NCBI GenBank assembly: GCA_963779615.1 | Contig: CAVZZA010000001.1 | Coordinates: 96,001 to 160,000 of the forward strand | Direction of reading: 5' to 3' | Origin: an uncultured Nitrososphaeraceae archaeon | GTDB taxonomy: Archaea; Thermoproteota; Nitrososphaeria; Nitrososphaerales; Nitrososphaeraceae | DNA length: 64,000 nt | In this document: one piece after another, positions 1 to 64,000 of the stretch | Layout of the letters: every line of letters begins with the position of its first letter | Position numbering within the stretch: position 1 is the first letter of the stretch | The notes under the pieces: generated by a model | The model's database searches: none | What the model was told of the DNA's origin: nothing | The model's input: only the letters and a program-made list of their open reading frames with translations | Made by a program: the position numbers and the translations under genes

Positions 1-73
1 CAAACAATTAATTTCAAATATTAATTTTTTTTACACTATCAATAATAAACACATATTTTTCAATTATTGGTGG

Positions 74-856
74 TTAATCCTTATTCAAAAATAAGGATAA
101 CTGATAGATTTGGTCCACAGACAGTTGCCCCAGCTTTTTATCAATAATTTTACCGATATCAAAAACTCCATTGTTTTGTTTGGATTTGTTGAAATATTTT
201 ATTAAAAAAGAAATGTTTTTTTTTCTAAAAGACAATAAAAATTGTATATCATCTATGATTTTTTTTGGCAAAGGGTGACGTCTTGGAGAAAGTTCAATCA
301 ATACGGAATCAACTCGAGGTTGAGGAGTAAACGAGGAACGGGGAACATCCAACAGCACCTTCATGCAAAAACGATATTGAGAAATTATTGAAATAGCTCT
401 ATAATTTTTGTATCCAGGTGGCGATAAAAGTTTTTCTACAAATTCGCGTTGTAGTAAAAGTATACCCTTTTTGAAATCCCTTTGACAAAGCCATGAAAAA
501 GCATGACGGCTTTCATTGTAAGGCAGGCTAGAAAAAAAAATATCAAAGCGTACGTTAGCAATATTTTTAAAACCATCTAGATTAAGTAGATTCAGATTAC
601 CATACGGCAATTTACTTTTGCAATTAAAATAAAGATAAGGATCGATTTCAAAAGAATGAACAAATTTTGAGATTTTGCATAGCTCATTAGTTAAAATCCC
701 GTTTCCACTTCCAACTTCATAAACAACATCATTGCTATCGATTTTAGATAATGCAATAATTTTTTTAATTATATTACTGTCGACAAGGAAATGTTGACCA
801 AGCGATTTATTATGGTTTTTTCTATATTTTTTTTCCATAAAATAAATCACAGGCAA
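74..856 (-). CDS. rsmA: 16S rRNA adenine dimethyltransferase (KsgA/RsmA/Dim1)
   Basis: KSLGQHFL N-terminal motif, EVGSGNG SAM motif, SLPY, FTPQPRVDS; conserved archaeal rpl21e-rpoF-DUF655-ksgA order. Confidence 0.95.
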   Translation of the reverse strand: MPVIYFMEKKYRKNHNKSLGQHFLVDSNIIKKIIALSKIDSNDVVYEVGSGNGILTNELCKISKFVHSFEIDPYLYFNCKSKLPYGNLNLLNLDGFKNIANVRFDIFFSSLPYNESRHAFSWLCQRDFKKGILLLQREFVEKLLSPPGYKNYRAISIISQYRFCMKVLLDVPRSSFTPQPRVDSVLIELSPRRHPLPKKIIDDIQFLLSFRKKNISFLIKYFNKSKQNNGVFDIGKIIDKKLGQLSVDQIYQLSLFLNKD

Positions 857-920
857 ATGCCTAGAAATTCAACAAAAATAGCATATGAAAGAAACAGAAA
901 AAGTAATCAAAATAGCAGCA

Positions 921-1523
921 TCACTTTCTAACAAAAATATTCATTCGAGTTTCACCAGAAATTTCGTCATGTATTCTTTTAGCTATATGTTTTGATGCAT
1001 CCCTCAAGCCAGTCCTATCTTGAAGGTCCATAAAAGAATTAAACTTTTTCTTATCCCTTTCATTCAATATGGATTTCATATATGTTTTCCCTATGCCCGG
1101 AATAAGTTCCAGGGAATGAACCCGTGGAGTCATTGGTTGAGCTGTATTAAAATAATCTATGAAACGTGTTTCATTTACGCTTACAATTTTTTCAATAACA
1201 GTGGGTAATTCATTTTTAGCAGTTTGTGTAAGATGACCATGATCTATCCGCCCCAAAACACTCAGTATTTTTGCTCGGCCTTCTTTTCCTATGTAGACTC
1301 GTTCGCCTATATCGAACTTTTCATTTTTTATTCCCAGCAATTCAAGAATAGTCAAATGCTCTTCACCGATTGCATGAATTATTATTCCCTCCCTCATTCG
1401 AACAATCGAGGACTTGCCATTTTGGACATAATCCAATATATATGCATACTCCTCAAACTTTCTGTGAGGGAAAGTATCCGTATTTTTATTATAATTATTC
1501 CTATTTGATAAAAATTTCGACAA
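921..1523 (-). CDS. DUF655 family putative RNA-binding protein
   Basis: EEYAYILDY, TPRVHSLELIPGIGK helix-hairpin-helix; lies between rpoF and ksgA. Confidence 0.9.
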   Translation of the reverse strand: MSKFLSNRNNYNKNTDTFPHRKFEEYAYILDYVQNGKSSIVRMREGIIIHAIGEEHLTILELLGIKNEKFDIGERVYIGKEGRAKILSVLGRIDHGHLTQTAKNELPTVIEKIVSVNETRFIDYFNTAQPMTPRVHSLELIPGIGKTYMKSILNERDKKKFNSFMDLQDRTGLRDASKHIAKRIHDEISGETRMNIFVRK

Positions 1524-1575
1524 GTTTATTCTTTGTTTATTTGATGCTTATGGGATATAATAAAATGTTCGTTAT

Positions 1576-1953
1576 CTAACTTTCAATGCCAGACTCATCT
1601 TTAGGATTTTCATCATCCTGATCTGATAACAAAATCGATTTTATTTTTTCTAGTTTTTCTGTCACAATCAATTTTTTCCATCCAAAAGTAAAAGCCCGTA
1701 ACTCCTCCAATGATTTAGGCATAACATTTACCAATTCTACAGATTCTTCCATTGTCAAATTGCCTTCATTGACAAGATTGTCAACCATCACCTTTGTTTT
1801 GTCATAATCGGCTTTTGCAAATTTTTTAGAATAATCATATGTCCATCGCTGGATTTGGTCCATCTCATCAAGTGAAATAGACTCTAAAATTTTTTTAACT
1901 TCAGATAATGTAATAATCTCGCGTTGTAAAACTTCGGTCATTTTAATGCACAC
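1576..1953 (-). CDS. rpoF: DNA-directed RNA polymerase subunit F (Rpo4/Rpb4)
   Basis: ITLSEVKKIL, YSKKFAK, LVNVMPKSLEELRA; synteny. Confidence 0.9.
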   Translation of the reverse strand: MCIKMTEVLQREIITLSEVKKILESISLDEMDQIQRWTYDYSKKFAKADYDKTKVMVDNLVNEGNLTMEESVELVNVMPKSLEELRAFTFGWKKLIVTEKLEKIKSILLSDQDDENPKDESGIES

Positions 1954-1965
1954 CCTTTGAGATTT

Positions 1966-2268
1966 TCAAGACTTTGTTAATTGACGAATATGGTTAAATT
2001 TGGTTTGCAAGTACTTTGGTTTGTTTCCAAACATCACCATAACTTTCATAGTGCGTCTCCCAATAGATTCAATTGTACCTACACGACCCTGAAAACGCCT
2101 ATGAGGCATGGTATTGTGTTCACTCGGATCAATATTTACAACAACTTTATCCCCGGGTTTATAGTCAATAAGCAAATATGACACACCTGTGACTTTATTT
2201 GACTTTGTTAAAACCGATCTTGATTTTCTTCTAGTTCCGTGAGATGAAGGCATAAACCTTTTTAACAA
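1966..2268 (-). CDS. rpl21e: 50S ribosomal protein L21e (true start probably MPSSHG)
   Basis: SHGTRRKSR, GDKVVVNIDPS, MPHRRFQGRVG. Confidence 0.96.
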   Translation of the reverse strand: MLKRFMPSSHGTRRKSRSVLTKSNKVTGVSYLLIDYKPGDKVVVNIDPSEHNTMPHRRFQGRVGTIESIGRRTMKVMVMFGNKPKYLQTKFNHIRQLTKS

Positions 2269-2666
2269 TCACCCTAATAAAAATTATTTACAAAAATAAC
2301 ATATCGCCAGTCTTAAAGCATCCAATCAAGTATCTCTAATACATTAAACAGCAATCAGGTCATAAAGGTTTTTCACATACATAATAAAATATAACTGCCT
2401 TGTTGCATGATTATTGTATATCGTTTTTTGTTAGTGTTTTGGTTATTATCCAAAGGGTAACCAGTCATAATTTAATATGGATTACCAGGAAAGTGGCATG
2501 TTTTAACTGTATTTCGAATCATGCAACAAAATAAAATACAATCTCTAAATGGCATGCCCGAGCATGCAAAGAAAAGAAAAAAGGCAAGGAATTAAAAAAA
2601 ATGTCGTAATAAACATTTAAAGTATACACAAAAACAAAAATAACAGGCAATAGGTTCCATGCATAT

Positions 2667-3671
2667 TTAATTATTTTTTTTTGGATCAGTAATGCCATTA
2701 TTATCGATAGTAAAAACAATTTCACTCTCAGGATGGTATGGAGAATCAACCATTCTAGCTATCCTATTTCTCCCCGACCGTCTCAAAAAAATTCTGTATG
2801 TACTAGAATGAGCCATAACATTGCCTCCTGCGGCTTTAAATGAATTTCCACTAAACATAGAATCGGGGGATGCCGTTACTTGGTTTGTTAGCAAAACCGC
2901 AATCTCGAATGTTTCTGCTATTCGCATAACAGTATGGACCAACTTATTCAATCTCTGCTGTCTTTCAGAAAGGGCAGACAATCCTATAAATTCTGATCGG
3001 TAAAGAGAAATAATTGAATCAATAATCAGTAGTTTAATATTATGAGAATCTATAACCTTACCAGCTTCAGACAGGATCAATTCATGATGAGAACTGCTAT
3101 AGGCCTTTGCAACAACAACATTATCCAATATTTTGAAAGAGTCTAATTTCCTTAGTTTTGAAATTGTTTCAATTCGTTCCGGTCGAAATGTATTTTCTGT
3201 ATCCACATACAATGCATTTCCCTTTAATCCCCCATTAGAATAATCTTGTTGTACAGTAACACAAGCAGTATGACATAATTGTGTTTTACCAGTTCCATAT
3301 TCTCCACATACCTCCGTAATGGATTTTGTTTCTATACCCCCTCCCAAAAGAAAATCAAAATTTTTTGAGCCAGTAGAAATCTTGCCTATATTTTTGCGTT
3401 TATGGTAAAGAATAGTTGCAGGGATAAATCGTTTTTCAATTATTCCATTCTGTTCTAAAGCTGCCAATGCCTGATTATATATTAAAAAAGAGTCATCAAT
3501 ATCAATTCCGGTCTGAGACGATAATTCAAATGGTCCACAAACTACCAGATCTTTTAGAGATAAAAAACCAGATTTCTTCAAAAGAGCAATAACAGTAAAA
3601 GAAATGTCTTTTAAAACATCTATAGAAAAAGAGTTATCAGAATTATAGTTAGCATCAGAACTAAAAGTCAA
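2667..3671 (-). CDS. radA: RadA/Rad51-family recombinase (RadA or full-length paralogue)
   Basis: FIPA (FxxA) polymerisation motif, Walker A GEYGTGKTQ, YVDTENTFRPER, Walker B LLIIDS, GGNVMAHSSTYR. Confidence 0.88.
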   Translation of the reverse strand: MTFSSDANYNSDNSFSIDVLKDISFTVIALLKKSGFLSLKDLVVCGPFELSSQTGIDIDDSFLIYNQALAALEQNGIIEKRFIPATILYHKRKNIGKISTGSKNFDFLLGGGIETKSITEVCGEYGTGKTQLCHTACVTVQQDYSNGGLKGNALYVDTENTFRPERIETISKLRKLDSFKILDNVVVAKAYSSSHHELILSEAGKVIDSHNIKLLIIDSIISLYRSEFIGLSALSERQQRLNKLVHTVMRIAETFEIAVLLTNQVTASPDSMFSGNSFKAAGGNVMAHSSTYRIFLRRSGRNRIARMVDSPYHPESEIVFTIDNNGITDPKKNN

Positions 3672-4202
3672 TTATAAAGAAGTTTAATAAAGTCCAATAT
3701 TTCAATAATACTAAAATTAGTCATGCTCTGCAATTTTTAAACATCATTTTATCGATATTTCAATAAAAAACCAGTGTAAAACGCATGAAAAAAGTCTCAT
3801 ATTCACCAGGTTATTCGCTCAATTCCACTCACATTAGTTACTTAAAAAGGATACGTCAATTCTGTAAACTAATATCGGCTTTTTAGAAACCTGGGGGAAT
3901 AAGCTATATACAAATATACAAAGACAACTCTTACGATCACACTAAATGCCAAAGTATCTTTTTATCCGAATCAAACCAAATTGGTGGGCGGGCAAACCCT
4001 AAGCATGTCAACAACACATGCGTTTTAACTGAATTGCCGATTGAAATAAAATATATGGAATAAGAGACAGAACCTATTTGATATGCAGTCAAAGAGCACC
4101 ATCAGACTCTCAAAATGGTTGAACCGACAATCAATAAACACGTTATTGAAATACCGATAAACACCCCATCAAGTTTTGATAAAAAGCCACATGGTGAAGT
4201 GA

Positions 4203-4874
4203 TTGATTGTCGATTTAAACATGGTTAATAGAAATGTCTTGGTGGTAGGTGCAGGAGCAGAAGGAACTAAAAAGGTAAAATCACTTGTTAATTATAACTG
4301 CAGTATTACGGTGATAGGTGAAAAGGTTAACCAAGACATTCTCAACTATGAAAAAATGCATAAATTGCATTTAATTCAGAAAAAAATCGAAAGTATGGAC
4401 TTTTTAAATAGTTTTAATAACCTATTTTTGATTATTGCAACCACAAATGATAAATTTTTAAACAAAGAAATAATAAACTGGGCCATAAATGCAGGAATCC
4501 TGGCCTATTCTACCGATGACCCTGAAAAGAGTGACATTGCATTTACGTCAATAATTACAATAGACGGGTCGATTCAAATAGCAATATCGACTTCAGGGAA
4601 AAGCCCCATAATGACTAAAATAATAAAAGGCAAGATAGAAGATGCTATAAAAAATATAATAGGGAAAAGCGATATTGACAATATAAAAATTCAAGAATTT
4701 GCCAGAACACATGCCAAAAAATACATAGAAAAGCCTCAAGAAAGAAAAGAATTTTTATATAAATTAATAAATAATCCCGAGATACAGGACCTATTAAGTA
4801 AAGGCAACATTGATAAAGTTAAGGAAAGAATTATTAACACATTAGACAAATTGGAGGATAACAAGGGCAGATGA
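4203..4874 (+). CDS. sirC: Precorrin-2 dehydrogenase/sirohydrochlorin ferrochelatase (SirC/Met8-like)
   Basis: VLVVGAGAEG Rossmann motif, IAISTSGKSP; first gene of hem operon. Confidence 0.88.
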   Translation: MIVDLNMVNRNVLVVGAGAEGTKKVKSLVNYNCSITVIGEKVNQDILNYEKMHKLHLIQKKIESMDFLNSFNNLFLIIATTNDKFLNKEIINWAINAGILAYSTDDPEKSDIAFTSIITIDGSIQIAISTSGKSPIMTKIIKGKIEDAIKNIIGKSDIDNIKIQEFARTHAKKYIEKPQERKEFLYKLINNPEIQDLLSKGNIDKVKERIINTLDKLEDNKGR

Positions 4875-6160
4875 CAGCATATTTAAGTTTACAATCATCG
4901 CAATTTGTCAATTTAAGGGTTACATTTAAAAATTCGCCAATACACATTTTAGAAAAATTCACATTTAAGGACATTTTTTCAGCATACAAAACACTGACAG
5001 ATTCAACGGAATTAGAAGAATGTTTGATATTACAAACCTGCAATAGAGTAGAAATTTATGGAGTGGGCAATAATCCACAACACGATAGAATAATTGGATT
5101 ATGGTCTTCATTAATTGGCGTCCCTGTTGATGAGGTAAGGTCAAATGTTAGGATTGACGATGGAGAGGAAGCAATCAAACATCTTGCCAAATTAACATCA
5201 GGTCTTGACTCGTTGGTAGTAGGTGAAGACCAAATATTAGGACAAGTCAAAAGATCACTAGAGTTTTCTCGAAAAAACGGATTTTCGGGTCCAAATTTGA
5301 ATATTCTTTTTGACAGAACAATCAAAATCGGAAGCAAGGTAAGAACAGCTACAGGCATAAACAAAGGAAGCGTGTCGGTTGGATCCATGGCCGTCAATTT
5401 AACATATGAGTATTTTGATGAAATCAATGAGAAAGAAATTTTATTGATAGGTTCTGGCGAAGGGGCCAGTTTAATAGCCAAATCATTAAAACAACGTAAT
5501 ATCAATTTTTTTATCAGTAGCAGGACATTTGAGAGAGCAAGATCTTTTTCCGATACAGTTGCGGGCGTACCGATACCATTTGAAGAAGCATTACAAAAAC
5601 TTAACGAAAGCATAGACATCATATTCATTTCCACGGTTGCGCCATATTATTTGCTAACATATGAGAGAATGGCAAACATAATGCAGAACAGAGAAAAAGG
5701 ATTAATGATCTTTGATTTATCAAATCCCAGGACTGTAGAAGATAAAATTGCCATTCTGAACAAAGTCAAATTGGTAAACATAGATCAGATATCAGAGATA
5801 GTAGAAAAAAACGTAAGAAAAAGAAAAAAGGAGATACAAACTGCCGAAAGAATAATAGAAGAAGAAATCTTTTTAATTAAAGAAACACTAAGAAGAAAAA
5901 GTTCAGAGCCAGTAATAATAACGATTTTTAAGGACGCAGACTCCATTAGGGAAAAAGAATTCAAAAAAGCCTTATCATTGATAGGAGACAAAATAGAAGA
6001 AAAAGATATAAAAGTTTTTGAGCAATTTTCCTATGCGTTAATAGAAGGAATACTTTCTACGCCAATGAATAATTTAAGGAAAGAACTTTCCCAAGGCAAT
6101 AAAAATAAAAGTGATTTAATAAACTTGGCATTAAAACTGTTTAATTATGAAAAAGCATAG
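4871..6160 (+). CDS. hemA: Glutamyl-tRNA reductase
   Basis: LQTCNRVEIY, SGLDSLVVGEDQILGQVK, DLSNPR. Confidence 0.97.
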   Translation: MTAYLSLQSSQFVNLRVTFKNSPIHILEKFTFKDIFSAYKTLTDSTELEECLILQTCNRVEIYGVGNNPQHDRIIGLWSSLIGVPVDEVRSNVRIDDGEEAIKHLAKLTSGLDSLVVGEDQILGQVKRSLEFSRKNGFSGPNLNILFDRTIKIGSKVRTATGINKGSVSVGSMAVNLTYEYFDEINEKEILLIGSGEGASLIAKSLKQRNINFFISSRTFERARSFSDTVAGVPIPFEEALQKLNESIDIIFISTVAPYYLLTYERMANIMQNREKGLMIFDLSNPRTVEDKIAILNKVKLVNIDQISEIVEKNVRKRKKEIQTAERIIEEEIFLIKETLRRKSSEPVIITIFKDADSIREKEFKKALSLIGDKIEEKDIKVFEQFSYALIEGILSTPMNNLRKELSQGNKNKSDLINLALKLFNYEKA

Positions 6161-7229
6161 CACATCAAAGAAAAACATCCAAGAAAATTTAGAAAGCAAA
6201 GTCAACTTTAAACATTATTTAAACAGATCTAATGAAAGTTACAGCGTTTTTCCAAAAATGAGGTTAAGAAGACTTAGGAAAAATGAGGCAATAAGGGATC
6301 TTTTACAGGAGACACACCTATCAATCAAAGATTTGGTGGTCCCGCTATTTGTACAAGAAGGAATCAGCAAGAATGTGGAAATAGAATCAATGCCAGGAAT
6401 ATTCAGATTCTCCCTAAAAACACTACTAAAAGAGGTAGAAGACATCGTTGCATTAGGGATCAAGGCAATAATTCTTTTTGGCATCCCATCCAAAAAAGAC
6501 GGTTTTGGCAACAGCGCGTTTGACAAGGATGGAATAACACAGCAGGCAATAAAAACAATCAAAGACACGTTTGGAGAAAAGTTAGTAGTTATTACCGATG
6601 TTTGTCTTTGCCAATACACTTCCCATGGCCATTGCGGCATAATCAAAAACAACAGAGTTGATAACGATCGGACTTTGGACACACTTGCAAAAATTGCTTT
6701 AAGTCATGCGACATTGGGCGCAGACATGGTAGCGCCATCAGCTATGATGGATGGCCAGGTGAAAATATTGAGAGACATTCTAGATGATAACGATTATCAC
6801 GATACAATGATTATGGGATATTCAGCAAAGCAAGCATCATCATTTTTTTCCCCGTTTAGGGATGCTGCTCATTCATTACCAAGTTTTGGTAATAGATATT
6901 CGTATCAGATGCCTTTTACAAACTCAAGAGAGGCGCATCGTGAAATAATAGCAGATATGGAAGAAGGCGCAGATATTTTGATGATAAAACCAGCAATCCC
7001 AAATCTTGACTTGATATATTCAGCAAAACAAAACTCTTTTCACCCTATTGCAGCATACAGCGTATCTGGAGAATACTCCATGATAAAGGCAGCGTCAATC
7101 AACAACTGGATAGATGAAACCTCAGCAATAACAGAATTGCTGACATCCATCAAAAGAGCTGGAGCAGATATCATAATTTCATACCATGCAAAAAAAATGG
7201 CAGAAACACTTACAAATAACAAAAATTAG
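6147..7229 (+). CDS. hemB: Porphobilinogen synthase (ALA dehydratase)
   Basis: RLRRLR, DVCLCQYTSHGHCG Zn site, APSAMMDG, GADILMIKP, SGEYSMIKAA. Confidence 0.97.
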   Translation: MKKHSTSKKNIQENLESKVNFKHYLNRSNESYSVFPKMRLRRLRKNEAIRDLLQETHLSIKDLVVPLFVQEGISKNVEIESMPGIFRFSLKTLLKEVEDIVALGIKAIILFGIPSKKDGFGNSAFDKDGITQQAIKTIKDTFGEKLVVITDVCLCQYTSHGHCGIIKNNRVDNDRTLDTLAKIALSHATLGADMVAPSAMMDGQVKILRDILDDNDYHDTMIMGYSAKQASSFFSPFRDAAHSLPSFGNRYSYQMPFTNSREAHREIIADMEEGADILMIKPAIPNLDLIYSAKQNSFHPIAAYSVSGEYSMIKAASINNWIDETSAITELLTSIKRAGADIIISYHAKKMAETLTNNKN

Positions 7230-7264
7230 ATAGCCGATACAGTTATAACTTTTTTAAACGTTAT

Positions 7265-8566
7265 GTGTTTCATTTGATGTTTGACAAATCCAAGGCATTA
7301 TTCGAGAGAGCCTGCAGAATAATTCCTGGTGGAGTTAATAGCCCCGTTAGGTTTTTTCAGCCATATCCATTTTTTGTTGAGTCAGGGAACGGCAGTAAGA
7401 TATTTACTAAAGAAGGTAATGCATTGATTGACTACTGCATGGGTTATGGTTCGGTTTTTTTAGGCCACGGTAATCAAGATGTTGCACTGGCAGTAAAAAG
7501 CCAAATAGATAAAGGAAACTTATTTTGCACCCCTACGGAAAAAGAAATCGAACTAGCAGAATCATGTAATAAAATAATCCCGTCTGCAGAAATGGTAAGG
7601 ATCACAAATACGGGAGCAGAAGCAACCATGCATGCCATTAGGCTGGCAAGGGCATTCACAAAAAAGACAAAGATTATAAAATTTGATGGGGGATACCATG
7701 GTGCTTTTGATGATGTACTTGATAAGGCAGGTTCAGGCGCTTCAGAATTGGAACAAACAGATGGAATGCCAAAAGAAAACGCAACCAGGACCATAACGAT
7801 CCCTTATAATGACATGGAGTCATTGGAGTTGGCCATAAACAGAGAAAAGGATGGCAAAGGCGGCATTGCATGCATAATTATTGAACCTGTTTTAGCCAAT
7901 TCCGGACTAATACTTCCAGCAAAAGACTATTTAAACAAAATCAGAAGCATTACCAAAGAAAATAACATAGTTTTGATTTTTGATGAGGTGGTAACAGGTT
8001 TTCGGCTTGCGCTTGGGGGCGCGAGTGAGTTTTTCGGAATAAAAGCAGATATAACAACATTTGCAAAAGCTATGGGAAACGGGTACCCTATTTCCCTAAT
8101 AACGGGAAAAAAGGAGATAATGTCCCAACTAGCACCAAGCGGAAAAGTGTATCAAGCTAGTACGTTTGCAGGCAACCCGTTATCTGTCACAGCATCCTTG
8201 AAAACACTAGAGATTTTAAGTAAAAATAAAAATGTCATTTACCCGCAAGTGAGCAAAACATGCGATAGAATAGTAAACGGAATAAAAGACATTGCACACG
8301 ATAAAGAAATAGAATTGACAGTGAACTCAATAGGTTCGATGTTTCAAACATTCTTCACAAAAAAGGCAGTGAGCAAATACCAAGACGTCAAAATGTCAAA
8401 CATTACAAAATTTAGTGAATTATTCAAGGTATTGCTTGATAACGGAATATTTATCCCACCCTCGCAATTTGAAACATGTTTTATCTCAACAAACCATAAT
8501 GAAGAAGACATTGAAAAAACTATCGAGTCATACGATAAAGCATTAACAAAGGTGAAAACCTTTTAA
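7265..8566 (+). CDS. hemL: Glutamate-1-semialdehyde 2,1-aminomutase
   Basis: IPGGVNSPVR, FDEVVTGFR, TFAKAMGNGYP, YQASTFAGNP, PPSQFE. Confidence 0.97.
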   Translation: MFHLMFDKSKALFERACRIIPGGVNSPVRFFQPYPFFVESGNGSKIFTKEGNALIDYCMGYGSVFLGHGNQDVALAVKSQIDKGNLFCTPTEKEIELAESCNKIIPSAEMVRITNTGAEATMHAIRLARAFTKKTKIIKFDGGYHGAFDDVLDKAGSGASELEQTDGMPKENATRTITIPYNDMESLELAINREKDGKGGIACIIIEPVLANSGLILPAKDYLNKIRSITKENNIVLIFDEVVTGFRLALGGASEFFGIKADITTFAKAMGNGYPISLITGKKEIMSQLAPSGKVYQASTFAGNPLSVTASLKTLEILSKNKNVIYPQVSKTCDRIVNGIKDIAHDKEIELTVNSIGSMFQTFFTKKAVSKYQDVKMSNITKFSELFKVLLDNGIFIPPSQFETCFISTNHNEEDIEKTIESYDKALTKVKTF

Positions 8567-8597
8567 AGAATTTGTAGTTGCAACCAGGGCAAGCAAA

Positions 8598-9536
8598 TTG
8601 GCCATTCACCAAACTAATTCAATCATAAAATCACTGAAAAAGGAAGAACCGGAAATGGAGTTTCGGATAGAACACATTACAACCAAAGGTGATAAGGACA
8701 AACGCCCATTTTTTGAAATAAACCAGAATGGAGTTTTCGAAAAGGAGGTAAACGAGTCACTGCTGCAATACAAGGCGGATTTGGCAGTACATAGCCTTAA
8801 AGATTTGCATGGAGGCTTTTCAAGCAAATTAGCTATTGCAAGCATACCTAAAAGAGAAAAACCGTATGATGTTTTCATCAACAATATCAACAACAACAAG
8901 ATAAGCAAATTGGGACCGGAATCCACAATAGGAACAAGCAGTATCCGAAGGGCCATTCAAATTAAAACCCAATATCCATCAATAGTCATTAAATCCCTAA
9001 GGGGCAACATTGAAACGAGAATAGCCAAATCAAAAGAAAACAAATACACAGGCATTGTATTAGCAGAAGCAGGAATAAAAAGACTTGGGCTAAACGCCAA
9101 CATAGTTCAAAGGCTGGATATTCAAAATTTTACACCCGCGCCCGGGCAGGGGGCTCTAGCTATTGTTTGTAGAAAAGATGACGTCCACACCAGAATGATC
9201 TTGAAAAAAATCGAGCATAACGTTTCAAGAAAAGAGATACAAGCTGAAAGATCACTAATTGAAAACATAGGCGCCGGGTGCACCGTGCCTTTAGGGGCGC
9301 TGGCGACAATGAACAGAAAAAGTAACAAAATATCGCTATTTACAGCAATTTACTCTTTAGATGGCAAAAAATCTTTAAAGCACAAGGAAGAGGGAGATGC
9401 AGAACATCCCCAAAAATTGGGAAAAAAAGTGGGAGAGTTTCTTATTTCAAAAGGGGCAAAAGAGTTGACAAATGAATGGAGTAAAATTGGTAACAATAAA
9501 GCTAATGATATTATAAAGGAAATGAGTACAGAATGA
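8598..9536 (+). CDS. hemC: Hydroxymethylbilane synthase; the conserved N-terminus (FVVATRASKLA) lies upstream of the called start (see findings)
   Basis: TTKGD, DLAVHSLKD, GTSSIRR, RGNIETR, PAPGQGAL, GAGCTVP. Confidence 0.95.
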   Translation: MAIHQTNSIIKSLKKEEPEMEFRIEHITTKGDKDKRPFFEINQNGVFEKEVNESLLQYKADLAVHSLKDLHGGFSSKLAIASIPKREKPYDVFINNINNNKISKLGPESTIGTSSIRRAIQIKTQYPSIVIKSLRGNIETRIAKSKENKYTGIVLAEAGIKRLGLNANIVQRLDIQNFTPAPGQGALAIVCRKDDVHTRMILKKIEHNVSRKEIQAERSLIENIGAGCTVPLGALATMNRKSNKISLFTAIYSLDGKKSLKHKEEGDAEHPQKLGKKVGEFLISKGAKELTNEWSKIGNNKANDIIKEMSTE

Positions 9537-10324
9537 ACATACCAAACAGCAAAAGCAAAAACAAGGTTTCAGGAAAAGTATTCATTTGCGGGGCAGGACC
9601 GGGAGACCCCAAACTGCTGACAATCAGAGCAACTGAATTGATAAACGAATGCGACATAATTTTATACGATAGATTAATAGACGAAGGGATCACCAAACTA
9701 TTTCCAGAAAAGGCTGAAAAGATGTATGTAGGAAGGAACATTGGTGATCCCACCACACACCAAAACAAGACAAATGAACTAATGCTGGAGCACTCAAAAA
9801 AAGGAAAGAAAGTGTTAAGGCTAAAGGGGGGCGATCCATTTATTTTTGGCAGAGGAGGCGAAGAAGCTGAATTTTTGAAACTAAACAACATCCACTTTGA
9901 AATAGTTCCAGGAATTACATCAGGAATAGGTGCTGCAATATATTCAGGCATTCCATTAACTCATAGAAAATATAGCTCTTCGGTGGCATTTGTGACAGGC
10001 CATGAAGATCCCGAAAAAAAAACGCCGGTGGTAAAATGGGAAAAATTATTTGATGCGATAGACACCGCGGTGATTTACATGGGCACTGAAAAACTAGAAA
10101 TAATCATAGAGAAAATTAAAGGTGGAAACATCAATGAAAAAACAAAAGTCGCCGTAATTGAAAATGGAACTTTAAAGAACCAGAGAGTCATAATAGGAGA
10201 GATAGACAGCATAGTAAGCAAAGTAAAATTGGAAAACATTAAACCTCCTGCAATCGTAATAATAGGCGATACGGTAAATTTGAATGGAAACATTGATTGG
10301 TACTCCCAAAGAGATCCATTTTAA
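9533..10324 (+). CDS. cobA: Uroporphyrinogen-III C-methyltransferase
   Basis: GAGPGDPKLLT, RLKGGDPFIFGRGGEE, VPGITS, GIPLTHR. Confidence 0.96.
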   Translation: MNIPNSKSKNKVSGKVFICGAGPGDPKLLTIRATELINECDIILYDRLIDEGITKLFPEKAEKMYVGRNIGDPTTHQNKTNELMLEHSKKGKKVLRLKGGDPFIFGRGGEEAEFLKLNNIHFEIVPGITSGIGAAIYSGIPLTHRKYSSSVAFVTGHEDPEKKTPVVKWEKLFDAIDTAVIYMGTEKLEIIIEKIKGGNINEKTKVAVIENGTLKNQRVIIGEIDSIVSKVKLENIKPPAIVIIGDTVNLNGNIDWYSQRDPF

Positions 10325-10336
10325 CAAATATCGGCA

Positions 10337-11284
10337 GTGGCGTCAATATTGGCAGATGTAACAAACATTGCAGTCACCAAAGAAGAAATAGATGAAGACG
10401 ACATCCCTCAACAAGACACAATCCATTGTAATGAAAAAATAAACATAATTGCACTTCCAACCATCGTTACCATTCCGCTATGCTCAAAAAACGTATCAGC
10501 CACGGTGAAAAAGATAGGGAGTGGTTTTTATAACTACTATGTATTTTTAAGCGCACATTCAGTAAACATTTTTTTTAATGCAATAGAAAAGGAAAAAAAC
10601 TCCAGCAGCATTTTGCAAGAAATAACAAAAGAGAACAAAGAGAATAACAACAGATTCATTGCAATAGGCCCCAAGACCAAAAAAGCAATAGAAAAAAGAA
10701 GGTTAGAATCCAGTTTAGCTGCTGCTACCATTGCTAATCACAATGCCAATAGCATCAAGTTGGGTTATTCTTTAAGCAGCATCATGAAGTTTTTAGATGA
10801 CTTAGATAAAAGCAATGAAGGAAAAAAAGAGAAGACTAAAATACTAATGCCAAGAAGTGCAGAGTCACAAAAGTCAAACAACATAGTAACAAAAACATAC
10901 AGTAATTTAATCTTGGATCAGGTCTTCTTTTATGAAACTGTAGAGTATGATAAAACAGAAGAGTCCCATGAATGGGACAGGTTTTACGTTCTGGTCCGCC
11001 AAAAAAAACTAAAGTCCATAGTATTTACCAGCCCATCCACAGTAAGAGCATTCTTTAAAATAATAACAAACAGCATCACCCATCACGAAAAACAACTATC
11101 ACTATCGCTGCCGCCAACCTTCCAAAACGAGCAGCATTTGATGAATTGCTTGGGAATTAAGACAATAGTTTCAATTGGCCCCAAAACATCAGAAGAGCTC
11201 AAAAAAAGGGAAATTGATTATTCTGAGTCAGAAGAACACACAGTCAAAGGGGCCATAAATCATCTACTGGAAAAGATTCAGTGA
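10337..11284 (+). CDS. hemD: Uroporphyrinogen-III synthase
   Basis: AIGPKT twice, FYET, FTSPSTVRAF; last gene of hem operon. Confidence 0.85.
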   Translation: MASILADVTNIAVTKEEIDEDDIPQQDTIHCNEKINIIALPTIVTIPLCSKNVSATVKKIGSGFYNYYVFLSAHSVNIFFNAIEKEKNSSSILQEITKENKENNNRFIAIGPKTKKAIEKRRLESSLAAATIANHNANSIKLGYSLSSIMKFLDDLDKSNEGKKEKTKILMPRSAESQKSNNIVTKTYSNLILDQVFFYETVEYDKTEESHEWDRFYVLVRQKKLKSIVFTSPSTVRAFFKIITNSITHHEKQLSLSLPPTFQNEQHLMNCLGIKTIVSIGPKTSEELKKREIDYSESEEHTVKGAINHLLEKIQ

Positions 11285-11553
11285 TTTTTTATCAATAGCA
11301 TCATTTGAAAATCATAAGGCATCCACAATAAAAAGGGATTTTTGTCCAAAAGTAAATAAAGTAATTCCATTTTTACCAAACTCAAATATCGGATAATTTA
11401 ACACAGATGCCGGTCAACACAAATTAGAAAATGCAGAAAAGAATAAAAGCAAGATTCCATCGGAAAATTTTTTCTTATTCTCGTTTACTTTCTTTTCATT
11501 TTTTTTGTTGTTGTTGTTGCTACTGCAGTGCCCAAAATCCATAACTAAAAAGT

Positions 11554-11874
11554 CTACAACAGAATAAACAGATTGTTTTTTTCCTTTTTGATTCTATAAA
11601 CTTTAAGGGGTTCCTCAGCAGGAAGGTTAAGCGCATTGCCATTTTTCATGTCAAAAGAGGAGAGATGCAGTGGACAGGTGACAGTTTTTTCGGATTCGTT
11701 TAAAATTCCCCCAGTCAAATCAACATACGCATGGGTGCAGACCCGGTCAGAAGCATAAAACGTACCATCGATGTTCGCGATCATCAGTTTTTTATCACCG
11801 TAATCATAATCAGTCATTTCACCTTTTTTCAAGCCAAGGAAGTCAGAAATATCAACCCAATTTTCAGACGACAT
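11554..11874 (-). CDS. Rieske-type [2Fe-2S] ferredoxin
   Basis: CTH...CPLH Rieske ligands; downstream of sufD. Confidence 0.92.
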   Translation of the reverse strand: MSSENWVDISDFLGLKKGEMTDYDYGDKKLMIANIDGTFYASDRVCTHAYVDLTGGILNESEKTVTCPLHLSSFDMKNGNALNLPAEEPLKVYRIKKEKNNLFILL

Positions 11875-11890
11875 GTGTGTGTATCACCGC

Positions 11891-13369
11891 TTACCTGTAT
11901 TTATAGTGCTTTTCGAATATATCCGCAGTTTCCTTGTAACGGGATTTTTCGACTTCCAGGATCTGTGCCATGACATCATCAGTTTTCAACAATAGTGGCT
12001 TTCCGGTCCACTTGTTTTCAAACAAATAACTAATCCATGCACGGATAAAGGGCCCCATTTTTCTGGACAAGGGTTCGACGAAACCATGAACGATCTCCCT
12101 TTTGGCACTTTCCCTGTCAAGCCCCCTGCTCATCAAATAAAATATCTGTTCCTCATCGATTTGAGAAACAGATGCAGAGTGGGTGGCCCTAACTTCATTG
12201 GTTTCTATCTCCAATCCAGGAATAGCGTCAGAATGCGATCCCTTGTTTAATAATATTGCGTGCCCAGCCAAATAGGCTTCGGAAGCTTTGGCATCTTTTC
12301 TTATTTTAATCATACCCTTAAAGAGCGATTTAGACTCGTCTTTCATTATGGACTTGACCATCACCCTGCCACGTGTGCTGAATCCGATGTGGTCCAAATT
12401 TGAGGACACATCAAACAATTGTTTTTCGGTTCCAAAAACTATTTCCACGTCCTCAGAAGACGCACCAGGCCCCTTCATAATGCTATCTGTTTTGCATCGG
12501 CTGAGGCTTGTACCAAACATGCCAGTGTACCAGGACATTTTTCCATCCTGTTCAACAAATCCTTTCCTAGTGGAAACGTTGATTGTGGATAAATTCATTG
12601 CCTGCAAAGTTATAAACTCCAACTCAGATGTGGGTTTAACCCCACACTCTAAAACTTCAAAATAGCATTGTTGTTTTTTATTCTCATTAGTTTTATTCTC
12701 CCCCCACTCCCTCTCACCGCTGTCAACATTGGGCATGTTTGACGGTGCAGATTGGGATGACGAATATAGCTCTTGCACAATTGTTGCTTTGGATCCCACA
12801 TCAGAAATTACAACGTTTCTGCAAATTGACGATGTACCGTCACTTTTCAAAGAATAAACTATCCTGATGGGTTCTGTAACAATCAGATTTTTTGGAACGT
12901 ATATAAAGAAACCTGATTGGAATGAAGATAACCCCAATGCAAGAAAACGATCCTCGCCGTAATGATTCGCATTAACTTCAAAATGCCTTTTCAACAGTTC
13001 TGGATGCCTGTCAAAAGCTTCCCGCATGCTTGAAATTATTAAACCCTGTCTGGACAAATCATCCGGAACATAAATGTGTACAATGGATGACCCCACCATG
13101 ATTAAGCTTGGAGATGATTTTATCTCCTCAAGTCGTATTTTCAAATCATCAGACAAGATAGACGATTTGGCGTTTGAGAAAAAAATTTTTTCAGGTTCCA
13201 ACAAGGTTAAGCCAGTGTATTTTGAGTACAAAGGGGAAACCTCAAATGGCAATTCGGAAAATTTAGACATTGCTTTTTTTCTTGTGTCCAATATCCATTC
13301 AGGTTCACCATGTTCGTCAGGCAATATCTCACTGTAGTTGTCTTTTGAAATCAAAGATAAAGGAATCAT
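11891..13369 (-). CDS. sufD: Fe-S cluster assembly protein SufD
   Basis: [29 protein letters not shown]; adjacent to sufB. Confidence 0.92.
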   Translation of the reverse strand: MIPLSLISKDNYSEILPDEHGEPEWILDTRKKAMSKFSELPFEVSPLYSKYTGLTLLEPEKIFFSNAKSSILSDDLKIRLEEIKSSPSLIMVGSSIVHIYVPDDLSRQGLIISSMREAFDRHPELLKRHFEVNANHYGEDRFLALGLSSFQSGFFIYVPKNLIVTEPIRIVYSLKSDGTSSICRNVVISDVGSKATIVQELYSSSQSAPSNMPNVDSGEREWGENKTNENKKQQCYFEVLECGVKPTSELEFITLQAMNLSTINVSTRKGFVEQDGKMSWYTGMFGTSLSRCKTDSIMKGPGASSEDVEIVFGTEKQLFDVSSNLDHIGFSTRGRVMVKSIMKDESKSLFKGMIKIRKDAKASEAYLAGHAILLNKGSHSDAIPGLEIETNEVRATHSASVSQIDEEQIFYLMSRGLDRESAKREIVHGFVEPLSRKMGPFIRAWISYLFENKWTGKPLLLKTDDVMAQILEVEKSRYKETADIFEKHYKYR

Positions 13370-13431
13370 AAATTAACCCTTGTGACTAATCTATAAAAAA
13401 AATATAACAGAAGGAGAAGTAGGCGAGGACA

Positions 13432-14841
13432 TTAACCTACTGAACCCTCCATCTCCATCTTTACCATTCGGTTCAGTTCTACGGCATATTCCATGGGAAG
13501 TTCTTTTGTAAATGGCTCCATAAACCCACCTACAATAAGACTCAGTGCATCAGACTCTGAATATCCTCTGCTCATCAGGTAAAATATTTGCTCATCGCCA
13601 ATCTTTCCCACGGTTGCCTCATGAGTAATGGTAGCATCATCCTCATTAACTTCCACATATGGATAAGTATCAGTTCTAGAAAACTCATCAAGCAATAGCG
13701 CATCGCAGCGGACATTTGACTTTACGCCATTTGCTCCCTTTGCAACATGCAATAGTCCCCTGTATGTGGTTCTACCAGAATCTTTACTAACAGATTTGCT
13801 GACAACCCTAGATGTGGTGTTGGGGGCAAGATGAACGACTTTGGCACCGGCATCCTGGTGTTGGTTTTTTCCAGCAAAAGCAATAGAAATAATTTCGGCA
13901 TGGGCGTTTTTACCAAGCATATACACTCCCGGATATTTCATTGTCAATTTACTTCCCAGGTTACCGTCAACCCACTCAACAGTGGCGTTTTCATACGCAT
14001 ATGCCCTTTTGGTTACCAAATTGTAAACGTCTTTGCTCCAGTTTTGAATAGTGGTATACCTTATCTTTGCACCTTTTTTTGCGACCAGCTCAACTACGGC
14101 AGAATGCAATGATTCGGAGGAATACACTGGAGCCGTGCAGCCCTCTATGTAATGGACTTCTGCGCCCTCATCAGCAATAATCAATGTTCTTTCAAACTGA
14201 CCAATATTTTCGGCGTTTATCCTAAAATAAGCCTGTAAAGGTAGCTCAACTTTTACGTTTGGAGGTATATAAATAAAAGAACCGCCAGACCATACCGCAC
14301 TGTTTAACGCGGCAAATTTGTTATCTTCTGGTGGTATGATTTTTCCAAAATGCTTTCTAAGCAAATCTGGGAATTTTTTAACCGCGGTATCGGTGTCAAT
14401 AAAAATCACACCTTGTTTTTCCAACTCCTCATTTAAATGGTGATAAACAGTTTCGGATTCGTATTGCGCACCAACCCCAGCCAGGAATTTGCGTTCGGCC
14501 TCAGGAATACCCAATTTTTCAAAGGTATTCCTTACAGATTCTGGAACATCATCCCAGCTCTGACTCTGCTTGCCGGCAGCTTTAGCATAATAATAAATGT
14601 TTTGAAAATCAATATGCCCAAGATCGCCGCCCCAATTTGGCATAGGTTTACTCATAAAAACTTCATAAGATCTCAATCTAAAATCAAGCATCCAATCAGG
14701 CTCGCCTTTCATTTTGCTTATTTCCTCAACGGTACCCCTTGAGAGCCCTTTTTTACTCAAATAGGCATAAACTTCTGTGGAATCTTTGAAATCATATTTG
14801 CTATAATCCATATCCAATTCTTTCGTAGCCATAGCATTCAT
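13432..14841 (-). CDS. sufB: Fe-S cluster assembly protein SufB
   Basis: [42 protein letters not shown]. Confidence 0.97.
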
Positions 14842-14957
14842 AACACTGTTATATGATATAAATATTTTTATCTATCAATCTAAAACTTACAAGAAAAGCA
14901 ATTTTTTAAAATCGTTTAGAAAGCAATCAATATATTCCTAGAGAAAAAAGCGCAAAT

Positions 14958-15914
14958 ATGAATATCAAGGGAAAAGTTATAGTTTGTGACTCAATAGACG
15001 AAAAAGGAATAAACAGCCTAAAAAATGCGGGTTTGGCTGTGGACTATACACCAGATATTTCCGCCCAAGAACTAATATCAAAAGTAAGGGATTATGATGT
15101 TATTGTCGTCAGAAGCAGAACCAAAATAACCAAGGAGGTTATCCAAAATGCAAATAAAACAAAAATAATAGCCAGGGTAGGAGTGGGGCTAGACAACATT
15201 GACACAGAAGAAGCAAGCAAACAGAACATAGAGGTAATAAATGCAGCTGAAGCATCAATCACCGCTGTTTCTGAATTAGTTGTGGGGTTTATGCTGTCTT
15301 TGAGCAGAAGCATACCTTTTGCCAACAACGAAACTAAAAAAGGAAACTGGGTTAAGAAGAACCTAACAGGTACCGAGTTAAAGGGAAAGTATTTAGGAAT
15401 AATCGGGTTAGGGAAAATCGGAAGAAATGTAGCGAGATTAGCAAGGGGACTAAGAATGAATCTAATAGGATACGATGTGGTACCTATTGACAAAGGCTTT
15501 ATCCAAGAAGTGTCACTAATTACAACCGATTTAAAGACCCTGATGGAAAGTTCAGATTTTGTGACATGCCATGTTCCACTCACAGAACAAACAAAATATC
15601 TGGTGAATAAGGAGATGTTTTCAAGCATGAGAAGCAGCTCGTACATAATCAACACATCAAGGGGGGGGGTTTTGGAAGAGGCGGCACTGATAGAGGCATT
15701 GAAGAATAACAAAATAGCTGGTGCGGCATTGGATGTTTTTGAAGTTGAACCTCCAACTAACAAAGAACTACTAGAACTCCCGAACTTGATATGCTCACCC
15801 CACATAGGAGCACAAACCATGGAAGGTCAAGAATTAGCTTCAACAGTGATAGCAGAAAAAATAATACAGAAATTAATCACCATGGAAGGCAACAACAGCA
15901 CCGGCAATAACTAG
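14958..15914 (+). CDS. serA: D-3-phosphoglycerate dehydrogenase-like D-2-hydroxyacid dehydrogenase
   Basis: RVGVGLDNID, GLGKIG, NTSRG, LDVFEVEP, PHIGAQT; no C-terminal ACT domain. Confidence 0.85.
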   Translation: MNIKGKVIVCDSIDEKGINSLKNAGLAVDYTPDISAQELISKVRDYDVIVVRSRTKITKEVIQNANKTKIIARVGVGLDNIDTEEASKQNIEVINAAEASITAVSELVVGFMLSLSRSIPFANNETKKGNWVKKNLTGTELKGKYLGIIGLGKIGRNVARLARGLRMNLIGYDVVPIDKGFIQEVSLITTDLKTLMESSDFVTCHVPLTEQTKYLVNKEMFSSMRSSSYIINTSRGGVLEEAALIEALKNNKIAGAALDVFEVEPPTNKELLELPNLICSPHIGAQTMEGQELASTVIAEKIIQKLITMEGNNSTGNN

Positions 15915-16290
15915 TCAACATTAATTGTTGCCCTATTTTTGTTTACATTTAAAATCCTTTAAAAATGGTAACCAATGACACAAATATAAACACGAAATGG
16001 CAAAATTGCACGTCTATTTAACGGTTATGTCGATTACTTTTGTTTTTGAGTGCAATCCACGCATTATTCGCACACTACCTTTTTTACATTGAATTTTTTG
16101 ATATTTTTTGTATTATCTCCTTGTTGTCTTTTTCCTTAACAGAAGGCGAACTTACAGGAATCTCAATTTCATTGTTCATATCACCCATAACAAATTTGTC
16201 AAAAGAGTCAAATTTTACCCTAACAGTAAAAATCAATCAATACAGTAAAATTTATTTTGCTATTTAAATAGATGCACCATTCAATAAATC

Positions 16291-16742
16291 CTGAAACACA
16301 CCGATAAAGAAATCCTATTGAGTTGGAGTGATATTTACAAACGTAGTAGAGGCAATTTGCCAAAAAATCAAATCAAAGATAGGCAGCCATTTGGAATGAT
16401 ATGAAACAATATCCATAGCAAATGGAGGCATTATTCCAGCAACAATATTTTCATATAATCTAGGCATTAGGATATTCATCTGTTTCCAATAATTGGCAGG
16501 AAACAATCCACAGCAAGGCACCCACACTGAAAACCACCAAAAAATATTTGCCAATAGATGAAATTTATGACACAGTAAAAACCCTGGAGAAAACAGCAAA
16601 ATGCTTAAGATCAATCAATCATTTAGACATTTTCATGGTGGAGGGATGCAACACAATCATTTCGGCCAACCATGTTTACGGAAGTGTGCTTGATGATTCC
16701 AGATGGTGGTATTTCCATTGGAAGGACGGCATCAATAAATGA
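16291..16742 (+). pseudogene. Degraded purine phosphoribosyltransferase (Gpt/HGPRT-like)
   Basis: Fragments in different frames: LLSWSDIYK, SIANGGIIPATI, IDEIYDTVKTL (PRPP loop), WWYFHW; frameshifts and internal stops; ends approximate. Confidence 0.7.
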
Positions 16743-16759
16743 TAAAAAGTATGACATGA

Positions 16760-16969
16760 TTATTTAAGATTATCCAACAAGTCTTTCTTGAATGTTCCCC
16801 GAGCCTTGTTTAAGTAAACATAAAATAAAGACAGGGCAAAGCTGGCTATTCCCCCAAATATAAAGAACCCGTTTAACGTTGCAAGTGACAAAACCGACAT
16901 TACAAAGGTTATTGAAATAAAAATTAAAGACAATTTCTTTAATTTGTTCATGATCAACAATGCAAACAA
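16760..16969 (-). CDS. Small two-helix membrane protein, hypothetical
   Basis: Two hydrophobic segments and a basic tail. Confidence 0.5.
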   Translation of the reverse strand: MFALLIMNKLKKLSLIFISITFVMSVLSLATLNGFFIFGGIASFALSLFYVYLNKARGTFKKDLLDNLK

Positions 16970-17544
16970 TAATATAAATACAGATCTATTGAAAAAAACA
17001 GTAAAATAAAAATAATCAAGAAACCAGGTTTTTATGATTTATGTTTATTTCCATTGAAAGGGCATGGCAGGTAAAAAAAACAACAACTTTCAAGTTTTAA
17101 ACCCATAACAACCAGAAACAAAACATAATGTGTTTATGCCATATCCTTGCCCTCATCCATATGACAACAACCAAAAGATTGAAATGCAAATCAATAGATA
17201 AAAAAGCACATATAGACAGCCCTGAAAAAAACACACGAAAAAAGACGATTAACCTTCTTATCCCATCAAGGTCGTATCAAAAAATACAGCAAAACAATCA
17301 AGCACCCCCCATCAATCAGGTAAAATTTTTCGCTTTTAGTCCATCCGTAAGTCGCTTTAAAGCGATAACGGGTAGAGTTTAGTGTCAAGCCAGAGTCAAT
17401 CATTAAAGATACAGTTGAGTTGTACAACAAACACAATACAGGTTACTAATCTGCTAAGGGCTAAACGGACAAAGCCGTAAAACCATCAAATGATTTAGGC
17501 CGCATTAAAATTTTGAAGAAATATTCAAACCGACCAACAATGCA

Positions 17545-18684
17545 TTAAATATTTTTATAACTAGAGGCTTTAAAGCTATACAGGTACCGTTTTCTCTCAT
17601 AAATCATCAAAACAATGATTCCTACAACCAACATCACCTCTAATGACTTATCCAATATTCCGTATATGTCAACATCCTCAGGATGAGTGTTTGGGGAAAG
17701 GGGAGGCGGAAGGGTTACCGCATACAGATACAAAAGAATCAAAAAAAGAGATCCCCCCAGTCCAATCCAATTAAGCCTTAAAGACTTTTTATAATATTGC
17801 TTGGATATTAGCAATTTATTTGACTTTTTGATGCGAGGATCACTATCGTCTGAGAAAATCAGCAAGAAATACATGATTCCATACCCGATTTGAATAGCCG
17901 AGGCTGAGAGCAAAAAAACACTGTACTCCAACCTCAAACCACCATGTTCAGGGTAGACAGCCAGGTGAACCACTGCCGCACCCAAAGCCAAAAGCAAAAC
18001 AGAGTACTTTATAAAATCATAATTAGAGATCGGATCAACAGACTTGTTTTTTCTTCTGTTCCAAAATCCCCAAAACAAACCAACGCCCACGACAGCAATA
18101 ACACCAAACACAGAGGCAAATATAACTAATGAAAAAATTGAGCCAAAATTTTCCGATATTGACACGTTAAAGACACCTCTTTCGCAATGACAACCGGTAC
18201 TGTCGTTCAAGATTGTCCTGGGGGGAGGAACTGTGTTGATTATTTGGCTGCTGCTGACATCATCATTTAACACACTAAGCACAATTTCATAATTGCCAAT
18301 CTTGGGGAATACAAACGGAACCTCAAAATCCCCGATGTCTGCCCTTGTCCATGGAAAAACAGAAACTCTTTCGTTAGTTTTTGCGGAGTAAATTTCAACC
18401 ATGACTATCACGTTATGTACATCGCGCCCATCCCTATCCTGGATGCTGAACATGATTTTTGACAATTCGTTTGGTTTTGCATAGGCGGGTTCAAGTTGCT
18501 CATTGACATAGTATTTGTCGCTGATGCCAAATCCTGCGGTATTATAATGGCCCAAATGGTCAAAATGGCCATGTGCAAATTGAGAAGAAGATAAAAAAGT
18601 GAGATAGAGAAACGCAACAAGGAAAGCCAGAACCAATGCTTTGGTGCGGTCTTTAACACTGTTTTTTAGAACCATAAAAACCAC
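17545..18684 (-). CDS. Membrane protein with signal peptide, His-rich N-terminus and extracellular beta domain; end of the cox cluster
   Basis: Signal-like N-terminus, HGHFDHLGHY, CHCERG, about 5 C-terminal TM helices; 4 bp from the ctaA-like gene. Confidence 0.75.
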   Translation of the reverse strand: MVFMVLKNSVKDRTKALVLAFLVAFLYLTFLSSSQFAHGHFDHLGHYNTAGFGISDKYYVNEQLEPAYAKPNELSKIMFSIQDRDGRDVHNVIVMVEIYSAKTNERVSVFPWTRADIGDFEVPFVFPKIGNYEIVLSVLNDDVSSSQIINTVPPPRTILNDSTGCHCERGVFNVSISENFGSIFSLVIFASVFGVIAVVGVGLFWGFWNRRKNKSVDPISNYDFIKYSVLLLALGAAVVHLAVYPEHGGLRLEYSVFLLSASAIQIGYGIMYFLLIFSDDSDPRIKKSNKLLISKQYYKKSLRLNWIGLGGSLFLILLYLYAVTLPPPLSPNTHPEDVDIYGILDKSLEVMLVVGIIVLMIYERKRYLYSFKASSYKNI

Positions 18685-18688
18685 CCGG

Positions 18689-19276
18689 TTATAAATCAGA
18701 CTTGCTTGTGAAAAAGTTAGCTGAGGACTTGGAATTAGATGGCGATGAGTTGAATGAAAGGGATGTGGCAGATGATGGGGATTGGGAGGAGGGTGAGGAA
18801 GAGGAAAGGTGAGATGAAGAAGACAGTGAAGACTTTAGCTTTTGGTTGGTGTAAAATGTGCTTATGACAACAAAAACAAGACTGCTGAATAATACCAATC
18901 CCAACCCAAGATGTGCAGTAACCAAAAGAGCGTGCAGTTTTTCAGTGATTACGGTTGCACCCAAAGCTATTTGGCCCAATACTGCACCTGCAGCTATGAC
19001 GGAAAAGATCTTTGTAGAGCGCTCCGGATTTTTTCCTTTGACCACAAAGACCGCAGTGAGAAAAACCAAAAGGCCAGTGGTTGCAGCTATGGACCTGTGA
19101 GTATACTCAACTAAAAACTCAGCCGAGGGAACTAAACCATGCGGGCAAAGTGGCCAGTCAGGGCATGATAAACCAACCCCACTGGAGCTAACGTATCCAC
19201 CCATAAACATCAAACCAAACAAAACACACAAGGTAAACAGGGAGAACATTAGAAGAAATTTATCGTAATTCATCAT
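18689..19276 (-). CDS. ctaA: Short (single-domain) heme A synthase, COX15/CtaA family
   Basis: GLSCPDWPLC, EYTHR, QIALG, AHLGLG; Ser-rich tail. Confidence 0.88.
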   Translation of the reverse strand: MMNYDKFLLMFSLFTLCVLFGLMFMGGYVSSSGVGLSCPDWPLCPHGLVPSAEFLVEYTHRSIAATTGLLVFLTAVFVVKGKNPERSTKIFSVIAAGAVLGQIALGATVITEKLHALLVTAHLGLGLVLFSSLVFVVISTFYTNQKLKSSLSSSSHLSSSSPSSQSPSSATSLSFNSSPSNSKSSANFFTSKSDL

Positions 19277-19328
19277 ATTATCATCTTAATAATGTTTCAT
19301 TTCAAATATAATTTTATTGTGCGTGAAT

Positions 19329-19661
19329 AAAAAGAAGAAATGGGGATAAGGAGGAGAAGACAGGCCTATAGACCGACTACGCCGTGACAGTTAGCGTTCC
19401 TTTCATGAAGGGATGCACTGTGCAGTGGTAAGGATAGTCACCAGCAGCCAAAGTCGATGTGTCTATTTTTGCGGACTTTCCTGCCATTATGAGGCTCGTG
19501 TCAAACGATTTGCCGGTTGTGGGGTCATCTGGCCCCTCTCCGTTGGTTGCCGTATGCGGGGCATTGTCATCGTTTACCACGTTGACTGAATCACCCTTCT
19601 TCACGGACAATTTTGCTGGCTCATATGATGGATTGCCTTGGGTTGAAGCGCCAGAGGGAAT
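19329..19661. repeat. ~333-bp direct repeat, copy 1 (cupredoxin domain + 3' pyrimidine-rich terminator region)
   Basis: Matches 22088-22419 with 5 substitutions and 1 indel by manual comparison. Confidence 0.95.
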
Positions 19662-19940
19662 GGATAGAGTACCGGCTGGAGGGGCGGCTGTTTGGGCACC
19701 CGAACCAGCACCACCCCCACCTGGTGCGGCTTGTGTTTCCTCAGGTGAAGGTTTAGGCACCGACACAGGTGGTGGAACGCTTAACATAAAGTGCCAGTTG
19801 GCTATTATGACAAAGCCAACAACAGCCATGAAAGCAAAGACAACAATCAAGCCTTTGCCCAAGCGGCCGGGTGTTGTCCTAATGATGCGGTTCTCGTCGT
19901 GCGAAGTCATAATAATATTCCACTCCTGTTCCCAATCCAA
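19377..19940 (-). CDS. Membrane-anchored type-1 blue copper protein (cupredoxin/plastocyanin-like); likely start MTSHDE
   Basis: TM helix, Pro/Gly linker, PHTAT...YHCTVHPFM (His, Cys, His, Met ligands). Confidence 0.92.
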   Translation of the reverse strand: MDWEQEWNIIMTSHDENRIIRTTPGRLGKGLIVVFAFMAVVGFVIIANWHFMLSVPPPVSVPKPSPEETQAAPGGGGAGSGAQTAAPPAGTLSIPSGASTQGNPSYEPAKLSVKKGDSVNVVNDDNAPHTATNGEGPDDPTTGKSFDTSLIMAGKSAKIDTSTLAAGDYPYHCTVHPFMKGTLTVTA

Positions 19941-21411
19941 ATGGATCGATGGTGTTTGCCGGTTTTCCGAACATTGATGATTTTACCAGATTGTATATGA
20001 ACAGCAAATATGAAGAGCCCACTATCCAAGCACCCACAGTCGCCACTTGATTCATCACTATTAATTCCCATATTGGCAAATAATCTATAACTCTCCTAGG
20101 CATGCCATAGAGTCCCAAAAGATGTTGAACACCGAAAACCACCAATATTCCCGTGAACGCCATCACGAAATGGATCTTTGCCAGTTTTGCGTCATACATC
20201 CTGCCTGTTATCATCGGGAACAGATAGTATAGGAATCCAGTAAAAGCCAAAGATATGGTCCCCATCAATATCAGGTGGAAATGACCTATAACCCAGTAGC
20301 TATCGTGGGTCAAAAAGTCCAACGGAATTGCGGTATTAACAACTCCTCCCGCACCCGAAGCAAAGAACATCACTATACCCCCAACTCCAAACAGCATAGG
20401 CGCTGCAAACTTAATTCTTCCACCCCACATGGTAGCTATAAAGTTAAAGATGTGCATTGCCGATGGCGGAACTGCTGCCAATGTCCCAACCATAAACACG
20501 GTCTTTTCTGTAAAACTCATACCCGAGGCAAACATATGGTGAGCCCAAGACCCAAATCCAATGACTATGATTATCACCAGCGCTGCAACACCAGAATAGT
20601 AGCTAAAAATAGGCTTCCTTGAAAATGTTGGGATTATTTCATACAGCATACCTACCGCAGGTAAGAAGAATATGTAGACTTCAGGATGGAATGTAAACCA
20701 GAACAAATGCTGATATGCAACAGGGTCTCCACCCATTTCCGCATTAAAGAATCCGGATACACCCAGCCTATCCGTAGAAAGCATTACCAAAGCAGCTGAA
20801 AAAGTCGGCATGGACACAATAATCATAAGTGATGTAGCCATAATAGCCCAGGAGAAAAGGGACATTTTCATTATTGGCAAGTCCGGATGCTTCATTTTTA
20901 GAATAGTCACTACAAAGTTTATCGAACCCAGCAACGAGGAAAACGTTAGAAACGTAAGTGCATATATCCACATATCCGCAGCAGGACCTGGAGCTTTTAA
21001 TATGGAATATGGAGGATAGGCATTCCAGGTGGTATCTGCAAAACCACACCACAGAAGGACTATACATGGAGGTATCATCCAATATGCAATGGCATTTAAT
21101 TTAGGCCATGCCATGTCCTTGTACCTTACCATAATAGGAATCAAATAGTTACCAATTCCAGCTGCAAAAGGTATTGCCCACAAAAATAGCATTGTAGTAC
21201 CATGCATGGTAAAAAATCTTGCAAAATCGGATTGACCGGTAAATATTTGGAGACCAGGTAAAAACAATTCTGATCTTATTGCTATAGCCAAAGCTCCACC
21301 AGCAATCAGAGATACTACTGAAGTTATAACATACAATAACCCTATATCAGTGTGGTGAGTGGAAAATATTATTTCCCATAATGGCCGAGGTTTTTTTAAT
21401 TCTAAAACCAA
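19879..21411 (-). CDS. coxA: Heme-copper oxidase subunit I (A1-type)
   Basis: TMHGTTMLF, FHPEVY, WAHHMF, GHFHL, GMPRR; all metal ligands present. Confidence 0.97.
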   Translation of the reverse strand: MVLELKKPRPLWEIIFSTHHTDIGLLYVITSVVSLIAGGALAIAIRSELFLPGLQIFTGQSDFARFFTMHGTTMLFLWAIPFAAGIGNYLIPIMVRYKDMAWPKLNAIAYWMIPPCIVLLWCGFADTTWNAYPPYSILKAPGPAADMWIYALTFLTFSSLLGSINFVVTILKMKHPDLPIMKMSLFSWAIMATSLMIIVSMPTFSAALVMLSTDRLGVSGFFNAEMGGDPVAYQHLFWFTFHPEVYIFFLPAVGMLYEIIPTFSRKPIFSYYSGVAALVIIIVIGFGSWAHHMFASGMSFTEKTVFMVGTLAAVPPSAMHIFNFIATMWGGRIKFAAPMLFGVGGIVMFFASGAGGVVNTAIPLDFLTHDSYWVIGHFHLILMGTISLAFTGFLYYLFPMITGRMYDAKLAKIHFVMAFTGILVVFGVQHLLGLYGMPRRVIDYLPIWELIVMNQVATVGAWIVGSSYLLFIYNLVKSSMFGKPANTIDPFGLGTGVEYYYDFARREPHH

Positions 21412-22087
21412 TTTTTTAGTATAACACCCCTATATCCTTTATTTCCAGGTAAAGTCTATAAAAGTATTTGGTTTGATTTAAATAAAAAAGACAATTGAGT
21501 ATTTTTTTAATAAGGAAACAATAAAATACGCCTATGGATCGGGCCCTGCCAACCTTTCGTTCACCTCCCTATTGTGATATCAATGAATGGGTTAGGCCAC
21601 TTTTTCGTGTGATTTTATTTGCGTTTGTCATTTTTGCAAGAAAGTAATCGCCAAACAATCATGTATTCAAATAGTGCATTGTAACCCCACCCAATAATGA
21701 CCTTCTACCATAAAGGAGTGTTTGAGGATTCATTTCCGAGAATCACAGGCCTATGCACAACGTTCTGCCCTCCTCACCAACCCTATGTCGAAACTGGATG
21801 GAAAGTATTATCCACAACAAGAACCGAAAAAAACACCCATGGATTTGACACCTGACAGAGATCAGGACGAAATGGATTATTTTTTTTTAGACGCCAGTTT
21901 CCTGTAGATCAAGAGATCAAAGCACCAATCATAATCAACATAACGATACGATTGGCGTTTCCAATCATAAAAAAACATTGCAAAACATTGTTTTAGTTTG
22001 GATGTACAGGACCATTAGGCCAGATTTTTCCAGAACAAGTAAAAGCTTTATTTTTAAACAGTTAAATAATTTTTTAAAGAACACGAC

Positions 22088-22419
22088 AAAAAGAAGAATG
22101 GGGATAAGGAGGAGAAGACAGGCCTATAGACCGACTACGCCGTGACAGTTAGCGTTCCTTTCATGAAGGGATGCACTGTGCAGTGGTAAGGATAGTCACC
22201 AGCAGCCAAAGTCGATGTGTCTATTTTTGCGGACTTGCCCACCATTATGAGGCTCGTGTCAAACGATTTGCCGGTTGTGGGGTCATCTGGCCCCTCTCCG
22301 TTGGTTGCCGTATGCGGGGCATTGTCATCGTTTACCACGTTGACTGAATCACCCTTCTTCACGGACAATTTTGCTGGCTCATACGATGGATTGCCTTGGG
22401 TTGAAGCGCCTGAGGGAAT
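22088..22419. repeat. ~332-bp direct repeat, copy 2 (C-terminal cupredoxin domain of CoxB + terminator region)
   Basis: Near-identical to 19329-19661. Confidence 0.95.
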
Positions 22420-23082
22420 AGACAATGTAACTGAAGGTCCACCTGCATTTGTCGCATTGGATGCGCCAGCTGCATTTGATGCATTTGTTGCAGAAGATGA
22501 CGTGGCGTTTTGTGCAGGTGAGCCCGGTTTAACCAATGTTTCATATCCGGTGCCTTGTGATACCTCACCACCACCACTTGTTAGCGGATTGATAACTGTC
22601 GCAAATCCTGTGCCGCCTGATATCAATGGTTTTTCCGGGTTGCTTGGGACGGATTGGGTTCCATTGTTTTGCTCAACAAACAACTTTGCCCTCATGTCTT
22701 GATGTCCCTGGCCACGGTCCTCCCTGCATTCAATGAGGTATTCCCCGGGTTTGTCAAACACATTCCACATTGTGTTAACCCTACCCGGCACTGCATCCAT
22801 AAGAAGCGCAAAATCCGGCACTGCAAAATCGTGAAGAACATCAGTTGCAATCAGTTCAAATCTATAGGGTATATCCGTCTTCAAATGAAGCTCGTTTATC
22901 TCTTGTGTTCCATCCGCATGCTCGAAAGACCAAAACCACTGTTGGCCTATAACTCTAACAGTTTCAGAGTTGGGAGGAGCGTACTCCAACGTGTGTTCCA
23001 CCCTCCAGGACTCTGCGCCCACCCAAACCAACAGGGCAATTACAACAAGAACATATGCCCACTCAGGAGTGGCGTGTCCCAT
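22135..23082 (-). CDS. coxB: Heme-copper oxidase subunit II (CuA-type domain with degenerate motif) fused to a C-terminal blue-copper domain
   Basis: GQQWFWSF, DVLHDF, MDAVPGRVN, CREDRGQGHQDM; C-terminal YHCTVHPFM. Confidence 0.9.
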   Translation of the reverse strand: MGHATPEWAYVLVVIALLVWVGAESWRVEHTLEYAPPNSETVRVIGQQWFWSFEHADGTQEINELHLKTDIPYRFELIATDVLHDFAVPDFALLMDAVPGRVNTMWNVFDKPGEYLIECREDRGQGHQDMRAKLFVEQNNGTQSVPSNPEKPLISGGTGFATVINPLTSGGGEVSQGTGYETLVKPGSPAQNATSSSATNASNAAGASNATNAGGPSVTLSIPSGASTQGNPSYEPAKLSVKKGDSVNVVNDDNAPHTATNGEGPDDPTTGKSFDTSLIMVGKSAKIDTSTLAAGDYPYHCTVHPFMKGTLTVTA

Positions 23083-23354
23083 TAATCATTACCCCCACTT
23101 ACACTATAATCATTATACCTCTTGTGAGACTCCCTAAATCTCCAGCAAATGTATATCAATACACCCTGAACAACTGCCCCCACCATAAAGGCAGCAATCA
23201 TCAATCTATAAAACAAGGCCCAAATCTCAACCCGTCTGATAACAGTTTCACCACCTTCCTGAGCATAGACTATTTGGAGAACACTTTGGAAACCGATGGC
23301 GGCCATAGAACCCAAAATAAAAAACATCATTATTTTACTATAGGAATAAGCCAT
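23082..23354 (-). CDS. Small membrane protein resembling the first TM helix of oxidase subunit II (split-CoxB partner)
   Basis: Signal-like N-terminus, IWALFYRLM...YICWRFRE; 1-bp overlap with coxB start. Confidence 0.7.
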   Translation of the reverse strand: MAYSYSKIMMFFILGSMAAIGFQSVLQIVYAQEGGETVIRRVEIWALFYRLMIAAFMVGAVVQGVLIYICWRFRESHKRYNDYSVSGGND

Positions 23355-23468
23355 ATGACTTTATTTCACTCTCTATTTTGTTCTGTAAATTAACATCTAA
23401 TTTAAGGTTTTTGATAAATGAGGTCCCTTTTTTATTGTTGGCAGGGGATACATAATAAATAAAAATAA

Positions 23469-24104
23469 TCACGCATCGGAGACAAACCTACGTATGTCCA
23501 TCACATTCAATCCACATAATGAAATCACGTCATTACTGCTTTTAAAGATATTGAGGGAAGCGTTGGGAATATAGATATCATAAACCGAAGAGGGTTTTAT
23601 GTTCATTATAAGGGAGATAGCAGCTTTGATTGGGTCAAGGTGAGAAACAAGGAGAACATTTTCATCCCTGTGTTTTTTCACCATTTCCTGCAATAACGCA
23701 GAAACTCTTTTTTTTACCTCCCCGAAGGATTCGACCTCGAACTCCAATAGGGAATTTTCATCGTCATTGTCACAGTAAAACTTTACAAACAGATTTCCGT
23801 GTTTACTTATTAGGTCTTCATAGTACATTCCCACCAGCTTGCCCAATTCTATTTCAAACAAGCGCTCATCCTTTTCGATTGGCACACCTAGAATGCTGGA
23901 AACGATTTCAGCAGTCTCCATCGTTCTGATAACAGGGCTGGAATAAATTTTGTGCACATCAATGGTCGAGAGGATTTGCGTGGTGGTGTTTTTGACCTGC
24001 TCTCTTCCTAAATCGGTCAAATGAGACTCAAGGTTTCTGCCTACCAAAAGCTTTTTTACATTATTGTTGGCCTGGCCATGCCTCATGAATATGATAAGGG
24101 ACAT
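23469..24104 (-). CDS. Histidine phosphatase (phosphoglycerate mutase family)
   Basis: MRHGQ, LTDLGREQ, SSPVIRTMETA, LVSH, PNAS. Confidence 0.93.
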   Translation of the reverse strand: MSLIIFMRHGQANNNVKKLLVGRNLESHLTDLGREQVKNTTTQILSTIDVHKIYSSPVIRTMETAEIVSSILGVPIEKDERLFEIELGKLVGMYYEDLISKHGNLFVKFYCDNDDENSLLEFEVESFGEVKKRVSALLQEMVKKHRDENVLLVSHLDPIKAAISLIMNIKPSSVYDIYIPNASLNIFKSSNDVISLCGLNVMDIRRFVSDA

Positions 24105-24221
24105 TACTTAACAAGAGTATATTTTAAAATAATATTAATATTAAACGATTGGGATATTCGGATAAATATGGATTGTCGATTAAATATATTTAAAGCCTGA
24201 CAAGTTAACTGTCACAATTAT

Positions 24222-24896
24222 ATGAAAATTGGAATTATTGGTGGAACCGGTGGCATGGGGGAAGGATTTGCCCTGAGATGGGGTTTTAACCATGACGTTT
24301 TGATAGGCTCAAGGGACAAGCAAAAGGCAGAAAAGGCTGCCGAAGACACTCTAAGCAGCATTAAAGGCGCCCATGCCGATAAAATTAAGGGCACCATTTC
24401 TGGCAACGATAACACGTCAATAGCAAGGGACAGTGATGTTTTGATTCTCTCGATTCCCTATGACAACATTTCTGGCACCTGTAAAGACATCGCAAATGTC
24501 ATTAGTGAAAGCTGCATAGTAATTTCACCCATTGTGCCCATGGGAAGAAACGGTAATGGATTTTACTACATACCAATGGAGGAGGGGAAAAAGTCGGCCG
24601 GGGTTTTGGTCGCAGAAAACCTTTCGGGATGCAACAAAGTCGTATCGGCTTTCCACACCATCTCGGAGGTAAAACTAAGGGATTTAAAAACTCCAATGAA
24701 TATAGACACTTTTGTTTGTACCGACAACAAGGAATCCCTATCCACAGTCAATGGCTTAATAAGCGAAATTGAGGGACTTAGGTCTGTTTACCTTGGCCCC
24801 TTATCATTATCCTACCAGGCAGAGGTAATGACTCCAATGATACTCAACGCATCAAAACAAAACAAACTTAAGCATCCAGGCATAAAGCTGGTATAA
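24222..24896 (+). CDS. npdG: NADPH-dependent F420 reductase
   Basis: IGIIGGTGGMGEGFALRW, IGSR, VVSAFHTIS. Confidence 0.92.
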   Translation: MKIGIIGGTGGMGEGFALRWGFNHDVLIGSRDKQKAEKAAEDTLSSIKGAHADKIKGTISGNDNTSIARDSDVLILSIPYDNISGTCKDIANVISESCIVISPIVPMGRNGNGFYYIPMEEGKKSAGVLVAENLSGCNKVVSAFHTISEVKLRDLKTPMNIDTFVCTDNKESLSTVNGLISEIEGLRSVYLGPLSLSYQAEVMTPMILNASKQNKLKHPGIKLV

Positions 24897-24925
24897 AAAA
24901 ACCAAACATTCAGATTAACTTTAAA

Positions 24926-25195
24926 ATGGATTTTGACAAGATAGACAGAAAAATAAGAAGCAGCCAAAATGAATGGATGTTCCCATTAGGGGTTCTATTC
25001 ATTGTGATGGCGTTTATCATCCTTATCAGGAATCTCATTCTAATCACGACGGAGATGGGAATAGAGTTTTTTGTTGACAACTTTTTTAACTCGTCAGTAA
25101 CAAATGAAAAATTTGTAGTAGCAATGACAATCATGGGCGGCATCCTCATTTACTTTGGAAAGGCTAAAAGAAAAAGATATCTTAACGATGTCTAA
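24926..25195 (+). CDS. Small membrane protein, hypothetical
   Basis: Two TM helices; follows npdG. Confidence 0.65.
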   Translation: MDFDKIDRKIRSSQNEWMFPLGVLFIVMAFIILIRNLILITTEMGIEFFVDNFFNSSVTNEKFVVAMTIMGGILIYFGKAKRKRYLNDV

Positions 25196-25214
25196 TGGGA
25201 TAGCAAAAACTAAT

Positions 25215-26402
25215 TTACAATTTTTTTTTTAAAAAGATATCAATTTTGTCCATTGCCTCCTCCAGTATGGTTTCATGAGGCAGGTACACAACCCTAAAGT
25301 GGTTTGACCCGTTAACCCCAAACCCGGAACCATGGACAGTTAAAACACCTGTCGAATTCAGCATCTCGACTACGAACTCCAGGTCGCTTTTCCACCTGTT
25401 TTGCAGGTCGATTTGGGGGAACACATAAAAGGCACCCTTTGGTTTTTTGCAATGCACGCCATCAATTTCACCAAGCCTTTTGACCACAAGGTCCCGCCTA
25501 CTTTGCAACTTTTGCCTCATTTTCAAAATATGGTCTTGGGGGCCATTTAATGCCGCATTTGCGGCTATTTGAACCGGAAAGTTTGAAGCAATTCTGACTC
25601 TGGCCAGCTTGAAAATGTTATGCCTCAAAGAATCAAGTTGTCTGGAACTATTATTCATGCATATGTACCCGCACCTTAAACCAGTCATTGAATAGGTTTT
25701 AGAAAACCCGTTAAGAAGAACTACCGGAGCGTCCTTAGCCACGTTTCCGACGCAGGAAAATGCGTCATCAAACACTATTTCGTCATAGATTTCATCGCAT
25801 ATGATGTATAGATTGTTCTCTGAGGCAACATCCACTATGGATTTCAAGCCTTTTAAATCAAAAACTTCTCCAGTGGGATTGCTTGGGTTTATTAGACAGA
25901 TCGCTTTTGATCTGCCGGTTATTTTCTTCCTTATGTCATCTATATCGGGTGTCCCATCGTTCAGTATTTTAAACTCCACTATATTCCCCCCATAAAACTT
26001 TGCATAGGAAGAATAGGGCGGATAATATGGTCCGGGTAGCAATATTTCATCTTTTTCCTCGACTATAGAACCCATCACCATGTCCAATCCCTCGGAAACA
26101 CCATTTGTAACTAAAACATCCTCAAAAGTAAGGTCCAATCCTTTTTTTCCGCTTTCTTTTTCAACAATAGACTGCCGCAGGTCCGGCCAGCCCTCAGAAT
26201 CGGTGTAATAGTCATTATCATGATTTAACGCATCAATTAACGCATTCTTAATGTGAGCAGGGGTTTTAAAATCAAATGCTACAGGATCACCTATATTCAA
26301 GTATATTATTTTCCTACCGGTTTTCTGGTATTCTCTAGCATGCAAAATGATATCCCTTATTGCATATTCTACCCTACCGAGCCTCTCAGATATTTTAATC
26401 AA
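25215..26402 (-). CDS. PLP-dependent aminotransferase class I/II (AlaA-like)
   Basis: YAIRD, LNIGDP, NPSNPTG, DEIYD, NGFSKTYSMTGLRCG. Confidence 0.95.
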   Translation of the reverse strand: MIKISERLGRVEYAIRDIILHAREYQKTGRKIIYLNIGDPVAFDFKTPAHIKNALIDALNHDNDYYTDSEGWPDLRQSIVEKESGKKGLDLTFEDVLVTNGVSEGLDMVMGSIVEEKDEILLPGPYYPPYSSYAKFYGGNIVEFKILNDGTPDIDDIRKKITGRSKAICLINPSNPTGEVFDLKGLKSIVDVASENNLYIICDEIYDEIVFDDAFSCVGNVAKDAPVVLLNGFSKTYSMTGLRCGYICMNNSSRQLDSLRHNIFKLARVRIASNFPVQIAANAALNGPQDHILKMRQKLQSRRDLVVKRLGEIDGVHCKKPKGAFYVFPQIDLQNRWKSDLEFVVEMLNSTGVLTVHGSGFGVNGSNHFRVVYLPHETILEEAMDKIDIFLKKKL

Positions 26403-26710
26403 TTATAAAGTTCCAATTATATATAATGGGGAGTTGATATTTGTATTTTGTCAAACAGGTACACAACAACATAAACTAAAACCAATAAGGCATTTGCACA
26501 CAATGTGAACAAACGAGTCATCAGACTGCTCTGTTCAGTTTTTAAGCCCACGGATAAAAAACGGTTAACCGGTGTTTTATAATGCGCGTTGAAATGAAAA
26601 AAGCAGGACCACATCAAGAACAAGCCAGACCATAGTCACCATCCAAATACAAATAAACTATCATACCACCACCACTGCTGCTGGTGAAAACCTGTTTCAT
26701 GGCGTATGAA

Positions 26711-27022
26711 TTAATCCATGATACTAGATTCTCTTAGATCGGCGTAGGATTTCACCTCTAATTGAATAAACGCCTCAAGCATATTTCGGTAGATCACCTC
26801 AACGGTAAATGGATCAAAATCTATCTCTTTAGCGTATAAGGTCACCTTTTCAATAATTTGCTCCAGCCTTTTTGCATCCCTAATATGGTCAGGAGTTGTT
26901 TTAAACCTTGCAGCCTGTTTTACACAGTTTCCGCGTTTAGATAACAGAACAACAATTTCTTTATCTATTTTATCAATACTTGCGCGAATCTCATCCAGGG
27001 ATAAGAATTTTGGCTCACCCAT
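26711..27022 (-). CDS. Chorismate mutase type II / isochorismate pyruvate-lyase family
   Basis: LDEIRASIDKIDKEIVVLLSKR...AARFK...RD..R. Confidence 0.88.
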   Translation of the reverse strand: MGEPKFLSLDEIRASIDKIDKEIVVLLSKRGNCVKQAARFKTTPDHIRDAKRLEQIIEKVTLYAKEIDFDPFTVEVIYRNMLEAFIQLEVKSYADLRESSIMD

Positions 27023-27423
27023 TCAGAAATACTGGCCGCTTAAAATTTATATACTTTAAAAGTTCCTCCATGCGTTAAAGCAAACAAGTTCAAAGCATTG
27101 TAACCAAAACAGTTAAAATTTGGGCCTTTATCGCTTTTTATCCATGCAATGTCTTCTTTATGCATGCTCCATCCCCAAAGGCCGTAACAATAAACTTCAG
27201 ATCATCATGCAAAAATGCGCATGTTTGTGCGCATAGACATATCACCGCACATTACAGTTGCTTTGTTATGGCCCCTGTTCCGACCAATTTTCAATGCAAT
27301 GTCATCACATCGGTAATGCATGCACACCATTGTTGCAGGGTAACAGACATGGCCTTGGAGTTTTGTGGCAGTAGCAGTAGCCGCCATAGCACAGTACTTC
27401 ATTAAGAGGAATGTTATAGAACT

Positions 27424-27696
27424 ATGTCAATATTAAAATATGATTATAAACTTTGTTATATAATACAGATCATGATTTACAATACTCGAAGTTTAAAAAA
27501 CCTGATTAAAAAATGCATTTACGAAGAAAACACAAACAAGAAAATAAAATTGTTTTTTAAAATAAACTCACTGCTCCCTGAAGAATCAAAAATACACATG
27601 CCCTCATTCATAACAAATGACTACATTAACAAAATGTTGTATAAACTAGAGGAAATTAACTCAAAAAAGCAAATGTCTGGACAAATGGTAAATTAA
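27424..27696 (+). CDS. Hypothetical protein (likely start MIYNTR)
   Basis: ORF with plausible composition only. Confidence 0.5.
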   Translation: MSILKYDYKLCYIIQIMIYNTRSLKNLIKKCIYEENTNKKIKLFFKINSLLPEESKIHMPSFITNDYINKMLYKLEEINSKKQMSGQMVN

Positions 27697-28069
27697 CAGC
27701 AACCCTCAAAAAAAAATTACCCAAATCGTCATTGCTTTTACCAACTCATCATTTACTTACACAACACTAAATACTGCACAAGAGTTTATTTACCCGAAAC
27801 TTCCCCGCCTGCTATCGACGGACTGACGATACAATAAGTTTTGTGGTCAACAGTTTGATGTTGATTGATAATCAGGGTTGCTAAACTATAGAAATGAACC
27901 CACATTGTAAAACATCTATATCGTGTATACAATAGTCAGGCACCATCATGAAACAAATGCAAGAAATGTATAAAATATAGGATTTATGCCCGATTTGACA
28001 CAAAAAGCAATTAAAAAATAATTTCACTGGCAGCAATTGTAAATAGTCCACTATCGAATACCTTCAGAA

Positions 28070-28978
28070 TGTATCCCATTGTAATGATAACAATAGCAAC
28101 AATAGCAATAACAACAGAGTAGTTGTCATAAAGGGGTTCAGCATAGGTATTGGCAAACCCGTTGCAGAAGAACTTGCCAAAGTTGGATACTGCGTGTCAA
28201 TAAATTCTTTGGATGAGCATGAGCCAAAAAAACGCCGTTGATGAAATTTCAAATACCAGAGATGACAGAAACAGGTAGATTTTGTTATTGGGTGGGAGGG
28301 GCGTACGTTTCCCAGCGGCATTTTGGTGAATCGTCAATGGAGGAGGCCGCCAAAAGATTTGGCGGTATTGACATACTAATAAACAACGGAAAAACAACAA
28401 CCGGTCCAATAAATGTTAGTGACAGTTGCGTCAAAACGAAAAGCAATTTGCGGCAAACACCTAATTCCGTAATGGAGGAATACGAATTTGTTAATCCCAA
28501 AATAAAAGGCACATATTTCTGCACCAAAGCCGCGGTAAAACTCATGTCAAATGAGAACAATAAAAAAACTGTTATTCAGTTATTGACATATCCTCGTGCC
28601 AGGGTGCTTGACTCATCTGAGATAAACTCATGCACCAAACTTGCTTTTGGTGTGGATCCATATGTTGACTCTATCTACAACATCGAAACATTAACAAAAA
28701 CAATTGAACTGAATTACCAGACAAAGGAATGAGGGTGAACGGAATCATACCCCGGCTTTGCACATATCGACACAAATAAAGAGATTGAGGAAGATGAGCA
28801 AAAAAGAAACGACAAGAAAGAAGGAACACCAATCAAGAGAACTGCCAAACCGCAGGAGGTTTCAAAAGTGGCCATATTCCTGGCATAGGAAGATGACAGT
28901 TATATAAAAGGAGCAATGACTCGTGTTGACGGTGGTCTAACGCTTGCTGGTCCCAACTATTTTGTAGAAGTCATTTGA
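28070..28978 (+). pseudogene. Degraded short-chain dehydrogenase/reductase
   Basis: RVVVIKGFSIGIG, FGGIDILINN, RVNGIIPG, AIFLA*, VDGGLTL spread over several frames with stops; start approximate. Confidence 0.85.
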
Positions 28979-29400
28979 CGTTCACATTTTGAGTTTGAGT
29001 TTGAGTTTGTATGATCACAGTTATAGATTTTCGGCAAATGGAGAATAAAAAAGCTGCGTTATGAATGATTACTTTTGTCCATCAACGATGACTAACCAAT
29101 GAATGAATTATTATACGGTGAGACGGCAATTGGGCAATAGGAAAATCAAATAGAATTTCTGTCAAACAGGTACATCGACAATACCAAAGCGCGACAAGTG
29201 CAATATACAAAATAAGCAATCATTTACCAATTCCAAAAAAAAGACCGATAGGCCGATATACACCGCATTAAAACATGACCTTACCTAACGACCTCATCAA
29301 TGAATTTTATTTGCAATACCCATGATCAACACACAAATAAAAAACAAAACAAAAACAAAACATAATAACAATAAACCACAACATTACTTGGAGACTGAAT

Positions 29401-29694
29401 TTGGAAAATGGAAATGACGATACCAAATTAGAATATGTTTTATTAGATGACAAGGATAACAGCGAAAAAGAGTTATGGGAAATAGACTACAACGACAATA
29501 TTGCATTAAATGTTAGCGAAGTAATAAATCCGGACTCTATTGATGACTTAATCACATATCCAGGAAAAATTGAGACCTTTTTATCAAAAGAGAGAGGGTG
29601 CAACAACATCCATTTTCACAATTCCCTCAGCATCCCCACAAGAATTCACTTAAACGCAAAAGAAACAAAACTAGGAGGATGCACGTTTAAGTGA
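29401..29694 (+). CDS. Hypothetical acidic protein or gene remnant
   Basis: ORF only; no motif recognised. Confidence 0.3.
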   Translation: MENGNDDTKLEYVLLDDKDNSEKELWEIDYNDNIALNVSEVINPDSIDDLITYPGKIETFLSKERGCNNIHFHNSLSIPTRIHLNAKETKLGGCTFK

Positions 29695-30339
29695 ATACCT
29701 AGTTTGTGCATTCGTGACCCCAACTGCACCACACGGCAATGTTTTCAGCCCATTATGACTTTTCAAATGCCCTAGGAGGGCAACCACAGTTAACACCATA
29801 AGACTTTTTGAATTCACCTACAAATTATGTTTTAGCATGTACCCATAACTCAATTAACTCTTGCAGCATTGTTCACAAAATTTAAAATCAAACACCATTA
29901 ACAAAACCCTCCATTAAAAAAAATATCAGCATCTTCGTATTGTTTACGTTTACAGTTTTGGTGAGGGGGGGGCATTTGGTCACCAGTTCTTTCGTTTTAC
30001 ATTTGCCGAACTTGCGCCCTTATTTTTTGCTTTTTACCATCACAAAATTCAAAATGTTAAATTAAAACCACAGTACAGGAAACAAATTCATAGAACACCA
30101 GCAAGGCAACATGCCTTTTTTGTACGGCATACTGGAAGAAAAAAGGCGAACAGTCCATGGATTGTAAAAGATCTTAAGTTATGATCGCCTTAGAGAACAT
30201 TCCAACATTGATCACCTGAAGCATAGAAAAGAAACAAGTTTTTTGTGACCGATGAGGCTACAAAAGAGGAACGTGAGTCTTACATAACAAATAAATTTAT
30301 ATGTATGCATTTTTTCCATTTTTGATTGTTTGAAGGTAT

Positions 30340-31239
30340 TTGGATAACTCAAATCCAACTTTAACTTTTGATCCAACCCAATACAAGATCAATAACAAAA
30401 CAAATTGGAATGCTATTGCCCCACTCTACCACAAGGATTGGGCAAGCACCTACACCGGGCCTTTTAAATCAACAATTGAATTAGTAAAATTTGCCGACAT
30501 AAATTCAAACGACACGGTACTGGATCTGGCTTGTGGAACGGGAGCAGTCTCTAAAGAGATAATCAAGAATATGGGCAACAATGACGGCCCAAATGAGAGT
30601 GGCAGAAAAGGCATGCTGGTTGGAATTGACATTTCGCGGTCTGCTCTTTCAATAGCCAAAGCATCAACTTCCCCATATTTTGCAAAACCTTTGTTTATTG
30701 AGATGGATGCCGAAAACTTGGCGTTTCGCAAACCTTTTTTTACCAAAATATTCTGCCAGTTTGGCTTGACATTTTTTCCCAACACACCACATGTTCTGAA
30801 AGAGCTAAAAGAGATCCTGGTGAAGGATGGAAAGTTATTTGTTGCAGTTCATGGCATTGCGGAAAATGTTCCTTATTTTAGTTGCATAATGGATTCAATA
30901 CTAAAATATATTCCAGATGCAAGGCCAAAAGGATCACCAACAGTCCACACATTTGGAAATCCTGTTGATTTGTACAAAATACTAGAGGATTCAGGGTATT
31001 CCAACATATCAGTAAAAAAACACACTTTTTACTATCATGCAGGCACGTTTGAGCAATACTGGTTTGACTACATGTCATCAACCGCAAATTCAATCCGTCC
31101 GTTAATCGAATCAAAGGGAACCGACATAATTTTTTCCATAAAAAAAGACTCCAAAGAGACTGCAGCCAAACATTCAGACGGTAAAGGAATAATCAATTTT
31201 CCTTGGGATGTGTTGATTGCAACAGCTAACAAAGATTGA
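30340..31239 (+). CDS. Class I SAM-dependent methyltransferase (UbiE-like)
   Basis: VLDLACGTG, GIDIS, MDAENL, CQFGLTFFP. Confidence 0.92.
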   Translation: MDNSNPTLTFDPTQYKINNKTNWNAIAPLYHKDWASTYTGPFKSTIELVKFADINSNDTVLDLACGTGAVSKEIIKNMGNNDGPNESGRKGMLVGIDISRSALSIAKASTSPYFAKPLFIEMDAENLAFRKPFFTKIFCQFGLTFFPNTPHVLKELKEILVKDGKLFVAVHGIAENVPYFSCIMDSILKYIPDARPKGSPTVHTFGNPVDLYKILEDSGYSNISVKKHTFYYHAGTFEQYWFDYMSSTANSIRPLIESKGTDIIFSIKKDSKETAAKHSDGKGIINFPWDVLIATANKD

Positions 31240-31381
31240 AAATGATGGAGGTTTTGACGGCCGCCTTTTATGCAGAAACAAAACGCAGGCGAAAGTACGG
31301 GCAACCGCGGTTAATTCCATTTCACGCCACTCAGCAAAGTGCGAATACCGACTTTAATGCATGCAAATACTTTTTCTTTTG

Positions 31382-31645
31382 TTAAGGGAACGGTAAATCG
31401 TCGACGTCCATGTCATCGTCATCACCATTAGAGTCATCTCCATCTCCACTATCCGATTGCTCTGCAAAAACTTGACCAAACGGTAAAGAAAATGATGAAT
31501 CACCGGAGTCATGGTCATGGTCATTGTCTTTGTGATTATCGTCGCTAGAGGCATATACACTCTGAGAAGACCCCAAGGTAAGCGTTAGAACTGCTGCAGC
31601 AACTAACATGATAAAAGAATAACAAAAATTAAATCTTCTCTTCAT
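31382..31645 (-). CDS. Small secreted Asp/His-rich protein
   Basis: Signal peptide ending VYA, DDNHKDNDHDHD, LPF repeated, C-terminal LPFP. Confidence 0.65.
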   Translation of the reverse strand: MKRRFNFCYSFIMLVAAAVLTLTLGSSQSVYASSDDNHKDNDHDHDSGDSSFSLPFGQVFAEQSDSGDGDDSNGDDDDMDVDDLPFP

Positions 31646-31756
31646 TATATGTAATTGATATGCAATTTTTTAATATAAATTGATTGTGTCAGATATTTCT
31701 ACATCATAGTTAGGATAATATGTTCTATATGGCTTAAATACTCATAGCGGGGGCAT

Positions 31757-31966
31757 TTAAGGGTTATAGGGATGATAAGCCATACTATTTGTCTGTGGGC
31801 TGACGGTATCGTTTACCGTATCTTCAACTACATTATATGGAGGGATGAGAAGCGGAATAAGACTATCATCTGCATTGAGATATGTTTGCGCATAGGATTC
31901 ATATAGATTAATGTTTAAAATGATGGCCATACTTAAAAATAATATTGTTATTGTATATTTAAACAT
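31757..31966 (-). CDS. Small secreted protein, hypothetical
   Basis: Signal peptide ending SYA. Confidence 0.5.
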   Translation of the reverse strand: MFKYTITILFLSMAIILNINLYESYAQTYLNADDSLIPLLIPPYNVVEDTVNDTVSPQTNSMAYHPYNP

Positions 31967-32415
31967 AATATTGTTATATGTAATTAACTGCTATAGTATT
32001 TATACATATACATCAATATGTTGAAATTCTTTATTTTTTCCACTAAACGTCATTACCCATCAATATCAGGACATAATCTTGAATGTTCAAGAATACCCAA
32101 GAATACCCAAGAACAAGCATACGCTTTATTTCAACCATCCAGGCAAACCAGGTATAAATTATGAAAGTTTTTCATCCATATCTACTACAACAACAATAAC
32201 AAAAACAGAAAATCGCGAATGCAATACAAACGTAAATGTTTTGAGCATCTACAAGCATGCAGGTAATTTATTTTATCATATAATCTATCATTTATCCCTA
32301 AAGCGCAATGCGCTTTACACCAATTTATTGAACCAGCTATTTAATGCAAAACTTCATTTTATTTATAAATATCTATAATAATATTTTTATGTAAGAAGAT
32401 ACCATTATAATGTAA

Positions 32416-32646
32416 TTGGCTCTAGAAGTCCCTGATAGAGATCGAGAAAAACTTCAAAGGTTAAAAGAAAATCTTGATTGGTTTGAGTCAAACTACAAAA
32501 GCTTTGAAAAAGATTTCAAAAATCAATATGTCGCAGTTAAGGATAAAAGATTTTTGGATAACGACATTAGTCTTGACATACTGGTAAAAAGACTAAAATT
32601 AAAGAATTATAATGACTCAATTGCTATTGATTTTGTATACAATTGA
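32416..32646 (+). CDS. DUF5678-like small protein
   Basis: NLDWFESNY...FKNQYVAVKD pattern. Confidence 0.65.
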   Translation: MALEVPDRDREKLQRLKENLDWFESNYKSFEKDFKNQYVAVKDKRFLDNDISLDILVKRLKLKNYNDSIAIDFVYN

Positions 32647-33148
32647 AAAGAACCCTCCAACCACTTTGGTTTTTGTTTTATAGCAGCACATACGTTATGA
32701 GTTCATAAGGTTTACCGTTTTTTGTCATACGTAAATAGGTTGTAGTAGTTTTTGATTGAGAAAACGGAAACCTTTGTTATGTCAATCGAAAAGATTTGAT
32801 TGGATAAACCGGTTGGCTTATCCGCTGGTTGTTAAAACAACTAAAACCAACAGGCATGTTTGTTTTTGAAAATAAGTCAGTGTGATAAAAAATTTCTATT
32901 AAAACATGATAAAATAAAAAATAAAAAATATCGTAAAAATAAAATAAAAAAATTATTGACAAACAATTACAAGTTTCCTTGATTTTATTTATAGGATGTT
33001 ATCAATGAGAAGAAATTGGAAAAATTATTGACAAGGTTAAAGAAAAAGAAAAGGGTGATAAAGATGCAGTCGTAGATACAGCAAAAGCATTACCCTCTAT
33101 AGATATCCTGACCCAATGGATAAGATACATCTTTAAAATAAAGAACAA

Positions 33149-33673
33149 TTGGACAAGGATGTAACCATCTGTTGTTATTGTTCATCCAACACAATGCTTT
33201 TAGGGTTTACTGTTTGGCAATGCCTTAAGGGTAAAAATCCTAATGATGATCTCGTTGCTCTCTTTGCCCTCTTTGCACCATATTATCTGATATTGAAAAT
33301 AATTAGGGATGGAAAACTTGAGACTCATAGGCAAAATGGAAAAGCAATTATATCAATCAATGGGCAGATAAAAACAACCTTTAATTTGAATAAAGTAATT
33401 AAAATTTTAAGGGTTGGAATAAACGATAGTTTTATGATGGATAGCGAACGGGATGAGAGAAAAAGCCTAGATAGTTTTACACTAGATTATATCTATAACA
33501 AAATAATTGAGTTAGAACTAAAAAATATTGAAAACAAGAATATAGGCTACGAGTATAAAGATAGAGCTTATAGTGAAATCATACGCATAGTATCAGATTC
33601 AAAAATAGATAACAGAACAATAGATAACAGAACAATTCAGAAGCTAAAGAGAAGGAGAACCGATCTAAGCTGA
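33149..33673 (+). CDS. Hypothetical protein, possibly the 3' part of a frameshifted gene starting near 33005
   Basis: Long AT-rich ORF with a 15-bp tandem duplication (IDNRT twice). Confidence 0.4.
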   Translation: MDKDVTICCYCSSNTMLLGFTVWQCLKGKNPNDDLVALFALFAPYYLILKIIRDGKLETHRQNGKAIISINGQIKTTFNLNKVIKILRVGINDSFMMDSERDERKSLDSFTLDYIYNKIIELELKNIENKNIGYEYKDRAYSEIIRIVSDSKIDNRTIDNRTIQKLKRRRTDLS

Positions 33674-34045
33674 ATGTCTACAACACCATTTCGTTTTCTT
33701 CATCGTTTATTTATTATTCCAGTTACTAGAAATCAAATTAAGTCTATCGTCTTAGATAATGGCTCTGAGGTACTTTATCTGCCGTAGGACAGTCAACTGA
33801 AGAAGAAGTTAAGTTACATTCCTGTGTTTTTTTACGGTTAAGGTGCTTGTTGTTGGTGTTGGTGCTGTGCCATTTCCGGGTGCTGTTGATATCGATGTTG
33901 TTGATCCACCACGGAATTCGGTAAGGTCGATGGCTTCAACAAAGAAGAATCAGGCCTTACCGGATTTGGTAAGAAAGAAGATATTGCAAATTCTCCAAAA
34001 AACAATCCAGAACATGAAAAAATTTCATTATTGGAGAACAATAAA

Positions 34046-34053
34046 CTATATAA
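34046..34053 (+). promoter_or_regulatory. TATA box of the tRNA-Arg gene
   Basis: CTATATAA about 27-34 bp upstream of the tRNA 5' end. Confidence 0.55.
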
Positions 34054-34079
34054 CCGCAAAGAAAACAATCACCTAAAGA

Positions 34080-34154
34080 GGGTCCGTAGCGTAGTCAGGA
34101 TATCGCGGCGGTCTTCGGAACCGCAAACCGTGGGATCGAAGCCCATCGGGCCCG
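34080..34154 (+). tRNA. tRNA-Arg (anticodon TCG), intron-less, CCA not encoded
   Basis: Acceptor GGGTCCG/CGGGCCC, D arm GCG/CGC, anticodon stem GCGGT/ACCGC with loop CT-TCG-GA, T arm GTGGG-ATCGAAG-CCCAT, discriminator G. Confidence 0.93.
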
Positions 34155-34209
34155 TTACGATAATGGCTCTTTTAAATGGGTTCTACTAAAATATGGTGTA
34201 AAGAAAAAA

Positions 34210-34992
34210 GTGGTAGAATATAATAATCAAGAGCAAGATACTTGGTCGCTGTATTTGTATGCGATGAAATCGCCAGTGACAAGGGATAAGTACCAAAAAA
34301 GGTTAGAGAAATTCTTTGACTCTTTAGGTTTAGAAGGGATAACAATAGAGGAAAAAAGCAGAGTTTTTGTTAATATAGCAAAGAAAGAAGGCAATGGATG
34401 GATATTCAATCAGGTATTGAAATTTATGCAGTTTCAGTTAGAGAGAGCAAACAGAAAAGAGATAACTAGCTCAACCATCAGAAATTATTTAAAAAGCATA
34501 AAGTTATTTTGTGAAATGGCCGACTTTCAGATAGCATGGAAAAAGATTTCAAGGGGACTTCCAAGAGCAAAAAACTACTCGGATGACAGAATCCCAACGA
34601 TAGATGAAATAAGGAAACTATTGGAATATCCGGATAGAAGATTGAAGTCAATCATCTATACTATGGCTTCATCAGGCATTCGTCTTGGTGCGTGGGATTA
34701 TCTAAAATGGGGCCACATTCGCCCGATAGAGAAAGAAGGAGAGGTTATCGCCGCTAAGAGTATTGTTTATGCAGAAGAAGAAGACGAATATTTCTCGTTT
34801 ATATCAAAAGAATCGTTCCAATCTTTAAAAGATTGGATGAATTACAGAGAATTTTCTGGGGAGTTAATAGATGAAAACAGTTGGGTTATGCGAGACTTAT
34901 GGGACACTCAAGACATTCAAAGAAATGGAAAAGGAGTTATGGAGAAAAAACTTTGGTTTAATTTGCATTTAAAGAAAAAAGAAAAGGAATGA
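34210..34992 (+). pseudogene. Tyrosine recombinase/integrase, C-terminally truncated
   Basis: STIRNYLKSIKLF core-binding domain, PTIDEIRKLL, MASSGIRLG (box I Arg); no HxxR or catalytic Tyr, ORF runs into AT-rich sequence after ~34935; 55 bp downstream of the tRNA. Confidence 0.85.
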
Positions 34993-35016
34993 TTCTTTTC
35001 AACTTTCAGTTAGTTA

Positions 35017-35673
35017 TTATGGAACCAAACTTGAACATTCTGCAAATACGGTAAGCCTGTTTCCAATGGACGTTCCATTATATTTACCAGTAACCTCCCA
35101 TCCTGCATTTCCGGGTGTTGCGGAATCATCGAAAATAATAAAATCATCCACATCGAACTTGAATTCCCAGGTGTATCCACCACCAGTAGCCTTTTCTCCC
35201 GGATTGCATGAAGCGGTTGCAGTAATTATTTGTCCATTGCTGGTTACTGGAGCGCCCTCCCTTTCAATCACTTGAAGTGTTCGTGGAGGACCTGCAGGTC
35301 CCTGAATTCCTTGTGGTCCTGCTAATCCTCGCTCTCCATCAGCACCTGCTGATCCTGGAATCCCAGAGGTAGAAGCTGCAGTGTCAGAGGAAAGGGAGCT
35401 TGTATTGGTTGTGCTCTGGTCAATAAAACTGGTTGCTGTATTATCATTGCCCGTTAGCTGTTGTCCTTCGTTTGCCTGCCTGCAACCGTCAGACCTATTA
35501 CAGAGATTGTCCTTATTCATGTTTTGTTTGACATCCTGTTCTAAGTCTGAAGACTTGGGACTCGCATATGCCGACTGTTGTAATGGAGTAAGATTTGGCA
35601 ATAAAGCAAACAAGGATGCTAATGATATTGCCATAACGACTGTAATCGTTAAATGGCTTAAACTGTTATTCAA
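35017..35673 (-). CDS. Secreted protein with a Cys-pair N/Q-rich domain, collagen-like repeat and C-terminal beta domain
   Basis: Signal ending AYA; DNLCNRSDGCRQANEGQQ; 9 Gly-X-Y triplets; ASCNPGEKATGGGY...FAEC. Confidence 0.8.
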   Translation of the reverse strand: MNNSLSHLTITVVMAISLASLFALLPNLTPLQQSAYASPKSSDLEQDVKQNMNKDNLCNRSDGCRQANEGQQLTGNDNTATSFIDQSTTNTSSLSSDTAASTSGIPGSAGADGERGLAGPQGIQGPAGPPRTLQVIEREGAPVTSNGQIITATASCNPGEKATGGGYTWEFKFDVDDFIIFDDSATPGNAGWEVTGKYNGTSIGNRLTVFAECSSLVP

Positions 35674-36046
35674 TTCTAACAGTTAGGTTAAGTCAGTATA
35701 TCTGAAATATTCAGAAATGCTATTATACTTTTATAATCTTTTTACTTCGATAGAAAACTACTAGAGTACACAAATAAATTTTTACTAACGGATATTCCTA
35801 CAGCATTTAAGGCGGGACACTGATGCCCTGATTGTGCATGTCTATGACCAATTTTTCCTTTTGCTGTCTGTTTAGAATCATCTTTTTTACAGAAGATATG
35901 GATATACAGGTTGGTTTTTAATGGTGCAAGAAATCACCCCTTATTATAACTCCTTGTTACAAAATCAAGGGTACTACTACATGTGTTGTTTTTTGTGTTG
36001 TTTTTGATTAAGAACAACATGTTTTATTTTAATGTGCACAAAGCAA

Positions 36047-36340
36047 TTATTCCCTAAATTTTTTCCCGAATGTTGTCGAGATTATGGACGTTCCAGTAAA
36101 GGTGACGGTCCAGTATATCCATGGATTTCCACCATTCCCCCTGACAACAAAGCAGGGACCAAGGACCTGGCAGGGTTCATTGATGCTCCAGTTATAAGGC
36201 CAAAAAGAGTATGTCCAAGCAAATAAATCCTTCAATAACAATACCACCAAAACCCCTCAAGCCCTTTGTATATGCCACCACCAAAATTACAGCCACCAGT
36301 AAAGCAGAGGCATAAGACCTAATGATGAGTGGCAAGGCAA
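36047..36340 (-). pseudogene. Aquaporin (MIP family) C-terminal remnant
   Basis: ASALLVAVILVVAYTKGLRGFGGI...ITGASMNPARSLVPALLSG...WIYWT across frameshifts; second NPA motif; 5' end approximate. Confidence 0.8.
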
Positions 36341-36564
36341 GGTTTCCGGCTGCCCTAACTACATGGCATCAACCCGCAAATAATTCGAAAAATGCCCAAA
36401 GACTTTAGGTCATTGGCGCTGTCAAAGCGGCCTCAGAATAATTTTTGTCCAAAGACAAAGCCCTTATTGCTTAGGTGGCCGCCTAACTTTACTCCAAGAC
36501 TTTATGCTTGCAAAGACAGATGAAAGTACTGCATCTAAGGTTGTTTATAAGATAAGGTTGAATC

Positions 36565-36635
36565 AAGTTTGAAAGAAAGGTTATGGAGATTAGGGGTTTG
36601 CCTACAAAGGGTACGGCTATGTAAAAAATACGCTA
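36565..36635. repeat. 71-bp dispersed repeat, copy 1 (3' flank of the YVTN-repeat gene)
   Basis: AAGTTTGAAAGAAAGGTTATGG...TAAAAAATACGCTA resembles 42429-42499. Confidence 0.7.
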
Positions 36636-36980
36636 GGCGGGCCTTCCATAGGTGTTGGTTACTGTGCATGTGGCTGTTTGACCCCCACTATTTATTGTGC
36701 TATTGCACCCTTCCGAATATGTCGTTGTGAGGGGCACTATTACAGAGACTGTATTAGCATTATTGTTTGTTACATACATAAATCCATTAATATGATTAAA
36801 GGTGATTAAAGGCAATTCCAAATGGCCCTGGACCCACAGGAATGGTTCCCACAACCGTGTTTGTTGAGGGGTCCATCACGGAGACGGTATTACTACCAAA
36901 GTTCGTCACATACATATTCCCATTGTCAGGATTAAAAGCGATATACAATGGTTCGGAGTTCGCAGTTGAATCTAATCACA
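36633..36980 (-). pseudogene. YVTN/YncE beta-propeller surface protein, 3' remnant
   Basis: IAFNPDNGNMYVTNFGSNTVSVMD...IPVGPGPFGIAFN then MYVTNNNANTVSVI; frameshift caused by the 10-bp tandem duplication TGATTAAAGG at 36793-36812. Confidence 0.85.
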
Positions 36981-37352
36981 ATGTAGAAATATAAATCAAT
37001 TTCGAAAATAGGGCTCTTAACATAACACTAAATTCATACTTGAAGATATCCTATCTCCTTTGTGAATGCCAAAAATAGGACATCTTCATCAGGCTTTGTT
37101 GACTTTGGCTTAAATTTTATTTTTCAGGCCTTATCATTAAGAAGCAATATGGTTGACATATCAAAAGGAGAATTGTAAATACTTTCTTTTAGCCTATTAA
37201 CAACATCATGAAAATACAATTAGTGTTTGTACATGTAATAATATCAAGAAATGTTTTCTATTTAATATATTATTATACAGCTACCATATTACTTTCCTCA
37301 TAAAGACTTTGAATGTCAAATTTAACATATCAAATGAGTCCCACTCTAGTAG

Positions 37353-37383
37353 TGAAAATGCTACGGAAACCATCGGGCCTGTT
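37353..37383 (+). repeat. att-like site 1 (arm + tRNA-Arg 3' core)
   Basis: TGAAAATGC-TACG-GAAACCATCGGGCCTGTT. Confidence 0.8.
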
Positions 37384-37737
37384 GTAATTTTACTAATTTG
37401 TTAGGACGAAGCAAAATAAATGGTGAGAAAATAGTGGTTGGAAACATAACTAGAGCAATGAGCAGAGCCTAAAGGAAGGTGATGCGTATTCTTGGCATTT
37501 ATATGGAATAGGATCTCCTATAACCAGAGATACATGTCAGACCATTGAGGATTTTCTTTAATCATGTTCAATTGTTATCTAATGACTAAGCTATGGAAGT
37601 TCTTTGAAATTTATTTATAAAATGAGAGGATGATTGATTTGTTGCACAAAATACCAGATTTAGTAATCCTTCCTCTTCTACACTTATCACCTACTCCATT
37701 TCCCTTTTTCCTCACCATATGACAATTTTATTATGGG

Positions 37738-38602
37738 CTATAGAATTATATTTTTATAATTGTCAAACCTATTATGCTTTACAGCCTCATCCAATATGGT
37801 AAAGGAAACCTGCTCTGCCATTATCCGTAAGTTTCCCACCTCTTCCCTGTATGCATCAAGGGATGTATGATCTTTGTAACCCATATAGACTTCTTTAATT
37901 TTAAAGCCATTCATTAAAGTTTCAATTAGAAACCATACATCAATACCCCAGCCATCTGGTGTTTTATTTCGATTGGTATGGCTTAACAGTGTAGACCAGA
38001 CCTTCATATTTGCACATATTTCACCACTTAATGGTTGTTGAAAATGGGGCGCTTCTGGAAAAAATATTTCAAGCATGGGTTTTGCAATGAGTTTTGTTAC
38101 AGCTCCGTCTCTAGGGTGTCTATCGTAATAGCCTCTTGTCATATCATATCCTTCTTTAAGAATTGGTTCAACTAGCAAGTCGACCCATTCTCTAGAAAGG
38201 TTCCTGATATCTGAATCAAGAAAAAGAGCTAAATCATATTTATTGTTAGTTTTATTGTCATCTGCAATGTTATTTTTAATACTTTTATTGTTGTTTGAAT
38301 ACTTTTTAAATAACACCTCCTCTAAACCTGCCCGCATTGCAATCCCTTTACCAGGAAACTTTTTTACTGGTTGCTCTATTACAATTGTTTTCTCTAACCC
38401 TTTGGCTATTTTAACAGTATTGTCGGTAGAAAAACCATCCACAACAACAACATCAGGGTCATAACGGCTCTGCCTAACTCGGGTTATTGCACTTTCAATT
38501 GTGCTCTCGGAATTTTTTTGTACAAAAAATTATTACTAATTTGGTGTTGTCGTTATCGCTGCCATCAAAATCTTTTGTTGCTCTTTCTTCATTGTTTAAC
38601 AT
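37738..38602 (-). pseudogene. GT-A glycosyltransferase related to glucosyl-/mannosyl-(phospho)glycerate synthases, with one frameshift near the N-terminus
   Basis: MLNNEE...KLVIIFCTK / NSESTIE...VVVVDGFSTD, GKG, DSD, QPLSGE, GWGID; one extra A in the A7 run at 38513-38519. Confidence 0.8.
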
Positions 38603-38764
38603 ATTTTATTGCATGAAAAGCAGCTTGTTATAAGTTTCTGCCCTGACGATATGAAAATCCCGGTTTACACCAGTATTGCATATTGGCTAGGGGTTTAAAG
38701 TTTAAATGTTCAGCATGGTGTGGGGTCTTTTACTGAACTACATATTAAGCGGTTATCAACGTAC

Positions 38765-38852
38765 CTCATCAAAATGGTAAAAAATAGAATTCACCCCAAT
38801 GAAAACTTTTAATCTTATGAATTCAAAAATTTATAATATGAAGAATCAGTAA
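38765..38852 (+). pseudogene. 3'-terminal remnant of a GH5 glycoside hydrolase paralogous to 47680-48747
   Basis: LIKMVKNRIHPNENF...NMKNQ* versus LTKVVENRIHPNENF...NIKDQ*. Confidence 0.8.
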
Positions 38853-38975
38853 CATTTAAAGACGCTGCATAGATAAGTCCTATCTTATGGAACTAAAATA
38901 CAAATATGACTATCTTGAATAAAAGTTCAAAAGATTAATTGTTGTTAAGAATATAAGGAAGTCCTTAACCGGTAA

Positions 38976-39006
38976 TGAAAATGCATCCGAAACCATCAGA
39001 CCCATT
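38976..39006 (+). repeat. att-like site 2
   Basis: TGAAAATGC-ATCC-GAAACCATCAGACCCATT. Confidence 0.72.
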
Positions 39007-39086
39007 GTAATATTTACTATGAAAATATATAAAAGGAAAAAACATTCCAAATATTAGAATCCACATTAAAGGACTGATGTCGTCCT

Positions 39087-39106
39087 GAAGCCCATCAGGC
39101 CCGTTA
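39087..39106 (+). repeat. att-like site 3 (19/20 match to the tRNA-Arg 3' end, 34138-34157)
   Basis: GAAGCCCATCAGGCCCGTTA versus GAAGCCCATCGGGCCCGTTA. Confidence 0.88.
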
Positions 39107-40327
39107 ACCATACGACTTCAAATAATTGCTCATTTCCAATAACCATTGAAGGGAAAGGAAAGGGACACTATTGCCTGAAGTTAACAACAACCATCACAAA
39201 TATAGAGAAGAAGGCAAAGAATCAGGTGAACATACCACCCATAGATGAATGCTTTCATTATCTGACCACCACTATCGACACGTCAGAAAGCTACCAAAAT
39301 GGGCTGCTCAAGGTTGGTAAGACATCCGAAACAGCCTTGTTGTCTGCCTCCTTTCAGCAATTTATTGCTAACAGCATCCACTCCCATCATTAATGTTTCA
39401 TGTACACCGTCACCATAACCTTCTAACCATGTATACGCACGACGATATCTCCTGCTGCCTACTTGGGCTCTGGATGACCGCGGCGTGCGGCATCCACCAA
39501 TCACGAGCCTCGGTCGCCAAAGCAAAAGTGGATGGACACAATCCCCCCCTTTGAAGTGAGCAGACATCCTTCACCTTGGCACCCCTGAGGGAGGATGATC
39601 CGCTTTGGGGTTGCCCTTTAAACATTGCGGGCGTCATAAGCAGGAGATGCCTCTATGCGGTACCGCACCTTACAAAAAAATGGAGAACCCAGCCATTGCC
39701 AATCAAAATATTTATATATGAGCATATGAGGAGTTGTGTACTTTTATACACCAATCTTTAATGAATTATCCATAAGTATATCTATGTTGGCATTGCTTAT
39801 ATAGCGCAATACAGGGAATAAGGCAGGCATTTGCCAAAACCATTCGTTTGAGGATGGGGGTGTTTTCTGTTGCCACCCACATAGCCCTCCTCCCTAGGCT
39901 GACACAGCATGTTTGGGTTTTTGGTATGCGCATACCCACCATGGCAGCAACATATACCACCGCTGGTTTGGACTCATAAAACAGTTGTAGTTGTAAGCAT
40001 TGGTCTCCTGCAATGCACCATATGGACGATGCGGTGGCCGCGGATTTGCCTTACTGCTTTCCTCCCCACCTTGGTAAAACATGGTATTGGTGGTGGTGGT
40101 GTTGTTGGCTGCCATATTTGACTGGTATTCCCGTATTGTTATGCTGATGAGGCATAGGTGGGTGGCAAAAACGATGCAACCAAAGGATGTTGAGTAGCCT
40201 GTATCATTTTGGAGGCCTATTTCCGCAAAACATGATGGCATATATCCAACGACCAAAATTGATCCTTCATTCCTTCATCACCGAATGAGTATCAACGATG
40301 GATGGGTCTTGGACGTATCGCTTGTTG

Positions 40328-40758
40328 TTATCTTGACGACCCTGCCCGATATTGCTCATCGCTGACCTTTTCCATCCAGTCGACGGTCTTCTTGCGATCG
40401 GTCTGCTCCTGAATGACGACATGGGTCATGGCCGTGGTGAGCCGTGGTGGTCACCGTGGCACCATGCCAATGCTTTTCACCAGGCGGTATCCAGCCACGT
40501 CGCCCGGACGAATTTCCTCGACCAGGCCACCACCCCACACCAGCGCTGTGCCAGAGCGCAACTAGCCGTCATGATTATGGGTCTTCCCCAGCGGATGGGT
40601 GTGCCATGCGGTGCTGGCTCCGGGCTCAAGCGTGACGCTGGCGCCGACCATCCGCATTTGGTCGTTTGCCTGGAACAGGGGTCGATTCTCACTGTGCCGG
40701 CGAAATACTGCTCCGGCCCTTTGGTGAAAGGCTTTGAGCCGCCTCGCTCGATGTCCAT
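40328..40758 (-). pseudogene. Cupin-domain protein, frameshifted
   Basis: KGPEQYFAGTVRIDP, FQANDQ...VTLEPGASTAWHTHPLG, KHWHGAT, VDWMEKVSDEQY in different frames. Confidence 0.85.
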
Positions 40759-40767
40759 TTTTCACCA

Positions 40768-41889
40768 TCAGGCCTTCAGAGAAGCCATGTCAATGGAGAA
40801 GCGATACTTTACATCCGCACGGGACAGTCTCTCGTAGGCCTCGTTGACCTTCTGGATTGGGATGGTTTCCACGTCGGCAGTGATGTTGTGTTTGCCGCAA
40901 AAGTCAAGCATCTCCTGCGTTTCGGCAATACCCCCGATGAGCGAGCCAGAGAGGCTGCGACGCTTGAACAGAAGGCCAAAGGCCGAGACGGCATAGGGCT
41001 TGTCCGGTGCGCCGACGAGGGTGAGGTTGCCGTCGGGGCGGAGCAGTTGTATGTATGCGTTAATGTCGTGCTCGGCGGAGACGGCGTCGAGGATAAAGTC
41101 GAAGCTGCCTGCATGCTTGCTCATCTCATCAGCGTTTCGCGAAATGACCACGTCGTCCGCTCCGAGGCGAAGCGCGTCCTCCTTCTTGCTGGGTGAGGTG
41201 GTAAAGACCACGACATGGGCCCCAAGCGCATGAGCAAACTTTACCGCCATATGACCCAGGCCGCCAAGACCCACCACACCGACCTTTTTGCCTTTGGTGA
41301 CGCCCCAATGCCTCATGGGCGAGTATGTTGTGATTCCGGCGCACAAGAGCGGCGCGGCTCCGGCGAGATTCAGGTTGGGGGGAATGCGCAGGACAAAGTG
41401 CTCCTTGACTACAATGCTGTCGGAATAGCCGCCATATGTGACGCCCCCAAGGTGCGCGTCTGGAGAGTTGTAGGTGAGGGTCATGTGCGGGCAGAACTGC
41501 TCGAGACCGTCCTGGCACTCGGGGCAGTTACCGTCGGAGTCAACCAGGCAGCCGACTGCGGCAGGGTCTCCGGGCTTGAACCTGGTGACTGCGGAGCCTA
41601 CCCTGGTGACACGGCCGACGATCTCATGTCCGGGAACGCATGGATAGACAGTGGGCATTTCGCTCCACTCGTTGCGGACTTGGTGGAGGTCGGAGTGGCA
41701 TATACCGCAGAAAAGGATTTCTACCTGAACATCGTGTTCGCTCGGATCACGCCGTGGGATTGTGGTGGGGGCAAGCGGCGATTTTGCGCCCGCAGCAGCG
41801 TAAGCCTTCGCTTTGTACTGGCCACGTGACTCAGGGCTAAATTGCGCTGTTGACATGACGGTATCATTGCGGGGATGGTATAAAGGCAT
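40768..41889 (-). CDS. Zn-dependent NAD(P) alcohol/aldehyde dehydrogenase (cinnamyl-ADH/YahK-like)
   Basis: CGICHSD, PGHEIVG, APLLCAGITTYSP, GLGGLGH, DVKYRF; GC-rich. Confidence 0.95.
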   Translation of the reverse strand: MPLYHPRNDTVMSTAQFSPESRGQYKAKAYAAAGAKSPLAPTTIPRRDPSEHDVQVEILFCGICHSDLHQVRNEWSEMPTVYPCVPGHEIVGRVTRVGSAVTRFKPGDPAAVGCLVDSDGNCPECQDGLEQFCPHMTLTYNSPDAHLGGVTYGGYSDSIVVKEHFVLRIPPNLNLAGAAPLLCAGITTYSPMRHWGVTKGKKVGVVGLGGLGHMAVKFAHALGAHVVVFTTSPSKKEDALRLGADDVVISRNADEMSKHAGSFDFILDAVSAEHDINAYIQLLRPDGNLTLVGAPDKPYAVSAFGLLFKRRSLSGSLIGGIAETQEMLDFCGKHNITADVETIPIQKVNEAYERLSRADVKYRFSIDMASLKA

Positions 41890-41929
41890 TTAGCCAAATA
41901 AGCCACTTCTCCCCTCTTGTCAATGACGG

Positions 41930-42388
41930 AAAGCCGGCAGACATTTTCCCCAAACAAGGGGAACGGCAACAGAGTTGGAAGGGCAGCTCCCCCCGTGGCT
42001 GCGCAATTACCAGTGGCACTCACTGAGCACAGGGGCTCTGTCTTTGCTGCGGGACATCAAATGCTTGACTTTTATGCCAAGGTTCCTTTCTATGCCAACA
42101 TGTTCTCCAATGCGGGTTTGCCGTCAACATCCGATCAGCAGGCGGTGTCTGATGATCTTGTGGGGTTTGGTTATCTCCGGAAATGAGGCAACAGTGGCCG
42201 CGCGGTTTACCGAACTCCTGAATGCAGGCCTAAATGATCTAACGGTGACCCTAGGTCCCACTGCAGATGCGGTTGATGACGATGAACAGGCACGACTAAC
42301 GCATTCAATCGGTCGGTACAAGGTTGCGAGATCAGTAATCGTAGATCATAACCTGGACTCAAAGTCGGCTCTGGCAGAAGAAAGGTGA
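41930..42388 (+). pseudogene. C-terminal remnant of an LLM-class (F420/flavin) oxidoreductase
   Basis: RAAPPVAAQLPVAL, FYAKVPFYANMFSNAG, LVISGNEATVAARFTELLNAG split by a frameshift; no N-terminus. Confidence 0.65.
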
Positions 42389-42428
42389 AGCACCTCTCTT
42401 TTTAGTTGTGTCAAGATGATGCCGAGCA

Positions 42429-42499
42429 AAGTTTGAATGAAAGGTTATGGGGTTTATGGTTTATCTGCAACGGGGTATAACTACCTAAAAAATATGCTA
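42429..42499. repeat. 71-bp dispersed repeat, copy 2
   Basis: AAGTTTGAATGAAAGGTTATGG...TAAAAAATATGCTA; marks the right edge of the GC-rich block. Confidence 0.7.
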
Positions 42500-42834
42500 A
42501 AAATAGTATACATAGCAGTTGCCATAATGCATGGAATTTACAATTTCCACATAACAATTACAAAAAAATGATTGTAGTTTAGAATGAATTAATCAATATG
42601 GATCAATATATCCATCCACTAATCGATAAAAAATTGAAATCTTGTAAAATACAATCTGAGGAAAAATAAAATTAACTTTGATAAGAATATCAAACAGCAC
42701 TATCCACGTATTACTCTATTTTAATAATTCCTTCGATTTCATATTGCTCTGCTAAACAAGACACCGGTGCATAATCAATATCCGTAATATATTTTTAAAA
42801 AAAATGAGAATAGTTGTTGTCCTGTAATCATTTC

Positions 42835-44325
42835 CTAGGCTGCTGCGGGTAATGTTTTTCTCTTTAAAATCAGTCCAAATCCAAGGGATACTGCTGACAA
42901 TAACCCTGATGTAAGGAACACCAGATCATAAGATTCATCTGATGGATATGATCCCCTGACCCCCATAGTTTCATGATCGGCCATATATATACCCGCCAGT
43001 GCCGGACCTATTGCCATGCCTACAAACAACAACAGAGCACCAACTCCCACCGATATGCCGGTAAATTCTTTTGGGGATGATGACACTATCATATTCCAGG
43101 TTGCAGTCATGGTAAGTGACAGACCAGTAGCAATTATGGCCAAATTCACAGATACTATAAATTCAGTTGAATTGAACACCAACAATCCAATTGTACCAAA
43201 TAGGCTGATTACTCCACCAATGATCGCAGGCTTTATGCTGCCTATTTTGTTTATGATAAATGGGGTAATGCCTGCAAACACCAGGAAACTTATCATAAAT
43301 GGCAGCTGAACGTTTGCAGCATCCACTGAATCGCCTCCAAACCCCAGTGGAATTGGACTCCTAACCAACTGGACTATTGTTGGATAGATCATGAACATCG
43401 TAATTCCAGTGGTTATCAATATGATGTAGGAGGGTAACAGGATCTTGTCTCGCAACAACCTCAAGTCAACAAACGGAGGCACAGCCTTTCTTTCTACTAC
43501 AACAAACACACTTAACGAAATTACAGATATCAAGAATGCCCCGGCGATTTGCGGAAGATTTTCTTTATTTACGCCGATTTGTATAAGTGTAAGTGCGATT
43601 AGAAAGAAGGATATCGTTGCAGAAAGAGCCAATATACCCTTGATATCTACTGGAAATGCTTTTCGTTTATTATTTGATGCATTTTCTTCAATTATGGATT
43701 TGCTAGATAGACCTGATCCTGTGTTTTCCTTTACTATTTTAGAGATGAGTAGCGTTACTAGTATCTAAAAAGGAACTATAGCCAAGAAAGTCGAGTGCCA
43801 GCCAAAGGCTTGGATGATGCTGGCTCCAACCAACAGGCCAACCACTGAACCTGCTGAATACGCAGATCCAAATATCCCTACAGCTATGGAAAGTTTAGCC
43901 GGTGGGAAGGTATCCCTAAGAAGGCTAAATGCAGCCGGGATCGCCGCTAAACCGGCGCCCTGGATAATTCTTGTGACAAGTAGAAAAGATATGCTATTCG
44001 CGAATCCGCCGGCCGTCAGTCCAACCACATATATCACAAGTAATGATAGTAACACTTTCTTTTTTCTGTACAAATCAGAAAGTCTACCGGCAATGGGGGT
44101 CATCACGGCAGCCACAATCAAGTAAGCACTGAATATCCAGGCCGCGGTTCCGTAGGATATGCTGAATTCGCCTATTATCTCTGGCAGCGCAGGCAAGAGC
44201 ATTGTTTCCGAGAAAAAAACTGTCAAGAGAGTGCTGCTGAGTATTGCTAGTGTAAGCCAAGCATGACGGCCAATAACAGCTGTTTCATTAACTACCTTGT
44301 TTTTTTCACTCTGGTTTTTTACCAT
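42835..44325 (-). pseudogene. MFS (DHA2-like) transporter interrupted by one in-frame TAG at 43765-43767
   Basis: GRLSDLYRKK motif A, RIIQG; ORFs 43765-44325 and 42835-43632 share a frame with an open linker (ILVTLLISK...VDIKGIL). Confidence 0.88.
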
Positions 44326-44344
44326 AGATTAATTACCTTTTCTC

Positions 44345-44398
44345 ATTAACTATAATTAGGTAAGCATATAAGTTAATAGGTAACATCATGGTAAGTAG
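44345..44398 (-). promoter_or_regulatory. Promoter/operator of the MFS gene, homologous to 45304-45357
   Basis: 41/54 ungapped identity; TTATAT box flanked by CTTAC motifs. Confidence 0.75.
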
Positions 44399-44822
44399 AT
44401 AGCATATGGTATACTGAATGAGAAAATCCTTACAAGAAGGAGTTATAAAAAGATGCCCTATCGATCATATGAAACAATTTTTTTTGAAACATGTATGTCA
44501 AAGTAATCATGTACCCTATGCTAAATTACAATAATTAAATTTTATGCACTTGATATTGGAAGTCATCATTGGCACCATGGTTTTTTCATTCTGAGGCTAG
44601 TCTGGATAATGAAATGGTGAGCAAAATGGTTAAACCATTTAATAAACGCTCGAGATTAAATTTAAGATTATGATGAAAAGGAAAATCTGCTTAACATGGT
44701 GCGGCTACGGTAACCAGGACCCGGCGTTAATCCCGACGCATTAACAAGGGTATTCTTCTGTATCTACTATTAACTATGCATATAAAACATGCAGGAACAA
44801 AGAGGGTTAATAGTTTATTGGA

Positions 44823-45287
44823 CTACATGTATTTTTTAATGGATTTAGCGGTTATTCTGTCAATTTTGGCCGGATCGGGGTTGTCAAACATCTTGTCGCC
44901 GCAATGCCTGACGGAAAACAACGCCATTTGCTCCAAAATCGGCTGTAACTCTTTGCCCTTTTGGGTAAGGTAGTACTCTATCCTGACTGGAGTCTCGTTG
45001 TACACCTGGCGCCTTATGATTCCGTCATTCTCCATCTCTTTCAGCCGTATTGACAGGGTTTTGGGGTTTATCTCCTCTATTGAATTCAAGAACTCGTTAA
45101 ACCGCTTCTGCCTAACGTAAATCATATTGCGCAATATCAAAAGGGAAAACTTTTTGCCAATTATGTTAAACGTGTTAAAGACAGGGCAGCATTTGCACAG
45201 CATCCCATCTATCACATGTTGCTGCTGCTGCTGTTTGGAATTTTCCCTATTTTCCTGGTGCTGCTCATACGACTCTTGCTCGGTCAA
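44823..45287 (-). CDS. HxlR-family winged-helix transcriptional regulator
   Basis: CCPV...IIGKKFSLLILR, KRFNEF, INPKTLSIRLKEME, PVRIEYYLTQKG. Confidence 0.93.
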   Translation of the reverse strand: MTEQESYEQHQENRENSKQQQQQHVIDGMLCKCCPVFNTFNIIGKKFSLLILRNMIYVRQKRFNEFLNSIEEINPKTLSIRLKEMENDGIIRRQVYNETPVRIEYYLTQKGKELQPILEQMALFSVRHCGDKMFDNPDPAKIDRITAKSIKKYM

Positions 45288-45303
45288 CTTAACAACACTT
45301 CAC

Positions 45304-45357
45304 CTACTTACAGATTTGTCACTTACCAGTTTATATACTTACCTTATTATAGTTAAT
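45304..45357 (+). promoter_or_regulatory. Divergent promoter/operator between the HxlR gene and the Cys-rich gene
   Basis: Three CTTAC motifs around a TTTATATA box; homologous to 44345-44398. Confidence 0.75.
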
Positions 45358-45375
45358 AACACTAAGTGATTTAAA

Positions 45376-45762
45376 ATGGTAGAAAACCAATGTGACTCAA
45401 CCTGTGCGACTCCCAATCGCATAGAAGAACCTGCAACCCACAATCAGAGTTGCTCAAGCACATGTGAATGCCAAACAACAACATCTGGTAATTGCAACAG
45501 CAGTTCTTCTTGTTGTGAAACAGACCCAATTGAAACAGCAAAACAGCTATTGGAAAGCTCCTTCTTTGCAGCGCTGAAAGAGGTTCATGTCGAAAAAATT
45601 AAGAAAATAATTGAAAGGGATTCGGGAGGCACCATAGACAAGACCGCTGAACTGGCGGTCAAAACAATTGAAAAGCAATGGCAGGCATCCGTATCAGCAT
45701 CAAACACAAAGAAAGAGTTCTATGAAGAACTGGGAAGGATTATGGCACCTAATAGCAAATAA
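45376..45762 (+). CDS. Protein with Cys-rich (metallothionein-like) N-terminus and helical C-terminal domain
   Basis: 8 Cys in the first ~47 aa (CDSTC, CSSTCEC, CNSSSSCC). Confidence 0.75.
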   Translation: MVENQCDSTCATPNRIEEPATHNQSCSSTCECQTTTSGNCNSSSSCCETDPIETAKQLLESSFFAALKEVHVEKIKKIIERDSGGTIDKTAELAVKTIEKQWQASVSASNTKKEFYEELGRIMAPNSK

Positions 45763-46864
45763 TGGCAAGCAGATGTACCCTACAATCCCCTTTTTGTTTT
45801 ATTGGCCTTGAGAGTACGGCAGTTAAACAGGTTTACCAGATTTTGTTTATTTTAATACAAACGCCTAGTCGATGACCATACAGGGAATTCTTAGATATTT
45901 CCTTTGATTTAAAACCAGCAGAAAAATGCCTTCCAAATTTATGGTCACTACTGGAATTCGAGGTTGCTATAAAGGATATCCTCCACACAATCAATTGCAC
46001 TCTACTGCCGGCTGGCACAATTTTAGATACATCGGGATGGGATTGTTAGCACCTGACGTTTTCTTCAATTTGTTAACGTGATAAAACAGGCATAATACCA
46101 ACACTATAAACACAAATAGGAATATTTGGTATAGATTTATCTTTTAATTTAATAATTTAAGTCATACATTCGACAGTAATAGCAGACACCATGATGACTT
46201 GCATTTTTTGACACAGTGATGGAAAAAAGGGTTTATGCTTGCCGAATTGTGGTCAAGGTAACTGGATAACTACGGCTTTAGCCATACCGGCATTGAGATC
46301 AGGATTTGATGAGTTGGAGATATATAAAAAAAGAAATGTGGTTAACAGCCATGAATCCCAAAAGCAGGCCATACACCAACACAATGGCCACCAAAGAATT
46401 ACATGCCCCAACTAAAACACCTGCTCTGCTTAAGGGGGATTTGCATTTCGTTACCAATTCCTCTAAACACTATGACAAAGATATACTTGATTTGGAACCC
46501 AATAAACCACAATCTAACAAATCACTGAATAAAGGCAACAATCAAAATATGAACAGGAGTGTTTAAGAAATAATGAGAATAATTGAGCAAGCAAACAATG
46601 CCGGAAAAACAAAAAGGGCAAATATTGCCAATTTGTATGGTTCTTCTTTCTAAGAACAATACCAAACAGGTCACCTAATTCCTAGTTGCCTTTTTTGTTA
46701 ACAATAACGCCCTATTAATATACTCAACGATAGGAGTCGGTATAAAGCATAAAACCTAAAGTTATCACATCAGTTTTGAATCTAAATATTTCGGACAAAC
46801 GAATCAAAATAACTAACATCAAATCCATGGGATTTTGCAGTTGCGTGTCTTATCTAAAGCCGAT

Positions 46865-47116
46865 CTATTTTCCGGCATATCGACCATAGCCATCATCCAT
46901 CATTAATTCTCTATCTACAAATTTAATCAGTTTCTTGTCGAATATCTTTGTAGAGTAATCACAAATAATGCATCGAAAATACACTTTAGATTTTCTCACT
47001 TTAGGCTTTCCTGTAGTTTCATAACGACTGACAAACCAATCTTTTGGTGAATTAATTTTACAGTTTGGGCAAACAATGCATGCAGACACCTCGTCTAAAT
47101 CATCCGAGATAGACAT
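46865..47116 (-). CDS. Small zinc-ribbon protein
   Basis: CPNC...CIIC. Confidence 0.6.
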   Translation of the reverse strand: MSISDDLDEVSACIVCPNCKINSPKDWFVSRYETTGKPKVRKSKVYFRCIICDYSTKIFDKKLIKFVDRELMMDDGYGRYAGK

Positions 47117-47679
47117 ATGCTGTTAGTATAGTGATTTTTCAACCTATTTATTTATTGATGATTACAAAGACAGCAAATAGGGGATGGTGAAACAGGGTGA
47201 AACGAAAACGCTGCAAAGTACAAAACAACTTGAAGAAGTCAGCAAAGTTTAATTTATCACCTATCTCCACTGTTGCCTTCTTTTGATTTTTGCAACCCCG
47301 CAGCCATAGACATTGGTTGGTCAGGCAATCGCGTTATTTCGCAATCTTTAGTTTTATCCCTCTGAAGATTAACTTAATTCCTATAATTCTTGTGCATTGC
47401 TTAAAATATTTGCACCCCTGTAATTCCGATTGAGCATTTTGAGAAATGTGATACAGGATTCTATTTCTATGATATCTTCAATATAGATCTAAAGCCTTAT
47501 TGATGAAATTGTTTTTAAACCTGGGAAAAAAACGGCTCATAACCATGTTTATTTCAAATGTGATTGATTGGCTTTTAATATCTTACTAAGCAACAACACA
47601 AATCACCAAACACATCCTTCAGATTGAAAGTCTTGGGGAATTGTAAAACTTTTAAGCACTTTTTACGCATTCCACAGAT

Positions 47680-48747
47680 ATGTACTTGTCAAAAGGCCCA
47701 ATTAATAGAATGCTGATAGGGGTCAACTTTGATGGAGTCAAGATTGCTGAACGCCAAAACCGTCAAAAGGCAGCACCCCCAAGCAACTACATTAGCGATT
47801 CTTTCAGAATTTTTTCCAAAAGTGGATTAAACTGCATAAGAATACCTTTTTACTGGGAATCTTTTGAAAAGGATCCTATTGGCTTCATTGAAGAGTTAGA
47901 GATCATTTCAGACGAGGCGGATAAAAACGATTTAAAGTGCATTTATGACAACCACCAGTGGAAATGCTCCTCCTTGTTAGGTTACGGGATCGGATTTCCA
48001 GATTCATTATTACACACCATATCGCAACGAAAGCCTCCAACTTACGATTCTTGGAGTCCTCCAAATAAAAGAGAACTTGAAACATTCTGGAATCAATGGT
48101 GGGACAGAAAAGCAGCAAACAGCGAAAATAAGGACGGATGGGAATCACAAAGAGACTTTTTAAAAATAGTCATAAGCAAACTGAATAACAAGAAATCCAC
48201 ATTTGGATTTGAAATACTTAATGAACCCCAGGTATACAGAAATTCCGACTTCAAGAAGGTTTCAGATGACCATAACTACATGGTAGAAAATCTAGAAAAA
48301 CACACAGAAAAGCCATTCCTTTTCTCTTGCGCACACTCCAAATCAACAAGGTCATTTGGTTTTCCATGGAGACAATCCAAAATTAGACCCACAATCGAAA
48401 CAAAAAACAGGATGATATTTGACATACACCCATATCCACCGCATTACGTAGTTTTGTTATACTATAAATTAGTATCTACATTAATGAAAAATGATAAAAT
48501 GTTTGCAGGAGAGTTTAATTCAGGAGTAAAGGAGAATGCAACAATAAATCCAAAACAACATGCACAGTACACCAAAAGATTTTTAGGCTTTTCACTGCAT
48601 GGTGCCACCTTTTGGTGGTGGTCATATGAACCCGACAGCGCCCATCCTGCATTTAATTTAACCAAGGTGGTGGAAAACAGGATTCATCCCAACGAAAACT
48701 TTGTAAATCTTATTAAATCGATATCACAGAACATAAAGGATCAGTAA
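47680..48747 (+). CDS. Glycoside hydrolase family 5 (cellulase-like)
   Basis: IRIPFYWE, DNHQ, FEILNEP (acid/base), DIHPY, AGEF (nucleophile), WWW; no signal peptide. Confidence 0.85.
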   Translation: MYLSKGPINRMLIGVNFDGVKIAERQNRQKAAPPSNYISDSFRIFSKSGLNCIRIPFYWESFEKDPIGFIEELEIISDEADKNDLKCIYDNHQWKCSSLLGYGIGFPDSLLHTISQRKPPTYDSWSPPNKRELETFWNQWWDRKAANSENKDGWESQRDFLKIVISKLNNKKSTFGFEILNEPQVYRNSDFKKVSDDHNYMVENLEKHTEKPFLFSCAHSKSTRSFGFPWRQSKIRPTIETKNRMIFDIHPYPPHYVVLLYYKLVSTLMKNDKMFAGEFNSGVKENATINPKQHAQYTKRFLGFSLHGATFWWWSYEPDSAHPAFNLTKVVENRIHPNENFVNLIKSISQNIKDQ

Positions 48748-48882
48748 ACGCTCCACGACACCACATAGAAAAATCAAGCCCCATTTTGGAATCAAAACAC
48801 CAGACATAGAGCCACTCTTAACAAGGGAATCCAAAAGTTTAACCAATTCCAGGGGTACAAAATATGAATCCTTTTTTAGCAT

Positions 48883-48913
48883 TGAAAACGCAGGGGAAAC
48901 CACCGGGCCTATT
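48883..48913 (+). repeat. att-like site 4
   Basis: TGAAAACGC-AGGG-GAAACCACCGGGCCTATT. Confidence 0.75.
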
Positions 48914-49442
48914 AATATTTTTAGTAACGCCATGGCATGGCAAATGCAGCATAAAAATTATGATGTTGATCTGGTATCTGCCGTTTTTTTCCAGGCAATA
49001 GTTGTCATTTGTTTACATTATCCTTGCCAGATACAATATAGCCAAAGTAAAAATAAAAAAATAAAAAAAGAGAACCATAATTTCACCCATACAAAAAATA
49101 TTGACATTCAGTTTCTCCATAGAGAAACTAATCTTATATCCGTGATGCATAATTTTTCAATTGCTACACACGTTGATTTTCATGTTGTTTTTGGATGGAG
49201 AATAGCACATTTTTTTGGAAAACTACCTTTCAGACAAGTTCCAAACAATGTTCTTTAAAATGGGTCCCAAAGAGTGATCCAACAATTCACGTAAAATATT
49301 ACTGGTTAAAATTCTACTCAATAATCATCTTAACTTATTTTATAATAACTTTTTCTTAAACTATCTAGGTGGAAAAATTCATTATGAAATTTACGTATAA
49401 AGTGACTAATTCAAGATATACCAAAAGTATGTTATTCCAATA

Positions 49443-49751
49443 ATGAAAAATGCAAATAAAATGCTGCTGATAGCAGCAATTACATCGTTATTAGTCATGG
49501 GAACAAGCATAATTCCGATGCAATCCTATGCAGGAAGCACCAGTGACGAGTTCAAGTCAAAGATAAAATCAAGCACACAAATAGACAAAAAGAGTGCAAG
49601 CCAGCACTTGGACCAGGATAACTTTTGCTACAGAGGCGCTGAATGTCAACAAGCCAACCAAGCCCAACAGATAATCGGAGAAGACAACGAAGCATCAGGA
49701 TTCAATGACCAAAGCTTCAACATAGAGGATTCAACAGACTCCACAGAATAG
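49443..49751 (+). CDS. Small secreted protein with the same Cys-pair N/Q-rich domain as 35017-35673
   Basis: Signal ending SYA; DQDNFCYRGAECQQANQAQQ. Confidence 0.75.
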   Translation: MKNANKMLLIAAITSLLVMGTSIIPMQSYAGSTSDEFKSKIKSSTQIDKKSASQHLDQDNFCYRGAECQQANQAQQIIGEDNEASGFNDQSFNIEDSTDSTE

Positions 49752-49969
49752 GCAACAAACCACTAGAAACAAAGCAGACAGGAATGGGAACATTCCAATA
49801 AAAGAATGGGATCAACCATCTCATTGATTTTTTTTGGAACACCACATATACAAGATTTTAGATTTGTCATGAATTCCAACAGGTTCAGCGCCGCAATCAG
49901 TTTCTTGCCAAGCATGGCAGACTGATCATTATAGGGACCTCAAAAACCTGTTGAGGACTAATAACATGC

Positions 49970-50454
49970 AAGGCATTCATACCGTAAAGGCACATCTCAT
50001 GGTTAACAACCAGGGAGTCATCATCCACAAAACAGAAAACAAGAAAGGAAAAAGGCATGGCTATGACATATACAAAAAGAATCACCCAATAACCCCAAAG
50101 CATGTTGTCAGCGTGTTTGACCTTGGGTATCTTGGGGTTGGGAAAGACCTTCCTGACCAAAAGTCATAAATGCCAAACAAAAACAAGAGAAGCCAAAAAG
50201 AGTTGGCTCGGGAAGAAAAAGAGCACAAACAGAACCACTCCAGAAAGAGGATAGTGATAGAGCACACTATTTGCAGAATGAAGAGTACAGGATAATGGGC
50301 GATGTCTTCAGAAACAGCCTCAAAAAGTATGATAAGGTGTCAGATATGATAGCAGGACTGGCAAACTACAGAACATTGTCATCTTTTTGGATGGGCATCG
50401 TCAGTCATTGCCGCACTGATAGGGCATACTGTTTCTAATTATGCAAAAGGTCTA
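49970..50454 (+). mobile_element. IS5-family (ISL2-like, DDE_Tnp_4) transposase 3' remnant with right terminal repeat
   Basis: HTVKAHL, FDLGYLG, internal stop, HSRKRIVIEHTICRMK, GLANYR; TTATGCAAAAGGTCTA at 50439-50454; left boundary approximate. Confidence 0.8.
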
Positions 50455-50542
50455 ATGAGGCTTGTCCCTGCAAAGGCCAATTTTGTCGATACAGCTAAAA
50501 CTTATGTAGGGGCATACTGTTAGGAAACTAGTCAATCGTCCT

Positions 50543-52336
50543 TTGTTTAACAATGCAAGGATTCCTCTGTCAAAGGCAAATTCTACCATACTAATTGCGA
50601 TAGCTGTTGTTGCTATATTGCTCTCAGTTTATTCATATCAATATTACACTTTCACTTCTGCTCAAATCTCAGATATTGCTTTACAAGAGATAAAGACAAA
50701 TTCTCAAATCCAAGTACATGATCTTTCGCAAATACTATCAAACAAATTTGAAAGCATAAGCAATCTCTTGCAAGTGCTTGCAGATTCACCAGCCATACAT
50801 AACAACGAGTACAAAAGGGCATCTACCATTATAGACATTAGACAACAATACTCAAATCAACTTACAGATTTTTACATGTGGCTTGACAAAAATGGCAGGA
50901 TGGTTTGGTTGAGCAACATTAGCCAAAGCGACCATCAAAAGTATAAAGGAACAGATTTGAGTTACAGGCCATATTTTTCTGTACCCAGGGATACCCATAC
51001 AGCATATTATAGCAGTTTGATAGAATCAAATGACAAGATTCCCAGGTTATACATATCCTATCCAGTAATCAACAATACAGAAAAAGGATCGCCTGGAATA
51101 TTTACCGGCGTTGTAGTTGCATCAATGAGAGCTACCGCCTTAGAAACCCTGTTACAGCATCAATTAGTTCCGCAATTTAACAGCACAGTAGGACTGCTGG
51201 AGGGAAAAGGCATGGTAATTTATTCGAGCACGCCGTCATTTATTGGTAAAGACGTTTTTGGCAATTACATACAATTTGCATTTTCATCCTCACTTTCTTC
51301 TGAAGATAAAAGTTCGTTAAATAACCTGATAAAGGATTCACTGCATGGAAACAAGGGATCAGACGACATTGCTTTACAGGGAAAAATGAACACCATATCT
51401 TATGAGCCCGTAAACATTAATGGCAAGTACTTTTTGACACTATACGTTATTGCTCCACACAATCTCGCAAGTGACGTTGGTGGGCTAATCAATCAACAGA
51501 AGAACTTTAGTGTCATTATAATAATTGTAATTGCAGCGGTAGCAATCGGTAGTGCGTTTTTGGTACTTTTGTGGAACAAGAGGTTAAAATTCACGGTAGA
51601 TAAAAGGACTGCAGAACTAAAGGCAGCAAATGAACAGTTAAAAGTTCATGACAAGATGCAAAATGAATTCATTAACATTGCCAGTCATGAAATAAAGACT
51701 CCGACTCAAATTCTTCTTAGCTATTCAGAGCTGTTACAAAGACATCCCGAAAAAATGGAACAAATATCTGAGGCAATATTTAGAAACGCCCAGCGGTTAC
51801 AAAAACTTACAAACGATATTCTAGATGTTACAAAAATTGAAAGCCAGACTCTAAAACTAAACAAAGAACAATTCAGCCTGACTGACACAATATCCATTGT
51901 TTTAGAAGATTTCAAAAATAGCATTCAAAATGAAGGCAGAGATATAAAGTTAATATACAAACCCGGTGAGAGTCTGGCAGTAGAAGCAGACAAGGGAATG
52001 ATAACCCAGGTGTTGTATAACATATTAAGCAATGCCATCAAGTTTTGCAAAAAAACTGGTGGAAAGATATATGTTACTACTACAGTGCAGAAAATGCAAA
52101 ATAGCAAGGATAGTGATAAGAAAGCCATTGTTAGCGTCAAAGATGATGGAACAGGCATAGACCCCACCATAATCCCAAGACTATTTACAAAATTTGCCAC
52201 AAAATCAGAAACAGGTAGTGGTTTAGGACTGTTTATATCAAGGGGCATAGTTGAAGCTCATGGTGGAAGAATTGGGGCTCAAAACAATTCTGATGGAGTA
52301 GGGGCCACTTTTTACTTTATGCTACCCATGTCGTAA
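50543..52336 (+). CDS. Membrane sensor histidine kinase with extracellular dCache domain
   Basis: Two TMs, DLSYRPYF Cache motif, ASHEIKTP H-box, NILSNAIKF, DDGTGI, GSGLGL. Confidence 0.95.
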   Translation: MFNNARIPLSKANSTILIAIAVVAILLSVYSYQYYTFTSAQISDIALQEIKTNSQIQVHDLSQILSNKFESISNLLQVLADSPAIHNNEYKRASTIIDIRQQYSNQLTDFYMWLDKNGRMVWLSNISQSDHQKYKGTDLSYRPYFSVPRDTHTAYYSSLIESNDKIPRLYISYPVINNTEKGSPGIFTGVVVASMRATALETLLQHQLVPQFNSTVGLLEGKGMVIYSSTPSFIGKDVFGNYIQFAFSSSLSSEDKSSLNNLIKDSLHGNKGSDDIALQGKMNTISYEPVNINGKYFLTLYVIAPHNLASDVGGLINQQKNFSVIIIIVIAAVAIGSAFLVLLWNKRLKFTVDKRTAELKAANEQLKVHDKMQNEFINIASHEIKTPTQILLSYSELLQRHPEKMEQISEAIFRNAQRLQKLTNDILDVTKIESQTLKLNKEQFSLTDTISIVLEDFKNSIQNEGRDIKLIYKPGESLAVEADKGMITQVLYNILSNAIKFCKKTGGKIYVTTTVQKMQNSKDSDKKAIVSVKDDGTGIDPTIIPRLFTKFATKSETGSGLGLFISRGIVEAHGGRIGAQNNSDGVGATFYFMLPMS

Positions 52337-52974
52337 AAAACAACAAAAAAAAGCAGAGCACAGCGACAAGTGCAACCGCATCGGATCACACAGACATGAA
52401 ACTGATTTGTCAAATCCCACCCCTCAAACACACCACATACATCATACCAAATAAAAGGAACATAGAGAACAAACGGCAACGGCATCAATTAACAAATAAT
52501 GATTGAATGGACTGTTGAACCCTTATCCTGCAAGGTTTTGAACACCCAATGGACAATTCAGATTTTATCTAAAAAAGATACAACGCATTAGATGAACATA
52601 ATTTTAATTGAAAGATAAATTGAACTATTCTAATGAATATTGTTTAGTCATCAATAGCCAAAAAAAAGAATCAACGTTTGAAAGGCTTGGATCGGAATCC
52701 AGTCCCCACCCCTGAGAGAATAATAACCAAATATTTTGAACGGCCTTTCTATGCTTTTAACTGAAATTCTGAATTTGAAAAAGAATAAAGCTAAATTGCT
52801 CCTTTTGTAATGCTATAGATGAATCCTTTACCAATTTGTACAAGTTCGCTAAGTTAGAAATGTAGAATGACCATCACCTACCCAGATAAGGAGCGCCATG
52901 AAAGCAGATTTTTATCAAAAAATCCGCTATAAAAATATCGATTGTTTAGCACACTTTAAATGGTATTTTATCGG

Positions 52975-53005
52975 TGAAAATGCGTCGGAAACCATCTGGC
53001 CCGTT
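52975..53005 (+). repeat. att-like site 5 (last copy seen)
   Basis: TGAAAATGC-GTCG-GAAACCATCTGGCCCGTT; downstream TTCAAATAATT shared with site 3. Confidence 0.82.
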
Positions 53006-53139
53006 ATCCACAGGGGTTCAAATAATTTTTCATGTTCTTCTATTTCTAGCTCTTATAAAATTTAGAGTATTTATCCAAGATTCAAAAACATTGTTTGGAA
53101 AATAAGAAATAGCTTAAACATCATAACACAGCTTAGGCT

Positions 53140-54003
53140 ATGAACTGTCCGGAATTTAACAACAATGATGCCAAACATTCAGATACTCGTTTTTCCAATA
53201 TGGAGGAGATTTTCGCGGAATTAGCAAGCTCTCAGAGACTATCAATAATTTTCATGATCTCCTGCCAAAGGCTCAAGCTTTCAACACTTGCAAAAAGCCT
53301 TAATCTAACAATGCAAGAGGTTCACAGAAACACAAACAGGTTATTGGATTCCGGATTAATTGAAAAAAATTCGGAGGGCGTCTTTTTCTTGACCACTTTT
53401 GGAAACGCAATAACAAGGCAACTTTCAATATTTGATTTCCTTTCAAGCAACAAGTGTTATTTTTCTGATCATAAAATAGGTAACATACCGATGAAATTTG
53501 CCCAACGCATTGGGGCATTAAATGGAGGCAAGCTCATTTCAGGGATTGTACCCATAATAGAAACATGGAAAAGACTCTATGACGAATCAAGCGAGTACAT
53601 ATATGGAATTCTTCCACAGATTCCATTAGAGTTAATTCAAGCGGTAATACCCAAAGTCAAAAATGAAGGGGTCAAGTTTAACTACATCCTTCCAAAAAAC
53701 GCAATGGTGCCAAAGATACGAAATGGCCTTCAAAAAAGCTCTGGATATGCCGAATTATTAAAGCAAGGCATCATAGAGAGAAAGATGATCGATAAAATAG
53801 AAGTAGCGCTGATTTTAAACGAAAAGCAAGCCACTGTAATGTTCCCTACACTAAAGGGCGAGGCAGATATGAATCATATGTTCTCAAGCAATGATGCAAA
53901 ATCAAACAACGGTGGTTTGTTCCATGAATGGTGCGTTGATTTCTTTAGGTATTGTTGGCACAACTCAAACTCTTTTGATGAACGGAAACTAATCGAGGTT
54001 TGA
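53140..54003 (+). CDS. ArsR-like winged-helix transcriptional regulator (DUF1724/FilR1-like C-terminus)
   Basis: ELASSQRLSI, EVHRNTNRLLDSGLIEK, LTTFG, FHEWCVDFFRYCW. Confidence 0.85.
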   Translation: MNCPEFNNNDAKHSDTRFSNMEEIFAELASSQRLSIIFMISCQRLKLSTLAKSLNLTMQEVHRNTNRLLDSGLIEKNSEGVFFLTTFGNAITRQLSIFDFLSSNKCYFSDHKIGNIPMKFAQRIGALNGGKLISGIVPIIETWKRLYDESSEYIYGILPQIPLELIQAVIPKVKNEGVKFNYILPKNAMVPKIRNGLQKSSGYAELLKQGIIERKMIDKIEVALILNEKQATVMFPTLKGEADMNHMFSSNDAKSNNGGLFHEWCVDFFRYCWHNSNSFDERKLIEV

Positions 54004-54698
54004 CTTTTTGTATGGTCATAACGATATAAACAGACATATCACACATCATGAGCAAATTGCCTAAAAAAAAATTAGCCGCCATGTTTGTAGTTTCCATAAA
54101 ACAACACCCCATAAAAAAGACAAATGAATTTGTGGATATACAAAAAGCAGGTTTAAACCAAACACATTTTTTCCCTTGTTATTATGCTATTATAGAACAG
54201 TTTATTGATTAATCACAAATCTTCAACAAATTAGCATGTGATGCTATTAATGATAGAAGGTATTAGAAATAATCCATAATGCTGACAACCCTTGTTATAG
54301 TTCCTTAACAAAGATATGGTATGAATATAAAAAACCTGTTAAAATCAAATTTATGCGCAATAGGAATGATCAGTGCCATACTTCTCATAAGTAGTTTATT
54401 TTTCATACCCTTCACAGAGCACTGGTAAAAAAAGTACAACACAGTATTTTTTCATTTTATTTTATATGCCTTTTATATAGTAATGTTTTCACATAGCGTT
54501 TTTTAATATGATTGTTACCTAATAGCAAATAATAATACTGGATACATATGAGTAAATGTTTATGATATCTTCTACATGCGTCGCTGAGCATCCATAGTTT
54601 TAGCAAAGAATATCCAGTAGCCCCATAACTATACCATGTTGATTCACATTCTTGCAATTTGGGGTTGCATGCCCGAAATAACAAATGGCTGTATTGAC

Positions 54699-54968
54699 AT
54701 GACAAATGCATCAAGCACTTACCTTAGCATTGCCGTGGGTGCTGTTGTTGGTGCTTTGATAAGCTGGTTGGTATTTGCATTACAGAAAAAATCCTCCATC
54801 AAACAGGAAGAAAACCTTCAGCGCCTTAATGAGATGAATGAAAGCCATGATAGGATCTTGAGATTAATACAGCAATTCCAAAAACATCAGGAGCACATCC
54901 TGGATCAAATACTAAGAATGGATAAAAAAATTGACTCTGCAATTGAAAAGAAAAAGGATATCAAATGA
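54699..54968 (+). CDS. Small membrane-anchored coiled-coil protein
   Basis: TM helix YLSIAVGAVVGALISWLVF followed by a heptad-like tail; start taken at MTNASS. Confidence 0.6.
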   Translation: MTNASSTYLSIAVGAVVGALISWLVFALQKKSSIKQEENLQRLNEMNESHDRILRLIQQFQKHQEHILDQILRMDKKIDSAIEKKKDIK

Positions 54969-55361
54969 TGCATCATACCTACAGGGACAGTCATAAAAAA
55001 AGGTGTTACTGGAAAACACAAAAGGGATATGCTGATGGTGAGGGGAGACAGTGTCGCTTAATGTTTGCCTATCCTGTTGTGCACATTAGTTGTTGATCGG
55101 TGGATTGACAGTATATCGAATCTGTAAACGGCGCCAAGGTGTATGAACGAATGACAGGCAACTTTGACTGCCGTGTGGATATTGTTATTTTGGCACAGAG
55201 ATCCTATGAATCGTTTAACTAAATAGAAAAATTAGTTGGGTTATGATGATAATGCTACAGATGTGCAACCACTATTTGAGTATTGGTTTATATTCTGTAA
55301 ATAACCGGCATTAAACACCGTTTGGTTCCTCTTTATATAGTACAATGGCCATTATATAGGC

Positions 55362-56015
55362 ATGTCAAAGAAAATTGAAAGTTCGGAAAACACCAATACA
55401 AGTAAGGCAGAATATTCCTATAATACCAATAACCAAAACAACAATAACCTCAACAATGATTTCAAAGAATCCGTCAACAGGTCACTTGACGAGGCCAAAG
55501 ACAACATCAGAAAATCATTGGATGAATCAAAAAACCAGATTCCCCGAATCAACAACATTGTGAACAGCTATCAGGAACAATCACTCCAAACAGCCAGAGA
55601 GATTTCAGAGGAATACATTGACTCACAAAAAGAAGTCATCAACTCACTCCAATCAACATGGAGGTCATATAGTGATAGCTTTAATGGACTGGTTAATAAC
55701 TTGACCGCATCTCCAGAATCCATTACTAAAGCGTATGCTAAACTTGTAAGCAATTTTGCAGATAATGCCGTGTCCTACATGAGCCTTTCAAACAACATCA
55801 TATTCTCAAACCTGGACTCATGGAAAACAGCGTTCCAACAGGCAAGGGACAATGCAAAGCATTTATCCAACCTAAGCGTGAATGCAGCAAAAACATTTGA
55901 ACAGACTTCAAAAGAAGTAGGAGCAGCAGTTAAAGACGCTACTGATTCAAACATTAATGCCGCCGCCAATAACAGCACAACAACCTCCAATACAACAGCA
56001 ACAAAAAATCAATAA
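55362..56015 (+). CDS. All-helical amphipathic protein (phasin/apolipoprotein/LEA-like), hypothetical
   Basis: No Cys, N/S/Q/A-rich, repeating helical pattern; TTTATATA upstream. Confidence 0.75.
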   Translation: MSKKIESSENTNTSKAEYSYNTNNQNNNNLNNDFKESVNRSLDEAKDNIRKSLDESKNQIPRINNIVNSYQEQSLQTAREISEEYIDSQKEVINSLQSTWRSYSDSFNGLVNNLTASPESITKAYAKLVSNFADNAVSYMSLSNNIIFSNLDSWKTAFQQARDNAKHLSNLSVNAAKTFEQTSKEVGAAVKDATDSNINAAANNSTTTSNTTATKNQ

Positions 56016-56114
56016 ATGACTAGAACCGAACCTCAAAAAGGTTCAGCCAATTGTACATTCCCTTTATATTAGTTTGACAAACTAAAATAGTGTAAAAGGC
56101 GGCGTGTATTTTTA

Positions 56115-56564
56115 GTGATTACCCTAAACAGGTATACGATGCCGGTGCCAAAAGACCTTCTGCTAAGGATAGACAGAACCTCCTCTCCAGTGCATTTTGG
56201 CAGCCTCAGAAATGCAGTTGACCTGATTGCTCCGCAAAACACCCCGGTCCTTGCCGCGGCAGATGGGGTGGTAGCCTTTGTCCATGATAACTCCAATGTT
56301 GGAGGCCCTGATCCATCATACTGGAATTTTACTAACTTTATCACAATTAGGCACCCAAACGGGGAATACTCGCGATACGACCACCTCGAATATGGCAGCG
56401 CAAGGGTAAGGGTGGGCCAACAAGTGAGCGCTGGCCAGGAGATAGCCAGGGTTGGCATGACAGGCTACACGTATGTCCCACACCTGCATTTTCACGTGTT
56501 TGTGTTCACAGGGTACAACATTTGGACAGACTTTGACACCCTAGAGGTCAAATATTTCATTTAA
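56115..56564 (+). CDS. M23-family metallopeptidase (single domain)
   Basis: H...NAVDL, TPVLAAADGVV, NFITIRH, YDHL, VRVGQQVSAGQ, GMTG...PHLHF. Confidence 0.92.
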   Translation: MITLNRYTMPVPKDLLLRIDRTSSPVHFGSLRNAVDLIAPQNTPVLAAADGVVAFVHDNSNVGGPDPSYWNFTNFITIRHPNGEYSRYDHLEYGSARVRVGQQVSAGQEIARVGMTGYTYVPHLHFHVFVFTGYNIWTDFDTLEVKYFI

Positions 56565-56783
56565 ATCCGTAAAGGCACTGCTGCCCACCTCCCTCTCCAT
56601 CCCCTCCCTGCTTTTGTTGTCTGTTTTGGTCTAAAAATTATTCAAACTTGAGTATTGTGCACTTTTAAAATATAGCACCTACTTTACAAGACCAACATGT
56701 GCACTAAACCCCATTACACATCGATAGTGATCCTTTTCAATCTTATTACCCTTGCTTCCACTTCCTGTCCTTTTTGCAGGTGC

Positions 56784-57656
56784 TTATGCCTTTGTCGCAA
56801 CCGTGATTAAATAGTCAAGTCCAAAGGTGTTTTCATGAAGGTAAGGCACTATCGCTTGCAGGATGTCATTGCGAAGTGACTCAATCTTTTGCGGATCCTT
56901 GATTGTTTGAATTGCATGTATCAATGCACCGCCTTTGGTACTGGATGCTTTCCAGTAGTGATTGGGACTCAGTACCGGTTTTTTTATTACTCCACGCTCA
57001 AAGTGAATGTTTACAATATCGCCGCCAAGGCGCTTTTTTACAACCTCCGGAATTCCCCATTGCATTGGCGAAGGTGGTGGTCTATTGCCATAGGATGAAA
57101 ATGACGATAAGGAGGGGTGAGGAGGAGGTGGGGATAGAGGAGGGACATGTTTTGCCATAGCCTCAAACATCTTTCCGTTGGCGTGCTCTGGTGGCCAAGT
57201 TGCAAACGCTATACGTCCACCCGGTTCCATAACCCGCAGCATTTCCCCTATAGCAACTTTTGGGTGTGGAGCAAACATATGGCCAAAGCTTGAAAGGACA
57301 ACATCAAAAGAGCTGTCTTCAAATGGAAGGTCTTCTGCATCCCCCTCTATCCACGTTATATCGTCTGCCTCAGCCAAGGTTGCTTCAGCCTTTGTTTGGG
57401 TTAACATTTGGGGAGTGAAATCAATACCCGTTACCTTGGAGCCATTTCTTCTGGCTGTTATGGCTGTGTTGCCAGTACCGCAAGCCACGTCAAAGACACG
57501 ATCACCGGATGAGACATTGCACAGTTTTACCAGATGGGCAGAAACAGGAAGAAAAAAAAGAGCGATTTCACTGTAGGAGCCCAAACTCCAAGCATTCTGT
57601 GGTCGAGGCATGGAGGAATCAGAACCGTCATTCATATAGCATAAACCGATCCACAC
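56784..57656 (-). CDS. Class I SAM-dependent methyltransferase
   Basis: DVACGTGNTA, GDAEDLPFEDSSFDVVLSSFGHMFAP, PGGRI. Confidence 0.93.
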   Translation of the reverse strand: MWIGLCYMNDGSDSSMPRPQNAWSLGSYSEIALFFLPVSAHLVKLCNVSSGDRVFDVACGTGNTAITARRNGSKVTGIDFTPQMLTQTKAEATLAEADDITWIEGDAEDLPFEDSSFDVVLSSFGHMFAPHPKVAIGEMLRVMEPGGRIAFATWPPEHANGKMFEAMAKHVPPLSPPPPHPSLSSFSSYGNRPPPSPMQWGIPEVVKKRLGGDIVNIHFERGVIKKPVLSPNHYWKASSTKGGALIHAIQTIKDPQKIESLRNDILQAIVPYLHENTFGLDYLITVATKA

Positions 57657-57699
57657 TTTCTTTTATTATTTGGCAACCTTACACGCAAATCGGAATTGA

Positions 57700-58179
57700 T
57701 TGGGTGTTTTTAAGGGCACACGACAAACTTATAATAAAAGCCAGATACACCTCAATAATGTGTCATCACCTGAACATTTAAGAGAAGTTGTGCGAAAATT
57801 GGCAGGCACGTTTAACAATCCACAAAATAGAGAATCAGCCTATTTTGATTTTTACGATGATTCTTTGACAACACATGGTTTTCCGCCTAATCTTCCAGCC
57901 AACAAGGAGGGTTTTAAACAGTTCATTTATCTCCTGTGGAATGCATTTCCCGACATAGGAATCATGTTTGACGATATAATTATCGAAGGAAACAAGGCTG
58001 CAGGAAGGTACAGCCTAACTGGCACACACAAAGGTGAATTTGCGGACCTTAAGCCAACCAACAAACAATTCAGAGTCGATGGCATGACAGTATTTTCTTT
58101 TCGCGGCACAAAATGCGTGGAGCGTTGGAACCTGGTAGACATGAATTCATTGATGGAACAGCTGAGGAGCCAACCCTAA
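57700..58179 (+). CDS. SnoaL-like ester cyclase family protein
   Basis: AFPD, IIEGNK, GTHKGEF..LKPTNK, ERW. Confidence 0.88.
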   Translation: MGVFKGTRQTYNKSQIHLNNVSSPEHLREVVRKLAGTFNNPQNRESAYFDFYDDSLTTHGFPPNLPANKEGFKQFIYLLWNAFPDIGIMFDDIIIEGNKAAGRYSLTGTHKGEFADLKPTNKQFRVDGMTVFSFRGTKCVERWNLVDMNSLMEQLRSQP

Positions 58180-58399
58180 ACACGTATGCCATCCACATCA
58201 GATTGGTAAACTAATATATGGGCAGGGCTCGGTGCCTGAAACTATTTCAATTGCCACACAAGTTGTTTTTGATAGAGCAACACATTTTTTGAAAAAAGAC
58301 ATCTTTCACATGTCCTCGATATCCCAGTCAATAGTCAAAACACTAAAAGTGATGATCCCAGGATTAAATTTGGTAGTTACCCTATTAAATAGAGCAAAC

Positions 58400-58729
58400 T
58401 TACTGTTGTGGAGCCTTGATCTCTTTAAACACTTTAAACTCTATGGGTTTAGCCACTAAACCTTGTAATTTAGATCGCAAATCCACCGATTCATTACTTT
58501 GATAGTGCCTATTATACGATTCTTTACTATCCCAGACCTCATCAAACAACAATTCATTTGGACTGTCAATTGAAGAATTAAAGGTGTATGTAATATTTCC
58601 TTCTCTTTTTCTTGGAGGATCAATGAGAGGAACCAAAAGACTCATTATTTCTTGCTTCTTTCCCTCTTTTGCATCAATTAATACTATTACTCTTATATGT
58701 GAACTTTCGCTATTAGATTGCATTCGCAT
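58400..58729 (-). CDS. Antibiotic biosynthesis monooxygenase (ABM) family protein
   Basis: AKEGK, REGNITY, EVWDSKESYNRH. Confidence 0.8.
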   Translation of the reverse strand: MRMQSNSESSHIRVIVLIDAKEGKKQEIMSLLVPLIDPPRKREGNITYTFNSSIDSPNELLFDEVWDSKESYNRHYQSNESVDLRSKLQGLVAKPIEFKVFKEIKAPQQ

Positions 58730-59315
58730 AATGTTTTTTCAGACAAATAATAAACTTTACTGCAAGTTTCATGTGTGATAGTTAGGAGTTTTTTATTTGG
58801 CTAACTAATAATCACTAATCTTCTTTTTTATCTAGAGACAACAACTTCAGGTCCTTCAAGAACAATTACACTCAGTGTGCCTTACTGAGCATAACCAAAT
58901 ACTACCAACAAAAGTCAGTGGAGTGTGTGCCGGAGGTTAGTTCAAGCCACTGGAACATTGACACCTACTTCTAACCCTACCCCAGTCTGAGCATTACCAG
59001 GAACATTTGGCCAAACAACAAATACAATTTTCGAGGCCAGTCCCAAACTTTTTTAAAATTAAAACAAACAATCACATTAAAACAGTTTTACAAAAACTTG
59101 CCGATAAAAAAACCATAATTTTAGAAAACGCCATCTAAAATATGGATCATTATCCCTAATCAAGCTGTTTTGCATATTCTTTTCTGTCCCGTCATGACAA
59201 GACAGCCAATTGCTTTCTTTTACCGTTTTGTCTTGTTCTAAGCATTTTTGCATCCCTTTAAATTTTGGGCAAATATGGTGTCATGGCAGAACAATTAACG
59301 AATATTGAATATTTC

Positions 59316-60215
59316 CTATATTCCTTTTTGATTTGAATTGTGCAGTTTTTTGGTTAATGCCATCAATTCAGAATCAAGTCCGGAGGAAAATTCTTGAGGA
59401 GCATCTGGTAGGCTAGGTACGTCCACTCCTTTAGGAAATCCTTCAATTACCTCTAGTGTTCCCCCATCGTCAAATGGCGATTCACCTTTAAAGATTTTAT
59501 CAAGCAGGGATGTTTCGCCCTTGTTTGTAAACGTCCACATTTGATTGTGCAAATTCTTCCCCTCTAAATCCCTTACTTCGGGCATTTTTGAGGTATCAAA
59601 TCTAGGAACGGGTAATGATTTACCCCAATCAACGCCCAAGGTTTCCAGTGCCTTTGCAAATACTTTTTCATGAACAAGATCCCTCACAATTAAATAAGAT
59701 ACTGTTGACCTGAATGCTTTGTCGTTGCTCATCTGATATAACCTACACTTTTGTAGCCTACCAGTGCATTCCAACATTAAATTATAAATCATATTTAGGA
59801 CAAGATTTCCACTGTCATAAACATAGGTAGCTGACCACGGGTTTCCTGCCGCATCGACTGGCCTGGCACTCTGACCTGCAACTAAAAAGTGATGTATGTT
59901 GGGGGAATCAAGTGCAACAGATAAAGGCAATTCATCTGGCTCACTCGAATTCTCAGAAGCGCCTTCTAGTAGAATATTAATTGTATTTGTAATTTGTTCA
60001 ACATGGGCCATTTCCTCAGTTGCTATACTCCTGAGCAAATCTTGATAGGGTTTAGCATCACCCCTAAAGTTCATATTTTGAAAGAAGTATTGCATCATTG
60101 TCCTCATTTCACCGAATTGACCTCCAAGGCCTTCCTGTAACGCTTGAGCTGCTTTTGGATTAGGTTTGTCTGCTGGAGGTAGTGGATGCGGGATTCGTTT
60201 AACTGATAAAAACAT
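59316..60215 (-). CDS. Manganese catalase
   Basis: LQEGLGGQFGEMRTMMQY, IATEEMAHVE, GNPWS, NLMLE, YLIVRDLVHE. Confidence 0.95.
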   Translation of the reverse strand: MFLSVKRIPHPLPPADKPNPKAAQALQEGLGGQFGEMRTMMQYFFQNMNFRGDAKPYQDLLRSIATEEMAHVEQITNTINILLEGASENSSEPDELPLSVALDSPNIHHFLVAGQSARPVDAAGNPWSATYVYDSGNLVLNMIYNLMLECTGRLQKCRLYQMSNDKAFRSTVSYLIVRDLVHEKVFAKALETLGVDWGKSLPVPRFDTSKMPEVRDLEGKNLHNQMWTFTNKGETSLLDKIFKGESPFDDGGTLEVIEGFPKGVDVPSLPDAPQEFSSGLDSELMALTKKLHNSNQKGI

Positions 60216-60231
60216 ATTAAATTGGTTGGTT

Positions 60232-60900
60232 GGCTCTGTTAACTTAAGAGATTATTCCGCTATTGTGGTAATAAGCAAACAGATTCAACCATTGTTTTAC
60301 ATGCTTTAGTTTGCATTTCTTTTTTCGGCATGGAAAGTAGTCATCAAATCCTTCTGTCCTGTCCTTGATGTACTGCATCGCCCTTTCTATCAAGCTTTTC
60401 TCAAAAGGGGAATGCAAATGATGTTTCAGTTTCAGGAACCTGCATGCTTGCGGATACCAAGTTCCCCCATCGGTGGAAACTGGATGTTTTCCATACCTAT
60501 CTACCAGAGACGCAATAAATCTCTCGGCAACTAGCATTGCTCTTTCAACTGACACATCAATCTGAAGAATTTCCCTGTGTTTTGGCTCAATTGCAACCCA
60601 AAGCCATATGCATTGGGAGCCAACCTTAATCTGGGTTTCGTCAACAATGTATCCATTAATCTTTTTTCTCCTGGTTGATAGCCTCTTTGGCTTGTATTTT
60701 TGAATCCATTTCCAGACTGATACATATGGCTCCTTTTCACAAATCGCTTCAACGCCTTTGCGGTGCTTCTACAAGAGAGACCCAGGAAGTAAAGATATAG
60801 GGAATAGGCAACATCTTTCGGTTTGGTTCTCTGCCTTCTGTATGTCAATACTGTTTATGGCATAATCGCGACTATAGCTTTTTCTTAAGTTAACAGAGCC
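60232..60900 (-). mobile_element. IS6-family insertion sequence (669 bp), transposase frameshifted
   Basis: Perfect 18-bp IRs GGCTCTGTTAACTTAAGA (60232-60249 and 60883-60900); 8-bp TSD GGTTGGTT (60224-60231 and 60901-60908); DET...TDGG..Y...IER DDE motifs; 2-bp AT insertion near 60724. Confidence 0.95.
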
Positions 60901-61356
60901 GGTTGGTTGATCAAAGTATTTATTAATGTCCTATTTATAGTAAAAGAAATAAAGTATAACTGGCCTAAATTGCATGACAGTGAATTTACCTTATTTATAG
61001 AACTTATACTAATTACTGGAAACTATCACCAATTTAACCGCAATTAGAAACATCATAAACTTTTTTAAAGATATAACCCATTCCTCTATAATAGAGAAAG
61101 GCAGTTTTCCGGATTTTAGGAAAATGAACGCTACTAGTGTCTGTTCAGCTTAAACAATTCTATGGAAGGATTAAATTACAACTATTTTATGCTTGTTACA
61201 ATATTTGACCAGTAATTTTATATTAACAAATATAAACATAGCATATACATATACTCCAAAGAACTGTAGTTGACTGATTCAACGCCTGCAAAATTGCGTT
61301 GATTTTATTTATACATATGTATAAAGTATGTTCTGTAATAACAAGTAGGAACTTTT

Positions 61357-61716
61357 TTGGAAACATTATTAAAATCTACACTAAAACGCCAAGTGCCCTA
61401 TCTTATCGGAGGCACAATAACGGGTATTGCTATTACATATTATTATGGATTTTTATTTTCTTTGTTGGTAAACAGTGCTGCCTGGTTTGCCATATCAACT
61501 GTTGTTAACAAATACTACTGGAAATACACAGGGTTTAAGGACGAAATGTATCTTTTTTCAAAATATGTCATTCATAGAAAAAATAAAGAATCCACAAGCG
61601 CAAGAATCAGCAAGTTGGACAGTAGAAAAGAAAGGAACAATAACAATATAAACTTGATCTCAAAGAATACAGATGAAGAGAGGTTAAATGATCCTGGAAG
61701 ACAGGTCAAATCCTAG
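61357..61716 (+). CDS. Small membrane protein, hypothetical
   Basis: Two TM-like segments; 8 bp upstream of the patatin gene. Confidence 0.6.
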   Translation: METLLKSTLKRQVPYLIGGTITGIAITYYYGFLFSLLVNSAAWFAISTVVNKYYWKYTGFKDEMYLFSKYVIHRKNKESTSARISKLDSRKERNNNNINLISKNTDEERLNDPGRQVKS

Positions 61717-61724
61717 GCAGACAG

Positions 61725-63158
61725 GTGTTATACAGATACATGTCAAACCTGCACAAATCACCTGTTCCCAAAGTTCAAAGGGCTCTAGTATTGCAGGGGG
61801 GCGGAGCACTTGGTGCTTACCAGGCTGGCGCTTTCAAGTCACTTTATGAAAACATTTCAAGAAACCAAAATGAAGGTAATGATAATGATGACAATAACAT
61901 TCCCTTTTTTGACATCATTGCAGGGACTTCCATAGGAGCCATAAATGGCGCAATTCTTGTTAGTTCTTTTCTTGAAAACAAGACCTGGAAAGGTTCTGCC
62001 GAAAAACTAGAGTCATTTTGGAAGCATTTGTCAACACCCACCCCACCAAGCATATCAAAAGAGTTAACGCTATGGAAAGCAGCATCCGAATATGGAGTGC
62101 CTACTGCTGCATCAGAAGAAGCAGCCAGAAGATACTATTCAGTAAAAGAATTTACCAGATCCGGTGTTGAAAAGGTATTCAAACCAATAGATCCTCCCAA
62201 ACAAGACACCAGGTTTTTCGATATTCAAAATCAATGGCGTGTTTATGATAATCAACCATTAAGGGAAAGTATAGAAAAATTTGCCAAACTCCCTATCGCA
62301 ACTAGCTTTGAAAAAGGAGAACCAAGGTTCCTTGTAATCAGTGTTGATTCAGCAGAAGGAACAACAGTAACATTTGACAGCTATGAGAGTGAGCAAGGAA
62401 AGAGGGAGTCACAATATGGTGATCCGTTGTCAGAAAAACCTATTATTGTAAAATACAACGAAGGCGTTGGTATCAAACACGTAATGGCAAGTTCAACCCT
62501 ACCTGAAGTCTATGCTTTTGAAGACATTGACGGTAGAAAGTTCTGGGACGGGGGGCTATTGAGCAATACTCCAATCAGGGAACTATTAGAAGCTCACAAA
62601 AAGTTCTGGGAAAAAAGGATAGGCTCTCAAAATCTTGAGAATGCCTTCAGAAGAAACACGAGAAACACAATGGAGGAAATAAATGAATACGGTAATTCCC
62701 AAGATCATGGTCAAAGGATTCCAGATTTAGAGCTGTACATAGTAAACTTATTGAGCCCCAAGAAAACCGATAGCAGTAATAGCGCCCCTGAAGATTTTGA
62801 CGGGGTTAGAGGCAGGCATATTGACATAAAACTTAGTGGGGGATATGATCAAAAAACAGATGAACTGCTAACAGGTTATGTGAATCTAATTGAAAGATTG
62901 ATCAGCGTTGGGGACAATGACGAATTGATAAAAGAGAAAATTAACGGAATACTAGACGAATCCACACCAAGACGATTCAATACGGAAGAGTCCAAGAAAA
63001 ATATCGATATGATCAAGAACACCTTTAAAATAGTTAGGGTAATCCAAATACAACGCAAAGACGATAGTGATTCCATCTCAGGAAAAATGGCCGACTTTAC
63101 GTCTGAAACAATAAACAAATTAATTCAAGACGGATATGAGGACGCCATGAGTAAATAG
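61725..63158 (+). CDS. Patatin-like phospholipase/esterase
   Basis: LQGGGALGAY, GTSIG nucleophile elbow, WDGG. Confidence 0.93.
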   Translation: MLYRYMSNLHKSPVPKVQRALVLQGGGALGAYQAGAFKSLYENISRNQNEGNDNDDNNIPFFDIIAGTSIGAINGAILVSSFLENKTWKGSAEKLESFWKHLSTPTPPSISKELTLWKAASEYGVPTAASEEAARRYYSVKEFTRSGVEKVFKPIDPPKQDTRFFDIQNQWRVYDNQPLRESIEKFAKLPIATSFEKGEPRFLVISVDSAEGTTVTFDSYESEQGKRESQYGDPLSEKPIIVKYNEGVGIKHVMASSTLPEVYAFEDIDGRKFWDGGLLSNTPIRELLEAHKKFWEKRIGSQNLENAFRRNTRNTMEEINEYGNSQDHGQRIPDLELYIVNLLSPKKTDSSNSAPEDFDGVRGRHIDIKLSGGYDQKTDELLTGYVNLIERLISVGDNDELIKEKINGILDESTPRRFNTEESKKNIDMIKNTFKIVRVIQIQRKDDSDSISGKMADFTSETINKLIQDGYEDAMSK

Positions 63159-63299
63159 AATATTTATACTGATTGATAACGGTTAAAAACGTATGTTGAG
63201 AAAGTAGCCACTCACTATCTTTAGGATAAGTGAAACACTATGCGAGCCTTAAACAGGATGGAAGGAGGCAATACAGAAACCATCACCTTTGAAACAGTG

Positions 63300-63390
63300 A
63301 AAGGAAAATGAAAGCCAAAACATGCAAAGAATTGGTTGAACCATGTATGGCATATCATCATAACAAGAAACCATCTCTCAAGTTAACAGC
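63300..63390 (+). mobile_element. Degenerate 3' end of a second IS6-like element
   Basis: ...AAACATGCAAAGAATTGGTTGAA...CATAAC...ATCTCTCAAGTTAACAG aligns with the transposase end and IR of the 60232-60900 element. Confidence 0.6.
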
Positions 63391-63500
63391 TTGTGATAGT
63401 CTTTGAATTTTTAGATGGAGGGGAGGGATTTGTATGTGAATATTGGGTAAAATTTCACAAGCAGGATTCAAAAAACGGGGCAAAAACAATCAATTCAAGT

Positions 63501-63725
63501 CTATTGTATGTCCCTAATTGTTGATTTTTTGCTAAATTTTCTTGCTTTTCCCAATATATCATGATAAGCAGCTACTTGCTGAAAAACCATGCAAATTATG
63601 AAAATCATTGCAAACATCAAAGCCAGTAAAAAGGACAAATACCCCAAAAAATTCATGAATGTTGCAAACATTAATGACAATAACAAGGACAAATACTTTA
63701 AAAAATTCATAAAATTTATTTGCAC
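63501..63725 (-). CDS. Small hydrophobic protein with an 18-aa (54-bp) tandem duplication
   Basis: FMNFLKYLSLLLSLMFAT / FMNFLGYLSFLLALMFAM. Confidence 0.5.
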   Translation of the reverse strand: MQINFMNFLKYLSLLLSLMFATFMNFLGYLSFLLALMFAMIFIICMVFQQVAAYHDILGKARKFSKKSTIRDIQ

Positions 63726-64000
63726 CCCTTTCTTATATTCTTAATTGTTTTTTTGTAAAAACATGGACGTATTTTTTAATATGCTAAAAATTCAATTAGT
63801 TTGTAATAAAAAAGATGCAATAAAATCAATTTTTTCTGCAATCAAAATAATCCTCTCTGAGCGTCGATGCTCTGTTCGACTTAAAACAGTAGAAGAAAAA
63901 GCAGATTATATATCAAACTTGAAAAATGAAGCAACCGCTTCGCCATTGTTAAATTATTTTCAATTGCTGCACATGTTGCTTTATTTCGTTGTTTTTGGCA

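What the first reader, a model, noticed from the sequence alone, without database searches (positions are those of the whole stretch)
34080..53005. tRNA-anchored, integron-like array: one integrase, five att-like sites, integrase-free cargo modules
Seen: tRNA-Arg(TCG) ends ...GAAGCCCATCGGGCCCGTTA and is followed by a tyrosine integrase. Five co-oriented degenerate copies of this end lie downstream. One is a 19/20 match (39087). Four align without gaps over 31 bp as TGAAAA(T/C)GC-N4-GAAACCA(T/C)CNG(G/A)CC(C/T)(G/A)TT (37353, 38976, 48883, 52975): the 14-bp tRNA core CCATCGGGCCCGTT preceded by a conserved non-tRNA arm. They delimit modules of about 3.2, 1.6, 0.1, 9.8 and 4.1 kb carrying adaptive cargo (surface proteins, osmolyte glycosyltransferase, ADH, MFS/HxlR, GH5, sensor kinase). 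No module after the first contains an integrase, replication or transfer gene. Established: tyrosine integrases insert at tRNA 3' ends, and repeated insertion leaves P-arm+core junctions. Inference: small non-autonomous cassettes were captured serially at the tRNA, which acts like an attI site, using a tRNA-proximal or trans-acting integrase. That would be an integron-like gene-capture platform built on tRNA-derived double-stranded att sites rather than hairpin attC sites. The simpler alternative is several ordinary integrative elements that each decayed.
Basis: partly seen in the sequence, partly recalled or inferred. Interest (0 to 1): 0.85.

Follow-up and report, generated by a model that had tools for sequence, protein, structure and literature searches.

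The report
Decayed mobile-element pile-up at a tRNA
Several integrating mobile elements inserted one after another at the same arginine tRNA gene of a soil-type ammonia-oxidising archaeon and then lost their integrase genes, which is a known and ordinary way for genomic islands to grow.

Summary
tRNA-Arg(TCG) lies at 34080-34154. Five co-oriented copies of its 3' end follow within 19 kb, and four share a 31-nt arm-plus-core. The 31-mer pattern occurs nowhere else in the 3.17-Mb genome at up to 2 mismatches.

The integron-like reading is not supported. The sites are junctions (attR scars) of a head-to-tail array of ordinary tRNA-integrating elements with two divergent tyrosine integrase types.
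- The tRNA-proximal integrase is truncated and lacks its catalytic half.
- Integrase 5' remnants follow site 37353 (type 1, weak) and site 39087 (type 2, E 1e-16).
- Site 52975 is followed by the type-2 leader.
- Only site 48883 has nothing detectable after it.

In three related species the same tRNA carries an intact type-2 integrase. In one of them it heads a 31.5-kb element that also has a primase-polymerase. In metagenome contigs the 31-mer sits directly in front of integrase genes in 3-4 of 6 cases.

The cargo shows decay: an MFS gene with a stop, a glycosyltransferase behind stops, a GH5 remnant and an IS-like fragment.

One item stays open: a 10-copy block without an integrase that shares one breakpoint. 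Trans-mobilisation of that block is possible but untested.

Verdict: a new member of a known kind, of low interest.

The parts
34080..34154 (+). tRNA-Arg(TCG), the attB. Its last ~17 nt are the shared att core.
   Evidence: ARAGORN; Rfam RF00005, 53.5 bits
34157..34992 (+). Type-1 leader (34157-34209) and truncated type-1 tyrosine integrase (ORF 34210-34992, 260 aa). Homology to full-length relatives ends near residue 240, so the catalytic C-terminal half is missing.
   Evidence: 72.7% identity to residues 1-245 of the 426-aa frame at G000 C4:212891-214168; tail comparison; weak PF02899 match only; PHROG integrase, E 2.3e-5
35017..35673 (-). Secreted, collagen-like repeat protein of a multi-copy family (cargo of module 1).
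   Evidence: ORF; PF01391 match below cut-off; paralogous DNA at several contigs
37353..37383 (+). Junction 1: arm A plus core (1 mismatch in the 14-nt core).
37422..37541 (+). Decayed remnant of the type-1 leader and the first ~30 integrase codons, in the same register to the core as at the tRNA.
   Evidence: tblastn, 27 aa at 44% identity, E 0.005 in a 22-kb database; hmmsearch E 0.052 over 1464 segments; nhmmer E 0.24 with a model that excludes the window's copies; alignment
37738..38442 (-). GT2 / mannosylglycerate-synthase-like glycosyltransferase, probably a pseudogene. The N-terminal part of the domain lies behind three in-frame stops at about 38530-38538.
   Evidence: Pfam PF21969 and PF00535, with the match starting at profile position 34; upstream translation
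38765..38809 (+). Remnant of a GH5 C-terminus, at the same distance from junction 2 as the intact GH5 gene is from junction 4.
   Evidence: tblastn, 12 of 15 residues identical to GH5 residues 327-341; DNA match 38775-38852 to 48668-48747 at 74%; alignment
38976..39006 (+). Junction 2: arm A plus core (3 mismatches in the core).
39041..39106 (+). Junction 3: arm B (39041-39086) plus core (39087-39106, matching 19 of 20 bases of the tRNA end).
   Evidence: arm B is shared with C4:277467, C5:379251 and C5:833452 and with a relative
39107..39327 (+). Type-2 leader and the first ~59 codons of a type-2 integrase. The start codon is lost and the gene is truncated.
   Evidence: tblastn, 58 aa at 70.7% identity, E 1.2e-16; hmmsearch E 9.1e-10; nhmmer E 3e-41; alignment
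39316..40058 (+). Repeat 'X': ~750 nt that replaces the rest of the integrase in a 10-copy family. No coding signal was found.
40768..41889 (-). Zinc-type NAD(P) alcohol dehydrogenase, intact, in a segment of 58-60% GC.
   Evidence: Pfam; composition; homologs
42835..44325 (-). MFS transporter pseudogene with one in-frame stop at 43765-43767. An intact 500-aa paralog lies on contig C3.
   Evidence: two ORFs, each with an MFS_1 match; read-through and paralog; 80% DNA identity to C3:608796-610338
44823..45287 (-). HxlR-family regulator.
   Evidence: Pfam PF01638, E 1.7e-24
47680..48747 (+). GH5-like glycoside hydrolase.
   Evidence: Pfam PF00150, 33.6 bits against a cut-off of 23.5
48883..48913 (+). 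Junction 4: arm A plus core (3 mismatches). No integrase or leader remnant is detectable after it.
   Evidence: negative scans
49970..50458 (.). IS/MITE-like repeat, ~480 bp, with about 30 copies in the genome.
   Evidence: blastn
50543..52336 (+). Sensor histidine kinase.
   Evidence: Pfam HisKA and HATPase_c
52975..53033 (+). Junction 5: arm A plus core (52975-53005), followed by ~30 nt of the type-2 leader.
   Evidence: nhmmer type-2 model, 52993-53033, E 3.9e-7; blastn matches to C4:252026 (92%), C4:277478 and C5:177931
53140..54003 (+). Winged-helix protein just beyond the last junction. It is unresolved whether it belongs to a sixth, older element.
   Evidence: weak Pfam wHTH matches below cut-off

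Best explanation
The region is a head-to-tail accretion array, in effect a graveyard, of tRNA-integrating elements at tRNA-Arg(TCG) of a Nitrososphaeraceae archaeon. The nearest named relatives are Candidatus Nitrosocosmicus.

How it works. Elements carrying one of two divergent tyrosine integrases recombine their attP with the 3' end of the tRNA. The attP consists of a P arm, a ~14-20-nt core identical to the tRNA end, and a P' arm made of a leader plus the int gene. Type-1 integrases are ~420 aa and type-2 are ~440-460 aa. Each insertion rebuilds the tRNA, places the newcomer's integrase next to it, and pushes the older elements outward behind a scar of P arm plus core. The four 31-mers (arm A) and the 19/20 site (arm B) are these scars.

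Afterwards the integrase and replication modules were deleted or broken, and part of the cargo decayed or was kept.

Shown: the repeats, the integrase remnants, the pseudogenes, and intact counterparts at the same tRNA in other species.

Inferred: the order of insertions, that deletions fused some neighbouring elements, and that the array is now immobile.
For: 1. The sites are real and locus-specific.

2. The tRNA-proximal integrase covers only residues 1-~240 of a ~420-aa family.

3. Integrase-side remnants sit in the expected place and strand after junctions.
- Type 1 lies at 37422-37541. Three searches agree on this place: E 0.005, 0.052 and 0.24.
- Type 2 lies at 39107-39327, with E 1.2e-16 for protein and 3e-41 for DNA.
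- The type-2 leader lies at 52993-53033, E 3.9e-7.

4. I fetched the locus from 5 same-genus relatives. In 4 of them a type-2 integrase lies directly after tRNA-Arg(TCG). Three have open frames of 437, 448 and 459 aa; the fourth is open for 278 aa. Distal core repeats lie 27-33.5 kb away in G015 and G007, and at 32-33 kb in G012 if a 2-mismatch arm-A core is counted.

5. The 31.5-kb element in one relative encodes the integrase, a winged-helix protein, an 867-aa Prim-Pol and metabolic cargo.

6. Six metagenome contigs carry an exact 31-mer. In 3 of them tblastn finds an integrase right after it: type 1 in L053 and L055, type 2 in L054. A fourth (L056) shows the type-2 leader up to the contig end.

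7. In one relative and in one named MAG locus, arm A plus core is followed 0.6-1.2 kb later by arm C plus core and an open type-1 frame of 418-426 aa.

8. Decay is visible in the cargo: a stop in the MFS gene, the GT2 N-terminus behind stops, a GH5 remnant and an IS-like repeat.

9. The same genome has a second array of this kind at another tRNA on contig C4. Genome-wide there are 31 junctions of core plus leader plus integrase 5' end, but only 2 full-length open integrase frames behind them.

10. The literature already describes the pattern. Thaumarchaeal elements mostly integrate into tRNA 3' ends and have short att sites, and tyrosine-recombinase elements are known to form arrays by re-using a site (PMC6563490; sections 7 and 13 read in full, plus passages). 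Tandem integration and integrase loss in archaea are also described (PMC8371274, passages only).
Against: - Nothing integrase-like was found after junction 4 (48913 onward) by tblastn, a protein HMM or a DNA HMM.
- The type-1 remnant after junction 1 is weak by every single measure (E 0.005 to 0.24). It rests on three searches agreeing on place, strand and register.
- No primase-polymerase remnant lies in the array.
- No same-species genome or read data could be compared.
- Arm types and integrase types are not paired one-to-one. Arm A closes modules that begin with type-1 remnants and also modules that begin with type-2 remnants. The model explains this only by assuming deletions or recombination between neighbouring elements.
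- Both integrase types match Pfam PF00589 only near or below its cut-off. Their assignment rests on weak profile hits, on source names for homologs ('integrase', 'integrase/recombinase XerD') and on their position next to tRNAs.
Confidence: 0.85

Rival explanations
1. CIME-like reading. The modules began as ordinary elements, but as att-flanked, integrase-less units they are still moved. They would be moved either in cis, together with a functional newcomer, or in trans, by a related full-length integrase. On this reading the tRNA works in practice as a gene-accretion site.
For: - Every module keeps a recognisable arm plus core.
- A block of arm B, core, type-2 leader, the first ~59 integrase codons and repeat X occurs at 10 places in this genome. 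In 7 copies the integrase homology ends at the same point. The block therefore multiplied after losing its integrase.
- At least two different upstream arms abut this block.
- The accretion and cis-mobilisation model is established for bacterial ICE/IME/CIME tandems (PMC5704250, passages only).
Against: - Four copies of the 10-copy block carry arm, core and leader contiguously. The duplicated unit thus spans the att site instead of ending at it, which fits rearrangement as well as att-mediated movement.
- The cores have drifted by 1-3 mismatches in 14.
- No unbroken integrase specific for this core was found in the assembly. The type-2 copy at C4:252 kb is split into two frames. The intact type-1-like genes sit at tRNAs with other cores.
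- The two truncated type-1 copies, in the window and at C4:267756, have different breakpoints, so they were truncated independently.
- There are no data on excision.
Confidence: 0.1
2. This is a dedicated integron-like platform: one tRNA-linked integrase serially captures small non-autonomous cassettes at the tRNA, which acts as attI, through tRNA-derived double-stranded att sites.
For: - Four co-oriented sites share one arm.
- The motif is not scattered through the genome.
- The module after 48913 has no detectable integrase.
Against: - The platform integrase is a truncated pseudogene.
- Remnants of two different integrase types follow internal sites.
- The modules hold several genes on both strands, with pseudogenes and an IS-like repeat.
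- The same 31-mer precedes integrase genes in other genomes.
- Relatives carry complete integrase-primpol elements at this tRNA.
- The sites have no hairpin propensity, with z-scores from -1.6 to +1.0.
Confidence: 0.03
3. The repeats are not recombination scars. They would instead be a repeated regulatory or terminator motif, or tRNA-like pseudogene fragments spread by segmental duplication.
For: - The core alone is only modestly enriched: 6 matches against 2.0 expected, and 1 of 100 shuffles reached 6.
- The region is rich in multi-copy families.
Against: - Arm plus core is unique to this locus in the genome and is always co-oriented with the tRNA.
- It abuts integrase leaders here and in other species.
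- There is no stable fold and no Rfam family other than the tRNA.
Confidence: 0.02

Closest known systems
Tandem accretion arrays of integrative elements and CIMEs at tRNA genes in bacteria (ICESt1/ICESt3-type; Pavlovic 2004 and Bellanger 2011, as cited in PMC5704250)
   Same: Both show site-specific insertion at the 3' end of a gene, repeated use of the rebuilt site, decay of older elements to att-flanked units without integration genes, and chimeric internal att sites (passages of PMC5704250).
   Different: The host here is an archaeon. No conjugation genes are present. Two very divergent integrase families share one core. Mobility of the decayed units is untested here.
Cryptic integrated elements (CIE) of Thaumarchaeota (Krupovic et al. 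2019, PMC6563490)
   Same: Both involve integration into tRNA 3' ends, short att sites, an integrase at one end, primpol or MCM-type replication genes and metabolic cargo (sections 7 and 13 read). The intact element at this tRNA in a relative fits this description.
   Different: The window holds only relics: at least five stacked junctions, no intact integrase and no replication gene. That paper mentions arrays only in general terms, and I did not see this locus or genus treated in the parts I read. Its supplementary tables were not available to me.
Integrons (IntI, attI, attC cassettes)
   Same: Both show serial, co-oriented accumulation of cargo next to one recombination site.
   Different: The window has no intact integrase, no folded attC-type sites and no single-ORF promoterless cassettes. 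Its sites are direct repeats of a tRNA end, and integrase remnants lie inside the array.
SSV-type 'suicidal' integrases of archaea (PMC7253208, search listing and abstract only; PMC8371274, passages)
   Same: Both leave integrase gene fragments next to att sites in archaeal genomes.
   Different: In the SSV type the core lies inside the int ORF, so integration splits the gene. Here the core lies ~55-70 nt upstream of the start codon and the gene reads away from it. The fragments here are therefore deletions, not partition products.

Membership tests
Tandem array of tRNA-integrating elements (accretion island) | An intact tRNA followed by co-oriented direct repeats of its 3' end | tested here: met
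   tRNA at 34080-34154; five downstream repeats, all on the + strand
Tandem array of tRNA-integrating elements (accretion island) | A tyrosine integrase gene next to the tRNA-proximal junction | tested here: met
   Present but truncated: 34210-34992 equals residues 1-~240 of a ~420-aa family
Tandem array of tRNA-integrating elements (accretion island) | An integrase, or its remnant, on the distal side of internal junctions | tested here: met
   Found after 37353 (weak) and 39087 (strong); the type-2 leader follows 52975; 38976 lies 81 nt before the 39087 junction; nothing follows 48883
Tandem array of tRNA-integrating elements (accretion island) | Intact elements of the same integrase types at the same tRNA in related genomes | tested here: met
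   Type 2 in 4 of 5 relatives fetched, 3 of them with open frames of 437-459 aa. Type 1 at tRNA-Arg(TCG) in L036, in three frame pieces
Tandem array of tRNA-integrating elements (accretion island) | Presence/absence of whole modules between strains exactly at the junctions; circular excision products | not testable with these tools
   Only other species are held.
Integron | A functional IntI-type integrase with adjacent attI | tested here: not met
   The only integrase in the array lacks its catalytic half. Pfam gives only a sub-threshold SAM-like domain match
Integron | Cassettes bounded by attC sites that fold as imperfect hairpins | tested here: not met
   Single-strand DNA folds of the five sites +/-30 nt give z-scores of -1.59 to +0.97. 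The sites are direct repeats of the tRNA end
Integron | Cassettes that are mostly single, promoterless, co-oriented ORFs | tested here: not met
   The modules span 0.1-9.8 kb, carry genes on both strands and include pseudogenes and an IS-like repeat
CIME (cis-mobilizable element) | Flanked by att sites but lacking integration and transfer genes | tested here: met
   Each module is bounded by arm-plus-core sites, and only integrase fragments remain
CIME (cis-mobilizable element) | Mobilised together with, or by, a functional related element | not testable with these tools
   No read or strain data. The shared breakpoint in the 10-copy block is only suggestive
Tyrosine recombinase (the two integrase types) | A match to the catalytic-domain family PF00589 | tested here: inconclusive
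   In the genome, 27.5 and 27.0 bits against a cut-off of 27.1 at C1:517 kb and C4:213 kb. A full type-1 protein scores 19.7 bits and a full type-2 protein gets no Pfam hit. XerA NCBIfam gives 22.7 bits against a cut-off of 220. Many of the 120 listed type-2 homologs (of 1624 found) are named integrase or XerD by their sources, and 3 of the 120 carry precomputed PF00589. Profile searches against PDB sequences found nothing. No structure was predicted.

The most novel reading that the evidence does not exclude
Integrase-less, att-flanked modules in these archaea may be non-autonomous integrative elements, not just dead relics. They would be an archaeal counterpart of CIMEs, or 'miniature' integrative elements. 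They would keep only the arm, the core, the leader and the first 30-60 integrase codons, and would be moved by full-length type-1 or type-2 integrases supplied in trans. That would turn the tRNA-Arg genes into gene-accretion sites.

Two observations keep this open.
- A 10-copy block has one shared integrase breakpoint.
- Genome-wide, the ends of the integrase 5' remnants cluster at about codons 30-57 although unrelated DNA follows them.
Probability: 0.12. Interest if true: 0.6.

Novelty: new member of a known kind. Interest (0 to 1): 0.22.

Why it matters
Taken at face value this is ordinary. It documents how a genomic island in a Nitrososphaeraceae ammonia oxidiser was built, by repeated integration at one tRNA followed by loss of the integrases. 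It also shows that two very divergent integrase families compete for the same tRNA-Arg core across a genus.

The practical uses are two. It helps annotation, because the 31-mer and the two leaders mark element borders in these genomes. It also bears on the origin of accessory genes (ADH, MFS/HxlR, GH5, kinase) in soil and host-associated ammonia-oxidising archaea.

It would matter more only if the integrase-less modules turned out to be mobilised in trans.

Tried and rejected
- Clean empty-site comparison. None was possible. The left flank is syntenic with relatives up to ~31.2 kb. The right flank from ~59.3 kb maps to a different contig in a relative, and what had looked like a conserved flank gene at 60232-60726 is a high-copy repeat.
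- Primase-polymerase remnants. None lie in the window.
- Viral contig scan for the 31-mer. It gave 0 hits.
- Rfam scan of 33-56 kb at E <= 0.1. It found only the tRNA.
- Ten small ORFs in Pfam, then four more. None matched a family.
- PHROGs and NCBIfam on full-length integrases. There were no matches above cut-off; only a sub-threshold XerA NCBIfam hit for type 2.
- Profile searches against PDB sequences with shallow alignments of both integrase types found nothing. The profile-profile comparison of type 1 with type 2 was not significant: probability 1.3%, E 0.04.
- Repeat X as a coding region. Mismatches show no three-base phase bias.
- Repeat X as a structured RNA. The alifold energy is only z -3.3 on both strands against column shuffles, which I do not regard as evidence.
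- Shared truncated ancestor for the window's integrase and the copy at C4:267756. Rejected, because their breakpoints differ.
- Earlier notes of this scan. There are none for this genome.
- One search had a faulty filter and was redone. One search was a coordinate slip, corrected.

Full report
**Observation**

The window is G000 contig C1, bases 96001-160000. ARAGORN finds a single tRNA, tRNA-Arg(TCG), at 34080-34154, and Rfam agrees.
None of 100 shuffles gave a match.
- The degenerate 31-mer occurs four times, at 37353, 38976, 48883 and 52975, all on the + strand, with 0.00 expected.
- The 14-nt core alone is only modestly enriched: 6 matches against 2.0 +/- 1.4 expected.
- In the whole 3.17-Mb assembly the 31-mer pattern has no other hit at up to 2 mismatches. 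One more appears at 3 mismatches, at C5:177930.

**The integrase next to the tRNA is broken**

ORF 34210-34992 (260 aa) aligns at 72.7% identity to residues 1-245 of a 426-aa open frame beside tRNA-Arg(GCG) on contig C4. Homology stops near residue 240, whereas the full-length protein continues for ~180 more residues. Pfam sees only a sub-threshold SAM-like N-terminal domain, and PHROGs gives an integrase family at E 2.3e-5. I call this family type 1.

A second family, type 2, is defined by a gene beside an Rfam-detected tRNA at C4:251943-252031. Type 2 is 28-30% identical to a 515-aa gene at C1:517 kb that reaches the PF00589 cut-off. It has 1624 database homologs, many of the 120 listed being named integrase or XerD by their sources. 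Direct profile support for both types is weak. I therefore treat 'tyrosine integrase' as well supported by context, but only borderline by Pfam.

**What follows each site**

- After the tRNA core comes the type-1 leader and the truncated gene.
- After 37353-37383 the best non-self type-1 hit in the region lies at 37422-37541, on the right strand and in the same register to the core as at the tRNA. The scores are tblastn 27 aa at 44% identity, E 0.005 in a 22-kb database; hmmsearch E 0.052 over 1464 six-frame segments; and nhmmer E 0.24 with a model built without the window's copies. Each score is weak; the agreement in place is what counts.
- After 38976-39006 come 34 nt, then a different arm (arm B, 39041-39086), then the 19/20 core at 39087.
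- After that core lie the type-2 leader and the first ~59 codons of a type-2 integrase. The scores are tblastn 70.7% identity over 58 aa, E 1.2e-16; protein HMM E 9.1e-10; and DNA HMM E 3e-41.
- After 52975-53005 come ~30 nt of the type-2 leader, E 3.9e-7, with 92% identity to the copy at C4:252026.
- After 48883-48913 nothing integrase-like was found by any of the three scans.

**Other genomes**

The nearest named relatives of the type-1 gene are MAGs labelled Candidatus Nitrosocosmicus or Nitrososphaeraceae. I fetched the tRNA-Arg(TCG) locus from five same-genus genomes.
- Four carry a type-2 integrase directly after the tRNA. Three have open frames of 437, 448 and 459 aa, and the fourth is open for 278 aa.
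- All five show the type-2 leader right after the tRNA.
- Distal copies of the core lie 31.5 kb away in G015, and 27 and 33.5 kb away in G007. In G012 an arm-A 31-mer is followed 0.6 kb later by a third arm type (C), a core and an open 418-aa type-1-like gene.
- The 31.5-kb element of G015 encodes the integrase, a winged-helix protein, an 867-aa Prim-Pol and metabolic cargo. That is the make-up of thaumarchaeal cryptic integrated elements described in PMC6563490 (section 13 read).

Of the 24 type-1 loci found in public genomes, 9 have an open frame of at least 370 aa, 4 run off contig ends, and 11 are open for only 36-246 aa from the match start. This is a crude measure. The loci sit beside tRNAs of several identities.
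- L036 has tRNA-Arg(TCG), the leader and a type-1 gene in three frame pieces.
- L028 has arm A plus core, then 1.2 kb, then arm C plus core, the leader and a 426-aa frame.

An exact-pattern scan of metagenome contigs gave 6 loci. In L053 and L055 a type-1 integrase follows the 31-mer directly, and in L054 a type-2 integrase does. L056 shows the type-2 leader up to the contig end. L052 and L057 have other flanks.

So where decay is less advanced, the 31-mer is a junction between integrase-bearing elements.

**Decay inside the window**

- The MFS gene is one frame with a single stop, while its paralog on C3 is open for 500 aa.
- The GT2 domain starts at profile position 34, and its upstream part lies behind three stops.
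- A 15-residue remnant of the GH5 C-terminus lies upstream of junction 2, at the same distance as the intact GH5 gene lies from junction 4. Modules 2 and 4 therefore look like relics of related elements.
- An IS/MITE-like repeat with ~30 copies sits at 49970-50458.
- No primpol remnant is present.
- ADH, HxlR, GH5 and the kinase look intact.

**Genome-wide context**

DNA models of 'core plus leader plus integrase 5' end' find 18 type-1 and 13 type-2 junctions in the assembly. Only two of them lead into full-length open frames (C4:213 kb and C3:386 kb), and a third (C4:252 kb) is split into two frames. A second array with the same anatomy lies at the tRNA on C4, with cores at 252015, 267751, 277467 and 287152 followed by type 2, type 1, type 2 and type 2 remnants. 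Loss of integrases at stacked junctions is therefore the rule in this genome.

**Mechanism**

Shown: the repeats, the remnants, the intact counterparts elsewhere, and the pseudogenes.

Inferred: each element entered by recombination between its attP and the tRNA end. The newest element lies nearest the tRNA, and later deletions removed the integrase-primpol ends and fused some neighbours. This last step is needed because arm A closes modules that begin with either integrase type.

This is the accretion-and-decay scheme described for bacterial ICE/IME/CIME tandems (PMC5704250, passages). It has also been noted for archaea: arrays by re-use of a site in PMC6563490, and tandem integration and integrase loss in PMC8371274 (passages).

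**What remains open**

- The block 'arm B, core, type-2 leader, ~59 codons, repeat X' occurs at 10 places. In 7 copies the integrase homology ends at the same point, and most have lost the start codon. Longer copies continue into a GC-rich short-chain dehydrogenase pseudogene. Pieces of X occur in only 3 of 33 other genomes of the genus. The block multiplied without its own integrase, by trans-mobilisation or by rearrangement of arrays. I could not tell which.
- Type-1 remnants genome-wide mostly end at model positions 159-240, although unrelated DNA follows them. I have no tested explanation for this.
- Strain-level breakpoints and circular forms could not be examined.

**Verdict**

The feature is real and correctly observed. 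It is best explained as an ordinary tandem array of decayed tRNA-integrating elements. The integron analogy fails on every defining feature tested. I have not searched exhaustively whether this particular locus is in print.

Noticed in passing
window 39041-40058; also G000 C1:186950, C1:633900, C3:440029, C4:2031, C4:94060, C4:277431, C5:378433, C5:544495, C5:832432: A 10-copy block: arm B, core, type-2 leader, ~59 integrase codons and ~750 nt of non-coding repeat X. Seven copies share one integrase breakpoint. Longer copies run into a GC-rich SDR pseudogene. The block is rare in the rest of the genus: pieces of X occur in 3 of 33 genomes.
   Followed up: partly
G000 genome-wide (31 places): There are 18 type-1 and 13 type-2 junctions of core plus leader plus integrase 5' end. 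Most type-1 remnants stop at about codons 30-57 although different DNA follows each one. The breakpoints therefore cluster without shared descent.
   Followed up: partly
G000 C4:251943-287400: A second array with the same anatomy lies at an Rfam-detected tRNA that ARAGORN does not call. Cores at 252015, 267751, 277467 and 287152 are followed by a frame-split type-2 gene, a truncated type-1 gene, the repeat-X block and a type-2 fragment.
   Followed up: partly
window 49970-50458 and 60232-60726: Two different ~480-500-bp high-copy repeats, IS- or MITE-like. The first has about 30 copies in this genome. The second has dozens of copies in each of five relatives.
   Followed up: no
window 40500-42000: A segment of 58-60% GC in a 36% GC genome carries an intact zinc ADH. 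Homologs at 86-93% identity are very common in metagenomes. Of the five listed hits that carry an organism name, four are Nitrososphaeraceae or Nitrososphaera and one is bacterial. A partial paralog lies at C3:422636.
   Followed up: partly
window 42853-45772: The MFS plus HxlR plus neighbouring-ORF segment is a paralog of C3:608796-611540 at 80-91% DNA identity. The window's MFS copy has a stop and the C3 copy is open.
   Followed up: yes
window 55249-55977: A 217-aa coiled-coil-like ORF belongs to a family with about 10 copies in the genome. Some copies lie beside type-2 remnants, for example at C5:378 kb and C5:829 kb.
   Followed up: no
window 31300-34080: The stretch upstream of the tRNA is also variable. 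In relative G018 the methyltransferase gene (window 30340-31239) lies ~0.9 kb from the tRNA, against 2.8 kb here.
   Followed up: no
window 35400-37150 and 49160-49725: Multi-copy families of small secreted or repeat proteins and their upstream regions have many paralogous places on all contigs.
   Followed up: no
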